Shown in pieces: positions 1 to 54,449 of a stretch of DNA of 54,449 nucleotides. The notes beneath the pieces are model-generated. The model searched no databases, was not told the DNA's origin, and saw nothing but the letters and a program-made list of their open reading frames with translations. The position numbers were made by a program, and so were the translations under genes. The DNA is from an uncultured virus (IMG/VR IMGVR_UViG_3300021387_000053) (Duplodnaviria > Heunggongvirae > Uroviricota > Caudoviricetes). Position 1 is the stretch's first letter. Each line of letters starts with the position of its first letter. Location of the stretch: the IMG/VR virus record IMGVR_UViG_3300021387_000053. One strand, given 5' to 3'.

Positions 1-75
1 TTTTCAAGCGGTAACGTTAACTCCGCTTTCGTGGCTATCTCCCTCTAGCCCGTTTACCTCTTCCGTCACCACACA
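1..75 (-). ncRNA. second tRNA-like element, truncated by the window edge
   Basis: Begins TGTGTGG-TG-ACGGAAGAGGTAAACG and shares the 13-mer GGAAGAGGTAAAC (52-64) with the element at 265-277. Confidence 0.35.
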
Positions 76-179
76 ATTTGGTATTTGCCTTTACCCACGC
101 ATGAGTGTTTGCTGCTGCCGATACCTCGACGGAAGTGGTTTTCATCCTTCCTGCTCTCCGAAGAAAGCAGCCGTTATTC

Positions 180-288
180 TTATGCGGATCAGGATTTGCA
201 CCTGATAGGAGACGGAATCTCAAGTCCCCGTCGGTAACCCGCCATCTCAACTGTTTCTGTTTTTGTTTACCTCTTCCAACACCGCATA
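180..288 (-). ncRNA. tRNA-like element with an expanded central region
   Basis: Minus strand: terminal stem TATGCGG/CCGCATA, class-II-like D arm TG-TTGG-AAGAGGTAAA-CAA, T arm ATCAGG-TGCAAAT-CCTGAT. The roughly 55-nt middle is not a canonical anticodon arm. Confidence 0.5.
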
Positions 289-303
289 TATTTATCTATC
301 CGT

Positions 304-1540
304 TCAGGAATATTCTGTCAGAGTTTTTCTAAGCAAATACATGCACAAGTAATGAGCTTGCTCAATCTCTTCTCGTTCCTGATCCGTCATCATTGACTGC
401 CATCGTGCGTACCTCTCGCACTTCAGAACCTCAAGCGCATCTTCTAATTGTTGTCTAGTTGGCGTTTCGCCGTATACGTATTTCTCTTCGAAGATCAACA
501 TTGCACAATTTCGAAATGTGTACTGTAATGTGAACCGCACATCTCGCATGTCCCTTCTCCATATTCCAACTTCAATGGGTGACCGCAGTTCTTACATTTG
601 ATTTCCTTGACTTCAACAATACTGGCTTGCAATGCATAAATCTTATCGCCAACTTTTATCGTACTGATAAAGTCATCAACGTACTTTTCGCCTTCCGGCG
701 TTTTAATATACGGCATTAAGCTCTACCTCTTTTTGCAATGTTTTGTACCATATTTCCAAAGCTTTATCTGCTTCGTCGTTGATACGCTGCTCACTGATGT
801 CGAGACTGCCACCCCATGTTGCCCTGATAATATTGTCGATGCACCAGTCAGTGAGCCTGATCATAACGCAAAGGTTTTCATACCGCTTTGAGTTCTCATT
901 GTGGTCGCAGTCTTCATCTGGTTCGACCTCGCCAACTACATTGCTCACAAGTTTAATTACTTCCTGAGCGGTAAGTTTATCTCTTGTCATGCGGATTCTC
1001 CTCATCGAATGCCAAGCAAATAATCCAGTATCCCAGACCCAGAAGGATTCCCATGATCGCAGTTGCCACATAAGGGTTCTCCTGTATTACTCTCACAAGC
1101 TCCATTGTCCTCACCATCCTTCTTTATGTAAGCGAGGATTGCCATTGTTTCATCTTGAGAGCCAGCCACACGCTTGAGAGAAACGATCTCATATATATTG
1201 TTTTGAGTATCCAAGCAAATAACGGGAACATTTCCTCGTACATCCGTAAGACCTTTGATCATGTTTAATTTATTCATTGTCCTCACACCCTCATGTACCC
1301 AGTCTCTCTTCGCAACGTGTTCGCTGCCTGTCGCATCAGATTACTCATACAAGATCTGCCATCCGCTTTACCTTCTGCGGAATAACGACATTCTCTGCAA
1401 TCCCGTTCATCGTTTTTACCAGAGCAAATCTCCAACATCTCAATCAGATCTCTTGTGTCCATCTCTTTACCTCACTCTTCGAAGAAAGGACTGGGTATGT
1501 AGTACACACTGATGCAAGCCAGTCCAAAGATTAACGTAAC
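304..1540 (-). other. cluster of small hypothetical phage genes (e.g. 495-716 with a double CxxC Zn ribbon)
   Basis: Tightly packed or overlapping ORFs with RBSs; CKNC...CEMC motif in 495-716. Confidence 0.6.
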
Positions 1541-1564
1541 AATACACAATGTCTCAATCATCTG

Positions 1565-1900
1565 TTATATCGTTTCCCTCATCTTTGCACCGCATCCTGG
1601 GCAGTGATCGAACTCCAGTTCTTTCTCAAAGTTCTTTCCGTGCCATCCACATTTACTGCACTCGTAATGTCCGTGGAATTCAGGGGGCATCATCCCTTCC
1701 ATCTTTACCCAACAGGCTTTCTTAATCCCAAGGATTTCATCCGTCATATCACCTTCAACAACAAATTCAGTGTCGGGATTAGTGACATAAATATTGGTAT
1801 TGTCATATTGCGGGTTATAGAAAAAGTACAAGATTTGATCCGTATTAATCTACGTAGGAGTACTCTGATTCCTCTCTTTAACCTGAATAAACCTAGGCAT
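1565..1900 (-). CDS. hypothetical protein with C-terminal Zn ribbon; one in-frame TAG (1850-1852)
   Basis: ATG at 1900 overlaps the upstream TAA. Reads MPRFIQVKERNQSTPT*INTDQILYFF...CSKCG...CPGCGAKM. Confidence 0.75.
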
Positions 1901-4900
1901 TATTTGTCCACCTTCTTTACAATGTCTGCTATTTCATTAAGTGCGGTTCTCTGTGACCGAATAATATTTACTGCCCGGTCAACAGTAAGCATTCTTCGTT
2001 CCGCTTCCTTATTTCTATCTTTGGCATAAATGTCGAAAAAATAATCAGCGATTCCTTCAAGCTCTGCGATTGTCTTACTAACATCAGTCATCGTGTTCTT
2101 CACCCGGTTTCTTAGTCGTAAGATATTCAACACTAATTGAATCGATAGGAAATTTATGATTGACTGCAAAGTGTGAAACAGCACCGCAGTCCTTGCAGAA
2201 TAAGTCACATGGTCGAAATCAGAACCAGAGTGTGAAACTCCACGCTTCATTCGTCCATTACACCAGAAGCATTGTATATCCAGAGGAATATAAGTTTTAC
2301 TCATACTACTTCACCGCCCGTCCCGCTCATCAATCAGCAATCTTCCGCTGCAAATGTACGGCTTGATTTCACTGCATCGCATACAATACAATTTACAATA
2401 TCCATATCCGTGGCTCATTCCAATTGCGTGATAATTCTTCGGCGTGTAATAATCGCTCCATTTTCTACGCTCGTAACATTTGCATTTCTCGCAATAGCTG
2501 ACTTTCATTCCCATTTCACCGCCTGCCCACATACGCAACAGTACTTCTGATAATCAAGCTGTATATTCAGCCCAGGCTTATAATTCAGAAGATACTGTTT
2601 ACAGCTACCGCAGTAGTATTCTGTCCATCCATCCATATCCAGTCTTGTTATCGGCTGAAGAGGTATGTATCTGTTCAGCAAAGAGACAGTCTCTGATAAA
2701 AGTTCCATTGTTTCTACTGATCCACGAAGCTCTTGCAATCCACTTATAACTTCTTTAACATCGCTCATACGACTTCGCCTTTCAACTTTGCTTTCTTGTA
2801 CAATCTATCTCTCAGCGTCATGTACTCGTGGTCAGTAAGATCAAAACCTTTCCACAGAGTGGTTAACATATCCATCTTCTCGTCGTAGGTAAGTCTTTCT
2901 TCTGGCGGCTCTTCAAGGAATTCCAGAATATCCTCTAACAGATGACCGATACATCTGCCTTCCTTATAAGTACCAGTCTTTTTCGCATTCTCTTCTGAGT
3001 ACGGGCATGAGGAACAATCGCCTTTCAAGTCAGCCTTTATTCCGTATATAATCGTTTCTCTATCAGTCATTCCAAGTCACCGCCTGTCCACATTGATCGC
3101 AATACTTTTGCTTCTCATAGAAAAAACATTTATGACACTTTGGACACCTGTAAAGACGGTCGATTTCGTTCATCACTTCTACTTCCGGCTCAACCGCTTC
3201 CTGCTCTTTCAGCAGTTCCATCGCGCTTCTCTTTAGAACGTCGAGGCAATCATCCATTCCATTATATGGGCAAGAAATGCAACTCACTCTGCCGCCGCAA
3301 CATTCGAGACCCTTCAAAACCTTCTGCTTGTCAGCCATCCTGCTTCTCCTTCCCACGAGCGCAGTACCAATCCGCATCGTGCCATACCCAAACCAAGAAT
3401 CCGTCATCGCCTTTGCAGTATCTACAATGGTTACCGTCGATTGTCATTGTTGCGTATTTGCATTCTTTGCAGTGCACGATCTCTGGCTGTTGCTTAATCA
3501 AATTAATAGCTTCCTTAATCGCTATCCCGTCATCGAGACTCATAACGAACGGCTCTTCGCCAACCGTATGTACGGCGTGTCTTGATATCTGTTCAAGCCT
3601 ACGGATAATCTCAGCTTTATCCATCCTGGGCTTTCCTTTCTCCGCTTCCGCAGAACCAATTGGGATCAACTTGTATCGGGATAATCCAACGAGCTTTCTC
3701 CATCAGTACAGCACAACAGTTCTCGTCGTTCTCTCCGTCAAAGAGATGCTTGCAATCTTTACAATGTACGATCTCAGGCTGTTTCTTCAGCAACTCCAAT
3801 GCGTCTCTGCACAGATCGTCGTTGCATTCTTCATCTTCGTAATACGAGCAGTTCTCACATTTCGATGGCGGGTATAAGCAAATCTCAAGACTGTTTATCA
3901 CATCTTCTTTACAGCGCATCTCACTCAACCTCTGATCATTTTCGTAGTGTCAGGTAAATGATCGTCACGGTATGCCTTGCGATGTATCCCAACAATCCAG
4001 TACCGTCTCATGTGACTTACCGATCCATTTGTCGATATAATCACACGCTTCACCTTTTGTAGTCCCGGAGAACAGGGGAAGGGGATACTCTGAAAACTCC
4101 CGCATATCATTAATGAGTTGCTGTTGTTTCTCAGTTATCGGATCATCACGCCAGTTTCTCATCGATCTTCTTCTCTTTCTCAAGGATCAGTTCTCTGAAC
4201 CAACGATAGACTGGACAGCCCTCGTCAGTTGGTTGGCAGTTGTAACATGCAGCGGTCTTCCCCGGACATCCGTCCTTAAGCCAGCACATCTCACTCATCT
4301 CCTCAATAAACGTAGGCGTATACTTCCTGAGCGCATCTGCCAAGCGGTTTCCTACTGAACCAACATCCTAAAACTTCTTCGTTGTCTTCGTTATAGGCGA
4401 ATCCACAATAGAACCAACCAGTTATCTTTCTAGCTTTTTCAAGCGGAAGCTTTTGCTTTTCGACGAACAACTTATCAGCTTCGATCTCACTGAACTTTGA
4501 CTTGGATACGATAAAGACGTTATCTTCTCCATTAGCTACACCGTAAACAAATTCATACTCAGTTGAACTCATCCCAATCAATCTCCTGACCACAATTGCT
4601 GCAGAACTTTTCATATCCCATACCTACACCTACTACCTTGCCGTTGATCACATAGCCTACGTGGTTGCCACACTTTGGACAGCGGCATCTGTAGTAGGAC
4701 AACCCGTATCCTTCGATCTGTACCAGATTAGGCTTTACTGGTTTCAGAGAATCCAGATACTCAATCATGTCGATTACGATTTGTCCGCTTATTTTATAGT
4801 CCGGGTTGACTTTAGCGTCGGATTCGTAACACGTAAGATTATTCCTGAGTTGTCTCTTATCCATCTTCGCTCCATCTTTTCTATCTGATGCTTAGTAAGA

Positions 4901-5100
4901 TATTTTTTACTTTGTATCATGTCGTATACACATTTCTTCCCAGCTTGGAATCCGTTCTCATATCCGATCCTATATCTTCGTTCGTACTCTTCTTTGTAAG
5001 CTTCTTCTTGCTTATCAAAGCTACGACTCCAACCCCAGAGATAACCAAGAGCAAGGGAAGTAAACACTCCAAGGCAAATCAGTCCATATATCCAGCCCAT
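1900..5100 (-). other. array of small paralogous Zn-ribbon / Cys-rich phage proteins
   Basis: Recurring modules KQQPEIVHCKECK / KKQPEIVHCKDCK, YRCPKC...KYCxxCGQ and CxxCPY in the ORFs at 2505, 2765, 3063, 3331, 3617 and 4559. Confidence 0.65.
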
Positions 5101-5101
5101 C

Positions 5102-5455
5102 TCAGAACACCCCGTTTACATGCGGATAAATCCTGTATGCGCCCTTCAACATTTTCGCTCCACAGTTTGGGCAGAACTTACTGCCCGACCACCGCATAAT
5201 ATTTTCAGGAGTAATATCTTCCCCGGTCGGCAGCCCATCGTTTCGACTACGGCAGACTGAACAAATCCACCCTGGAATACCCCAATCCATTCCGTCTGGA
5301 TCAAGAATCCATGTTCCTTCCTTCCGATCATAAAGTGTAACGGTCGGAGCGTCTGCGATAAGACTCGTCAGCTATTCGACAAATCTGGAATTGCTTTCTG
5401 TATTTGTCAGACAGAGTACATCCGCCATCAATTTGTCAGCATCAATTAATCTCAT
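5102..5455 (-). CDS. MRLIDAD-type phage Zn-ribbon protein; one in-frame TAG (5372-5374)
   Basis: Reads MRLIDADKLM...FVE*LTSLIADAPTV...GTWI...CSVC...FCPNCGAKM. The start overlaps the upstream stop (ATGA). Confidence 0.8.
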
Positions 5456-6550
5456 TTTTCTTCACCTTTTTTATTTATCCGTGCACCACATACGGCGCAG
5501 TATTTGGTTTCGATGCCCGGATACAGTAACTTTGTACAGTCTGGACAAACCCAGTCAACTTTGTGTCCTCTGTACATTGGAATCCACTGTATGGGTTCAG
5601 GCTCTTCCCGCTCCTTCAGAAATCTCAATATCGTCAACGCTTCGAAAGGAGAGAGAACAACGAAGTTCTTAGAAGTACCACGCCACATAGCACTTACTTG
5701 CTCTTCGAACTGCAAAATAAAGGCTTCTCGTTCCGTCACTTTAACTCATCCCATTTCCTGTATAACTTCTGGGCTTGCTTCCGGCTGATGTATCCAAGCT
5801 TAACCAGATTATCAACCGTCCTCTTCCTACCCTCGTCGAATCCGTTCCGATGACCTTCGTTGTACTGTCTCTGCTGTGCTTTGTAATAGTCAGTCATTTC
5901 TTCTTCGGCTCTCTTCCTGTATCCGAAGAACGAACCGAAGAGGGCAACACCAGCGAGGAACAGAAATACGGTAATGAAGGTCACGATATCTCTAATAATC
6001 TCAGTCATTCAAATCCTCATCCAGATCAAAATCCTCGTCCATTACATCAACTTCATCATCGCCATTACTACTGATGTACCAGTTTATACACAGCAGGATA
6101 ATGGCTACTATGACAAGGAAGATCTCTATCCAAGTATCGTTATTCATGCCGTTTCTCCTGATGTTCCTGTTTACCACAGCGGAGACACTCTCCATTGTGG
6201 TAAACGTGACCATGAATAGCTCCGCACTTGAAATGTTTAATTCCTCTGCAAAGCCATCCGTTATATCGGTCGTGCGTTACTTCGATCATTATGAACATGC
6301 TTGCTATGGTTGCGATCAGGATCAAAGCAACAACGATTTTTAATCCTGTGCTTACATTGACAATCATTCCTTAGTCCTTCGCTTCCTCACTGTAATTCTT
6401 TTCAATCTCATTTCTTGTGTTGTCGATCAGATCACACAAGTCGGCATACACACTCCAGTTATCTGGGCTGACAACAGGATGCAGAGTGATATCCGCAAAC
6501 ATTCTCATATCATCCAACCGTGTGAGGATAAAAGTTTTAAGACTCGTCGT
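5452..6550 (-). other. small hypothetical genes, several with a single transmembrane segment
   Basis: ORFs 5452-5739, 5736-6008, 6001-, 6140-6367 and 6371-; hydrophobic N-terminal stretches. Confidence 0.55.
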
Positions 6551-7031
6551 GTTCGTCATCGACTACCTCAATCTCATTTTTAAGCATCTCAACCGTATTC
6601 TGAATAGCCTGGTTGAGAACATCTTCCGGGAGTTTGATGGGGTAGATCGTACCCCCTCTTGCCATCCCCGCAGCGACACGGTCAAAGATCATTTCAAGTA
6701 CGTCGATCATATTTACGTTCTGCGGAACATTTTCGTCCAGATGATGACGTTCCATCTTGCAGTGTTTTCGATACCATGTACCCTTGTCAAACTTCAGCAT
6801 CCCATCAATTGCAGAACAAAGGTCACGATAGAACTCGCTGCGTTCAGGATCATAACGTTTTGTGTAGTCATGGGATTTATATTGATCTTTTGCGAGTTCC
6901 CAAAACCTGTTTGCGACTTTATTTACATCCCAATAATGCGATGTATTCGCTTCATTGAACTCGGTAATCGTAGGGATCGCTCTTGCTGTCCGGCTATCCC
7001 CCTCAGTATGTTTTACAATCTTTACTGCCAT
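6537..7031 (-). CDS. HD-like / DUF5662-like putative phosphohydrolase
   Basis: HDYTK, HCKMERHH and MIDVLEMIFDRVAA motifs. Confidence 0.55.
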   Translation of the reverse strand: MAVKIVKHTEGDSRTARAIPTITEFNEANTSHYWDVNKVANRFWELAKDQYKSHDYTKRYDPERSEFYRDLCSAIDGMLKFDKGTWYRKHCKMERHHLDENVPQNVNMIDVLEMIFDRVAAGMARGGTIYPIKLPEDVLNQAIQNTVEMLKNEIEVVDDEHDES

Positions 7032-7036
7032 AAAAA

Positions 7037-9874
7037 TTACTCCTTGTATAAAACCTTGAATATCTCACGAGTCTCAGGATTTTCATAAGCCTTCAACGTC
7101 AGGTCGAAAGATACTGATCTCTTTGTTGGGAGAGGAAAATGCTCTACCCCTGTAGGCCCTATCGCAGTAACTTCTCTAGTCTCACACTCATTGTTGAGGT
7201 TGAGCAATTCTGGTCTAGCCCAGACTGAGAAGTAATAGTATCCTTCGCCGACTCCTGTCTGTGTAACCATGCGGCTCGGTAACCTGAACACATACATCGT
7301 TGGATCTTTTTCTTCGAAATCAATCATTGTCAAATCAACAACTCTTGTTCCGCAGAACTGACACTTCAATCCGCTGACAGGAAGCGGACCCCCACAGTTG
7401 GGGCAGTTGGTTACTCGTCTGTTAGCCATCGCTCTGAAGCTCCCTAGCTTTTACTTTTGCAAACCGCACAATCATATCCATCGCAGCTTGAGTAAGTCCT
7501 GATGTGAATATTCTCAAGCCGACTGGATTCAGTTCGAAATCGTCTTCTTTCTCATTCCAGTCCAGAGTAGCTATTGAGTAGCAACTCTCATTAACCATCG
7601 TATCCTCAATCTTGTTGGTCTTGTCATTATAGGCAAACGTTTTATGCGGAGTACTGAAGCTTTGCCACTTCACAATATCGAAGTTCTTTATTCGGGTTTC
7701 CCGCTCTTTTCTTGGGAAGAAGTAGGTGAGGTCTCTGATTTGGAATCCATCGACTCTTTCTGTGTAATCCACTTAATCATCTCCTTTTTCATAGCGGATC
7801 TTTTCAACATCGCGGCATACTCTTTCATACCATCAATATGCTTGTCCGCAGCATCGGAAAAGAAGGAAGCAACTTTAATGAATACACCACTCAACTTCAG
7901 ATAAAAGGTCGATTTCCATTGATGGATTTGATATTTCAACTCGTGATACCAAGCGTAATTGTCATCCATAATTCTCTCCTTAAAGGTAGGTTGTCTCTTC
8001 GTCTACCTGATCGTCACTCGTAATCGTGATCGGAATCTCTGCGATGTCCGCCAGATTACAAGTCAGTTCATACTGCGTGTTAGGGGCAGCTCCATAGAAC
8101 GCATACAGTCCGCCGTGATAATCATCACAAACAACCTTATCTCCAGTGATCTTCCATGTGTTGTTGCCGGACTTGAATACTGCTCCGTCTCTCAGTTCGC
8201 CGATCTTAGCTCTCATACCGATGTGGCTGTAGCTCAGATCAACATCAGGGTAATCCGCAAGGAACTGTTTATACTTCTCAGGATATGTGTGAGCGAGAAC
8301 ATTGAACCAGACTTTCCGATGGTCTTGCCAACCTTTTACTGGAGCGGAATCAAAAATGGAAAAGGGAGCATATTTGTACAACCGATACAGAAGCTCGGAA
8401 GTAACATCTTCCCATTCAAGAACTGTAGTCAATCCACCAAACAGATTCGGACCCTTCCACCTTTTGTACTCCTCATCGTAGTAGATCCCGCAGTACATCG
8501 TACTCATCATCTTTGTTCCTACGGTTGCGATATAGTACCCAGTCGTAGGTTTCAAAGCATTAAAGGTATCCCGTTCCTTAATTGACTTAGCCCAGTCGGT
8601 GTACTTCATGGCTCTCTGTGAATAGCCGGGATAAGTTTCAATTTGACTATACGGACAGTCAGCTTTGAAGATTCCCGGAAGTCCAGCGCATATTCCCTTC
8701 TGATACAAAGAACATTCATCAGAGTGGGAGCAGTAAACCCGCTTCTCGTTCTGGACTTTGGTCTTCTCCCAACCACCGTAGATGTTGCAGTAAATCTCTT
8801 TACGTGTCTCCATCGGTCTTCACCTTCTCGTACAGTTCTTTAAGAGACTGAAGATATGAAAGTTGTGCTTCGCTTTCCGCTCCCCATGCCGTCCATTTAT
8901 CTTTGTACTTATCCCAGTAAATCAATGAATGCGGAGTAAACATCCACCGACTCATGTCATAACCAATCTCGTCTTCGAGAATTCTATATAGTGTACTCAA
9001 ATCTTCATCTGATATATCACGGACAATAATAATGCTTGTGTCGTTAATGTCGGCATAATTTGAAGGTTTCTTGTCTTCGCCCAGAAACGCAACATGGACA
9101 CGATTCAGGAAACTGCTGTTCTCGTGTTTTCTGGCTTCGTCCTCGTCCTCGAACTCCTGCCCGTCATCTGTAATGTAGATCGTTTTCTCGATCATATAAT
9201 CGCCCCCGGAACATGTCCTGTAATAACCCGCTGAACAGTAAGCCATGTCATTATTTGTTCAACTTCACGCCTGATACGCATCGCCTGTCTGTACTCAGTC
9301 GGTGACGAGTCAACCAGATCACGCAGCACATCCTGATAATGAGATGTATTACCGTATCCATCGTAGACTCTGATGAACCACTCTCCGTCACTGTAAATGC
9401 AGAAACAGAACACATGTCCCGGTGCACTCTTCAAGTCCTGTTCGTAGATATAAGCTTTCTCGCCCTTGTCATACCTGAAGTAGAAGTTATTCAGCAGAAC
9501 TTTTTTGGGCAGCCTACGAACTTTAATAGCGGAATTGTTTCCTCTTGCCGTGTAAGTGGTTACTGTCATTGCCCCGCTCCTTCTCTGGCTTTCTTTTCTG
9601 CCTTCTTTTCTCTAGCGAGTTGTAAGTTTCTGATACGATCTGCTCGTCCTTTATCGTCTACGGATACTTTCCTAGGGGGAGAAAGTTTGAACCAGGAAAC
9701 AGGAACTTCTGCACAAATACAGTGATCATTTGTTTCAGGGTTCTGAGTAATCCGCACAAGATCAGGATACTGTTCTGCAAGACTCCTGATCTTCTTGATC
9801 CAGCGGTTCTCATCAGAAGAGAAGTAAGCAACCTCTTTCGTCGTGTAATCGAATGTTGTTTCCATTCTCATCAC
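7037..9874 (-). other. seven hypothetical phage genes (7037-7429, 7422-7772, 7688-7969, 7980-8813, 8800-, 9192-9569, 9566-9874)
   Basis: Coupled ORFs with RBSs; no family recognised except an N-terminal Zn ribbon in 7037-7429. Confidence 0.6.
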
Positions 9875-10950
9875 CCCAAATAATTCTTAGTCAGAAGGTA
9901 GAACTGTGTGTAAGAACCGAAGTCGAACCAGTAACTTCCGCTGTCCATATCCGGCCCCATCATTCGGAGATAGGGGATAGTGTCTTCTCTTTTGCGGATA
10001 AGCTTACAGGCTTCGTCATCGTCTGCTACGTTTCCGGCGATCAGCAGATACTTATTGGGATCAGTCGGAAGCTCACCCATATATCCGCTGTATTTGTAGA
10101 GAGCGTAAGGAGTTTCTTTTACACCGGGAGAATTCTGCTTCCTCTTCTCATATTCCACGATGCGGTTCAGGATATAGAAGCAGTTCTGCAAGCACACCCC
10201 GTTGCCCCACATGCGATACTCCGCTGAATCAGAACCCTTGACTCCTTCTGTCCACCAGTCAGGGAATCCTTGAAGACGAGCACACTCCGTCGGGCTAAGA
10301 CGGCGAATAATATATTTACGATCCTTATTCTTATCGACGATCAGATCGGTATGATCTTTATAGTCCCGCTGTTTGAGAGTACTTGCTGTTCCGCTATTAC
10401 CGTACTCTCCAATCCGTTGCATATCATAGTATTCCATGTCTTCTTCTCCCTCTCTCACATGCATCACAAGCGGAACATTATTTCCACCAGTCCCCATCCT
10501 TGAGGAGAGGGTCTGGACTTTATCGTCTTCACAAATCTTTACTCTGCTGTCAGCGGGATGGTTTTCAACGGCATATGATTTCATCTCATCTGGACTCCTT
10601 TGTACAATCAACGCAGCGTCTCCGCCCTGTCCGTAGTGATATTTAGTAGTGAGGCTTGCGGAAGTTTCGGATTCTTCGTAGCCCGTACAGTTGCAGGATG
10701 TAGGGCGGTAGATCAGAACCAAAGGCCCATCTGCGCTCCCTTTCCTCAACTTATCAGTCAGCGTTGGGACTACGCCGTCTTCCGCAATACTGATTCTTCC
10801 GTCCATCGGGTGAGAATCAACAGGGTAACAAACTGCGTGTCGGTCAATCGTGTTCAGCGTGAACATCTCTCCGCTTTCAGAGTAGCCTGTGCCACGATGG
10901 GAAGGGCGTGAGCCGTTACCTTCAAGGATGATTACCTTCTTCTTCTCCAT
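9871..10950 (-). CDS. C5 DNA cytosine methyltransferase, C-terminal polypeptide (target-recognition repeats, motifs IX/X, extra C-terminal domain)
   Basis: IRRLSPTECARLQGFPD and YRMWGNGV; repeated TL/SL-type TRD segments; ATG at 10950 behind GAGGTGG. Confidence 0.85.
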   Translation of the reverse strand: MEKKKVIILEGNGSRPSHRGTGYSESGEMFTLNTIDRHAVCYPVDSHPMDGRISIAEDGVVPTLTDKLRKGSADGPLVLIYRPTSCNCTGYEESETSASLTTKYHYGQGGDAALIVQRSPDEMKSYAVENHPADSRVKICEDDKVQTLSSRMGTGGNNVPLVMHVREGEEDMEYYDMQRIGEYGNSGTASTLKQRDYKDHTDLIVDKNKDRKYIIRRLSPTECARLQGFPDWWTEGVKGSDSAEYRMWGNGVCLQNCFYILNRIVEYEKRKQNSPGVKETPYALYKYSGYMGELPTDPNKYLLIAGNVADDDEACKLIRKREDTIPYLRMMGPDMDSGSYWFDFGSYTQFYLLTKNYLG

Positions 10951-11356
10951 CGTTGACCACCTCTTCAAGTGCTTCTCGCAACATATCGGGAAGCGTTTTC
11001 CCACGTTCCCTCGACCGTCGGAGAATTCCCTGGCATGCTCTCTTGCTCAAACAGTAACGAGCAAGATTCGGCTGATCCGTCTGTAAGATTGATGAGAGCG
11101 TACACTCTACGTCTACGCTGGGGTGTTCCCCAGTATGCACTATTGACTGTCCGCCAAGCCACTGTGTACCCATCTCCCATGATGGCTCCCGCTGGTTGCC
11201 ACTTCCCTTTTTCAGGGAGAGGAATTGAAACTTCTCCGCCTTTGATCGAGCAGAAGTTTTCGAGAGCCGTGCGGAAGTCTTCGCCTTTGTTGGACGAGAA
11301 GAGTCCCGGCACGTTTTCGAAGCAGACATATTTTGGATACTCTCCATTGGTTGCAT
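10922..11356 (-). CDS. alternative-frame methyltransferase accessory polypeptide (M.EcoHK31I beta-like); true start uncertain
   Basis: TLSSILQ...YCLSKRACQGILRRSRERGKTLPDMLREALE, encoded in a different frame inside the MTase gene. Confidence 0.65.
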   Translation of the reverse strand: MQPMESIQNMSASKTCRDSSRPTKAKTSARLSKTSARSKAEKFQFLSLKKGSGNQREPSWEMGTQWLGGQSIVHTGEHPSVDVECTLSSILQTDQPNLARYCLSKRACQGILRRSRERGKTLPDMLREALEEVVNDGEEEGNHP

Positions 11357-11666
11357 CCCTCATTTCTTTTATGATGCGGATTGCTTCAAAGAAAAGACTG
11401 GAACGCTTTCCGTCCTGCAACCCCACCATCTTTCCGGCAGTGGAAATATCCTGACACGGACTCCCGAAACAGATGATATCCACTGGCTCAATCTGAGACC
11501 CGTCGATCTTGGTAATGTCTCCAAGGTGTTTCATATGCGGAAACCTTGCAGAGGTAACACTGATCGGATACGGTTCAATCTCCGAAGCCCAGACAGGCTC
11601 AATGCCGTTCATAGCCCCGGCAAGAGGAAATCCCCCTGATCCATCGAACAAACTTCCAAGCTTCAT
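10965..11666 (-). CDS. C5 DNA cytosine methyltransferase, N-terminal catalytic polypeptide (motifs I-VIII)
   Basis: SLFDGSGG, GSPCQD, ENVPG and QRRRRVY motifs; ends in TGA before the TRD. Confidence 0.9.
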   Translation of the reverse strand: MKLGSLFDGSGGFPLAGAMNGIEPVWASEIEPYPISVTSARFPHMKHLGDITKIDGSQIEPVDIICFGSPCQDISTAGKMVGLQDGKRSSLFFEAIRIIKEMRDATNGEYPKYVCFENVPGLFSSNKGEDFRTALENFCSIKGGEVSIPLPEKGKWQPAGAIMGDGYTVAWRTVNSAYWGTPQRRRRVYALINLTDGSAESCSLLFEQESMPGNSPTVEGTWENASRYVARST

Positions 11667-11686
11667 TTTCTTACTTCCTTTATTTA

Positions 11687-12658
11687 TTAATCCTGTCCAA
11701 ACAGGATGTCCCTGATGTCCTGATCATCAATAGCAAATGGGAACGCAGCCGCTTTAGGATGACCGCCACCGCCGTACCTCTTGGCAAACTCTCCAAGATT
11801 AGGGCAATTCTCTCCACCACGGAGATGAGCCTTACCATGTTCGAAATCCAAGACCATTGCGAAGTCCGCATCAGGATGCGTCTCAACCAACTTGTTCCCG
11901 ACCTGAGAGAAAAGTTTAGAAGCGGTAGCAACAACCACGGAATAGTAGTTGTTGACGAAGATGCTACTTGACTGAGCAACCCGCTGATCGATATATTCCT
12001 TAACCCGCTGATCGTAACTGTAGGTAATACCCCAAAGCTCATCAGACAGAACAAAGTGCGGACTGCAAATCCTCATTCCATACGCATCAGTGTTAACAAT
12101 CTGACCGATAGCATAATTCACAAACTCTTCATATCCATACAGGGCAGCGAGATAGTTAAGCTGTTTCGAAAGGCAGAGCTTATTCTGGTCGAACCGCCAT
12201 GTATCGTAGAGACACACCGCATTCACGAACTCATCCAGAGCGTCCAGACACTGATGGAAATATCTGTCGTAGACAAGGGATGTACCGCAGACTTCAGGAT
12301 GGGTATTCACATACGCCCAGGGATACTTCTTGCTCATCCACTCAGCTGTCTTGTGATGGTCAAGGAGATGGATCGTTGTCGTGAAGTAGTGGGCAAGGCA
12401 GTAGTCATCCAGTTTCTTGGCGGTCTCTTCGTCGAGACTGAGATCGGTAATTATGATTTCCCTGTGAGTCGGCTTGGTTACCCCGACTTCATCGCTCATC
12501 ACGAGCAGATCAATAAAGTCGGAAACCTTCTTATTAATATTGTCGTAGTCGCAATAGGCAACAGAGAGGGAAGTATTGTAGGTCTGAGCAGCATGCAGAT
12601 GCATCAGCACGGAACATCCCAAGCCATCAAGGTCTGTGTGGGTAAAGAGGTTAATCAT
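11687..12658 (-). CDS. DHH/DHHA1 phosphoesterase (NrnA/oligoribonuclease-like)
   Basis: HTDLDG, ITDL, LDHH and GGGGHPKAA motifs; start at MINLFTH. Confidence 0.88.
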   Translation of the reverse strand: MINLFTHTDLDGLGCSVLMHLHAAQTYNTSLSVAYCDYDNINKKVSDFIDLLVMSDEVGVTKPTHREIIITDLSLDEETAKKLDDYCLAHYFTTTIHLLDHHKTAEWMSKKYPWAYVNTHPEVCGTSLVYDRYFHQCLDALDEFVNAVCLYDTWRFDQNKLCLSKQLNYLAALYGYEEFVNYAIGQIVNTDAYGMRICSPHFVLSDELWGITYSYDQRVKEYIDQRVAQSSSIFVNNYYSVVVATASKLFSQVGNKLVETHPDADFAMVLDFEHGKAHLRGGENCPNLGEFAKRYGGGGHPKAAAFPFAIDDQDIRDILFGQD

Positions 12659-12860
12659 CCGTTCGTTCAAGATCGTCAACTCCTGTTTCAAATTCCTGTC
12701 CCTACCAGTACCAGATGCAAGGCCCTGTGTACCATTCGGGCTTGCGTTCTTTGAACTTGCATCCATCGCAGGACTTCTGTACTGAACACTACCATTCCAT
12801 AAAGATCACCGGGTCGACCGTATCGAGCGTCAGTCGCTTGAACGCTTCCATGTTCGTCAT
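12651..12860 (-). CDS. small Cys-rich phage protein; two in-frame TAG (12789-12791, 12702-12704)
   Basis: RBS AAAGGGG. Reads MTNMEAFKRL...FMEW*CSVQKSCDGCKF...CIWYW*GQEF; the TAA overlaps the DHH start. Confidence 0.75.
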
Positions 12861-12896
12861 CCACGCAGCCCCCTTTCTCCCGTGTGTATAGATAAG

Positions 12897-12924
12897 AAAA
12901 AGGAGCGGGTTTTCACTCGCTCCT
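12897..12924 (-). terminator. intrinsic terminator-like hairpin
   Basis: AGGAGCGAGT-GAAA-ACCCGCTCCT followed by TTTT on the minus strand. Confidence 0.6.
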
Positions 12925-12948
12925 CACTATATATAACACATCGTTTTT
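12923..12948 (-). promoter_or_regulatory. putative phage-specific promoter motif, copy 1
   Basis: AAAAACGATGTGTTATATATAGTGAG, 24/26 identical to 50277-50302. Confidence 0.55.
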
Positions 12949-12969
12949 CTGCGGAAATTAACCGCCCTA

Positions 12970-13518
12970 TTAAATTTTTTCTAGGTATCCCTGTTGGATC
13001 AGCCAAGCAATCCCCACGGCAACAGCATCGGACTCATCGTCGGTCTTATACTGCTGTACTCCTACGTACCGCTCAACACAACGAGCCACCTCATCCTTGT
13101 CTGCTTTATGGTTACCAGTCACTGTCTTCTTGATGGATACCGGGGCGATCTCGTCGAAGGTTGCCTGTTTATAACTGTATGCGTAAAGATCTGCAATCCC
13201 AGCTACTTTAGCCAGAGCTATCGTTTCATTCGGAGTTCTGTAGAACCCACGCTCTCTAACCAGTACCATTCCTTCTGCGGACTTGAGATAGCTTTTGATC
13301 TCCTAGGCTATCTCAGCCAACATCTGTCCGTGTGCTTTCCTCGCTCCATGATTATCTACATTGGATTTGCGGAGTAGCTTTACCTCTTTTGTTTTCTTAT
13401 TAAATTCAAGCTACGCAAACCCTGGGCATCTCAGGGACTAATCCGCACAGAAAAGCAGGATAGTCGGAGACTCATTCTCATATGCGGATACTTGTCCTGT
13501 TGTCTATTCCATATCCAT
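12970..13518 (-). CDS. ruvC: RuvC-like Holliday junction resolvase; four in-frame TAG (13504, 13438, 13411, 13303)
   Basis: Read-through restores the N-terminal catalytic motif LFCAD*SLRCPGFA*LEF. Also VRERGF, IKKTVTGNHKADKDEV and DESDAVAVG. Confidence 0.88.
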
Positions 13519-13519
13519 T

Positions 13520-13855
13520 TTATAGACCAACTTTCTCAGGACGGGTATCATAAGCAAACATAAGTCTTACGATAGCATGGGCAAGATGTTCGTCACTTCT
13601 GTCTCCTGCGAGATATGCATAGATGTGGGCAATTGCATGGTTGAGATGGGATTCGTAGGGAATCTTTGTATAGTTCCTACTTTCTAAAGTCTCACCGTAC
13701 TTATCTGCTCCCTGTCTGGCAACCTCGGCAGCCGCCAAAAGAGCAGAAGGCGGGAGCAATTCGAATGCATACGGTGAAGCAGACTGCTTGCCGCCCTGTT
13801 CATTTTCTACGACGGGAGCGTCGGGCATTACGCCCTAAAGAATATTATCGTTCAT
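13520..13855 (-). CDS. dATP/dGTP diphosphohydrolase-like (DUF5664-type) protein; one in-frame TAG near the N-terminus (13835-13837)
   Basis: GADKYG...NY, HLNHAIAHI and HLAHAIVRLMF motifs; AAAGGAG RBS upstream of ATG 13855. Confidence 0.7.
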
Positions 13856-14025
13856 AGTTATCTCCTTTAAATATAGATGGCGGAGTGTGCAGTTTCAATC
13901 ACACGCAACTCCTATGGATTTCACAGATGTTGATAGCGGAGTTCTCTCTCCGGGTGTTCCACGGACGGAGTCCTTATTGTCTTGGCAACTTTTAATGCTT
14001 GTTCATCCGCCATTCTCATTTCTCC

Positions 14026-14277
14026 TTAACATGTAATCTTAGTAGAGTGAGTTTGCAAATCTGGGTTGAGCGTAATCTTATCGGAGTCTACTGTAATGTT
14101 GGTTACAGTCTCCCCACAAGTAGGACTTACGTAAGGATATGTAGGATAGGTTATAGCCCATACCTCATTCTTTGCTTTACGATATCCCCTGTCATACGCA
14201 TCATTCTACATCTTTTCAAGCTCTTCCTTGGTAATATCTACCTTACCGTCCTTCAATGTAATAACAACAACATTCAT
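14026..14277 (-). CDS. hypothetical protein; one in-frame TAG (14206-14208)
   Basis: RBS GAGGTG. Reads MNVVVITLKDGKVDITKEELEKM*NDAYDRGY... and fills an otherwise empty gap. Confidence 0.75.
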
Positions 14278-14282
14278 TCTTC

Positions 14283-14474
14283 TCACCTCATGTCATACTT
14301 ACTTTCTTTCTGCGGATATTTGTCCTGCGGATGTTTGTCCCGGAATTTATGCTTCCTGTTCATTTCGCACCACTTACAGCTTCCGTGATTCCTGCAAGTC
14401 TTGTCAAAAGCCTTACTGCCATAGTACTGCTTACGATGTTCCTTGCCATATTTGATAGCTTTATCAAGACTCAT
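14283..14474 (-). CDS. small basic hypothetical phage protein
   Basis: MSLDKAIKYGKEHRK...CRNHGSCKWC. Confidence 0.6.
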   Translation of the reverse strand: MSLDKAIKYGKEHRKQYYGSKAFDKTCRNHGSCKWCEMNRKHKFRDKHPQDKYPQKESKYDMR

Positions 14475-14774
14475 TCGTCCTCATCCCCGGTGCTTTGTAA
14501 TCTATACACAATCTCAAGGGCAACCAACATAGCGGACTTCCAACCCATGATATACTCTTCGTCTTCTGAGATTGCTTTATCTGCATCACGCAAATATTCT
14601 TCAATCTCATTAATAGCTTCTTGTTTCGTCATACATGTCTTTTGATTTGCTCCAGTAAATAACTTTGTATTCTGTGAAACATCGGTCGCATAACATTTTG
14701 CCATCTATTTTTCTACAAATCACAAGCCTTCCGCAACATTCGCATTCGCAATATTCAAGATTGTTTTCCATGTG

Positions 14775-15095
14775 TCATTCCTCATAAATGATTTCAAGCC
14801 CGTATGCGACAGCGGCATCATGCTCAATCTTACATCCTCTGGCATTTTCCCACCCCTTGCAGAAATAGACTGCATGACACAGGCTCATGTTCTCAAGAGA
14901 CTTTGCAAGGAAACACAGCGGAATCTGAACCACGCCACGCTCTTTCATCTTTTCATTGGAATACCATTCATCCGTGAACAGGGTATTCACAACCTCATAG
15001 CCCTTCGCTTCAAGCACTTTTATGGCTCGTTCTCTGGTTGCTACGATTTCTTCATCAGTCTTTCCAGCCATCGGCTGAGATAACATAACCTTCAT
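14775..15095 (-). CDS. DUF4406 / nucleoside 2-deoxyribosyltransferase-like protein
   Basis: MLSQPMAG and GWENARGCKIEH motifs. Confidence 0.7.
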   Translation of the reverse strand: MKVMLSQPMAGKTDEEIVATRERAIKVLEAKGYEVVNTLFTDEWYSNEKMKERGVVQIPLCFLAKSLENMSLCHAVYFCKGWENARGCKIEHDAAVAYGLEIIYEE

Positions 15096-15256
15096 GTTTT
15101 ATCCTCCTATTTAATCCACCAATTTATCGCTAGGCTCAAGTTTGAATTTACGCTCACCAGTTTCAATATTGTAGTAATATTCAAACCATCCATCGTAAAA
15201 CTTTCTCCACATAACAAACCCCTATTTAACACAACATGTATTATTCATAAGTTTCT

Positions 15257-15751
15257 TCAATTGTAATTCTTGAGAAATCTTGAAGTAATATTCATCATCC
15301 GAAACTCACCATCAAATCTTTCAAGCTTATACATCTTCTGGTTCGTAGTAGGGGAGTCCAACCCACCAAGATCGGCAATGTATTCCCCGCATTTCAGATA
15401 ATCAAGACTCCCATTTATATCGTCAAACCACTTGCTGAAACATGTCACCTCATCAGTCCCTGTATAAAGACAAGTCCTCAGATTATAAGCGGAATGAATG
15501 TACCTAGCGTAACGACAAGTCTCAGGAAGATTATCTCCTTCTCCCATGAAACAGACGCAGCTAACGCCTGACTTATATTCAGAAAGAAGCTTGTCAATAT
15601 ATTCTTCGCTAAGTACTTTCCCTGTTTTCTTCTGAAGCTCTGGTGAGTGACAACCGGGGCAATGATGTTGACAATCAGAAATCAGAAGTACCAGACTCAC
15701 CTCGTCTGGTACTTCCTGAAATGAAACAGTATATCCGGCACAATAAATCAT
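15257..15751 (-). CDS. nrdG: anaerobic ribonucleotide reductase activating protein (radical SAM)
   Basis: CQHHCPGCHSP, FMGEG and GGLDSPTTNQ; lies next to nrdD. Confidence 0.9.
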   Translation of the reverse strand: MIYCAGYTVSFQEVPDEVSLVLLISDCQHHCPGCHSPELQKKTGKVLSEEYIDKLLSEYKSGVSCVCFMGEGDNLPETCRYARYIHSAYNLRTCLYTGTDEVTCFSKWFDDINGSLDYLKCGEYIADLGGLDSPTTNQKMYKLERFDGEFRMMNITSRFLKNYN

Positions 15752-15772
15752 TACATTCTCCTCTAACGGTTA

Positions 15773-17034
15773 TCAGACACAATTTGACGGAGCATAGTAG
15801 CGTTTCGCCTGTTCGATCTGTCTATCGGCAGACCACTTTGAGATACGGGTAAGATATCCAATTACTCTTGTAGCATAGTCAAGATTCTCAGAGCCACACT
15901 TGGGACATCTCTCAAGCTTATGCTTCGAAATGTGACCACAATCATTACAGATTGTATTGGGGATATTGAAGGTAAAATAATTACAACCCGTCACAATGGC
16001 ATATCTCAGCAGGAATTCATACTGGGCTTTACTCAAATGTTCGTTGAGGTTACAGTGCAGAGCAGAACCGCCATCAAGGTACTGAGTAAATTCTCTGCCG
16101 TGAAGCCTGAACTTATCAATCGGGTTTGTCTTCTCGTCTTCCACAATATAGAAGTAAGAGTTGTAACAGGGACGAGGCACGTTATATCCATCTTCTTTAT
16201 CCCACTTGGCATTCTTAACTCCAAGGTTCTCCGCCGGTACGAATTCGGTATTAAACATCCTATCCGCAGTTTTATCCTGCTTATTTAGTTCATAAATTGG
16301 TTTGAGGATCGCATTAATATAAGCCTTGTACTTCTCATTGTTACCGATATCAACACCAAGATACTCAGCACCTTCAACTGCACCATTAATGCCAACAGTA
16401 AGGTATTCTTTCTCAGGGCTAATAAAGCCAGCGTCATAAATCGAGATCATATGCTTACGAGTCATATCCAAGAGAATTTCATTGTATGCGGAAAGATACA
16501 TATGGATAAGTTTTGTCTGCTCTGCTACTGCATAAGAAATATCTTCAAGATTTATTAACCAATTACTCTCTCTTCTAACCTCTCCAATATCTTCTTCACC
16601 AGGCTTACAGCCTTCGAGTTCACACGTTATATTCTGAACAAGACGGTTCAGGTTCATCGTGATCACGCACTTACTGCCAGTAGAAATACCACCAGCACCA
16701 AGCGTATAGGAGAACTGGTTCTCTGTGATACCATTGCGGAGGCGGCAACAAGAAGCGAGGCTGTCAACACTATCGCTTGTGTATGTAAAGAAACTATGTC
16801 CTTCCGCATACATCTCGGCAGCAAAGTCAGCCCACTCTTTATCCATGAAATCTTTTCCGTCATTAAGAAGGGACAAGGTCTCCACGGGGAAAGTTAAGAC
16901 TTCTTTGAGTCGCTCTCTGTTAAACCATTTCATAAACCGCTTCTGCAACCAACTAACGGATTCCCACTGCATCGGTGTACCGTCAGGGAAAACGAAGTCT
17001 TCAAAGAGCGCATTGAAATAATATTTATCAAAAT
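15773..17034 (-). CDS. nrdD: class III ribonucleotide reductase, exon 2
   Basis: LASCCRL, EFVPAENLG, LDGGSA, Zn-binding CNDC/CPKC and the glycyl-radical loop TRVIGYL. Confidence 0.93.
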
Positions 17035-18053
17035 CCTTTATACCCTCGGTTTCCCGATATTTATTAGGGGAGTAGACTATATCTTCATCCATAAAGTAAT
17101 GGATGTGTGGCACTTCGTTATGTAGAATTTCACTACATAACTACTCCATTAAGGATAGTCGTTACACCTTACGAGTATTCCCGTCTTGGCACGGTGTTGT
17201 CATGCGATACCTATGATTTGATCAAGTCTATCTTTTATAGGTTCATCAAATCTGATTTCATGTAAAAGGATATTGTGCGTCAAACAATATTCCTTTTTGA
17301 TCTTATCTGTTTCTTCACGTTGCATTTTGCCAAAGTATTTTGAACTATCTGGCGGATAAAAATGCTGTTCTCCTTGATATTCAATCAATGCAACAAGCTG
17401 ATCGTCATCCATTATGGCAAAGTCAAATGGAAGTTTATTGCCTTTGGAATTAATGCAATCATCGAACTCGTATTCACGAATATAATGAATATTATGAGCA
17501 TCCAAATATTCAGCAACTTCTCTTTCACCATGTGACTTTATGCAACCACAAGATCTTGTTGCACCATCTTTCTAATGAGTAGAACGTGCAATAACTACGC
17601 TACCGCAATCACACTTGCACTTCCACATTTTTTGATGTTGTCCACAAGGTAAAACATAATCTTCAGCTTGTTCGAGAACTGTTAATATGCCGAATCTTTT
17701 CCCAGTCAAATCAGTTCTAACGCCTTTATGAAACTGTTTACAGCCGCATGATTTTGTTTTTGACAAATTACAACCAAGTACTATTGTTTCATTGCCACAA
17801 TCACATCTGCATTTCCAACGAACAAGTTTTCCACTATCAAATACGGCATCAGAATCTCTCTCAATAACTGTTAGATTTCCATATCTTTCTCCAGTTCTAT
17901 CTTTAAAATTATAATTCATGGGGCATTCCCCCTCATTATTTGACGCAAGGTATCGTTTAGAGTTTCACCGTTAGCTGTAATTAATACAACACCCTACATT
18001 TGTAGGTTCACCACATTATCTTATATCGTCACCAATATAAGGCCCTATTGTTA
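17035..18053 (-). mobile_element. group I intron (1019 nt) in nrdD carrying a homing endonuclease
   Basis: The 5' exon ends in U with P1 GCCU/GGGC; P7 GACTAT/ATAGTC; terminal G. Splicing gives VFWNVA-Y-FDKYYF in frame (642-aa product). Confidence 0.88.
17200..17919 (-). CDS. intron-encoded homing endonuclease (CxCDCG/SCGC Zn repeats plus Vsr/EDxHD-like nuclease); one in-frame TAG (17572-17574)
   Basis: Two track ORFs in the same frame separated only by TAG: RSTH*KDGATRSCGC. Nuclease motif LPFDFAI...IEYQGEQHF. Confidence 0.85.
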
Positions 18054-18720
18054 AGGCAACATTCCAGAAAACACTTTGGCTTCCACGGGCAGCGGCTGGC
18101 TGATTAATGCTATACACTACTTGTTGGAAATGATCTGTGATGACCATGTCGATAGTTGCATGTCTGTTAGACAGATCAACCACATCACTTGCTCTCAGAT
18201 AATAGTCATTTCCGTATTGCTTTCTCAGAAAATAATCCATGTAAGAGATAAACTCAGGAGTAGCAACTGCACCTTTAAGTTGTGCAGCCACAGCGAATAC
18301 GAGATTTACAAACCCACCGCAGAATGAGTCAAGATTCTTCGGAGCAATCGTTGTGCCGGAGAGCTTAGTCATTCCATCAAACAGATAAGGATACAGGGTA
18401 ATGGAAGCACAATAAGGAACACCCGCAAAAGGGAAAGTACTTTCGTCGTGCGTATAAATCTCATGCTTCTCAAGCTGTTCAATGTACTTATCGGCAATAG
18501 TCTCGCCGTACATTTCTTTCAGCTTGTCATACATCATCAAGCGGTTGGTTTTAATGTTCTCTTTCTTGTGTACTTCGGGGGACATAGTAGCGATGTTCTT
18601 TCCGCTGACATTAGAGTTAGCATCTACTTCGCTACCTGATGCGGTATTCTGAGCACCAATAAATTTGTTGATAAAGTTAATGTTCTTTCTTCTTAATTCG
18701 TAATTTGGTGCAATAGCCAT
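18054..18720 (-). CDS. nrdD: class III ribonucleotide reductase, exon 1
   Basis: EVDANSNV, IYTHDES, PYCASI and QVVYSINQPA motifs. Confidence 0.9.
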
Positions 18721-18721
18721 A

Positions 18722-18925
18722 TCAAAGCCCCCTTACATACTGTAGAGCTTGGGGGAACAACATAATCGGAGTTCCGTCACATAAATCCATCTGAGGGACG
18801 CTAGGAGAGGAGAGCTTCATTAAGCTCTCCTCGTCACTAATGATCTCGTACTCTACATGTTTATCTTTCAACATCTTTTCCAGAAGAAGACACTGTGGAC
18901 ACCCAGTAGAATAAACCTTGATCAT
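18722..18925 (-). CDS. glutaredoxin/NrdH-like protein
   Basis: VYSTGCPQC and SVPQ motifs; directly upstream of nrdD. Confidence 0.75.
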   Translation of the reverse strand: MIKVYSTGCPQCLLLEKMLKDKHVEYEIISDEESLMKLSSPSVPQMDLCDGTPIMLFPQALQYVRGL

Positions 18926-19422
18926 TACACAGCACCCCGATCCAGACCATACTCAAGCTGCATCAGAGCCGTTTCCTTCGACTCGTACAGGCGTTCAGCA
19001 ACTGCGGCGCAGAACCCTGTCCAAGGAGTCATCTTCTCTTCGAAGGTGTTAACGACGTGGGTCTTCGTGCCGTCCATCCAGACAACAGTCATCTTGTTCT
19101 TGCTCATATAAATCTTATCCACGTCGAAGTCCTTCATGGGATACTCCGCTTCTTCCTCGTCCTCTTCATCGCAAGACTCGTCGTCTCCATCACAGGTAGG
19201 AAGATCTTCACAGGACACACAATCGCCATCGCAGAAAGGAAGTTCTTCTTCCTTATTGCCATCCTTTTCTTCGGCTTCTTTCTGCTCCTTCTCAAGTCGG
19301 CTGGCAGCGGCAGAGAACACCTCAGACATCTTGTCCATTTCTTCTTCGTTCAAGTTGACAATCGCATCAAGGAACATAGTGCCAAAGATGCTCATAGGAT
19401 CAAAATCCATGTTTTCAGCCAT
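18925..19422 (-). CDS. acidic hypothetical protein
   Basis: ORF with RBS; CDGDCVSC and VVWMDGTKT segments. Confidence 0.6.
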   Translation of the reverse strand: MAENMDFDPMSIFGTMFLDAIVNLNEEEMDKMSEVFSAAASRLEKEQKEAEEKDGNKEEELPFCDGDCVSCEDLPTCDGDDESCDEEDEEEAEYPMKDFDVDKIYMSKNKMTVVWMDGTKTHVVNTFEEKMTPWTGFCAAVAERLYESKETALMQLEYGLDRGAV

Positions 19423-19552
19423 AAATACAACACCTCTTATAAATTAATTAAAATCTTTCCAAGCCATTTAGGAATCTGGATCAGTACTCTCTGTCCTTTG
19501 CAGATAAAGTACTGATCCGCTTTACCTCTTGTGTTATGCCAGATATACATCG

Positions 19553-20068
19553 TTACTTGCCAGTAGAACCCATGCCACCAGTCCTCACACCATCAGCCGC
19601 ATCATCGTCGGTAGTGAAGAACTTGAGGAACACACCCTGGGCAACCCTGTCACCCTGAGCAAGAGTAACAAAATGCTTTACTGGACTCTCCTTCGCAGTC
19701 AGTACGATGTGGATGTGTCCTTCGTTCTTAGCGTTTGCATAGTCGGCATCGATAATCCCGGTGCTATTTGCAAGAGTAACACCGCTCTTAATCCCCAGAT
19801 TTGAGCGGGGATAAATCATCAGCACATAACCCGGATCCATAATGGCACGAATGCCTGTGAGAATACGGGCATCGCACCCAGTCTGGATCTGACACAGATA
19901 CGGAGTAAAGAAATCATATCCGGCAGACTGAGAAGTACTGCGCTTGGGAAGCTGAATCGAATCATAAATCCCACGGATAGTCTTCTCATCAAACTCGTTA
20001 TTCTCACCAGTCATCACTACAAAATCATGACAAAACTGTTCAAATGAAACCTTCTCAAACTTAATCAT
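19553..20068 (-). CDS. dut: trimeric dUTPase
   Basis: SAGYDF, PRSNLG, GIIDADY, RVAQGVF and RTGGMGSTG motifs. Confidence 0.92.
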   Translation of the reverse strand: MIKFEKVSFEQFCHDFVVMTGENNEFDEKTIRGIYDSIQLPKRSTSQSAGYDFFTPYLCQIQTGCDARILTGIRAIMDPGYVLMIYPRSNLGIKSGVTLANSTGIIDADYANAKNEGHIHIVLTAKESPVKHFVTLAQGDRVAQGVFLKFFTTDDDAADGVRTGGMGSTGK

Positions 20069-20273
20069 CTTCTGTGAACTCCTCTCCAAGCAGTTCGTCG
20101 GGGATTGTAACGTACATACCGCATTCACATTCCCCAGTCTCTTTAAACTCTTTACACGGACACTTGTTATCCTTATTGCCTTTCTCTTTATTCAGGCAAT
20201 AACCGCCATTTGACTTAATCCGCTTCTTCAGCCCTTTGCGGAATTCCGTGTTAGGATTCTTTACTATCGCCAT
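20061..20273 (-). CDS. ferredoxin-thioredoxin reductase catalytic-subunit-like small protein
   Basis: GGYCLNK...CPCKEF...ECECGMY. Confidence 0.6.
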   Translation of the reverse strand: MAIVKNPNTEFRKGLKKRIKSNGGYCLNKEKGNKDNKCPCKEFKETGECECGMYVTIPDELLGEEFTEDD

Positions 20274-20928
20274 CGTTGTTCTCCTCTGTTGCATCGGGAA
20301 TAATATCGTCAAACACTGTGGGATACATCAGCTTGGCTTTTTCGAGCAGCTCACACATAACGATCCTGCACTCAGGATACACATCCTTCGCTGTCCGCAG
20401 TTGGAATACATGTCTCCAAGATCTAAGGTTACCGCTCATTATAATCTGAGTAGCTGTAGAGTTAATCAGCACCTTACGTGCATCCTCATTAATTGCTCCT
20501 GCTTCCTTCAGATACTTGTAACTTTCCTCGCAAGCCAGACAATCTTCCTTCCAGAGACTGTACAGTACATGAGCTTTCTCTTCTCCGTACCTCTCAAAAT
20601 GCGGGACACAGAATGCAATATCGCCAGTCTTACATTCATCCACATATCTCTGACTGCGGATTGAGAAGCTGTTCAGTCGATGCCTGGTCAACTCAGCCAT
20701 AACATCTCGTCCAGTAACAATCTCCGCAATCATAAGCGAATGTTCAATCGGAGACTCATGTCTTTTCTTGAGCTAGCCGGGGATCATCTTTTGGTAGCTC
20801 GTCTCAGTCATCTTGGCTGTAGTGTTGTAGCAATTCCTTGCCGCATACTCACACAGTTTCTACATTTCCACTCCTTGTTCTGGCGTTGTCGGAAACTAAA
20901 TCCTCGCACAAGGCTGCAGTTCAATCAT
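20251..20928 (-). CDS. thyX: flavin-dependent thymidylate synthase; three in-frame TAG (20896, 20860, 20773)
   Basis: RHR-x-S-x-RY motif (LTRHRLNSFSIRSQRY). The N-terminal ARNCY and HESPIEH motifs are reached only by reading through TAG. Confidence 0.92.
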
Positions 20929-21338
20929 TCATTTTCACTCTCCTCGAAATCGTCCTCATCAAAAATATCTTCAGTGTCAATAACTTTAGGGGCTGGCTTA
21001 GGGAATACAATCGGAGTCTCTGGGATAATAACTTCCGTGTATCGACACTCGTTATCTTCGGCGGGTGGGTCGGCAGCAAGTCGAATGCCGGAGTTGAGAC
21101 GCTTTCTCGCAGTCTCCAGTGACAAGTGGGACATAACCACATCTCCATTTGTCAGCAGGAAGATAGAGTTCAGAGTCTTATTCATACGGCAATCCCAGAC
21201 TTTTCTGTTCTTCTTAGCCCAGTCAAGGGTACGATCTGCACCTCTTGTGCCTACTCTGATTACACCCTAAATACAATCCGTGTTGAATGTATTCCCATAC
21301 CCTACATCTACAAAGTATGGAAAAGAAATCTTATTCAT
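20925..21338 (-). CDS. RemA/DUF370-like regulator with acidic tail; one in-frame TAG (21267-21269)
   Basis: FVDVGYGNTFNTDCI*GVI...SIFLLTNGDVVMSHLSLETARKRL resembles the DUF370 pattern INIGFGN...IIAIV...SAVQPET. Confidence 0.65.
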
Positions 21339-21353
21339 TTTATTATTCCTTTC

Positions 21354-24300
21354 TTATTCTTCCTTGACCCCAGACACAGGATCAGTAAGAACTGTATACT
21401 GTTCAATCCATAATTCCTTCGAACCTTCAATTTTCTGGCGTTTACCATCCTTGTATGTATAGGCCGGCTGTGGCAACCAGAGATCAAGATGCAGCACATC
21501 GCCAACATAAAGAGGATGGGCGGTAAAGATCGGCTTCTTCACCTTTACAATACCAGCAGTGCCTGTCCGCAGATTGTAAAGTCCAAGCTTAATCCCATAC
21601 TTGTCATCAATCGAAGTCACTGCATACATACCTCTCGCATCTGGAAATGTAGAGATTGGAGTACCAAACGTTTCAATCTCAAACCTGATGCGGAAACCCA
21701 TTGGCAACTCTGATTCAGGCATCTTGTCTTCCATCTCATGCAGGACTTCAAGCCGCGCATTAAATGTTTTTTCGATCAGCTTATCATTGAGTTTGTTCTT
21801 GCCTTCCCTGAGTTCCTGCCAGAGACCCATCAGCTTACCCGCAGAACCAAACTCCTGGAAGTAATCCATCTTAATCAGTATCTCCATCATAGTCTTGGAG
21901 ATTGATGTGTTCTTCGAGATATCATAAGCCAGATCGACGAAGTACTTTCCATCGTAGTCTTTATATCGGAGGAGATCGGAAGCCGCCTGCTTACCCATAC
22001 TCTTTGCGGAAACAAGAACGTCGGAGATTGTGTTCTCTTCTTTGTTGATTGAGAAGGTTCTGTTGTCCTGCCTGAATCTGGGCGGTACAAACCTGATCCC
22101 AAATCCCTTCAAGGCTTCAGTCCTGGCTTCAGCGATCTTGTCCTTCTTACCTTTATCCGCATAGAGAGTAATCAGAGTCTTATAGAATTCAATAGGGTAG
22201 TGAGCTTTAACATATGCGGCATATAACGAGTCACACGCTACAGAAAATGAGTGGGAAGCGTTGAACATATAGGACGCAGAATCTTCCACGATCTGCCACA
22301 CTTGCATGGAAATGTCTTTGTTTTTCTCTACTGAGTCGTGAGTTTGAGAACAAAGAACCTCGGTCAGACCGTTGATAAACTTCTCCTTCTTCTCTTCGAT
22401 AACTTTCTTCTTCTTCTTTGAGATCGCCTTGATCAGAACATAAGCTTCAGCCGGAGTCAGTCCTGCAACTTTAGCTATTGTCATAATGTGTTCCTGATAG
22501 AGTAACCAAGAGGAAGGCATATCTTTTGTCTGAAGAATATTGTCGAGGATCGGAATATTGTAAGTGAAAGGTTCTCGTGCTACGAAGGAATTGAGCATCG
22601 TCTTGAAGCCCGGTCTGATGGCAGCAATGAATGCGGAAATCTCAGACACACTCTTGGGCTTGAACTGTTTTACTCTGTCAGAAGTCTTCTGTTTCTCAAC
22701 CTGATTCACACCCAGGGTCAAACCTTTAGCGTAGATATCCCAAGTAGGTTTATCATTCTTGGTTATCTCGATCAGCTTATCCACCGTAGGCATCTCAATC
22801 CCGGCGGCTTCATAAGCCATCTCTGCAAGCTTCACGCACTCCACGATGAGCAAATCCTGCTTGACGAACCCAAATTTGTCAGCCATATCACCAGTAATAT
22901 AAGCACATCTTACTGGGTCTTTCTTGCTATGTTCTGAATCAATAATAATTGTACCGAAGAGTCTGCGGATATCTCCTTGAACCATTAGATGAGCGCAAGG
23001 ATGTACGCCAAACCTCATAATAATTCCACGGTAAGCTTCTGATTCTTTAACCAGATCAAGGAATCGTGGTTCGACATAATCCTCAAGCTGAATCATGTCC
23101 TTTTCATCTTCATCCGCATAAGCAAGTTCAGTATCGTATCTCTTCAGCTGTTTGGATACCAGATTCGCTGTCTCAAAAGGAATATCGTTGGCTCTAGCCA
23201 ACATCTTGAACGCAGCCCCGGCTTTATTCGTATCGTATTTAATCATCGGAAGGAAACTAAACTCTCCAAAGATTTCACGCCCAGCCCTCTGAAAGGGTTC
23301 TTGCGCTACGATATTCAAATCCAGATCAGGAATACTGCCGGCTTTAAGACGTTCCGCAGAAATAAAACGCTCAGGATACAGAGTTACTGGACAGCGGAGT
23401 CTGTTGATTGACGTGAAGCCAAGAAGATGATTGGAAGCAAACGACACGCCAGAACCTCTTCCTGTGTGGGTAAGGATTCCCCCGTATTTGATGCCCTTAT
23501 CAATAGTGGCTTTAACATCCAAGAAGTAATCTGTTGTGTGGGTTTCGATGACGGGATGGAGTTCGTTGTTCTCAAGATCTTCGTACTCGGCAAGCTTCTG
23601 TTCGTCTGGTGTATCTCCATACAACTCCTCGTACTTCTCATGACACATCGTCCAGTACATCTTGTCCCTCTGCTCCTGTGAAAGCTTGGGATAGATATTC
23701 GGAATCTTCTTCTCATGCGTAAATGTTACGCCTGGGTAATCCCGGAACTGGAGCGTGTTGTCGAAAGCTTCACGAATCTGAGCTTCAGAAAGTACTCCCT
23801 GAGTCTTCATCAGTTCGTAAGCTTCTTCAGCGGTAGGAAGGAACAAATCGAAACTTCCTTCGTCCTCGTAAGTAATGTGCGAAGAGAGGAGAATCTGATC
23901 ACGGAGAATCTTGTCCTTGCTGTCGATGTAATGGGAGTCAGTAGCAAAGATCAGAGGATAACCGTACTTATGGTAGAGATAGAGTACTTTCTTGTTATGC
24001 TCAATCTGATCAGCCTGAAGATGTGCCTGGACTTCAAGGTAGAAGTTCTTACCGAAGATACTGGCGAGTCTGCAAACCGCACTCTCATCCATCTTACCTA
24101 CTGGGCCAGCGACACATGCGGTCGTACACACGAAGTGGCTTGGATCAAGTCGCTCAAGCAGTTCCCAGTCGATTCGATTCTTGTGATACTTACCCGTCTC
24201 ATATGACTCACTGAGAATCTCATTCAGTTCATAGTAACCTTCCTGATCTTTGGCAATCAGAATCAGATGGGCATTTGTTCTATCTTTTGCTTTGCGGTCG

Positions 24301-24575
24301 TTTACAAAGTAAGCTTCCGCTCCTGCAAGAGTTGTGAGTTTATAAGGTTCAGACTGTTCCGCATACTGTTCTGTCAGAGAATAGCAGCGGAATACGTCTC
24401 CCCGGTTTCCATGTTCAACAGCAAAAAGACAGTGCATTCCACGTTCCTTGTAAACCTTTGCGTACTGATCATAGAGAACCGGGGAATCTGCCAAGGACGA
24501 ACCGTTACTGATACAACTGTGAGAATGGTAGTTTTCGAATTCAATCGTTGGCATTTTAATACTCCGTTTCTTCAA
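21354..24575 (-). CDS. dnaE: DNA polymerase III alpha subunit (family C)
   Basis: PHP motifs HSHS, EHGN and DSHY; GRGSG; catalytic PDLDL; YMFNASHS. Confidence 0.95.
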   Translation of the reverse strand: MKKRSIKMPTIEFENYHSHSCISNGSSLADSPVLYDQYAKVYKERGMHCLFAVEHGNRGDVFRCYSLTEQYAEQSEPYKLTTLAGAEAYFVNDRKAKDRTNAHLILIAKDQEGYYELNEILSESYETGKYHKNRIDWELLERLDPSHFVCTTACVAGPVGKMDESAVCRLASIFGKNFYLEVQAHLQADQIEHNKKVLYLYHKYGYPLIFATDSHYIDSKDKILRDQILLSSHITYEDEGSFDLFLPTAEEAYELMKTQGVLSEAQIREAFDNTLQFRDYPGVTFTHEKKIPNIYPKLSQEQRDKMYWTMCHEKYEELYGDTPDEQKLAEYEDLENNELHPVIETHTTDYFLDVKATIDKGIKYGGILTHTGRGSGVSFASNHLLGFTSINRLRCPVTLYPERFISAERLKAGSIPDLDLNIVAQEPFQRAGREIFGEFSFLPMIKYDTNKAGAAFKMLARANDIPFETANLVSKQLKRYDTELAYADEDEKDMIQLEDYVEPRFLDLVKESEAYRGIIMRFGVHPCAHLMVQGDIRRLFGTIIIDSEHSKKDPVRCAYITGDMADKFGFVKQDLLIVECVKLAEMAYEAAGIEMPTVDKLIEITKNDKPTWDIYAKGLTLGVNQVEKQKTSDRVKQFKPKSVSEISAFIAAIRPGFKTMLNSFVAREPFTYNIPILDNILQTKDMPSSWLLYQEHIMTIAKVAGLTPAEAYVLIKAISKKKKKVIEEKKEKFINGLTEVLCSQTHDSVEKNKDISMQVWQIVEDSASYMFNASHSFSVACDSLYAAYVKAHYPIEFYKTLITLYADKGKKDKIAEARTEALKGFGIRFVPPRFRQDNRTFSINKEENTISDVLVSAKSMGKQAASDLLRYKDYDGKYFVDLAYDISKNTSISKTMMEILIKMDYFQEFGSAGKLMGLWQELREGKNKLNDKLIEKTFNARLEVLHEMEDKMPESELPMGFRIRFEIETFGTPISTFPDARGMYAVTSIDDKYGIKLGLYNLRTGTAGIVKVKKPIFTAHPLYVGDVLHLDLWLPQPAYTYKDGKRQKIEGSKELWIEQYTVLTDPVSGVKEE

Positions 24576-24967
24576 TCAACAAAGCTGTAATGACAGTGCG
24601 GACAACTGGTAATCATCTGAGTTGCTGCCTGTTCTTTCGTGTACCCTTTCTCAGGATCATAGATATCGAATCCACATCTGGGACAACACTTAATCGGAGC
24701 GACCCAGGGGAATCCGTACTCCTGACAGTAAATCCTCTGACACTCACTAGCGGAATGTGTTCTTATCTGCTTCTCGGTCATGCTCCAAGACTCACCCCCA
24801 GAATAAAGATCGTAATGATCGCCCAGTTAATCAGGATTGGCTTCCAAGGCTGTACCATCAGTTCATACTGCTCGGTCTCAATCATCTTCTCGTTATGGTA
24901 ATAACCGAATACGAGAGCGAAGAACGAAGTCAGGATGAATGTGTAGAGCGGAATCCAGTAGGTCAAT

Positions 24968-25798
24968 TCACGCATCGCCATTTTCCTCTTTCTCCTTTTC
25001 CTTTTTACCTTTCTTCTCTTTCTTTTCGAATGCAGCCCCGGTTACAATCGCATCTCTTGCGGGGCAGCTACCGATCACATCGCACAGTTGCAAGCAGAAG
25101 AACCAATTAGGGCAGATCGCCCAGTCCTTCGTGGCTTCAATCTTCTTGATCGTGTCCTCAATCCAGTCCTCGGTTTCCTTCACATATGCTTCGTCGAAGT
25201 CTTCTGTAATCCAGTAGCCCTCTCTGAACATATTGAAGCGGAGTCTTGCCGGCCACTCACCGTATTCCTGCTTGATGTAGATCGCATAAAGATAAAGTTG
25301 CTTCTTATAAATCTGATATTCTTTCTTCATCGAGGCTTTCGACTTGGATTTGTGGTCGATCACCTCAATCTTCCCTGTCTTTTTGTTCCGACAGATAACG
25401 TCTGCGATACCGTGGATCTCATGCCCTCTGATCTGGATTGAAAACTTCTTCTCAACCTCAAGGATCTCATAATCCTCATCGAATCCGTCGAAGTTTTCAA
25501 AGTATTCAAGTCCAGCGAGGAAGAATTTCTCAGGCATACCTTTCGGGAAGGCAGGAAATGCATGGGTAACGTTGCTCTGATAGCCTTCCTCATACTCATC
25601 CGCTAAAGCAAACAGCGGAATCGTTCCTTTCTCCCAGTCTTCCAAGAGTTTGTGGCAATAACTTCCGTAATCAGAGAATGCATTACCATCACTTGGAACT
25701 CCTTCGATATTGTGGAGATAAAAACTCATCGGACACTGGAGAAAAGAGGTCAAAGCAGAGAAAGAATAGTGGGGATTACTCTCCGTCTTCTTCAACAA
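24968..25798 (-). CDS. PD-(D/E)xK Cas4/RecB-like exonuclease
   Basis: YSFSAL, GIAD...IDHKS and QLYLY motifs; Cys cluster at the C-terminus. Confidence 0.85.
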   Translation of the reverse strand: MLKKTESNPHYSFSALTSFLQCPMSFYLHNIEGVPSDGNAFSDYGSYCHKLLEDWEKGTIPLFALADEYEEGYQSNVTHAFPAFPKGMPEKFFLAGLEYFENFDGFDEDYEILEVEKKFSIQIRGHEIHGIADVICRNKKTGKIEVIDHKSKSKASMKKEYQIYKKQLYLYAIYIKQEYGEWPARLRFNMFREGYWITEDFDEAYVKETEDWIEDTIKKIEATKDWAICPNWFFCLQLCDVIGSCPARDAIVTGAAFEKKEKKGKKEKEKEENGDA

Positions 25799-25972
25799 GC
25801 GTCAACTCCTCTGGCAACAGCAAAAGATTGCGTCCTTTATCTGTTTTCACCTGAAAATAAACATCAAAACAGGTGTCATAAATCACATAACCCTCTTCGA
25901 TACCGTGCGGGGTATCGAACTTGACCCTCTGTCCTGCACGTACCTCGTTCTTTTTCATACTTTTTCCCTTCC

Positions 25973-27832
25973 TTAGATCGGTTCGTTGGTTACTGGCGGT
26001 GGCTTGATCTTGTAATCGTCCAAAGAGTCTGCTCTTTTTGCCGGATGAGGTGCTCCATTGCGATCCCAATTGCAAACCAGCGTGTCTCCGACATCCGCCT
26101 GATAAATTCTTCTTGATGCGGGGCAGAAACAGAACTCCGTGATTGGGAAACGTCCTTTTTTGCGGTTCTTCAGCACCTTAAATGCCTGATTTTCGACGAG
26201 AAACACATTGTCGGCTGCCTTTACAGACATGGAGTTGCCAGCAATATCGTTCAGCGTTACTTTTGACCGTCCAAGAGGGCTTGTTTTGCGAAGATGGGCA
26301 ACGATTACAACGTGGACGTGGTGCTTCAATGCGAAGTGCTTCATCGTTTGAATGATTTCACCTTGTACTGCATTGTCATCACCAGAAGAACCCCACCCAA
26401 GGCTCATCAAGTTGTCTACAAAGAACAACTTTGAGCCGTATCTTCGAAATGCTCCCTCAAAAAGGTCTGTAACCGCCTTCAGAATACCTTCCGGCGTATC
26501 CAATTCATTGTCGTAGACCTTCAGCTTGCCCCTGAAGTGTTCGCAAATCCGCTTATACACGTCATCCTCAAGCCAAGGCTCATAACTCTTCTCGAAATCA
26601 TCGTATCGGAGTCCGACATACTCATCTCCGGCAGCCTGAAGCGTGATCCACTCCTGAAAATCCTCTGCGGAAAGTTCGCCGGAGTACACACAGACTGGGA
26701 AACCGTGTTCAATTGCATTAATTATCGTGATCCCCATCGAAGTTGACTTACCAGAGCCAGGATCGCCCGTCACAATAGTAATTCCACCCTCTTGAAGACC
26801 GCCTGTTGCCTTGTCCAAGCCCGGAATACCGATTGGAATGCGAACTTTGTTGTTAGGATCGCCACGCCGGATGTCTGCGAAGTCGATCAGACCCTTAATT
26901 TCGCAGGATTCTGCGCTTCCGATCATCTCCAACACTTTTTCCTTGCCATACCGCACAAGAATCTCGTTTGCATCCTTGCAAACCGATCCATCAGGACGGG
27001 TAGGGTAGGCTTCAATCGGAATGAACTGCAAATTGCAGATCGAAAGCCTGTTTTTTAAGTCCTCAACCATTTTCTGACCGGGTTCATCGGCATCCCCGAA
27101 CAAAATAATGGTGTCAACCATCATCAGGAACTCCCAACAGTTGTCGATCCACGTCAGATTGTCACATCCGCACGGAACTGAGGTCACGTTAGTGTATCCG
27201 GCTTCAAAAACAGCCATTGCATCACATTCGCCCTCGGTAATCACGAGCGGAGTCTTCAAAGAGATATCGTCGAGGTTCAAAAGGATCGGTTCAGTGTTTG
27301 AAACTTGCCATTCCTTGGGTTTCCCGTTGCCTTTAATGAATTTTTCAGGCGCACGGAACTTCTGGTACACAATCTGACCGTGTCGAATGAAGTTGAAGAC
27401 GATATTTCCCTGGGTATCGCTGTTCAAATGGAACGCATTGATCGTGTTGTCCGAAAAACCTCTGGTATGAAGGTAATCACGGCACTTTTGTGTCAGTTCC
27501 ACCGTCTCTGTATTTGGAAGGGTGTAATTTTTCTTCGAACTCGTCATATCCATCTTTGAAAACCTGAACCTGATCGGTTCTTTGCCTTCCATTTTGAGTA
27601 AATCGTTGATTGTTCCTCGGAAACCACATGTTCCACGCTTACAGTTCGCAGCACCGTTAGTAGAGAGTGCGAATGTCCACATATCTCTGTGGCTACCGGT
27701 TCCGCCGTTACAAATGGGACAGTATTTAGCAACAAACTCTGTCCCATTCACAGTGTGGCGTGTTTTGTATTCCCCTAATGCGGTTCTGGCATAATCCATT
27801 ACAGTTTCTTCAACAGATTCCATAGTGGACAC
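25973..27832 (-). CDS. T7 gp4/Twinkle-like primase-helicase
   Basis: Zn finger CPIC, TOPRIM ITEGECD / GDADEPG / KDANE, Walker A GDPGSGKS, VDNLM and VAHLRK. Confidence 0.92.
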   Translation of the reverse strand: MSTMESVEETVMDYARTALGEYKTRHTVNGTEFVAKYCPICNGGTGSHRDMWTFALSTNGAANCKRGTCGFRGTINDLLKMEGKEPIRFRFSKMDMTSSKKNYTLPNTETVELTQKCRDYLHTRGFSDNTINAFHLNSDTQGNIVFNFIRHGQIVYQKFRAPEKFIKGNGKPKEWQVSNTEPILLNLDDISLKTPLVITEGECDAMAVFEAGYTNVTSVPCGCDNLTWIDNCWEFLMMVDTIILFGDADEPGQKMVEDLKNRLSICNLQFIPIEAYPTRPDGSVCKDANEILVRYGKEKVLEMIGSAESCEIKGLIDFADIRRGDPNNKVRIPIGIPGLDKATGGLQEGGITIVTGDPGSGKSTSMGITIINAIEHGFPVCVYSGELSAEDFQEWITLQAAGDEYVGLRYDDFEKSYEPWLEDDVYKRICEHFRGKLKVYDNELDTPEGILKAVTDLFEGAFRRYGSKLFFVDNLMSLGWGSSGDDNAVQGEIIQTMKHFALKHHVHVVIVAHLRKTSPLGRSKVTLNDIAGNSMSVKAADNVFLVENQAFKVLKNRKKGRFPITEFCFCPASRRIYQADVGDTLVCNWDRNGAPHPAKRADSLDDYKIKPPPVTNEPI

Positions 27833-28013
27833 CCTTTCTATCGTTAATCCTCGACCTTAATATCGACACACTCGCCGAACATCTCGGAAGTCTGCGAAAT
27901 GTATTCGATCAGTTCCTTTTTCGAACGGATACGACCACCCGCATCAGTAAAGTAGTAGTCGTACTGCTTCTTTGTCATCGTACATACGTAAGTAGGGTAC
28001 ATAACTCGTCTCC

Positions 28014-28562
28014 TTAACTGGCTTCAAGCCATTCATGGTACTTAACACTCAGTTTGCGGAGTCTTTTGAGGACAGCCGGAGAACTGATCCCCAATTCCTT
28101 CGCTATCGTTGTGTTTGTCATTCCTTTAGCTTTCATAGAGAGGATTTTTGAATCTGTCTCTCCCTGAAGCTCACAAAAATGATCCCAATCAACAAAGGTG
28201 TCGATATCCTCATAGACGTTTGAGATAGATGTGTCTTCAACGCTGGTAAGTTCCGAAATATCCTTTACTCGGATGCAAATCTTGTCGATTTCTTTACCAG
28301 TTTCAGATACACTGCCATGCTCAACGACTCCATGAACCGTAAACATCTTCACAGTCAGGAAATATCTCCGAATAACATCCTTTACCCGGAGATAGCTCGG
28401 CTGGAAGTCTGGATTCTTCTGTTTAAGCCGAAGGAAAGTAGCATAGCATTCCTGATACAAGTCATCGTATGAAGACGCAAGTGTCTTATGCGTTGAGATG
28501 TAGTTTTTCAGACAATTCCGAATCAACGGATGCCATTCTTCATATGTTTGTTCCTTCGTCAT
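28014..28562 (-). CDS. sigma-70-like phage transcription factor
   Basis: Region-2-like YDDLYQECY and C-terminal HTH TNTTIAKELGISSPAV. Confidence 0.65.
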   Translation of the reverse strand: MTKEQTYEEWHPLIRNCLKNYISTHKTLASSYDDLYQECYATFLRLKQKNPDFQPSYLRVKDVIRRYFLTVKMFTVHGVVEHGSVSETGKEIDKICIRVKDISELTSVEDTSISNVYEDIDTFVDWDHFCELQGETDSKILSMKAKGMTNTTIAKELGISSPAVLKRLRKLSVKYHEWLEAS

Positions 28563-28586
28563 ACCTTAAACTCCTGACTTGTGTTT

Positions 28587-28997
28587 TTAGAAGGGGAGAT
28601 CGTCTTCCATAGCAATCTCTGGCTTCTTTGCAGGAGCAGGAGTTGCAGCGGGTGCAGAGGAACTGCCGTCACCCTTACGACGCATCAGTTCAACATCGGT
28701 TGCAGTGATGTCAATCGAAGTTGCAGTCGTTCCGTCGGTCTTCTTGTACATATTGATCGTCAGGTCACCGCTGACACACACCATATCGCCCTGTTTCAGG
28801 TTCTTCAGTACATATTCACAGCGGTTCTTGTTCCAAATGGTTACACGGTAGAAATTGGTGATATACTCCTCAGAGTTGCGCTGTTTCGTTGCGGTAGGAC
28901 TCGCAATACGAATCTCCGCAATCGGATAGCTTCCCGCCTGACGTGCTTCAGGGTCTGCAACGAGCCGACCCACGGTTGTAATCTTGTTTACTGCCAT
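28587..28997 (-). CDS. ssb: single-stranded DNA-binding protein
   Basis: OB fold VGRLVADPE and C-terminal DDLPF. Confidence 0.93.
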   Translation of the reverse strand: MAVNKITTVGRLVADPEARQAGSYPIAEIRIASPTATKQRNSEEYITNFYRVTIWNKNRCEYVLKNLKQGDMVCVSGDLTINMYKKTDGTTATSIDITATDVELMRRKGDGSSSAPAATPAPAKKPEIAMEDDLPF

Positions 28998-29009
28998 ATA
29001 AATCTCTCC

Positions 29010-30008
29010 TTATTCCATAGCGGCCAGCGCAAGGTACGTGGCCTTCAGTTTTTCGATATCGTCTACCTTGAGGTAGTTGGCTACACCGCAGTGTTCCTTG
29101 ATTACCGCAGCGACTTCATTCTTGGTCTTTCCTGCTTCCATGAGATTGGAAACAACATCGCCAATGGACTTCTTAGCCGCTTCAATTCTTGCGGGATCAG
29201 CCGGAGCAGTCTCAACAGGGGTCTCAGTCTTCGTAATCTCAGGCTTCGGCTCTTCGACAGGAGCATCGTCGAGCCAGCGAATCACTTCACGCCCCGTGTC
29301 AGGGGTAATGACAAAGTACTGCCCGTCGAAACGTCCAGTCCTGTCCTTAGTACTGGAAGCAACGTGTTCCTGATTCAGCATGAAGACTGTGGTGTATTCG
29401 TAGTCGGTTTCACCCTGGGTAATCAGCCCAAGACCAACCTTACGAACGCGGGTCTTGCCCTTATCGTCCTTGTCCTGTACATACTCAGTCTTTGCACGGA
29501 TGCAGGAGATAACGTGCATCTTGCACTGGAGAATCGTGTTCATCAGCTGACTCTGATCCTTCTTCGGCTGTCTCCAAGCAGTGTAGGAGTTGCCTGACGG
29601 AGAGTTGGCAGCGATTGCAGCCTGTTTATCGAGTGCGCCACCCTCGCCAGCCCACGCATGTGAGACGGAGTCAATAATCAGCACCTCAATACCGTTTTCT
29701 TCTGCGGTCTTGATTGACTCGATGTACTTGTCAACAGTGAAGGGCGGTTCAATGTCGATGGTGTAGTACTCACCAATCGTTGTTGTTGTTCCTTTGACTT
29801 TGGCTTTCGAATACAGTGATCCGGAACCGTTCTCGGTATCAATCAGGCAGATCTTTTCCCATGCCTCACTGTCAGAGATACCGGGATGAGATTCCTTCAC
29901 CATTCCGTAAGCCATAAGCAGTGCGCTCATCGTCTTGCCACTGCCAGAAATTCCTGCGATTGCAAGCTTGATCTTGGCTTGTACTCGCCGGGCTTTTTTC
30001 ATTTCCAT
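29010..30008 (-). CDS. AAA_24 / Sak4-like ATPase (single-strand annealing recombinase)
   Basis: GISGSGKT, IDTENGS and IIDSVSHAW motifs; next to ssb. Confidence 0.85.
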   Translation of the reverse strand: MEMKKARRVQAKIKLAIAGISGSGKTMSALLMAYGMVKESHPGISDSEAWEKICLIDTENGSGSLYSKAKVKGTTTTIGEYYTIDIEPPFTVDKYIESIKTAEENGIEVLIIDSVSHAWAGEGGALDKQAAIAANSPSGNSYTAWRQPKKDQSQLMNTILQCKMHVISCIRAKTEYVQDKDDKGKTRVRKVGLGLITQGETDYEYTTVFMLNQEHVASSTKDRTGRFDGQYFVITPDTGREVIRWLDDAPVEEPKPEITKTETPVETAPADPARIEAAKKSIGDVVSNLMEAGKTKNEVAAVIKEHCGVANYLKVDDIEKLKATYLALAAME

Positions 30009-30237
30009 ATGTCTGTTCATCCTTTCTTGGGTCACTTGGGCATAAAAAATGCACAAACAAAAACACATCAACAAATTTCAGCTAACTTATTCTTTTAAAC
30101 ATCAGCCCCGCCAACACGCAGTGGCTGTGTTTTGTGAATTGTTAATCGTGAATCGTTGTGTGTTTGTTGTTTGTGCTTGTGTGTGTAGTTGTACGTTAAC
30201 GCCTAAGTCCGCCCTATATTCTAGGGCGGATTAGGTC

Positions 30238-31188
30238 TTACTTCCCAAAGTAATTGATGCTATTCACTGCAATCTTACGCTCATCAGCAGTCGTATGGTC
30301 ATAACGGTCGGTAATGCGGACGTGCTTGTGGTTTGCACAGTCTCTCGCAACTGCGATACCGCCCGTCTTCTCAACTTCAGAGATGAAAACGTGGCGCAGA
30401 ACGTGGGAGCCGCGAATCAAACCTAGGTCATCCTGATACTTACGGACAATCTCATAAAGTCCCATCTTCGAGATCGGCTTGTCTCCCTTGGTCGTGAACA
30501 GCGGGTCATCGTCATCCGTATTCTCACGGCTTTCGAGATACGGAGCAAGGTACTGATACCATTCTTCGGAAACATTTGCCATCTTCCAAGCTCCGCCCTT
30601 CCGCTGACAGTAAATGTTTCCCTTGCCGTACTTCATGACTTGTTTAATCGTCAGCTTGGAAACTTCTTCTCTGCGGAGTCCGCTATAGAGGAAGAGCGAA
30701 ACGATTGCCCGGTCACGAAGCCAGTTCCTGTCCTGTCTCTTCTCAATTACCTTCAACAGGGCTTCAACTTCCTCGTGAGTGTAGATCTTTTCAACCGGGC
30801 GTTCTTCTTCAGGAAGAGTATCAGGATCAACCAACTTCTGTGACCTGAGAATCCGTGAGTAGTCTTCCTGTATAAGACCTACGTGGAAAGCCCAGGCGAG
30901 GAAGCCGTTAAGGAATGAGATGTAATTGTTCATCGTCGACGGACTCTTAGTCTCACTCCACTTGTTGCTCCACCGCTGAACAGTGATACCGCTCAGTCCA
31001 ATGATCTGATTCTCCTGAACGATCACGTTGTAATTTTCTTCCCAGTCCGCAAGGATTGTATTGATGCGGACTCTCTGAAGATTCAGGGTGTTCTCGTTCA
31101 CGTTGCGCTTACGAGACTGGCAGTAGAAGTCAACGATTGCATAGTGGGCTTTCCCACGGCTACCAAATGTTCTAGAAGTATCGCTCAT
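30238..31188 (-). CDS. tyrosine recombinase (Xer/integrase family)
   Basis: SGLRREE (R), HVLRH and H...ITDRY (catalytic Tyr). Confidence 0.88.
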   Translation of the reverse strand: MSDTSRTFGSRGKAHYAIVDFYCQSRKRNVNENTLNLQRVRINTILADWEENYNVIVQENQIIGLSGITVQRWSNKWSETKSPSTMNNYISFLNGFLAWAFHVGLIQEDYSRILRSQKLVDPDTLPEEERPVEKIYTHEEVEALLKVIEKRQDRNWLRDRAIVSLFLYSGLRREEVSKLTIKQVMKYGKGNIYCQRKGGAWKMANVSEEWYQYLAPYLESRENTDDDDPLFTTKGDKPISKMGLYEIVRKYQDDLGLIRGSHVLRHVFISEVEKTGGIAVARDCANHKHVRITDRYDHTTADERKIAVNSINYFGK

Positions 31189-31463
31189 AATCTATTCTCC
31201 TTTGTGAATCGTGCTTGTGAGAGGGGAAATACTGGCTTAGGCAGCAGTAAGCGGAATGCTGACGATCTCGCCATAAGCGGTAACCGCTTTTTCAAGACGA
31301 GGAGTCCGCAGATAGTGCCAGCAAGTCATGAAGTCTTCCGTCTTGGAAGTCTTCACTGCCTTGATTCCTACAGCGAAGAGGAACTGTTCAAGGTAGCGGT
31401 TCGTGGTCTGAAACATATCGTTCATAAGCTCGTTCCTTTCTTAAATTATCTTGGAACAAGGAT

Positions 31464-31492
31464 AGCTTAACATACCCGGCTACCCTTGTGAA
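31464..31492 (-). promoter_or_regulatory. sigma-A-like promoter
   Basis: TTCACA-17 nt-TAAGCT with TG extension, upstream of the RBS and ORF 31237-31425. Confidence 0.4.
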
Positions 31493-31745
31493 GGCCAAAA
31501 AGGCATAAAATTTTGCGGCATCCAGTTCAACTGTTAGTTGAATTATGAGTGAAGAGTTGGCAGAATAAAAGTGGAGTAACAGTAGGGGCAGACATTGAAG
31601 GTCTTCCATAATACCCTACGCCGTTGCAAAGTCCTCAGACAGTTGCAATTCCGGCAATAGGCGATGCAAACGTCTTTACTTACCTTACGAGCGAAGGATT
31701 TGAAGCTAACGCCAGAAGCCATTTTCATATCTGATATACCTCATA

Positions 31746-33083
31746 TCACAGTTCCTCAATTGTATCAGCAGACAAACTATTAATCTCGCCGGAAGCAACA
31801 AGCTGATCAACTGCGATTCCAGCAAGTACCTTGTAGGAGTGGTTCTTGTACTTGTAAGCCGCAAAGCTCCTGCGGTTCACAATGCGGAGTACAACACCTT
31901 CACGAACATGAGTCTTACCGATGGGATCTGGCCCATCGTAGTACTGTTTGGCTTTCTCCATCACATACTCGCCAGGATCAGCGCAGTCATCAGGAATGCG
32001 GAAGGTTTCACACTCAGGCACGTACTTAACGCCCATGTCTTCACACCGTGCCTTGATCTGATCGGGACTGTACTCCATCACATGTCCGTCTTCCGTAGTC
32101 AGAGTAATGCGGTAAACGTACATCTCGCAGCAAGGCGGGTCATCAGTGTATCCGTTATTCTGCTTGCATCCGTAAGAAAACTCGGACACCCCGCCATACT
32201 GCTTGACGAAGTCCTTGTCGTTCAGTTTCTTGTTGTCAACGGTTGGACGAATGGGATGTCCGCCCTTTCCAACATAACCGACGATCTCGTAGAAGACTTC
32301 CTCGCCCTTGTAGAGCTTGCCCTTCAACTTGTCTGCCATCGCAAAGCGGAACTCGTTGCTCCCATAGAACCCACCGTCAGGAGAATTCAGAACAACACGC
32401 CGTGTTCCGTTCACAATCTCCCAGTCCGTAGTCGTTTTGGCTTTCAGATGAAGCAGTTTCTGCAGCCAGTTCCTCTTGGCAACATGAGTGACGGGGAAGT
32501 AGCCAGTCCGATGAGAAGTCCCATCCAGTTTAACCGTGATCTGAACTGTATCGCCGGGGCGGAAAGCAGAGAGAGACTTATCGAGATGAGCTGTATCAAT
32601 ATGTTCTGCAAACTGAGGACAATTGATATGCGAAACAGCCTTGTCATTGCCACCGCTCTTTCCAGAGGTCGCTGTAATCTTGGGAAGATACTTCTGAGCG
32701 ATCACAATCCCATTCAGAACCTCAATCCGATCTCCTTCCTTCAGAGAGGAGACATCAGTAAAGCCTTCCAGACTCTCAAGTTTCAGAGCCAGTCCGTCAG
32801 ATTTACTCTTGCGGATGTTGATTGCTTTGACTGCCCTGGACTTCTCAAGGTAACCGCCAACATTTTTGCCTTCCGCATCAAGTTTGCGGATCAGGTTGTT
32901 CTTCTCAGCAAACTCTTCGCCGATCTGAGTGCCGGCCATGAAGTAGATGACCAGTTCTCCCTCATTATAGGAATTATCCACGATAACGTTGTCATCGAAA
33001 CAACGTCCGATCAGAAGACGATCCGAATTAGGAAGCGGACTCAATCCTTTAATTTTAGTAATGTAGCCACAATAGTCGGACAT
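31746..33083 (-). CDS. RNA ligase (Rnl2/DRB0094-like)
   Basis: Motif I TVKLDGT, FYEIVG, REGVV and YKYK; N-terminal OB-like domain. Confidence 0.85.
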   Translation of the reverse strand: MSDYCGYITKIKGLSPLPNSDRLLIGRCFDDNVIVDNSYNEGELVIYFMAGTQIGEEFAEKNNLIRKLDAEGKNVGGYLEKSRAVKAINIRKSKSDGLALKLESLEGFTDVSSLKEGDRIEVLNGIVIAQKYLPKITATSGKSGGNDKAVSHINCPQFAEHIDTAHLDKSLSAFRPGDTVQITVKLDGTSHRTGYFPVTHVAKRNWLQKLLHLKAKTTTDWEIVNGTRRVVLNSPDGGFYGSNEFRFAMADKLKGKLYKGEEVFYEIVGYVGKGGHPIRPTVDNKKLNDKDFVKQYGGVSEFSYGCKQNNGYTDDPPCCEMYVYRITLTTEDGHVMEYSPDQIKARCEDMGVKYVPECETFRIPDDCADPGEYVMEKAKQYYDGPDPIGKTHVREGVVLRIVNRRSFAAYKYKNHSYKVLAGIAVDQLVASGEINSLSADTIEEL

Positions 33084-33733
33084 CTTTTCTCTCTCATCCT
33101 TTCTTAGTTGTCACAGTCCGTTATGCAGACGGTGCTGGAGATAACAACCCCATACTTGGTGCAGAGATATGCATAAGTCGCATCCAATTCGTCACGATTG
33201 TTCACCCTGTACCATTCGACCGGGGTTGCCGTTTCACCGATCTCCGTATAATCTTTCTCTGTGTATACGGAAACGCTGAAACTTGTCCCATACTCCGTGG
33301 AGATCACCATATGCCTTTCTGCGTTGCCCCCACGTACCAACGCAAGGTTCTGAGTCTTTCGCATCTGTCTTCCCTCCGTTTGTGAAGTGCGTCTACTTAT
33401 ATAACGCATCGTTTTTTAACGGAAATTAACCTCTTCTGAAAATTTTCTTACAGAATCTAGGCTCATCCAGACGATCTTGTTCGCCCTGTCCAATTTCTGT
33501 GCATCACGGAAGGAAATCTTCCCGGATAAGACAACCAGTCCACCATTGCCATTGTCACGATACGGAATCTGTACCACTCTCTGGCTGTCAATGATGACGG
33601 CAGCATGAGAGACAGCACCTTTGCACACAAATACCATCTTCTTACTACAGGGCAACTGAGACCAAACACTGCGGAACATACTCAACTTCTCCTTTCTGTA
33701 ATTAACAGAGAATTTCCAATAGAATTAGATCGG

Positions 33734-33771
33734 AAAAGGGGAGACGTAAACTTCTTCAGCTTCGTCTCCCC
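33734..33771 (-). terminator. intrinsic terminator
   Basis: GGGGAGACG/CGTCTCCCC stem followed by TTTT on the minus strand. Confidence 0.55.
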
Positions 33772-36700
33772 AGTAGCAAATCGTACTCAATTTTCTGTAC
33801 TCAGATGAGAGATTACTCAATCTCCAAGTAATAATTACCAGTGTGATTGTCCACTTCATCGTTCCGCTTGTCTTCTTCCGGGTCATAGTAGCCAGTCACA
33901 GTCAAGAAATCGACCTTCGTCTCATCGACAAGCTCCTCAAAGAATGTCATCAGCCAATTGATGTCACTCTTGTTCGGGCTGAGAATGCGCTCCCCATCAA
34001 ACCACATATCAGTATGCCCGTCGTTCTTCGCCTTGTTAACCATCGCACCGATAGTTTCAAACACAGAATAGAGTCGGTTGGAGTCCTCATATTCTTTGGA
34101 CTCTTCATGGTCTGGAGAGGACACAACCTTGAAGTCATACTTTTTCAGGTTGACTTCGACTGTCGGATATTCCGCAGTCTTGACAAGCAGGAAAGGAGTC
34201 TTTGCGGAGTCCGTAACTTTCTCCATGCCGATAACATTGTCAAAGTAGAATTCCTGGTTCTCGTCCTTGGGATTGAGTGCAGTAAAAATAATCTTCATAG
34301 TGTTTTCTCCTCTCAAAACGAATACTCATCATCATAGCAAACAAAACCTTCGTACTCGAACTTATCCATATCCTTCATGTATTCCACAATAGCATTTTCG
34401 AGATTAAAAACATGGTTGTTATCGTCAATATACTCTCCAATAGGATAGATTCGAAGCGAATACGGATCGGTAGAACCGCAATAGTTCGCAATCAGTACAG
34501 GGCAGTCTCCGATAAAAGATACTTTGAAAGCAAACCAACACTCGCAATTGTCCACCGTCAATTCTTCAACATTTTTGTCATAACACGCAGCGACGTACTG
34601 TTCCCTGTCAGGATTTTCAGTCAGAATTTTGGCGAATTCAGGGATAAAAAGCTTCTTCATAATCAAAAACTCCTTTTCTCTCTCTTCTTGGACATGGATA
34701 CGACATTGATCAGGACAATTCTCTCCCTGTTCTCCGTTGTCAGGCGGTACACATTGTCTTTTAGCCACAAAAGTTCAATAATGTCAGTGAACTCTGCTGA
34801 CTGACCAGTAGAAAACTTAACAGAATAGGTCATCTTGTTCACCCCCTTCTCAATCTGTCAACACATTCGGCAAGAAAGGATACCGAAACATACATCAGAA
34901 CAAGAATCAACAGCTTCATACCTATTCTCCTTTCAATCTTCGTCCGGCTTCAGATCGTCGGACACAGTAATCCATGCATTCCCGTTCTTGCAGCACTGGA
35001 TCTTCTCAATTCTTCTCAATCCGCATGCTTCGACGGAGATATTGTTTGTTGTGCCACGCCAACCATGATAGCGTTTGACTGAGCTATCTATATTTCCGCC
35101 TATTCCTTCAGGAGATCCTCCGAGACGATAGTAACTATGGCCTGTCCTGATATCCTCATGACGAACCAGAGTAAAAAGCTGACCGACTTCGGGATTGTGG
35201 CGATAGATATCCATTTCCGTAACGATAAACCTCATAATCAATTCTCCTTTTCAAAAATAGACTTGTAAGTCAGGTCAAGAGCCAAGTTTTCTGCTCTTCC
35301 GGCGAGATCACGAAGCTTCTCAGCTTCCTCTGCGTAGGATTTCGCTTCCATTTCATTTGCAATTCCTACAAGTTCTTCCATACATGAAATAATTCGACTA
35401 GAATACTCGCTCATAATAGAATCCTTTCTCCCCGTCACGCCGATAGGGCAGCAAACCGATCAGATAAATCTCCAGTCTTTCCTCTTTGCCCACTCGATAT
35501 ACTCTTCAAGAGGAGTCTGATCCATTCCGTAGATGTAACTGCGGTCAAGGAAGTGCGTCACCTGACACATATCTGAAACTTTCACAAGAAGACGTTTGCT
35601 CCCGAATGTCTTCCTATAAATCCAGTACGGAGTCTCAAGATCGCTGTAATTCTTGATCACAACGATCCAAAATCCGTGTTCACACATGTCCAGAACCTTA
35701 CGGGTCTTCATCTTATTCGGGTTTGCCATATTAATCTCTCCTTTCTCACTCGTAGATATCTACAATCCTCGTCATCCCGTCTTCTTCGATACGAGTAGGG
35801 AAGTGTACGGCGTAGCCGGCCTTCGTCAGGGTTTCCGCAATCGTTTCTGTAAGCTCTCCAAGTACGGGAGTATCTTCCACATTGAATCTCCCATCAGTCA
35901 GGAACAGGAACAGTTCTGCTGCCTTGTCATAAACCTGATCAATCCGTTTGCACTGTTCGTCGGTGAAATCGGACTGGACTGTCTCGTTGTACTGCTTCAT
36001 GATCGTCTTTCCTTTCTTGCTCAAATGGGGCTGATACTGCCAGGGCTGTGCAGTCCCTTTCATCAGTTCGCAGAAGCACTTTTCTGCTTCATCTCTCGTC
36101 TGGAAACTGAAGGTCATTGGGAAGGTCTTGGCATTCTTCTTGGGTTCAATTGTGACATGGTTATACTCAGAACAGGATTCAAGCGTCAGGGGAGTTCCGT
36201 CAGGCATCATGTTCTCAATAAAAACAACATTGTTCATATTCATTCTCCTTTTTTTGTTTGTGCGGAATTTAAAACGGGAAGCGATTGGTTCGCTTCTCGT
36301 CTCATAGGTAAATCATTTTGTAATTCGGCATCCGCCGGAGTAATGTAACAAGGTTCTCAATTCCAGCACTCGCCAAGACTAATAAGAGCATCATTTACTT
36401 CTCCTTCCGTAAGATTTTCTGCTTCAATAGCTCCTGTAAGGGTGTACAATCCGTTCTCATTCTCGAAAATATTGAGAGGATCTGTATCGTTGTAAATCTT
36501 CTGGGCTTCCGGGGACAGATGTAATGCAGTTTCCTGACAGCCGTAACGCTTCTTCATCCTACGATCAACTCCTCAATAATATTTTCCAATTGGATGACTT
36601 CTGCCTGGTCAAGCAAAACTCCCTGACCCTTCCGCATATTAAAATTCTCCTCAATGAGTTCCCAGATCCAGTTGGATTTGCAACCGTACTTCTTGGACAG

Positions 36701-38257
36701 CCGATAGACAACTCGATACGCTCTTGTCATACTTGTTCACCTTCCTTTTCAAACTTCCATCCCTTCGCTTCTGCGAATTGTTTTACTGTCCCTTTCAAGA
36801 ACTCGTAAGTCTCATCAAGAGACTTCCTGTTTTCTTCTCCCAGCTTCTCAAGTATGTCCATGATTTGCTCATAGGTTGCAGGATAGGGGAGAGTTTCTGA
36901 AGATTCTGCAACTTCTAATTCATAACCGCCGTCCAGAACCACGAGGTTATATATCTCTTCCATTTCTTCTCTGGAGAAGAAGTCGTAGTCAATTCCAAGA
37001 CTATCGATAGCATCTCCGACGAGTTCAGTCCCCTCGTCGATCCCGTCATCAGATGCAGCCACAATAATTTCAGTAGCTCCATTGCTTGAAATTTGGAATC
37101 CGCAGAATTCTTTACTGGCGGAAGTCCATTCCGTTTTAAAAGGCTTGCCGGAATCAAGCAGTTCCCTGAGTTTCTGTTCTGCTTCAGGATACAAGTCAGT
37201 CAACCCGTACCTCGTAGCATCCCCTTCACATAATGCAACAGTTTCCTTGGGGAAATGAGGAATTGCGTTTGCAATTTTGATCAGTTCCTCTGCAACTTCC
37301 CGGTAGAAGAAAGGCATACCGTGGGGGTAAGCCTGTTTCAAATCATCGATTACGGTATCAAGAGGAACGTTATAGTAGCAGTCCTCTTCGCATCCATGCT
37401 TCTTCAAAAGAGACAGCGCATAGTCGTGTAGTCCAATCTTGGTTTCGTCGATCTTCTCAATCTTGTTATTCATATTATTTTCTCCTCTCAAATTGTCTCG
37501 TAGGTATAGATGGTTACTTTCTTTTCGCCGGAGATCATCTGGACTTCAATATCGGAAACGTCATATCCAGCCATGTCCGCAAGAACCGTTTTATAATCAC
37601 TAGTCTTTGTTACCTGACAATCCGCAACATAGAAACTGCAATTATCCTCACTGAGAAATTCCTTGCAAGCTCCGAGATAAATCTCCGCATAAGATCTTGC
37701 CTCGTCTTCTGTATAAATGTCCTCACAGGCAATAACTGTTGCGATCTCGCCCTGACAATAGCCATAAGCTCTCGTTGAATTCCACTTTGCTCCAGTTTTG
37801 GTCTCCAACGCAGCGATGACCTTCTCAATAATGTCCTTGTCATCCAGATCCAAATCGTTTTCATTGGCGATCTTTGTAAAATCGTCTGCATTAAAGCCGT
37901 ACAAATCTCCACGCCAATTATTAAGCAGAATAAATAATTCTGTTTTCTGATTTTCCTTGCCGGAGAACATGTAATCATCAAAGAACCAATCGGTTTCCAT
38001 CTGAACAGCAGGAACTTCCTTAAAAATAACCTTAGACATAGTCTTGTCTCCTTCCTTAATCTCTTCAAGCTCTTCTTCACGGACGCAGAGGTCATTATTT
38101 GTCCCATCGAATACCGCAAGCAAATATTCATGTGTTGAGTTCCAACTATACGGAGTGCAAAAATTTCCGTTCTCCTTGATCAATAGTTCGTGGATGTCGG
38201 TGTCGATCTCGTCTCCGTTGTAGCGGAAACGGTATTTCTTTCCGATCTCGATCATAT

Positions 38258-38557
38258 TTATTCTCCTTTCTTAGTCGGATTAGCGAACCTGGGTACAAAC
38301 AAATCTTCGACACGGCAAGTTTCACGATTGATATGGGCATAAATACCGAACCAATCATGGCAAAAGTTTTCATCATCGGCATCCAGCCACTCCTGAAGCC
38401 GGATATCAAATTGATGTGCGGCTACATCGAGATCCATCATGTGATTAAGCCTTTTGTCTACAAACAATCCCATCCGCTCTGCTCTCTCCATGATCTTGTC
38501 CATCAGTTCATGGTCTTCACGGGTCAAGTTCTTTTCAAAAATCGAATACATATTCAT
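38258..38557 (-). CDS. DUF6874-like hypothetical protein
   Basis: MDL...LDADDENFCHDWFGI...FVPRFA pattern. Confidence 0.45.
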   Translation of the reverse strand: MNMYSIFEKNLTREDHELMDKIMERAERMGLFVDKRLNHMMDLDVAAHQFDIRLQEWLDADDENFCHDWFGIYAHINRETCRVEDLFVPRFANPTKKGE

Positions 38558-38801
38558 TTTCCTTTCTGCTCGTATATGTCCGTATCGCCCAGACAATTTG
38601 AAACTAATCAGAAGACGAAGTCCGTATAGACTTCCGTATTGCCCTTGATCAGCCGGCTGTAGCTGATGTCAGAGAACTTTCCGCACTCATACTTCTTAGC
38701 GGTGCGGTCATATTCGCCACGAACGAAGACCTGGCTCTCTTTGGGTTCAGAGATGGGCTTGAGTGTAAAGAACTCACCATTTTTCAGCTGTTTAACAGTC
38801 A

Positions 38802-39182
38802 TTACAGTTCCCTCCACATCCGATTTCCTTTAATCGATTCCAATTCAATAGGGGAGTCGAGCTTAACGATCTCCCCTAATAAGTATCCGTATTTCTTGTG
38901 CTTGCCGTCCCAGTCGTAACGGCTTCCTTTTTCGATTCGGTGAAGACTTTCCCAGAAACGGAAATCTTTTTCAGTTTTGAACTCATAAACACAATCTAAA
39001 TAAGCATAGCCGACAAGCTTCGGCTTTCCATGTCCCGTCAGGATCAACCCCACTCGCTGACCGACGAAACGATTAAGATTGTTATGAGTACGAGTCTCGA
39101 TTACTTTTTCTCTGTTCAGAATCATGTCCATAATCCGCTTGCCACGGATATAGATTCCGTATTCAGCTTCAAACTTTCCCAT
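38802..39182 (-). CDS. ASCH-domain (PUA-like) protein
   Basis: MILNREKVIETR...VGYAYL. Confidence 0.7.
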   Translation of the reverse strand: MGKFEAEYGIYIRGKRIMDMILNREKVIETRTHNNLNRFVGQRVGLILTGHGKPKLVGYAYLDCVYEFKTEKDFRFWESLHRIEKGSRYDWDGKHKKYGYLLGEIVKLDSPIELESIKGNRMWREL

Positions 39183-39498
39183 GACGTTCTCCTTTCTTAG
39201 AATTTTGCAGACACCAGACGAACAAGTTCATCAAGTGCCGTCAGGTATGAATCGCCATCGACGTGAACGGAGTACAAAAGATGTCCGCTGTCCTCGTATA
39301 CAAGAAAGATTTCTCTGTCCTGCCAGATGAAAAGTCTTCTGCGATCCCATTCAGAAAACTTTGCAACATCTTCTTCCGTCCCATGAAAATAGGAGACGTG
39401 AACATCCTTCCGTCTCCCATATTTCTTGATCATTGCGGTTACATCGGCGGCGATTTCTTTCAACTTCGCATCCCGTTCAATAATGCAATCCTGCGTCA

Positions 39499-40386
39499 TT
39501 ACTTATCACCCCCTTTCTCGTCTTCTTCTGCACGGTCACCAAGAATAAGACGGACAGCTTTGTCCGCCTTTCCTGCAGCCCAGACGATCATTTTCTTGTC
39601 TTCCTGAAGTGCCTTGCTCCACCCCTGAATGTAGGCGGCGTTATTGCGGAAACTGCTTTCCGTTTCCAGTCCGCAGAAATTAACCAGAGCAGAAGCTCCA
39701 AGCTCCGCAACCAGTTCTTCTTTGGAGTAGACTTCGTTTCCGAATCTGGAGTTCTCATCCAGTCGATCCAGTCTGGATTTATGTCCCGTCGAATGGGTCA
39801 ACTCATGGAAAGCAGTGCTGTAATACTCAGCAGTCTCAGAAAACTGCCCGATCTCAGGAACTACAACCTTGTCCTGTACACGATTGTAGTAGGCTTCCAT
39901 AGACAGCTTCTGTTCGAAGGTTACGCCGGAACGCTTGACATAATCTTCGATAATCTCGTCAGCTTCCGCATTCAGTTCAGCCACACTCATAGTTTCCTGA
40001 CTTCCTGTGAATCTAGGCTTAATACCTTCGCACTGATCGACATGGAAAACGTTGTAGTACTTCAGCATCGGGATCATCTTAACGATTTCCTCGCCCGTTT
40101 CCTTGTCGGTCTGGGTTGCCTTAATGAAGTTCCAGTAAACCACGATGCTGGATTTCTCACCCTTGCGAACCCGTCCCTTTTCCTTCTGAATCTGCTTGAA
40201 GGTAAGGTATTCTCCGGGTCTGAGTCCTAGGTATAACTGGTTCAGAAGGCTATATCTCTTTCCAGTCACATGGGAGATTGCGAAACGTGCATCTCCACCC
40301 TTCCAAGGCTTCTTCCACGGGATAATTCCCTTATCCATTGCGGAAAGAATGCGATCAGTTACCATTGCATAAACATCAATACTCAT
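39499..40386 (-). CDS. ardC: ArdC-like ssDNA-binding antirestriction protein with zincin domain
   Basis: IPWKKPW, YSLLNQ, YNVFHVDQ, HELTH, YSKEELVAE and AAYIQGW motifs. Confidence 0.88.
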   Translation of the reverse strand: MSIDVYAMVTDRILSAMDKGIIPWKKPWKGGDARFAISHVTGKRYSLLNQLYLGLRPGEYLTFKQIQKEKGRVRKGEKSSIVVYWNFIKATQTDKETGEEIVKMIPMLKYYNVFHVDQCEGIKPRFTGSQETMSVAELNAEADEIIEDYVKRSGVTFEQKLSMEAYYNRVQDKVVVPEIGQFSETAEYYSTAFHELTHSTGHKSRLDRLDENSRFGNEVYSKEELVAELGASALVNFCGLETESSFRNNAAYIQGWSKALQEDKKMIVWAAGKADKAVRLILGDRAEEDEKGGDK

Positions 40387-40388
40387 AC

Positions 40389-42427
40389 TTATGCTCCTTT
40401 CTTTGCCTTACGGCTTATCTTTGCTTCGATACCTTCCAGAAGCTTTTCTCCCGGCGTATCTACATACATGGAAAGATTTCCGTCAAGAAAAAAGTCGCTG
40501 ATTTCATCAACGACTTCCTGTCTTCTTGCAAACATATCATACTGATCGATCAGAATGCGGTAATGATGCATTCCTGCACCATCCCCGTACAAACGAGCCG
40601 TATTGTACTTGCTCACGGCTTCACGGCGAAGCTTCACCAAGTCCTCTGGACAATTATGTGCGATCAGGTACTTTTTTGCAGTCATGTAATCCCTTGCGGC
40701 CTGCTCTACAATTGCTACTGCTAGATCTGCGAACATTATTCCTCACCCCCTTCCGTATACATGGGCAACTTGCTCATGTCAAACTCATAGACGGGATAGA
40801 ACTCGTCTCCGTCTCTGACCATATCAGGGGTTTCCTTCCCGATACCGAGTTTCTCGATAATCGGTACTGCGTAGTTATAAATTGCGGAACAATTTTCCGG
40901 GTAGTCTTTATTTCCGAAGAGATCGGCTGTCAGGTAGTACTGAAGTCCGTTCTCATTGAATGTGATTACGGTAATGTGCAGCTGTCCGAGTACATTTCTG
41001 TTCTTGCTGACGAACAGATACTGTTCGCCAATCTTTGTCATCTTTTCCAGATCAATCTTCATGCCATTCATAAAGATCGGTGTTCCTTTGACCTGATTCC
41101 AGTTTGCATGGCAAACTTTGCACTCTGTATTCCAGTACAGAGCGGAGCAATCCTTTGCTATTTCGATTGCTCTATCCTTCTTGTCGGTGATCTGGAAGGG
41201 TCTTCTACCAACTGACACAATATACTGCTTTGCCATCTTACTTTTCCTCCTTAATATCGCTGAAACTACAGATGTAATCGTTGTCGCACATCTCTTCTTC
41301 CAGTTCCACATTGTGATCATCCACATAATGGTCTGCTTCCTCACGAGCTTCATCCTCGTCATCCGCTTCTACTGTGAACGTCGTGGATTCGGTTCTCGTA
41401 TAGGTAACCTTCCACTTTTTCTTGCCTTTACGGAAGGAATAAAGGCGAGGATATTCCTTCTCACACTTGTCCATCAGTTCCTGAGTGACCGTTTCAAGAT
41501 CATCAGGATTTGCGGTCACAATTTTTTCCTGTTCCGCAGGAGTCAGGGACTGGAAACTGCCGTTGTCCTGTTTGTAGGCAAGGATGGTTGTCCAACGCCA
41601 GTCCTGCCCAAAGTCAAAGTAGGTAACTCCGACTTCAAATCTTGTACCGTTCAGAGAACGGGCAGTCATGATACGGGCAACACGAGCAAGATTCTGATAT
41701 TCTTGTTCATCCGCTCCATAGATTCGAATAACATCCATCTTAGTTAACCCCCTTGTCGTAGCAATAGATATAGAAGTTGTAGTCTCCCTTTCTGGGGATG
41801 CAACGAAGACAGTAGATGAAGTGCTCAGATTCCGAACGGAATCCGTATTCATCTCTCTCAAGGAGAAGTCCCGTTCTGGATTCCTTATACATGGTATAGA
41901 AGTCACTGAGTAAACCTTCACGAAGTTCGTCCACGACTTCGTTAAACTCCTCACGGAATTCTTGAGTCTTGAGGATCATTTCGTGATCAAACCAGCTCGT
42001 CCAGAACTCTTTCCCGCTTCTCCCGAAGTCTCCACGGAGATGTCCAATACAACGACGCTCCGAATCCTGCTTGTCGTTGCCGGAATACAGCCAATCGCTT
42101 TTCCCAGATTCAATAGGCAACCAATTCATATTCGTTTCTCCTTTCTTATTTCAGATCAAGATATCCAAGGTAGTGGATATCAAGGATCTCGTCATCATAG
42201 AGGTTTTCCGTATTCTCGTCATCGAAGTCCAGAAGAACGACATCGTTGTACTTCCACTCATCGACTCCACTGAGTTCCCAGAGATTCCCGTTTGCGTATA
42301 CGAGGAAGAAATCTTCCTCATATACGATTCCGCACACTCTGCCGTAAACCTGATAGGTTTCCGCACAAGATACTCCTACAGACAGGATCAGGATTAGCGC
42401 AGCGACCAAGGCAACAAACTTCTTCAT
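40389..42427 (-). other. five hypothetical early genes (one, 42146-42427, with a signal-peptide-like N-terminus)
   Basis: Coupled ORFs with RBSs. Confidence 0.6.
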
Positions 42428-42987
42428 ACTCGTACTCTTTTCTTGTTCTTCTTGCTCTTTCTGAATGGCTTATCAGAGACTGCGAATCCGTTAGGAATCC
42501 GCATCGCATAGAGTCCAGCGGATTTGAAAAGCGGAAGGTAATCCTTCCGCTTCATATTCCGCTGATAACAGTCACGCTTAGTGACACGACCAATTCCCGT
42601 CCGATCTCCCTCATAGATTGTTACGAGTGCAGTATGAGATGCCGCTCTTTCTATTCCCATGCGAATCGCTTCAAACATCGCTTCGTCATCATCGATCACA
42701 TTCACAACGTTGGATAGCGTTGCAATACTGATAGGGAAGAGAGCCATAGCAAGACGAGCAACGCCCTGTTCGTCTTCGTCCTGATTGTAGGGGTCATATC
42801 CAATGTAGCCCCATCCAAGAGACTTCACTTTTTCACGGATATGGGCGGTCTCTTTCCCGCATCCGATATCGAGAATGTAATGGTCTGGCTTTTCTGCCTT
42901 ACCAATTAGGGATTCCAGATGAGAGAAGAGGAAGGGGAGTTTTCCCGTGTTTACCGATGTGTCCTTACTCGTGTAACGCTGTGCCAT
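42424..42987 (-). CDS. class I SAM-dependent methyltransferase-like protein
   Basis: ILDIGCGK, GYDPY, LSNVVNVI and YQRN motifs. Confidence 0.75.
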   Translation of the reverse strand: MAQRYTSKDTSVNTGKLPFLFSHLESLIGKAEKPDHYILDIGCGKETAHIREKVKSLGWGYIGYDPYNQDEDEQGVARLAMALFPISIATLSNVVNVIDDDEAMFEAIRMGIERAASHTALVTIYEGDRTGIGRVTKRDCYQRNMKRKDYLPLFKSAGLYAMRIPNGFAVSDKPFRKSKKNKKRVRV

Positions 42988-43005
42988 AAGTTTTGATCTC
43001 CTTTC

Positions 43006-43494
43006 TTATTCAAGCCCGAACCTTTTAAGTTGGGCTTTCCATCTCTGAATACCGTTGCCGTCCGCAGTTTCCGTCAGTACTGACAGCCACTTCTGACTCC
43101 AATTAAAAGAGGCTTCAACATCGAAGCCTTTATAGTCATCTTCCACCCACAACCATTTATGATGCCAAATGTACTCTGAGTGTCCTTTCCGAGTCTTTCC
43201 GTCGGGGAAAACCGAAACATAGTCCCCGACAACGGGTTCACGGGCAGTGTCAAAGTCTGGCCCTTCCTGAAAGCTGACCGTCTGAGTATTGGTGTCATAT
43301 TTCAGACAGTTATACTGAAAGTCTGGATACTTCTCATACAGGACAGCTTCCGCATTTATCAGGATTTCCATAGGGATAATCTTGTGTGCATAATTCTTGT
43401 GTGCATATACACAAAAGCACATAACTTTGCCGACTCCGTACTTTGAACGGGTAATACGATTTCCCTTACGGGTTACAACAAATCTTTTTGCCAT
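43006..43494 (-). CDS. hypothetical protein resembling the non-catalytic domain of phosphorothioation-associated putative methyltransferases
   Basis: PDFDTAREP...IWHHKWLWV; adjacent to the MTase gene. Confidence 0.45.
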   Translation of the reverse strand: MAKRFVVTRKGNRITRSKYGVGKVMCFCVYAHKNYAHKIIPMEILINAEAVLYEKYPDFQYNCLKYDTNTQTVSFQEGPDFDTAREPVVGDYVSVFPDGKTRKGHSEYIWHHKWLWVEDDYKGFDVEASFNWSQKWLSVLTETADGNGIQRWKAQLKRFGLE

Positions 43495-43862
43495 ACTTAC
43501 TCCTCCTCGTCATCGTCATACTCACAAGGGGCTTTATCCCACTCTCCTAGGGATTCAAAATGACAGCAAGGATATCTGTCATCTTCCGTCCTGTAACAAT
43601 AAGGACAGTCCTTACAAGTAAGTGCCATAACTCAATCTCCCTTCGTGTATTCCATCAACTTATTTGCCACCGCTTCGACAGCTTCCTGATCTGCCCATTC
43701 ACTGAGCAAATCGTCGAATTTTTCCGCATCCCGTTCAAAATATGCAGCGATTGCCTGACGAGTTACGGAGCGAGGGATTCCGAAGTTAGCCCCGCATGTC
43801 AGGACTTTCTCTGTCTCATTTGCAGTGAGCCAGTTACAAGTTGCCATACTGATTCTCCTTTC

Positions 43863-44483
43863 TTAAATCAGCGGTAACCACTGGGAAGCCATGGCTTCAG
43901 CGATACCGCTAAAAGTTTTACTGCGCTGTTTGGGAGTCTTATGCATTGCGACCCAACTCCCGATTGGGTCAACGACATTTGTCGGGACAAGTTCCGGCAA
44001 ACCTCTCAACCAAAGGAGAGTCCGTTTCGTATACGGATTTCCGTATTCGAAGGGCTGAACTACCTGAGATTCCTTCGGTAGTTCAAAGATCCTCAGCGGA
44101 GTAGGATTCTCTATGCAGAGATGAGAAGCGGAGCAATTGAAAAAGGACATGAAGAACTTCCGACCTTCAAGTCCTTTCTGATAGCGTTCCATATTCAATT
44201 GCCCATGCGGATAGAGATGCGTAGCTCCGCATCTCGTCAAGTATGTGCACGGGGGATGGGCGATTATCAGATCCCATTTCTCAACACGATGCACTTTGCC
44301 GTCCTGAGTGCGGAAAAGTCCGCCATTCAGAAGGGGAAGAACGTCCCCTTTGATGTGCCATTCTGGATGACTTCCGCTACAGTTCTGGATGTCTGCACTA
44401 TAAGCTTCCGCACCAAGTTTGCGGAACGCTTTGCAGACAGCCTGAGATTCTTCACAAGCCACAAGAATTTTCTTTGTTGCCAT
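43863..44483 (-). CDS. short-type DNA cytosine methyltransferase-like protein
   Basis: ILVACEESQ, AHPPCTYL, IENP and RSKTFSGIAEAMASQW motifs. Confidence 0.8.
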   Translation of the reverse strand: MATKKILVACEESQAVCKAFRKLGAEAYSADIQNCSGSHPEWHIKGDVLPLLNGGLFRTQDGKVHRVEKWDLIIAHPPCTYLTRCGATHLYPHGQLNMERYQKGLEGRKFFMSFFNCSASHLCIENPTPLRIFELPKESQVVQPFEYGNPYTKRTLLWLRGLPELVPTNVVDPIGSWVAMHKTPKQRSKTFSGIAEAMASQWLPLI

Positions 44484-44803
44484 ACCGATTCTCCTTTACA
44501 CATATTTGAGACCCTTACGAGTTCTCAATTCAAAAGGCGATCGTTTCTGATTTGATCGCCTTCTGTACCGAAAACTCATCTCACTTGAGCAGGAAATTCC
44601 AGAACGAGAGAGGGTTGGGATGGTTGGAGCGATGCCAGACATCACCATCCACAACGCCAGATGTCTTTGCTGCCTCGATGAAAGATCTCTCGTTGCCTTC
44701 ACCTTCACAAAGAGTTCCATCTTCTTTCATGAGAATCCATTTAAATTCAGGTCGTGCCATAATAAAACCTCCGTATAGATTTATTTGTGTCCGTGGACAC
44801 ACT

Positions 44804-44830
44804 AAAAGGGACAGGAGTTCTGTCCCCTTT
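44804..44830. terminator. bidirectional terminator-like hairpin
   Basis: AAAAGGGACAG-GAGTT-CTGTCCCCTTT. Confidence 0.55.
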
Positions 44831-44851
44831 ATGTGTATTCACCAACTTGTG

Positions 44852-45730
44852 TTACTTCTTGAAGATCGCCACGATCTTCTTGAAGACTGTGAGCAGACGG
44901 CTTGCGTCCTTCTTGTTGCTGATGCGGAGAAGTTCGCAGACATTACTGCCGTCAGGCCAACCGCCAAGTTCCGGCGGAAGGTAGCATTTCCAACCGCACT
45001 GAGCGCACATCTTCCCGTTACACTCGACACCACCCTCATCGAGTGCTTTCTGGAGAGATTCCTCGTCAGGGTAGACAGTGAACACAAGGTCTGCCCACTT
45101 GGAACGCTTTGCAGGCTTGCCGATAATAGGGGAACTCTGGACATAACGGCAGTTCTTGGGCTTGCCGATGTGGTCGAATCCCTTTCCGATATCTCCGTAA
45201 TTCTTGCCCCAATATCCCGAATGGAATCTGGGATTTGCGTAGATCAGATTGATCATGTTTTCTGCATGAATCTGATTCTCCGTTTCTCCGGCGGAATTAA
45301 TCCGCAGGAAGTTCTCCAGAAATCCCTTGAGCTTTTTCGTGATCGGTCTGCGCTTCCAGTCCTCAACGGAGAATGGAACAACAGACAGGATAAAGAGGTT
45401 CAGAGTGTGAGCATTCATCACGGAAGGCATACGGTTTTCCTGACGCATGTCGTAGCAATACCCACAAATGTGGGCAGGATTGTTTTCTGCAGCCTTCTGC
45501 ATTTTTTTGCAGAATTCGCAGTTGTGTGCAGACGAATCACAGGAATAAGCTCCGGCAATCTTGTGGATATCGTGATAATTAATCACGACGATTTTCAGAA
45601 GGATTGTCTTTTCCTCATCGGAGAGAGTGCCGTTCTTCTGGAACTTGGTGATGAGCTTGGTTGCAGACGCTTTCCGCTCAGGGAAAGTCTTGATAGGGTA
45701 CAGAGTCTTCAGATTGTTAGTGATAGCCAT
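44852..45730 (-). CDS. GP88-like Cys-rich (Fe-S/radical-SAM-related) phage protein
   Basis: CEFC, ICGYCY, LRINSAGE and C-terminal CxxxCxxCxxxC. Confidence 0.55.
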   Translation of the reverse strand: MAITNNLKTLYPIKTFPERKASATKLITKFQKNGTLSDEEKTILLKIVVINYHDIHKIAGAYSCDSSAHNCEFCKKMQKAAENNPAHICGYCYDMRQENRMPSVMNAHTLNLFILSVVPFSVEDWKRRPITKKLKGFLENFLRINSAGETENQIHAENMINLIYANPRFHSGYWGKNYGDIGKGFDHIGKPKNCRYVQSSPIIGKPAKRSKWADLVFTVYPDEESLQKALDEGGVECNGKMCAQCGWKCYLPPELGGWPDGSNVCELLRISNKKDASRLLTVFKKIVAIFKK

Positions 45731-46635
45731 AACGATTCTCCTTTCAAATTAAAAACGATCTGGCTTATTTCCAGACCATTCCGCACTAAACATAAACTGA
45801 CTTTGACTTATTTACTTTGAAAAAATCATGAAGAAAAACAGGGTTTCCAGACCCAACATAAACAGTGCCAACTTTACGAAGTCGGCGAAGGTGTCTTGAT
45901 TTTCCCGACCGCTTTTGTTGCGGTATCTGCGGTGTCTTTCGATGCTCATGCCGTCACCTTCCTCACGGCACAGAGCAGGATATGTCCCCATGAGACATAA
46001 CCCACAAGGACTCTGTTCTCAATGCAGAACTTCAGGGTCACATCCCAGTGAGCGCAGATATAGAATCTGCGCCGGAGTTCGGACAGGATATCCGTAGAGA
46101 GATAATCCCGACGAACGGAGATTTCTTCCTGTTCCGTCCAGTGTCCTTCGTTATTGAGGACACCTATTCTGTAAGACTCCTTGCCCATACAGTTCACCTC
46201 TTTCCCTTCGCCATACGGACGGTATCAGGGGAGTATTTCCAGATACCGCCGTCATAGTCTGCGAGAGCCTTTGCAGACTGTTCGATGGATACGTTGTGAC
46301 GGTTCGCATAGTCTCTGATCTGTTCCGCTTGCAGTCTGTACATCTCCAGACAGTGAGATTTGAAACGGTACAGATTCGCCATACTGCCGACATACTGATC
46401 ATACTGATTGGAATACCGATAAGCGTCTGAGCCTTTGATGTAACAGTAGTTTCCCCATTCATCAAAGACTTTCAGGACAGGATTCCCGTTCTCATCCGTT
46501 GCCTTTACCGTGAAGGTAATAAGGCAAGCGTTGAACATGATCAGCTGACCACGTTCGTTTTCCGTTAGGTCGAACTTCTTGTAATAGCGTGCCATTGAAA
46601 TTCTCCTTTCAATTTCTGCTTAATTTTCCGCATAC

Positions 46636-46665
46636 AAAAAAGAGCCGGACACATTCCGACTCTTT
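46636..46665 (-). terminator. intrinsic terminator
   Basis: AGAGTCGGA/TCCGGCTCT stem followed by TTTTT on the minus strand. Confidence 0.6.
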
Positions 46666-47780
46666 ACAGGGTTATCAGGTTCAGATTGGGAATAATCTTG
46701 CTATCATCTTATCTTTCCCATCTTTGTCGAAAGATACAGAAATAGTTGCTTCGACGGCATTTTCTGGATGTGATGCAAGAACTTTATCCTGCAACTCATT
46801 CATGTCTTTTTCGATTGTGAGCGGACTTCTGATTGTTTCCAGTATGTTCCCGTGGTTGTCTACGATTTCGCACTCCAGATATTGTGCGTATGAAGTGCCA
46901 AAGTACTTCGATAAGGATTTGTATAAGAATTTCCCGTGTTCATCTTCTGGCGGTTTCTTGCCAATACGGATATCTTCGCATGTGGCTCTGATTTCCGCAA
47001 GAGTATATTTTTCCAACAGCACCCATTAGTCACCTCCCTCCTGGAGACAGTATAACACACTTAGCAAGGCTCGTTTACCCAGTCGAGCCAAGACTGGTAC
47101 TGCCCGATAAAGTTGTCCCATCCCTTGCCAACCATAGGAGAGTCTTCATCTTCGAGGTCGGTACGGGGAGTGAGGACAACAAAAAACGCCTTCTCACCAA
47201 AGCTTTCGAAGGCGTCGAAGGAAAGAGAATACTGCTCCTGAACCTGTTCAAGGCTCATAGCAGAGGGGATAGCATGGAGCATTGTAGTTACAAGGGAAAG
47301 GGGAGAAGAATTGTAGCATTCGAATTTGATAGTGGTCATACGATACACCTCTTTCATTTTACTTGTTAAGGTTACGAGCACACTCGCAAACGAACTGACG
47401 ATAAGCGTCATGGAAAGAATCCCAATTCAAACCGATGGACTCTTCAGGGATACGATACTGTACCACTACTTGGAAACGGCAGTGAGATTCACCAATCCAT
47501 TCGACACGGATATTCGTTGAATGGGTCATCTGTTCCATGGACTTGAAACCGTAAGTGTTAGCGATACGTTCATAGATTGCCTGTTCACCTGAATAGTCTT
47601 CGATGAACAGAGCAGAAGGAACAGAATACCCATTGACAGAGATGATACGGGAATGTCCAGAGACTTCACCAAGGGACAGAATTTCAGTCATAGCTTTATA
47701 CCTCTTTCATTTTTTCATTAGCGGACATTGTCCACTTTATCGTATAGCCGTTGTGACAGCTACACGAGAAAATAGACAAA

Positions 47781-47803
47781 GGGGACGGAGCGAGTCCGTC
47801 CCC
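47781..47803 (-). terminator. terminator-like hairpin
   Basis: Perfect 9-bp stem GGGGACGGA/TCCGTCCCC downstream of 47820-48302. Confidence 0.55.
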
Positions 47804-48339
47804 GAAGGAAGGGGAGAGATTAGGCAACCTGCTTCATGGAAGCGATAGCCTGCTTGAGTTCTTCCATGGTGCAACCGAGAGACTCAAGCAGTTTCTGTTC
47901 TGCAGACTTCTTGCCAGACTTTGCAGGAGCGTCTTTGATTTCGACCTGAGTGTAGTTGGTCATTCCGCAACCGAGATACTGGGCAGGATCAGCGATAGTC
48001 TTCTTGAACTCAGAGAGAGAGATGCACTTGAACTGACCTTCGGACTTCTTGAAGGAAGCGACTTTGCAGAGCATGATCTGCACAAAACGCTCAGAGTCGA
48101 CCTGTTCGCCGTCTTCGGCGACGAACATATTTTCCAGACAGTTCTTGAGAGCGGTTTTATGTTCGGCGTATTCTTCACCAGACACGAGAGCGTTCATAAA
48201 GTTCATGAAGCAGTTGTAGGTAGAGAGAGCATAACGACGACCTTCGTTACCAGAGATGATGAGATTGCCCGCCTGATTGACCTTTGCATACTTATTGAAC
48301 ATAGTAAATACCTCCTAGGCTAAATTTTTACGGTTTCCT

Positions 48340-49000
48340 TGCCCAAGGGAAACTAGCTAGAAAAGGCAACGTGTGCCTTCTCTAGCTAGCCCCCCTTATG
48401 CTACTCTTGCGCTTGCTTTGCCAGTTCGCACCAAAGAGACGGATTGTGCAGGAACGTACCCGTAGCGCACAAGCCTAGCATGGAGCGCAACCTTCCGGCA
48501 CACGCAAGAAAAGCGAGAGAGCTAGCTTTTTTAAACTGGTCACAATGGTAGTTGTAACAGCCGTATTGCTACGACTTCGCACACTGTCTCTTACATCCTG
48601 CAAGCCTTGTTCCACTTCCATAGCTCGACCCAACTACTTCCACTTCACGCACCAAGCTATCAGTAAGGCATATGTACGGCATACGCTGAAAGCAAAGTAG
48701 GCATACACTCCACACCAAGCCCTCACGCATTGCGAACCAGTGGCAACCCTTGTCTCACACAAAACGACACACGCCGATTGTTTCACCGAAATAGGCGGAT
48801 TGCTAGCCTTGCGTACCTACTCGTTCCCCGTAGGGGAATGGACACGCTATGCAATTGGAAAGTCGCAAGAGCCCAACTTGCACGTCCCACGGACTATCAA
48901 ACAACAACGTCGACACGCCGGAGCATCTGCTCCTGTCCCCGCCCTCCATGCGGGGAGTTGTTCTTGGCTGTCTGCCGTGCGGATTTATCATCCGCAATGC
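48340..49000 (-). ncRNA. candidate large structured RNA or 5' leader
   Basis: No convincing ORF, GC-richer than the AT-rich DNA to its right, and many hairpins, including a GCAA-loop stem whose G-U pair favours the minus strand. Confidence 0.4.
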
Positions 49001-49150
49001 CATAATACGCCGTTCAGAGAGCATGATTTTATTTTTTGAAACAAAATATTATTTTACGTTTCAATTTATTTTTTATTTTGCGGAAGCCCCTGGGCGTTCT
49101 ATTCCAACACCTCTCCCGATTTTGAAACCTATAAATATATACCTAACGCC

Positions 49151-49190
49151 TGTGGATAAAACTGTGAATACTTTTTATAACTTATCCACA
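49151..49190. promoter_or_regulatory. DnaA-box cluster (candidate replication origin)
   Basis: TGTGGATAA 49151-49159 and TTATCCACA 49182-49190 (both perfect, inverted), plus degenerate TGTGAATAC 49163-49171. AT-rich flanks at the strand switch. Confidence 0.65.
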
Positions 49191-49659
49191 GGAAATATAT
49201 AAATATATAAATTCCGCAGAATAGAAAAACATACGACCTACGTCCCTGAACCCAGGTCTCTAACGCTGGGATCTCTATATCGACTCCCGATATAATATCC
49301 TTCTAAAAATTGACCTAAAAATAGAGGTGTACTATCTACCTAGTACACCTCAGTGTAATGCTCCTTATATCTATATATAAATATATATATTATATAATAC
49401 GTTATATATTAAAAGATACGTTAACGAACTATAAAGCCTACTAGGTTATTAAAGACCTACTAGGCTATATTAATATCTCCACGTATGTTAAATTATTTTC
49501 TTTATGCGGAAATTCTTTCTCAGAGAAAATATTCCGCAACGGATAAATATCTCGACATACATCTCTCGTTCCAGAGTTTAGCTAATGACGGGGGACTCAC
49601 AATTCCGTCAGACACTGCTTGTCCCGGAGCTTAAATAGAAAATTGTTCGTCCCCCTATT

Positions 49660-50115
49660 ATATATACTACCCAACTTTGTTAGTTATATCTAACTACTGT
49701 ACATAGTATTTTTTCTATACGGAAAGAGAGATATCCGTATACGGGTTAAATAAAAAATACAGTGCGTAACTGTACCTATGTGCAGCTTTTATCAGGCGGG
49801 GACTCACTCATAACTCGTCTCTCGTTCCAAAGCCAGGAGCAAAATCGTGAGTCCCCTATATATTATAGTACCCAACTTTGTTAGACATGACTAACTATAT
49901 CTGAGTACTTTTATACGGGTCTGAGTAAGAAGTCGATCTACCCGGCGGAGAGAATTCGAGCCGGGTATTATATATATGGGGTGCCAAAATGTTAGACATG
50001 ACTAACTACTTAACACAGTAAAAAGAGCTGCTCCTGGTTACAGACAGCCTGAGAAAATAAACGCCGTACTTATATGTTATATGGGGTGCCAATTAGTTAG
50101 AGTAGACTAACTATA
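49660..50115. repeat. four copies of (TA-rich)-CCAA-x-GTTAG-N6-CTAAC-TA
   Basis: Palindrome GTTAG-N6-CTAAC at 49679, 49880, 49991 and 50096. Confidence 0.8.
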
Positions 50116-50276
50116 TAATACGGAGTTTTGAGCAAGTTAAAATATCCTCTCGTTCTCTTTAGGGTCTATCTTTGAAGCCTTTATCTCCCAACGGGTTGAG
50201 AGAGGTTTTGCTGTGTTGAATACAGCAACTTTTTCTTTGCGGAAAATTTTTTCTAAGTCTAGGTTAATATCGTCAA

Positions 50277-50302
50277 AAAAATGATGCGTTATATATAGTG
50301 AG
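50277..50302 (+). promoter_or_regulatory. putative phage-specific promoter motif, copy 2
   Basis: AAAAATGATGCGTTATATATAGTGAG, at the head of the plus-strand operon. Confidence 0.55.
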
Positions 50303-50414
50303 ACCCGGAGAAAAACTAGCTTCGGAATCTCGTAATCTCCCGGTTATCTTTTCCAGAATATGTGTAATCTTTGATCTGCGTAGCGTCATGTATGTACGGA
50401 AAGGAGTTATCTTC

Positions 50415-51596
50415 TTGGGAAAATCCGTAGTACCCCCGAAGCTCCACTTCGTTGGATTCCGTCCTTCTGAAGAGGAGCGGATCGAACTGATTGAGAGTCT
50501 TGCGGAGAAGAGAAGGATACCTCGTAAGGCTCAGGCTATCTCGCTGTTTCTTTTCTATACAGAACTGGATGAAGGGTTCAGACCTTCTGAGGTCTATATC
50601 GAAAAGTCTATGCGGATGAGTAGGGACTCCTTCAGGAGAGCCAGGAAGAATCTTGACGATTACGGTCTGATCTTCTGGGACAAATCCGCTAACAGGATTA
50701 CGGTAGACTTCGAGACTCTGTATATTCTGGACTCGCTGCCTGTAGATCAGGCAGGACTGTATTCCGCAGCGAACAAGGTTCATTATCAGGGAGAAGAACC
50801 GGCGATAGCTCAGAAGACAATAGGCGAACGGAATATGTTTGTGCCTGGGTATCTGAAGACGGATAACCTGAGCGAGTCTGAGAAGGATATCTTCGAAGCG
50901 ATTAATAAGCTGACTCCGAAAGAACTCTGTGAGTTCTGGGGTCTTGAGTATCGCCCGGAGATCGAAGAAGCTCCTGAAGAGACAGACAGGGAATCTGTTG
51001 GATATCTTTCAGATTCAGAGATAAGTCGGATTACGAGAAAGGCTTTGATGGATATGGGATACGATCAGCTTCTTACCCAGGAGAGGACTTCTGCTGCTTC
51101 CTCAGCTAGGTACTGCGAGATTGTCAGAACGAATACGGAACTGAACCACTTTGTTATGAACGGGTTCGAGAGGACAGGAGAGTTGGCTTCTTACGTTCAG
51201 GATAAGAACGGGGAGTTCCTGGTCACGAGTCCTGTATCTGAATGGGGAACTCAGAGATTTGACTCTGACGGAAAGTTCCTTGGGAATAGGGAAGATCCTA
51301 TTACTGAAGAGTGGCTTTACAAGCTTGTTCCTGTTCCGACGATAAGTCCAAGGGATGGAGAGCGTGAGAAGCTTGGATGGGTCGCAGAGTTAAAGCCTGT
51401 TCGTGAGAATCCGAACTGTGACCTTCGGAAATATATCGACGAGTGTAGAAAGAGTCCGAACTATGTGTTTGACCCGGGCTACAGCTTTGATACGCAGACG
51501 TACAGATTCTTCTTTGACGGCAAGTGGACGTGCTTTGACAAGAAGGGTAATTACGTCGGTATCGAAACTGAAGTCGGAGTTAGAGAAGCGGTATAA
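50415..51596 (+). CDS. protein with N-terminal winged-HTH (replication-initiator-like)
   Basis: AAAGGAG before TTG 50415; SLFLFY...FRPSEVYIEKSMRMSRDSFRRARKNLDDYGLI. Confidence 0.55.
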   Translation: MGKSVVPPKLHFVGFRPSEEERIELIESLAEKRRIPRKAQAISLFLFYTELDEGFRPSEVYIEKSMRMSRDSFRRARKNLDDYGLIFWDKSANRITVDFETLYILDSLPVDQAGLYSAANKVHYQGEEPAIAQKTIGERNMFVPGYLKTDNLSESEKDIFEAINKLTPKELCEFWGLEYRPEIEEAPEETDRESVGYLSDSEISRITRKALMDMGYDQLLTQERTSAASSARYCEIVRTNTELNHFVMNGFERTGELASYVQDKNGEFLVTSPVSEWGTQRFDSDGKFLGNREDPITEEWLYKLVPVPTISPRDGEREKLGWVAELKPVRENPNCDLRKYIDECRKSPNYVFDPGYSFDTQTYRFFFDGKWTCFDKKGNYVGIETEVGVREAV

Positions 51597-51630
51597 GAGA
51601 ATAATAGTTAACAGGAGAAACAGAAAGAAT

Positions 51631-52068
51631 ATGAGCGCAGAAATTGAAAAGAATAACGAAGTGATCGATAACGAACCAATCGACACCCGGCCTTTTGAGG
51701 AGCGGATTCAGATTGTTTCTTATACGGAACTGGTTGACTTGATTAACCGACTTGAGAAGGGCGAATCTATTTCCGTAGTTGTAAAGCCGGAGCTTGGGCA
51801 GGACGATGCTTTCTTCTTCGGAGTTGCAATCCTTACTGAACAACGGAACGGAAAAGATTATGCCAAGCTTGCTGCACTGAGGAAGCTCCGTTTCGGACAG
51901 ACCTATGACGTGGAGCTTTACGGAGACAGCAACGCAGCAGTTATCTTCCGCAAGATTAAATCGATCATGAAGAGCCTGAATGCTCCGATCAGTCGTTATA
52001 ATACGACCTTTGCGGTAGACAAGGATACCTACAATAAATTGAACGGAATTACGGAGACGGGGGAATAA
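51631..52068 (+). CDS. hypothetical protein
   Basis: ORF with upstream purine-rich RBS. Confidence 0.7.
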   Translation: MSAEIEKNNEVIDNEPIDTRPFEERIQIVSYTELVDLINRLEKGESISVVVKPELGQDDAFFFGVAILTEQRNGKDYAKLAALRKLRFGQTYDVELYGDSNAAVIFRKIKSIMKSLNAPISRYNTTFAVDKDTYNKLNGITETGE

Positions 52069-52074
52069 CGATAT

Positions 52075-52368
52075 ATGATGACGATTGTCGATATGAAGAA
52101 GCTTGAGACTGAACTGAAAGATGCTCAGTTAAAATATGAGAATGCGCTCCGCAGGAAGTCCGGCGTAGCCCAGGCGAAGGAGACACTGAAGAATCTCCTG
52201 CTGAATAACCTGAACAATATTGTCGGATGCCTTGGCAGACTTGCGAAATCAGAGGAAGAGGTCGCATGTTTGCAAGCTGCTCTGGATGACGCTGACGCAG
52301 AACTCGACAGGCTGAAGAAGTCTCCCAAGACGAAAAAGGGAGACGGTGCTGATGGCAAGAAAGAATGA
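52075..52368 (+). CDS. coiled-coil hypothetical protein
   Basis: Heptad-rich ORF. Confidence 0.65.
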   Translation: MMTIVDMKKLETELKDAQLKYENALRRKSGVAQAKETLKNLLLNNLNNIVGCLGRLAKSEEEVACLQAALDDADAELDRLKKSPKTKKGDGADGKKE

Positions 52369-52762
52369 CACGATTGTTGACAACTGGGGTTATGTACCGC
52401 TGAGTGAACCCCGAATCGTTGCAGGACTTATTATCCAGCGGAGCGAGTAGGATCGCCAGTATGACTAGTTGAGTTCCCCTTTTGGGATTATCGAATCTGC
52501 GGGAACTTCAATTATGGATACGGAAAGAATGTGTACGTTTATTGATCTGGATAACTAGATTGAGACGTGCGGACTTTCACAGTCAGAACGGCAGACAGTA
52601 GACATGTAGATGGACGGGTATGGGATGAGTGATGTGGCGGAAAGATATCAGATCGCAGTCGCTACTGTTTCCTCTTATTAGGACAGAGCGGTTGCTAAGA
52701 TCGTAGAAGCCAATAACAAACGTTGGGAAGAAGTATACAGCCCAGGTTCTCCCTGTGCCTAA
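52352..52762 (+). CDS. sigma-70 region-4-like HTH transcription regulator; five in-frame TAG (52448, 52466, 52556, 52607, 52679)
   Basis: Absent from the ORF track. Read-through gives 136 aa: FIDLDN*IETCGLSQSERQTVDM*MDGYGMSDVAERYQIAVATVSSY*DRAVAKI. Confidence 0.8.
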
Positions 52763-52807
52763 AAAAGTGACAACTTATTTGATCATAATAGAGGGAGGGA
52801 GAAACTA

Positions 52808-53515
52808 ATGGCTAAAGGCTATCACATTCATCTTCCTGACGGGAAGGTTCAAAGAATAACAATCCACGACGAGGAAGAGCGAAAGAGAATCTGTCAGGAA
52901 CTCCTCGAAGAATGGGGAGATTACTGTAACAGAAACTGGATTAATGAGGACGGGAGTCCGTATAGTCCGGGAGCTAAGGTCAAAACATTTCTCGACTCCA
53001 TTGCTATGGTTATGCTTCCAGAAGCAGCTTCAGAGGGCATAGAGACAGACTACAAGGATAAGATGCGGGGTAGCAGAGAAATTCCTATGTCATCGTGTCC
53101 CACCTATGTTGAAGATGTTGTGTACGGAAGAGTCAGTCCAAGCGGAAACGCTCAGGTTGCAGCCGATACCGACACATTCAGAAACACAATAGGGGCAGAA
53201 CCAGTCAAGACGAAGAAGAAGCCAAAGCAAAAGAAGGTTGACCGCTTCACTAAGTTCGAGATCTGGAAGAACGAGAACAGTGTCGCAGACACCCACAGGT
53301 GTTACGTCAATACAGATGGAGAGTTCAGTTTCCACGGGGTTAAGTATTCTCTCGTACTGGAAAAGCTTCCGCAGTATCAGGTTAAGGTTCTCCCGAACGG
53401 AGACGAGCTTTACGACATGGACTATGTTCTGATCGGAATCAGGAAGGACGGTACTGTGTGTTATGCGGACTGTACCTTCCATGATATCAGCCCGGAGTTT
53501 GTAAAGAGAGTTTAA
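52808..53515 (+). CDS. hypothetical protein
   Basis: RBS GGGAGG; 235-aa ORF. Confidence 0.75.
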   Translation: MAKGYHIHLPDGKVQRITIHDEEERKRICQELLEEWGDYCNRNWINEDGSPYSPGAKVKTFLDSIAMVMLPEAASEGIETDYKDKMRGSREIPMSSCPTYVEDVVYGRVSPSGNAQVAADTDTFRNTIGAEPVKTKKKPKQKKVDRFTKFEIWKNENSVADTHRCYVNTDGEFSFHGVKYSLVLEKLPQYQVKVLPNGDELYDMDYVLIGIRKDGTVCYADCTFHDISPEFVKRV

Positions 53516-53534
53516 GACCCTTACTCTGGGTCTA

Positions 53535-53609
53535 GCGGGTGTAGCAGAACGGCCTATGCGGAACACTCTAAATGTTTGTCTTTTGTGGGTTCAAATCCCA
53601 CCACCCGTA
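53535..53609 (+). tRNA. amber suppressor tRNA, anticodon CUA, with tRNA-Leu-like body
   Basis: Acceptor GCGGGTG/CACCCGT with discriminator A; D arm GCAG-AACGGCCT-ATGC (A15, G13-A22); anticodon arm GAACA-CTCTAAA-TGTTT (CTA at 53568-53570); T arm GTGGG-TTCAAAT-CCCAC. Confidence 0.92.
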
Positions 53610-53613
53610 CTAT

Positions 53614-54001
53614 AAGGCACTAACAGCAACTTACATATATGATTTCTGTGCAATTAGAAAATATTATATAAGTGCCTTGACATTTATCGAACGGCGTATA
53701 CTGCAAACCATTACATAAATTTATAATAACAGATCTTTTACCTCTGTGCCATTGTATTTTATTTTTTCTACGCCGTGACTTTTTAGAACGATACTAACAG
53801 CAATTTAAAGAACAAACTTGAAATTTGCTTTTATACAGTATCGTGAATTTAATGCAAGTTTTTTATACGGTACGTACAGCAAATAAGCTTCAAGCAATAG
53901 ACTTTTAATCTATCAATTTAAGTACCGTGGATTATATTGTGTACGGCACACACAGCAACTCGCTTTTGCAATAGACTGTTAATCTATTTATTTCGTGCCG
54001 T
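53614..54001 (+). ncRNA. array of five stem-closed small RNA-like units with an AC(A/T)GCAA motif and anticodon-like inner hairpins
   Basis: Units at 53614-53678, 53691-53776, 53788-53844, 53867-53928 and 53943-54001; 7-8 bp closing stems that differ in sequence but stay paired. Confidence 0.75.
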
Positions 54002-54060
54002 GTATTTTTGTAAAGGTATAAAGGACTGACCTGACCACTGGGTCGAGAAAGGAAAAAGGT

Positions 54061-54449
54061 ATGGCGAGTTATCTGAATAACCTCGTAACTGAAGCCTCGA
54101 AGTCTAGGACTGCGAACGGGGCTGTCGCTTATTCCACAACTCAGTCCGATTGTCTTGATCTGTTTTCTGAGATTGGGATTATGCGGAAATGGGATGACGT
54201 GGATATTGTTAGGGCTTGGGAGAAAGCCTGGGCAGAAGATAAACTGACTGCTCTTAAACTTCTCTTTTACGCCAGGGATGTGCGGGGCGGACTTGGAGAA
54301 CGCAGAGTCTTCCGGGTAATTATCTCTCATATCGCAGAGACCGACTCGACCCTCGCCAGACATATTCTTCCGCTGATTCCGATCTACGGAAGATTCGATG
54401 ACGTGTTGGAGATGATGACTGGCGGTGGAATGGATGACGATGTGGCGGG
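54061..54449 (+). CDS. DUF2828-family (TROVE/Ro60-like) protein, N-terminal part, truncated by the window edge
   Basis: TANGAVAYSTT, CLDLF, LKLLFYARDVRGGLGERRVF and YGRFDD motifs; RBS AAAGG. Confidence 0.8.
   Translation, partial: MASYLNNLVTEASKSRTANGAVAYSTTQSDCLDLFSEIGIMRKWDDVDIVRAWEKAWAEDKLTALKLLFYARDVRGGLGERRVFRVIISHIAETDSTLARHILPLIPIYGRFDDVLEMMTGGGMDDDVA

Follow-up and report, generated by a model that had tools for sequence, protein, structure and literature searches.

The window, a 54,449-nt stretch of DNA from an uncultured virus (IMG/VR IMGVR_UViG_3300021387_000053), carries genes with TAG codons inside their reading frames, which raises the question of whether this codon is still a stop in these genes and, if not, which amino acid it specifies. 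The window very probably represents roughly half of the ~119-kb genome of a tailed phage in which TAG is a rare leucine codon and whose hosts are Clostridia of the ruminant gut. Terminase, portal, and tail genes were found among the proteins of the phage genome, and relatives of the phage occur within Clostridia assemblies. One complete relative (G002), which was assembled independently, shows 95% nucleotide identity to the window and carries ~126 TAGs, namely, 99 in 47 mostly structural genes and 27 in the tape-measure open reading frame (ORF). The share of TAG is low, at 2-4% of the Leu codons.

The initial annotation listed 20 in-frame TAGs in 10 genes of the window. All 20 positions were found to be TAG on the coding strand, with the frame open through them; the plus strand reads CTA at 15 of these sites, in minus-strand genes, and TAG at the other 5. 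A count by region gave exactly the same number, with 15 in minus-strand genes at positions 300-21338 and 5 in the sigma-factor-like gene (Table 1). The omission from that list of the naive read-through TAGs at 4624, 17141, 15222, 31616, 35760, and 41369 was right: these are located upstream of better starts or within an intron-like insert. It had also been noted that none of roughly 80 real-looking genes checked ends in TAG, and this agrees with the 91 calls made by a codon-usage-based gene caller under code 11, which end in TAA (46), TGA (44), and TAG (1); the single TAG-terminated call, at 5974-6219 on the plus strand, lies antisense to the gene row and is a doubtful ORF.

Table 1. Coordinates of the features discussed in the text, with the TAG codons that they contain (positions in the window)
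Feature	Coordinates	Strand	Details
Small zinc-ribbon ORF	1565..1900	-	TAG 1850; G002 codon TGG (Trp)
Zinc-ribbon ORF	5102..5455	-	TAG 5372, kept in G002
Small Cys-rich ORF	12651..12860	-	TAGs 12789, 12702; both kept in G002
RuvC-like Holliday junction resolvase	12970..13557	-	TAGs aa 18, 40, 49, 85 (13504, 13438, 13411, 13303); Pfam RuvC 2.9e-11
dATP/dGTP diphosphohydrolase-like protein	13520..13855	-	TAG aa 7 (13835); Pfam dGTP_diPhyd_N 4.9e-18
Small ORF	14026..14286	-	TAG 14206, kept in G002
HNH homing endonuclease	17200..17919	-	TAG aa 116 (17572); PHROG 374 HNH endonuclease 2.1e-31
ThyX thymidylate synthase	20251..20928	-	TAGs aa 11, 23, 52 (20896, 20860, 20773); Pfam Thy1 4.4e-39
RemA-like protein	20925..21338	-	TAG aa 24 (21267); Pfam RemA-like 1.1e-8
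TAG-free block, 46 early genes	21354..48302	-	0 TAG vs 617 Leu codons
Sigma-factor-like gene (region-4/GerE-type HTH)	52346..52762	+	TAGs 52448, 52466, 52556, 52607, 52679; PHROG 3512 'sigma factor' 5.6e-8
tRNA, anticodon CUA (reads UAG)	53535..53610	+	ARAGORN; Rfam tRNA 54.8 bits vs cut-off 29

Under code 11, the ORFs break at the TAG sites, as expected if TAG is still a stop and the genes are broken, split, subject only to occasional read-through, or misassembled. However, Pfam and PHROGs matches extend across the TAGs in RuvC, ThyX, the RemA-like protein, dGTP_diPhyd_N, the HNH homing endonuclease, and the sigma-factor-like protein, and both the TAGs and the frames downstream of them are conserved in independent assemblies. 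Because 23 of the 24 comparable codons are kept in G002 (the odd one is TGG there), sequencing error can be ruled out as the source of the TAGs. Close relatives contributed 68 further conserved TAG pairs, and in a more distant phage (L035), with a RuvC only 53% identical to that of the window, two of the RuvC TAG columns are likewise TAG. If TAG were a stop, the G002 genes for the portal (8 TAGs) and large terminase (3), those of the major-capsid region, and the tape-measure ORF would all be broken. The alignments between relatives contain TAA or TGA inside just once compared to 117 TAGs, and a dedicated, invariant tRNA(CUA) is present. The probability that TAG remains a stop codon in this phage thus appears negligible.

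If TAG is a sense codon, its meaning can be sought in the residues that homologs carry at the TAG columns. We used a Codetta-like likelihood of each amino acid on homolog columns. Even with code-15 mistranslations left in, leucine ranked first, with a lead of 16 to 37 nats over the next amino acid, on the 12 columns of the window (L -21.3, Q -37.5, I -42.1) as well as on the full set of 20 (L -33.4, I -70.3, Q -72.2). The TAG columns of the family alignments are mostly Leu, with Gln the majority residue in none. In ThyX (68 homologs), the columns at aa 23 and 52 contain L44/M8 of 57 and L55/I3 of 60 non-gap residues, respectively. In RuvC (150 representatives), L is found at aa 40 in 68 of the 97 non-gap sequences. 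The single TAG of the HNH endonuclease corresponds to the Leu codons TTA, TTG, and TTG in three relatives; this gene resides within a 1048-bp insert that splits nrdD and is missing from G002 and from contigs of other samples. The TAG column of the RemA-like protein corresponds to an Ile in a beta-strand of the solved RemA structure 7bme. The five TAG columns of the sigma-factor-like protein, which also matches Pfam GerE below the cut-off (1.5e-4), are occupied by V/V, L/K, L/L, L/L, and L/F in two distant homologs. For the small Cys-rich ORF, homologs besides that in G002 were not found, and the small ORF at 14026 has no family match in Pfam or PHROGs. The initial annotation cautioned that a few sites fit Gln equally well, and several of these indeed say little: RuvC aa 85 falls in a variable polar column (a D/E/K/Q mix), RuvC aa 18 is covered by only 28 of the 150 homologs (K20/R4), and aa 7 of the diphosphohydrolase-like protein is K, T, or L in relatives.

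The portal protein of G002 (8 TAGs) was aligned with 120 homologs. Four of its TAG columns contain L in 93, 96, 103, and 117 homologs (the last at X305), and another contains T79/L27; two are not Leu-like (aa 32, mixed; aa 60, D 50). Of the 17 columns in which Leu makes up at least 80%, TAG is found on 4; of the 13 Gln-dominant columns, it is found on none, and in 11 of these the phage's own residue is Q. The same method applied to control codons returned Q for CAG (0.47), L for TTG (0.69), and I for ATA (0.50); TAG returned L (0.49), and none of its columns has Q as the majority residue. In a reverse test, in-frame TAGs of relatives were compared to the aligned G002 residues (n = 117): L 60, I 17, V 8, M 8, F 6, S 5, D 3, E 3, N 3, Q 2, K 1, and T 1. 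In the forward test, 45 TAG columns of G002 were compared to the pooled relatives; L accounts for 138 of the 247 residues and is the majority residue in 19 of the 45 columns, whereas Q is absent. Among close relatives, TAG is exchanged with TTG twice; TAG/TTT, TAG/GAA, and TGG/TAG switches were each seen once. The original proposal that TAG is read as leucine rather than glutamine is supported: the column statistics, reverse test, control codons, and TAG/TTG swaps all favor Leu, so that this meaning, derived here from conservation alone, is very probable.

Phage precedent points elsewhere, given that Gln is the only TAG reassignment that the available account of recoded phages reports (bioRxiv 10.1101/2021.08.26.457843). 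Under NCBI table 15, the Leu-like columns would be a coincidence or tolerated substitutions. Public protein sets give Q at these columns in close relatives, Q is present in 12 of 136 homologs at RuvC aa 85, and the switches between the window and G002, such as TAG/TGG at 1850, include one CAG/TAG (33365). In addition, the CUA anticodon can attract GlnRS in Escherichia coli. However, when the protein P0219 was compared to the nearly identical L094 DNA, all 6 Q-versus-stop mismatches were TAG codons. Therefore, the Q at TAG columns in the database is an artefact of code 15 translation. Glutamine also fits worse than leucine by 16 nats on the columns of the window and by 39 nats on all 20 columns, and it fails on the Gln-dominant portal columns and in the forward and reverse tests described above. 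The tRNA(CUA) itself has A73 and C2-G71, unlike the tRNA-Gln identity set, which in E. coli includes G73 and G2-C71. We regard the reading of TAG as glutamine as extremely unlikely.

A further possibility is that TAG specifies another hydrophobic residue (Ile, Val, or Met) or several residues, through charging of the tRNA by more than one synthetase. Some columns are compatible with Ile or Val, including ThyX aa 11 (I24/L13/V4 of 44 non-gap residues), RuvC aa 49 (V38/L21/I16 of 106), and portal aa 161 (I58/L57). Mixed charging would also be consistent with the body of the tRNA, which is not clearly that of one isotype. However, the same I/V admixture is seen at ordinary TTG and CTA columns, and Ile falls below Leu by 21 nats on the columns of the window and by 37 nats overall. 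The Ile, Val, and Met synthetases read the anticodon, and CUA does not suit them. This alternative, too, is very unlikely, and leucine remains the preferred meaning.

The tRNA(CUA) is identical in sequence in G002 and two other relatives. It is 76 nt long, with discriminator A73 as in bacterial tRNA-Leu, a G1-U72 wobble pair, a D-arm with a 3-bp stem, a G13/A22 mismatch and A14 A15, and a variable region of 7 nt without the long (type II) arm of bacterial tRNA-Leu. The length and layout of the D-arm are equal to those of a Clostridia tRNA-Leu(UAG). When the whole phage tRNA was scored against 49 tRNAs from Clostridia genomes, it came closest to tRNA-Gly (total score of 24 vs 18 for Leu); its 5' part alone is nearest to Leu, marginally (11 vs 9 for Gly). 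Related and other viral contigs encode CUA tRNAs of 84-86 nt with a long arm, which are plainly tRNA-Leu-like, scoring 31 for Leu versus 17 for the next isotype. ARAGORN labeled the tRNA 'tRNA-Pyl'; this label comes from the anticodon alone and was rejected, with no pylS or pylBCD family among the scanned proteins (52 + 23 + 28). Neither a release factor nor a synthetase gene was found in the same protein sets.

We infer that the compact tRNA is charged with leucine. In E. coli, the amber suppressor supP/Su6 is a tRNA-Leu with a CUA anticodon that inserts leucine at UAG, and LeuRS ignores the anticodon. Such laboratory suppressors are single-base mutants of a long-arm tRNA-Leu, whereas the phage tRNA is natural and compact. 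Charging of a short-loop tRNA-Leu by a bacterial LeuRS is on record: the work on Streptomyces coelicolor, as far as it is drawn on here, describes a type I (short variable loop) tRNA-Leu that is charged by the organism's own LeuRS, so that the long arm can be dispensable for leucylation (PMC6614811). That system differs from the present one in its sense anticodon (CAA), host clade, and dependence on features of that particular LeuRS, and it implies that a short-loop tRNA-Leu is not accepted by every LeuRS.

The distribution of TAG along the genome is highly uneven. The replication gene row begins with ~27 kb free of TAG, a block that encodes Pol III alpha, primase-helicase, SSB, integrase, RNA ligase, an anti-restriction protein, and a methyltransferase. 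Downstream of the polymerase, TAG occurs only sparsely (15 TAG vs 448 Leu codons at 300-21338; Fisher p = 2.7e-6 against the TAG-free block). Expressed as part of the Leu-type codons, this is 0/617 versus 15/463. In the late structural genes of G002, TAG is dense. Within genes, the mean relative position of TAG is 0.338 (n = 99, KS p = 5.6e-8), whereas ordinary Leu codons in these genes average 0.49. Each gene call begins at the first start codon, and the N-terminal bias could be inflated as a result, but the 45 homology-supported sites retain it (0.318, p = 3e-4).

Because TAG is absent early, dense late, and concentrated in the first third of genes, its most likely role, judged from codon distribution only, is that of a translational gate. 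Genes with TAG would yield full-length protein only after the phage tRNA appears. Leucine would be attached to the compact tRNA by the leucyl-tRNA synthetase of the host, an enzyme that does not read the anticodon, and the charged tRNA would then beat host release factor 1 at UAG. The sigma-factor-like gene, which contains five TAGs, heads the late gene row and precedes the tRNA by ~770 bp on the same strand; it may link late transcription to the code switch, although this is speculative.

Recoded gut phages with suppressor tRNAs, including crAss-like, Lak, Garnet, Topaz, Agate, and Jade phages, use code 15 (TAG to Gln) or code 4 (TGA to Trp), and, by the account consulted, these two changes are the only ones seen in phages whose code differs from that of the host (bioRxiv 10.1101/2021.08.26.457843). 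As that account describes them, these phages share with the present one in-frame TAGs in conserved genes, the disuse of TAG as a stop, a phage tRNA(CUA), the sparing of early genes and integrases with enrichment of the recoded codon in late genes, and standard-code gut bacteria as hosts. Unlike them, the phage described here has leucine as the amino acid, rare TAGs, a bias of TAG toward gene starts, and no release factor or synthetase gene among the scanned proteins. Leucine as the meaning of UAG is on record, in the sources available, for NCBI tables 16 and 22 (chlorophycean and Scenedesmus mitochondria), chytrid mitochondria, and phyllopharyngean ciliates (PMC11687900, PMC6551751, PMC6131824). 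The codon and its new meaning are the same, but those codes are cellular or organellar and involve a change of the whole translation system, whereas here the virus would impose the meaning on a host that keeps TAG as a stop. A search of open-access papers and bioRxiv retrieved no report of TAG = Leu in phages, consistent with the earlier suggestion that such a code is undescribed. The combined reading, namely, a Clostridia-phage clade with a code new for viruses (TAG = Leu, read by a compact, tRNA-Leu-like suppressor without a long arm) and a placement of TAG, toward the 5' ends of middle and late genes and five times in the sigma-factor-like gene, that would serve as a translational timer coupling late transcription and translation to the tRNA, we put forward tentatively, at slightly below an even chance.

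Annotation of stop-codon recoding in phages is at present confined to codes 15 and 4. If a group of rumen and gut phages reads TAG as leucine, gene callers that apply code 15 place glutamine at buried leucine positions; such mistranslation, of which one database protein is a direct example, impairs homology searches and structure prediction. The argument that GlnRS and TrpRS alone are easily hijacked, as put in bioRxiv 10.1101/2021.08.26.457843, would have to be widened to LeuRS, the classic anticodon-blind synthetase, and a natural compact UAG-leucine tRNA would be a new tool for tRNA identity studies and genetic-code engineering. Together, the sigma-like gene with its five TAGs and the bias of TAG toward the 5' ends of genes offer a testable model of a code switch that times the lytic program. 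On the combined reading put forward above, Clostridia phages with TAG = Leu are currently mistranslated as TAG = Gln in public protein databases, and 14 of the 120 portal-family homologs carry Q at conserved-Leu columns; therefore, the code may be widespread and overlooked.

The initial annotation had reported 20 in-frame TAG codons in 10 otherwise intact genes of the window. On the coding strand, each of these sites was found to read TAG in frame (a by-region count returned exactly 20), and family matches extend across them. The annotation's statement that none of the genes it had checked ends in TAG agrees with 90 of the 91 genes called under the standard bacterial code (code 11); the one exception is a doubtful antisense ORF. 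Base-calling errors were considered as a source of these codons. Among the comparable TAG codons, 23 of 24 are retained in G002, a viral relative of 119,416 bp (completeness rating 100%) with 90-97% nucleotide identity over most of the window. Site 1850, TAG in the window, is TGG in G002, and G002 has TAG where the window has CAG (33365) and TCA (43177), the TCA case possibly being a misalignment. We identified 68 additional conserved TAG pairs among further close relatives, and two of the RuvC TAG columns also carry TAG in a phage whose RuvC shares just 53% identity. Considering this retention in G002, in further relatives and in a distant RuvC, sequencing errors and pseudogenes are excluded on comparative grounds. 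The region is also covered by contigs from three DNA runs and an RNA library. None of the 40 differences listed (781 further differences lie beyond these) falls on a TAG codon, an excerpt too limited to serve as a test; the RNA library contigs indicate presence of the region and no more.

In G002, our own gene calls contain 99 TAGs across 47 genes, with 27 more in the tape-measure ORF. Essential late genes are among them, namely, those for the portal (8 TAGs), the terminase (3) and a 1,655-residue tail protein (10). The tape-measure ORF exceeds 3,784 codons and runs past the contig end, and its end repeats the start of a 1,106-residue ORF at the opposite contig end; hence, the G002 record has either a circular permutation or terminal redundancy, and the protein may be close to 4,800 residues long, its gene containing perhaps 30 TAGs. 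In the G002 C-5 methylase and endolysin genes, a TAG lies 1-3 codons ahead of the TAA stop and could be either a residual true stop with a back-up stop or a leucine codon.

To keep the searches blind to the answer, every TAG was translated as X. The resulting alignments support the earlier proposal that TAG reads as leucine, with Leu-dominant columns in ThyX, RuvC and the portal protein. Across 68 ThyX homologues, the column of residue X52 contains L 55, I 3, V 1 and Q 1; X23 contains L 44, M 8, I 2, Q 1, T 1 and Y 1; and X11 contains I 24, L 13, V 4, Q 2 and E 1. PDB alignments of ThyX were too distant to guide the first two TAG columns. For RuvC, aligned with the top 150 cluster representatives among 667 matches, X40 is dominated by leucine (L 68, F 8, I 6, P 5, S 4, Q 1), X49 has V 38, L 21, I 16 and K 10, X85 is variable and polar (D 30, E 14, K 12, Q 12, others), and X18 has K 20 and R 4, with only 28 sequences extending there. 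The G002 portal, aligned with 120 homologues, has six Leu-rich columns among its eight TAG columns (L 93; L 96; L 103; I 58/L 57; L 117; T 79/L 27), and the other two are variable; at the eight positions, the closest full-length relative that lacks TAG there (82% identity) has N, Y, L, L, L, L, L and L. The TAG column of the HNH endonuclease corresponds to Leu codons in three relatives, and that of the RemA-like protein to Ile in the solved RemA. Among four homologues of the sigma-like protein, the two distant ones have V/V, L/K, L/L, L/L and L/F at the five TAG columns, and the two close ones have Q there, or L once.

We computed likelihoods across the 20 amino acids from weighted column frequencies with pseudocounts. 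Leucine scored highest both for the 12 columns of the window (Leu -21.3, Gln -37.5, Ile -42.1) and for all 20 columns (Leu -33.4, Gln -72.2, Ile -70.3). The Leu figure is conservative because one outlier with a long N-terminal extension distorted the sequence weights. As a control, the same column method returned the correct residue for ordinary codons (Q 0.47 for CAG, L 0.69 for TTG, I 0.50 for ATA and I 0.45 for ATT); for TAG it gave L 0.49. In the portal alignment, TAG occupies 4 of 17 columns with at least 80% Leu and 0 of 13 Gln-dominant columns, at 11 of which the phage itself has Q. A forward test on 45 G002 TAG columns with pooled relatives gave L for 138 of 247 residues and Q for none, with an L majority in 19 columns. 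The reverse test, in which in-frame TAGs of relatives at 17 other loci were compared with G002 residues, yielded L 60, I 17, V 8, M 8, F 6, S 5, D 3, E 3, N 3, Q 2, K 1 and T 1, with a single TAA or TGA inside these alignments. Codon switches among close relatives comprised two cases of TAG/TTG and single cases of TAG/TTT, TAG/GAA and TGG/TAG. The coding-density comparison of codes 11, 15 (TAG to Gln) and 16 (TAG to Leu) proposed initially did not tell the codes apart in the window: greedy ORF tiling covered 92.5% of the window under code 11 and 95.5% with TAG as sense, and codes 15 and 16 yield identical ORFs, so that coding density does not distinguish Gln from Leu.

Glutamine does occur at exactly the TAG columns in the close database proteins P0001, P0219, P0339 and P0340. 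When P0219 was compared with the near-identical DNA of L094, a related locus, all six Q-versus-stop mismatches were TAG codons, and the other nine mismatches were ordinary substitutions. Because of these six mismatches, we conclude that the four proteins were translated under code 15, judging from the DNA in the case of P0219. At the 17 conserved-Leu columns of the portal family, L (1,856) is followed by Q (28), ahead of I, F, V and M, and the 28 Q come from 14 of the 120 homologues. The simplest reading of these protein sequences is that such homologues belong to further TAG=Leu phages translated as Gln.

The tRNA with anticodon CUA (54.8 bits) has A73, a G1-U72 wobble pair, a variable region of only 7 nt, and a D-arm of three pairs plus G13/A22 with A14 and A15, the loop length being that of tRNA-Leu(UAG) in a Clostridia genome. 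G002 and two further relatives carry an identical copy, with different neighbouring tRNA genes. Its acceptor stem is common to tRNA-Gly, and in a similarity test of weak power the 5' part scored Leu 11 versus Gly 9, with the total score nearest tRNA-Gly. Under tRNA identity rules, A73 and the CUA anticodon speak against glycine, making this identity unlikely. Long-arm CUA tRNAs of 84-86 nt are present in the related phage L045 (19 in-frame TAGs in the reverse test), two viral contigs with an identical gene and one further viral contig; the 84-nt L045 tRNA is clearly tRNA-Leu-like (score 31 versus 17 for the next isotype). The E. coli LeuRS tolerates a missing long arm. Charging of a short-loop tRNA-Leu by a bacterial LeuRS has been described in Streptomyces coelicolor (PMC6614811). 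The best phage-record matches of the window tRNA are annotated as tRNA-Leu and carry little weight, being 30-nt T-arm/acceptor matches or 74% identical. The window tRNA is thus compatible with leucine and no proof of it, so that the Leu assignment rests on the protein comparisons. A BLAST search of five Clostridia genomes with this tRNA returned a T-arm match only, and promoter and terminator scans around it gave counts within chance. Short-loop CUA tRNAs also occur in three viral contigs (L124, L137, L148); these are 76-79 nt long, and their D-arms are of the ordinary type I form. An unusual tRNA with anticodon UAU (88-89 nt; long variable arm, that is, a type II body; A73; G1-U72) lies near the CUA tRNA in G002, outside the window, and in L093 and L095. 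A second reassignment at ATA, prompted by this tRNA, was rejected: in three alignments, four of six ATA columns are Ile.

According to one preprint, no reassignments other than TAG to Gln and TGA to Trp were observed in phages whose code differs from that of the host (bioRxiv 10.1101/2021.08.26.457843). A 2024 paper on reassignment prediction refers to table 15 only, and an infant-gut study used codes 15 and 4. In open-access papers and bioRxiv, we found TAG/UAG to leucine for mitochondria and ciliates and no report for phages, in agreement with the initial suggestion that such a phage code is undescribed; a report in subscription journals or supplements, beyond this scope, is possible.

Coordinates of features in the window and in G002
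Feature	Sequence	Position	Strand
C-5 cytosine methylase, two overlapping ORFs	window	9871-11666	-
C-terminal part	window	9871-11004	-
N-terminal half	window	10965-11666	-
nrdD insert	window	17035-18082	-
Part compared with group I intron model	window	17053-17164	
46 genes without TAG	window	21354-48302	
Region between divergent gene blocks	window	48303-50297	
Sigma-like gene (five TAGs)	window	52346-52762	+
tRNA(CUA)	window	53535-53610	+
tRNA(UAU)	G002 (L007)	6864-6952	
C-5 methylase	G002 (L010)	13402-14691	
Endolysin	G002 (L010)	16639-17445	
Tape-measure ORF	G002 (L006)	2-11353	-
Tape-measure ORF, continued	G002 (L011)	16055-19375	

In the window (G+C 44.9%, no N), the minus strand holds a single long gene row that extends from about 48.3 kb to 0.3 kb, and the plus strand a short operon (50.3-53.5 kb) followed by the tRNA gene. 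Pfam and PHROGs matches identify replication and early genes (Pol III alpha, primase-helicase, SSB, RecA-like ATPase, PD-(D/E)XK nuclease, tyrosine integrase, RNA ligase, anti-restriction protein and methyltransferases) and genes of nucleotide metabolism and repair (NrdD and its activase, dUTPase, ThyX, RemA-like protein, RuvC, dATP/dGTP diphosphohydrolase-like protein and DHH phosphoesterase). The other half of the G002 genome encodes the large terminase, portal, capsid-region and tail proteins, an NlpC/P60-SH3 endolysin and the tape-measure protein. The roughly 2-kb region between the divergent blocks, with many TAGs in all frames and without a convincing ORF, may be a regulatory or origin region, and the apparent split of the C-5 cytosine methylase may be a frameshift or natural. 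The nrdD gene is split by a 1,048-bp insert carrying the HNH homing endonuclease. Part of this insert matches a group I intron model at 25.9 bits (E = 3.5e-4), short of the threshold of 50. The insert is present in one run and absent from G002 and other-sample contigs, which have 29 other letters at the junction; by this comparison, it is a polymorphic, mobile intron-like element. A nucleotide search of the phage collection with positions 12600-21400 returned short conserved patches only, indicating no cultured close relative. Metagenome relatives were viewed solely within 10 kb of the query gene. The assemblies that contain portal relatives are labelled Clostridia, Eubacteriales and Christensenellales-like and derive from the guts of sheep, goats and other sources; contigs of 269 and 300 kb carry two of these relatives. 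Window DNA is present in runs from 12 studies, all of them gut metagenomes of cattle or sheep. From these sources, a species of Clostridia living in the ruminant gut is the most likely host.

Of all Leu-type codons, TAG represents 2.2% in the window and 4.3% in G002, and its distribution is uneven. It is absent from 46 consecutive genes with 617 Leu codons, compared with 15 TAGs against 448 Leu codons downstream of the polymerase (Fisher p = 2.7e-6), and is dense in the late genes of G002. Within genes, the mean relative position of TAG is 0.338, with 62% in the first third (KS p = 5.6e-8), whereas in these genes ordinary Leu codons are spread uniformly (mean 0.49; Mann-Whitney p = 1.3e-7); the early bias is retained at the 45 homology-supported sites (mean 0.318, p = 3e-4). 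On the late-gene strand of G002, the plus-strand operon with the sigma-like gene is followed by tRNA(CUA), three more tRNAs, and the genes for packaging and structural proteins. The scanned proteins of the window and G002 included no release factor or aminoacyl-tRNA synthetase. The distribution of TAG agrees with a published proposal in which recoding acts as a gate on late translation (bioRxiv 10.1101/2021.08.26.457843). A tie between the sigma-like gene and such a gate is speculation. In these phages, the gate would operate with leucine, and placement of TAG near the 5' end of genes would make failed translation cheap.

Follow-up and report, generated by a model that had tools for sequence, protein, structure and literature searches.

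The closest described systems are the code-15 gut phages (the crAss-like, Lak, Garnet, Amethyst, Sapphire, and Topaz clades, and phAss-1). Like the phage analyzed here, they carry a CUA tRNA and no synthetase of their own, they are enriched for in-frame TAG in structural and lysis genes, and they have standard-code relatives nearby; unlike here, their TAG means Gln, whereas the present phage appears to read it as Leu. In the available text of earlier studies, no recoding other than TAG to Gln and TGA to Trp was seen (Borges preprint, 10.1101/2021.08.26.457843), TAG was assigned to Gln (PMC10607447), phage recoding papers gave Gln or Trp (PMC11210395, PMC12386605), and the isotypes predicted for 180 suppressors were Gln, Trp, Ile, and Tyr, with no Leu (PMC10879173).

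In the literature searched, the main texts of largely open-access journals, TAG as Leu was found in eukaryotes and organelles only and in no phage. Green-algal and chytrid mitochondria read UAG as Leu (NCBI tables 16 and 22). Phyllopharyngean ciliates do the same with a tRNA-Leu(CUA), according to the available text of PMC11687900. These eukaryotic codes share with the phage the codon meaning and a Leu-derived CUA tRNA, but they are cellular or organellar and permanent, whereas here a virus would impose the code, presumably on a standard-code bacterium and against its RF1. For the tRNA itself, the nearest parallels are the type I tRNA-Leu(CAA) of Streptomyces coelicolor and the short-arm tRNA-Leu of phages (Daubenski, T5-like beppo, mycobacteriophage I3), with which it has in common a short variable region, A15-U48, and A73; it differs from them in its CUA anticodon, in a variable region of 7 nt against 5-6 nt (94 listed), and in C20a against A20a. 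tRNA-Pyl shares the CUA anticodon, but the tRNA described here differs from it by a canonical D arm, a 7-nt variable region, A73, and the Leu columns in which TAG lies.

The window, that is, the whole stretch of 54,449 nucleotides that was analyzed, comes from an uncultured virus and holds the replication and nucleotide-metabolism section of the phage; the 47 proteins scanned include DNA polymerase III alpha, a primase-helicase, NrdD, ThyX, dUTPase, RuvC, an RNA ligase, and an integrase-family protein. A sister record, G002 (119,416 bp, rated 100% complete), is about 95% identical across most of the window, and genome-wide statements below refer to that record, not to the window phage's own genome. 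The terminase and capsid of G002 show a distant likeness to those of SPbeta-like phages (24-34% identity). The features of the window that matter here are as follows.

1565..1900, minus strand: small ORF, TAG at codon 17 (TGG in the sister G002)
5102..5455, minus strand: zinc-ribbon protein, TAG at codon 28
12970..13518, minus strand: RuvC resolvase, four TAG (codons 5, 27, 36, 72); codon 27 is TAG in G005 and G006 too
13520..13855, minus strand: dATP/dGTP diphosphohydrolase-like gene, TAG at codon 7, uncertain, with an ATG at codon 10
14026..14277, minus strand: small ORF, TAG at codon 24
15111..15248, minus strand: small ORF, TAG at codon 9, start uncertain
17200..17919, minus strand: HNH/homing endonuclease in nrdD, one TAG at codon 116
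20251..20928, minus strand: ThyX thymidylate synthase, three TAG (codons 11, 23, 52)
20925..21338, minus strand: RemA-like protein, one TAG at codon 24, within the Pfam match 9-81
52352..52762, plus strand: 136-aa sigma region-4/LuxR-type HTH protein, five TAG (codons 33, 39, 69, 86, 110), which are five of its ten Leu positions
52808..53515, plus strand: 235-aa conserved ORF directly upstream of the tRNA, no TAG; homologues in G005, G006, G014, and G015 have one early TAG
53535..53609, plus strand: tRNA gene with a Leu-type body, anticodon CUA at 53568-53570, 7-nt variable region, A73, CCA not encoded
53614..54001, plus strand: five-element stem-closed array with the motif AC(A/T)GCAA, adjoining the tRNA; three elements with anticodon-like hairpins
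54061..54449, plus strand: start of a gene for a DUF2828 protein (PHROG 'RNA-binding protein'), no TAG; 482 aa in G002

The nrdD gene (15773-18720, minus strand) is split by the endonuclease gene; G002 lacks the endonuclease, and its nrdD is a single 642-aa frame; the insertion is probably an intron. A match to a C5 DNA methylase (9871-11666, minus strand) is split over the overlapping frames 10965-11666 and 9871-11004, as it is in G002. About 2 kb at 48300-50200 hold no convincing genes, and GC skew and gene orientation flip there; this is likely an origin or a divergent promoter region.

ARAGORN found a single tRNA in the window, at 53535-53610 on the plus strand with anticodon CTA, and called it 'Pyl', its label for any CUA tRNA. 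Rfam RF00005 covered 53535-53609 over the whole model; its score of 54.8 bits lies above the gathering score of 29 (E 1.4e-10). The original prediction had read a full cloverleaf from these letters, and every feature that it listed was present. The acceptor has 7 bp with G1-U72 as its first pair; the D arm has G13, A14, A15, G18G19, C20, C20a, U21, and A22, with the combinations G13/A22 and A15/U48; the anticodon loop of 7 nt, with U33, is CU-CUA-AA; the variable region of 7 nt (53578-53584) has U48 as its last base; and A73 at 53609 is followed by CTA, not CCA, at 53610-53612. Energy folding of the tRNA alone was not better than that of shuffles (z -0.93), a test that often gives no signal for tRNAs. 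The 78-nt tRNA stretch was identical in three sister IMG/VR records, the flanks of which were 89-99% identical, and a C16U variant appeared in one of four sequencing runs. An exact 16-mer scan for the tRNA was set aside, since 21 of its 24 loci were chance matches to non-tRNA sequence.

In three RNA runs, each from a different study, contigs span both the 235-aa ORF and the tRNA but break off at 53751-53804, where a DNA run continues past; such contigs give a weak hint of transcription, as neither level, strand, nor true transcription can be read from them. A promoter and terminator scan showed no excess over shuffles. The array behind the tRNA consists of five elements of 57-86 nt, each shut by a 7-8-bp stem, with AC(A/T)GCAA after the 5' stem. 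The stems vary in sequence between copies and strains and keep their pairing, and in three elements a hairpin of 4-5 bp presents a loop that resembles an anticodon (UGA, UUU, and GUU; GCU in G003). The array, which precedes DUF2828 and differs in copy number in G002, looks like a set of putative anticodon-arm mimics; no similar cluster was found in G005, G006, or G014-G016, nor was one found in the literature searched.

We compared the tRNA with 74 distinct tRNAs (a partial set) from five candidate-host MAGs, 70 of which could be parsed and 4 could not. The set of A15-U48, G13-A22, and A73, which the tRNA carries, was present in all ten tRNA-Leu and in none of the 60 others, and its two closest host-type tRNAs were both Leu(CAA), at 71% and 68%. 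The proposal of a tRNA-Leu scaffold is thus supported. It was also true that a Leu(CAA) loop lies one substitution away, but this was not distinctive, as a Tyr(GUA) loop is likewise one change off. The class II long variable arm, 11-15 nt in all ten host-type tRNA-Leu recovered, is absent, which fits a type I form. Among cultured phages, the top full-length BLAST match was the short-arm tRNA-Leu(CAA) of Streptomyces phage Daubenski (73.6% over 92%).

Short-arm phage tRNA-Leu(CAA) could be sampled widely, with at least 120 stretches and at least 94 distinct cloverleafs. Among the matches listed, A15/U48/A73 occurred in 91/94 and G1-U72 in 55/94, the 3' end was not CCA in 56/94 and an encoded CCA in 38/94, position 20a was A in 89/94 and C in 2/94, and the variable region was 5 or 6 nt in all 94, against C20a and 7 nt in the tRNA of the window. 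By these statistics, G1-U72, the missing CCA, and the short arm are ordinary, and C20a and the length of 7 nt are not. The original prediction had pointed out G1-U72 and the CTA end and had taken the short arm as atypical for Leu, suggesting that it may tune charging efficiency; all three features are there, but they are common in this group. A20a, an E. coli Leu determinant, is absent from the tRNA and kept as A in the sister tRNA of G005-G007. A profile isotype classifier of our own ranked Leu fifth for the tRNA, but it called only 12 of the 94 listed CAA controls Leu; although it scored 62/64 in leave-one-out, it was biased to one-member classes, and we discarded it after the CAA control.

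Three other origins of the tRNA were rejected. A tRNA-Tyr-derived suppressor would have G15-C48, a long arm, and TAG in Tyr columns, against A15-U48 and a 7-nt region here (the host-type tRNA-Tyr reference being a single sequence), and a Gln-type tRNA would have G73 and U1-A72 in place of A73 and G1-U72. For tRNA-Pyl, RF00005 stayed the best match of its Rfam clan, the points of structure and codon position given above also speak against it, and no Pfam match to PylRS or pylBCD was found among the 47 window proteins scanned.

The clade to which the phage belongs has eight distinct CUA tRNAs, with A73 and U48 in all and A15 in seven; their variable regions are 6, 6, 7, 9, 16, 16, 16, and 17 nt, so that four keep a 16-17-nt arm. 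Judged by these features, they are different bodies with one predicted identity. Only 12 of 62 parsed short-arm viral CUA tRNAs carried A15/U48/A73, so most of these are of other types. The discriminators of 63 such tRNAs (L067-L161) were A in 44, G in 9, U in 9, and C in 1, on many different bodies, which suggests that further amber meanings may exist among phages. A related phage, L297, has four Leu-type tRNAs (2935-3009, 5944-6028), namely a short-arm UAA, a UAG, a CAA, and a CUA; the arm of its Leu(CAA) starts like the 7-nt variable region in the window, hinting that this short arm may derive from a truncated long one. In G002 (26864-26952, minus strand), L028 (6864-6952), and also G003 and G004, a tRNA of 89 nt, which ARAGORN gives as Ile, combines a class II body (long variable arm, G1-U72, A73) with the Ile/ATA anticodon UAU.

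We then examined how TAG is used in the genes. With a simple purpose-made caller, 19 in-frame TAGs were counted in 10 window genes, after one low-scoring call had been dropped and the full HNH frame restored, and 117 were counted in G002. No convincing TAG-ended gene was found in the window: under code 11, 3 of 103 genes end in TAG, all of them at most 36 codons long with low scores, and one is the cut HTH gene. In G002, the late blocks have TAG in 15/24 and 12/17 genes (8.2% and 6.7% of Leu codons) and the middle block in 15/118 genes (1.6%). The genes that contain TAGs include those for terminase, portal, capsid, and tape measure, and the same alignments of recoded relatives showed no interruption by TAA or TGA. 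TAG sites were common to independently assembled records in 17/18 and 23/23 cases. The CUA tRNA and in-frame TAG co-occur in the clade, and both are absent from the standard-code relative G016, in which 6 of 158 called genes end in TAG and no aligned codon is an in-frame TAG; in G014, with a CUA tRNA, 0 of 138 called genes end in TAG. From these in-frame TAGs, which lie in conserved genes that are otherwise unbroken, the phage is read as using TAG as a sense codon, with TAA and TGA staying stops. In G002 (93402-95425, plus strand), TAG seems to be the stop of a DNA methyltransferase gene; TGA comes two codons later, and an ORF of 245 aa follows. The two may be a restriction-modification pair in the standard code that was acquired recently.

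Among close strains, TAG changed once each to TGG, TTT, and TTG. Turnover between close strains was 1/18 for TAG and 133/896 for Leu codons, a low rate that we did not count as selection, because TAG has just one single-step Leu neighbour. Between distant lineages, shared TAG sites numbered 3/24 (p 0.011), 1/22 (p 0.14), and 0/23, and the odds ratios of rare TTA/CTA were raised too.

To see which residue TAG encodes, homologous proteins were aligned. In ThyX (65 homologues, two near-identical entries dropped), the 155 residues opposite the three TAGs were 72% Leu, 18% Ile, 1% Gln, and 1% Tyr. Among 146 homologues of the HTH protein, Leu stood in 126/143 at codon 69 and 84/143 at codon 86; codon 33 was hydrophobic (Leu 23/77), codon 39 variable, and codon 110 more often Phe (63) than Leu (44). 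In RuvC (119 homologues), codon 27 was Leu in 56/64, codon 36 was Val in 24 and Leu in 23 of 71, and codon 72 was polar. Two of the 11 scored window columns, RuvC 72 and HTH 39, are thus not Leu-like. Pooled over the 11 columns, Leu was best, followed at the given distance in ln units by Ile (-17.8), Val (-23.3), Met (-29.0), Tyr (-36.9), Lys (-38.6), and Gln (-38.9).

The same residue came out when G002 was compared codon by codon with four genomes that share 34-38% amino-acid identity with it. Opposite the TAGs of G002, Leu was the commonest residue in G005 (21/60), G014 (21/64), G015 (23/73), and the standard-code G016 (17/56). Leu was best in each of these G002-query tests, with Met or Ile second (-4.7 to -10.7) and Gln at -33 to -59; Met was behind Leu by just 4.7-4.9 ln units against G014 and G015, and Tyr was 37-53 ln units below Leu across these and the pooled tests. 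The reverse test from G005 to G002, with 19 sites, was weak (Lys -0.6, Met -0.8, Gln -2.9). In 43 more distant related loci, Leu was the top residue at 22 of the 31 G002 TAG sites with at least five relatives, and the relatives' own TAGs faced Leu in 75/178 cases and Gln in none (the loci being redundant). Near-invariant Leu columns hold TAG, with Leu in 43/43 relatives at terminase codon 53 and in 30/30 at portal codon 75. One window TAG faces TGG in G002, the single counter-example among 18 aligned sites. In-frame TAGs thus fell mainly in Leu columns in ThyX, the HTH protein, RuvC, and the G002 comparisons, which supports the TAG=Leu proposal, and we are highly confident that TAG means Leu in this phage.

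The tRNA may still suppress amber while being charged weakly, or ambiguously with Leu plus Tyr, Lys, or Gln, which would make TAG a leaky, mainly Leu codon. We consider this unlikely, although it is the strongest of the alternatives. U35 and A73, both in this tRNA, are determinants for TyrRS and LysRS (available text of PMC9976931), the tRNA has neither A20a nor a long arm, C20a is as rare as noted in listed short-arm phage tRNA-Leu(CAA), and polar or aromatic residues fill a few of the TAG columns. Against it stand the near-invariant Leu columns of terminase and portal and the tape-measure frame of G002, which holds 27 TAGs and therefore needs efficient reading.

We asked what could charge the tRNA so that TAG is decoded as Leu. 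LeuRS does not read the anticodon. The original prediction had held that host LeuRS could charge the tRNA, so that the phage would need no synthetase of its own (none lies in the window), and the absence of a Leu-, Gln-, or Tyr-type synthetase extended to five related genomes. PF00133, PF00749, PF00579, PF00472, and PF01743, the families searched for class Ia/Ib/Ic synthetases, release factors, and CCA-adding enzymes, had no match in G002, G005, G014, G015, and G016, four of which are at least 90% complete. A Jade-type module, in which the phage encodes a synthetase and a release factor next to the tRNA, was likewise not seen (0/5 genomes for the first four families). With neither a synthetase of these types nor a release factor found in the five genomes, charging probably falls to host LeuRS. 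In the available text of PMC9976931, the E. coli Leu determinants are A73, A15-U48, G18G19, and A20a, and neither the anticodon nor the arm, and truncated tRNAs remain active. In that of PMC6614811, Streptomyces LeuRS charges a tRNA-Leu with a 5-nt loop and E. coli LeuRS charges long-arm tRNA-Leu only, and the short-arm tRNA-Leu required a special LeuRS domain in Streptomyces. Given these determinants and the charging of a short loop, host maturation and charging by host LeuRS would be the simplest route.

On this route, host enzymes would trim the tRNA precursor and add CCA, host LeuRS would charge the CUA tRNA through A73 and the A15-U48/D-T core, and Leu-tRNA(CUA) would compete with host RF1 at UAG. 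Before the tRNA builds up, TAG genes would yield truncated products, so that the tRNA would be needed for the virion genes as well as for RuvC, ThyX, and the HTH regulator. C20a in place of A20a is the weak point of charging by host LeuRS. We have good, somewhat lower confidence in this part of the reading, namely that the TAG decoder is probably the phage-encoded amber-reading tRNA, of Leu identity and charged by host LeuRS.

An improbable alternative keeps TAG as Leu and changes the decoder or charger, with an amber tRNA of the host, a host that itself uses this code, or a phage helper of a novel family that enables LeuRS on the short tRNA. As to candidate hosts, among eight genome contigs that carry a related terminase, seven have Clostridia MAG titles (Aristaeellaceae, Ca. 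Faecivicinus, and others) and one has an Alloprevotella title, and binning is not proof of a host. Sequencing runs with at least half of the sampled words, a possible source excluded, gave 13 rows from 7 studies, mostly of bovine and sheep gut. The special LeuRS domain of Streptomyces (PMC6614811, available text) would also fit a helper, as would the conserved 235-aa ORF (no ESM Atlas match) and the DUF2828 gene, which lie on either side of the tRNA and to which no function is assigned. The alternative is weakened by the co-occurrence of CUA tRNA and in-frame TAG in the clade and the lack of both in G016, by the lack of a CUA tRNA among the 74 distinct tRNAs of the five candidate-host MAGs (a partial set), and by the spread of short-arm tRNA-Leu(CAA) in phages. 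We therefore keep to a phage tRNA charged by host LeuRS.

Public gene callers assumed that TAG is Gln (code 15) in close relatives, and Gln is its published meaning in phages. Public entries of close relatives (P0002, P0003, P0006, and P0073) carry Gln at Leu columns, and P0007 is a ThyX truncated under code 11. However, P0002, P0006, and P0073, which have Gln at the sites in question, also show Gln opposite Leu of the window and Leu opposite its TAG, so that their Gln is apparently an artefact of code-15 translation. Gln trails Leu by 33-59 ln units where G002 is the query and by 39 in the pooled test, and the tRNA has A73 and G1-U72 where a Gln-type tRNA would have G73 and U1-A72, so that a Gln meaning is highly improbable; judging from the alignments and the tRNA, the residue is almost certainly Leu and not the Gln usually assumed for such phages. 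An inactive relic tRNA, with the TAGs as nonsense mutations or assembly errors, would fit the missing CCA and the weak fold energy but has hardly any chance in view of the TAG sites common to independently assembled records, their presence in terminase, portal, capsid, and tape-measure genes, and the lack of TAA or TGA interruptions in the same alignments.

Finally, we asked whether the dependence on the tRNA serves as a timing gate. In G002, the tRNA heads a strand block in which DUF2828, three more tRNAs, terminase, portal, capsid, and tail genes follow. The most TAG-rich gene of the window, that of the HTH protein, lies two genes upstream of the tRNA. This protein matches the PHROG 'sigma factor' family (E 5.6e-8); its sigma-4/LuxR HTH domains were below curated cut-offs, its model was confident (pLDDT 89.8), and a fold search with the model gave nothing at E <= 0.001, only weak sigma-4/LuxR rows. 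For these reasons we call it a probable transcription regulator and at most a possible sigma factor. Of 14 more distant loci (redundant), 13 have one or more TAGs in the homologue, and in six of them TAG stands at the same codon 33; the homologues in G005 and G006 have none. ThyX is absent from G005-G008. In G014, in-frame TAG was found in just four genes (among about 1,780 Leu codons): RuvC, the HTH regulator, the homologue of the 235-aa ORF, and a small ORF.

TAG also lies early in genes. In the window, 13 of 19 TAGs are in the first 40 codons against a null of 8.0 (p 0.006), and the same count was 17/20 in the middle genes of G002 (null 8.8), 18/40 in G005 (6.7), and 13/16 in G015 (3.5), an excess that can be inflated by start-codon choice. 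Control Leu codons had first-40 ratios of 0.85-1.22, with the exception of CTA in the window (1.59). The bias was not significant in the late genes of G002 (17/96, null 12.7, p 0.078) or in those window genes that have 130 or more codons (8/14, null 5.1, p 0.054). The concentration of TAG in late genes, RuvC, and the adjacent HTH gene suggests a gate, and that it was selected for timing is plausible while falling a little short of probable. bldA (tRNA-Leu UAA) is a rare-codon control in Streptomyces; as with bldA, translation of a regulator would depend here on a dedicated Leu tRNA, but here the codon is a stop and the control would be a suggested one.

Taken together, and more tentatively still, an SPbeta-like clade in ruminant-gut Clostridia may possess a private one-tRNA TAG=Leu code, the tRNA-Leu bodies of which would have been rebuilt several times with the arm shrinking from long to short, and may use it as a translational switch: TAG would be kept in the HTH regulator, the 235-aa ORF, and RuvC even in lineages nearly without other TAG, and build-up of the tRNA would trigger the late programme. 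TAG=Leu would be a new codon meaning for phages, without a published precedent found, and using code 15 for every TAG-recoded phage would place wrong residues in public protein databases, as in three entries here. A recoding device of one gene fits the anticodon-blindness of LeuRS, and the natural series of CUA tRNAs with variable regions of 6 to 17 nt makes it testable how Firmicutes LeuRS handles short arms. Because one lineage keeps just about four TAG genes, the idea that recoded stops act as timers is testable as well.
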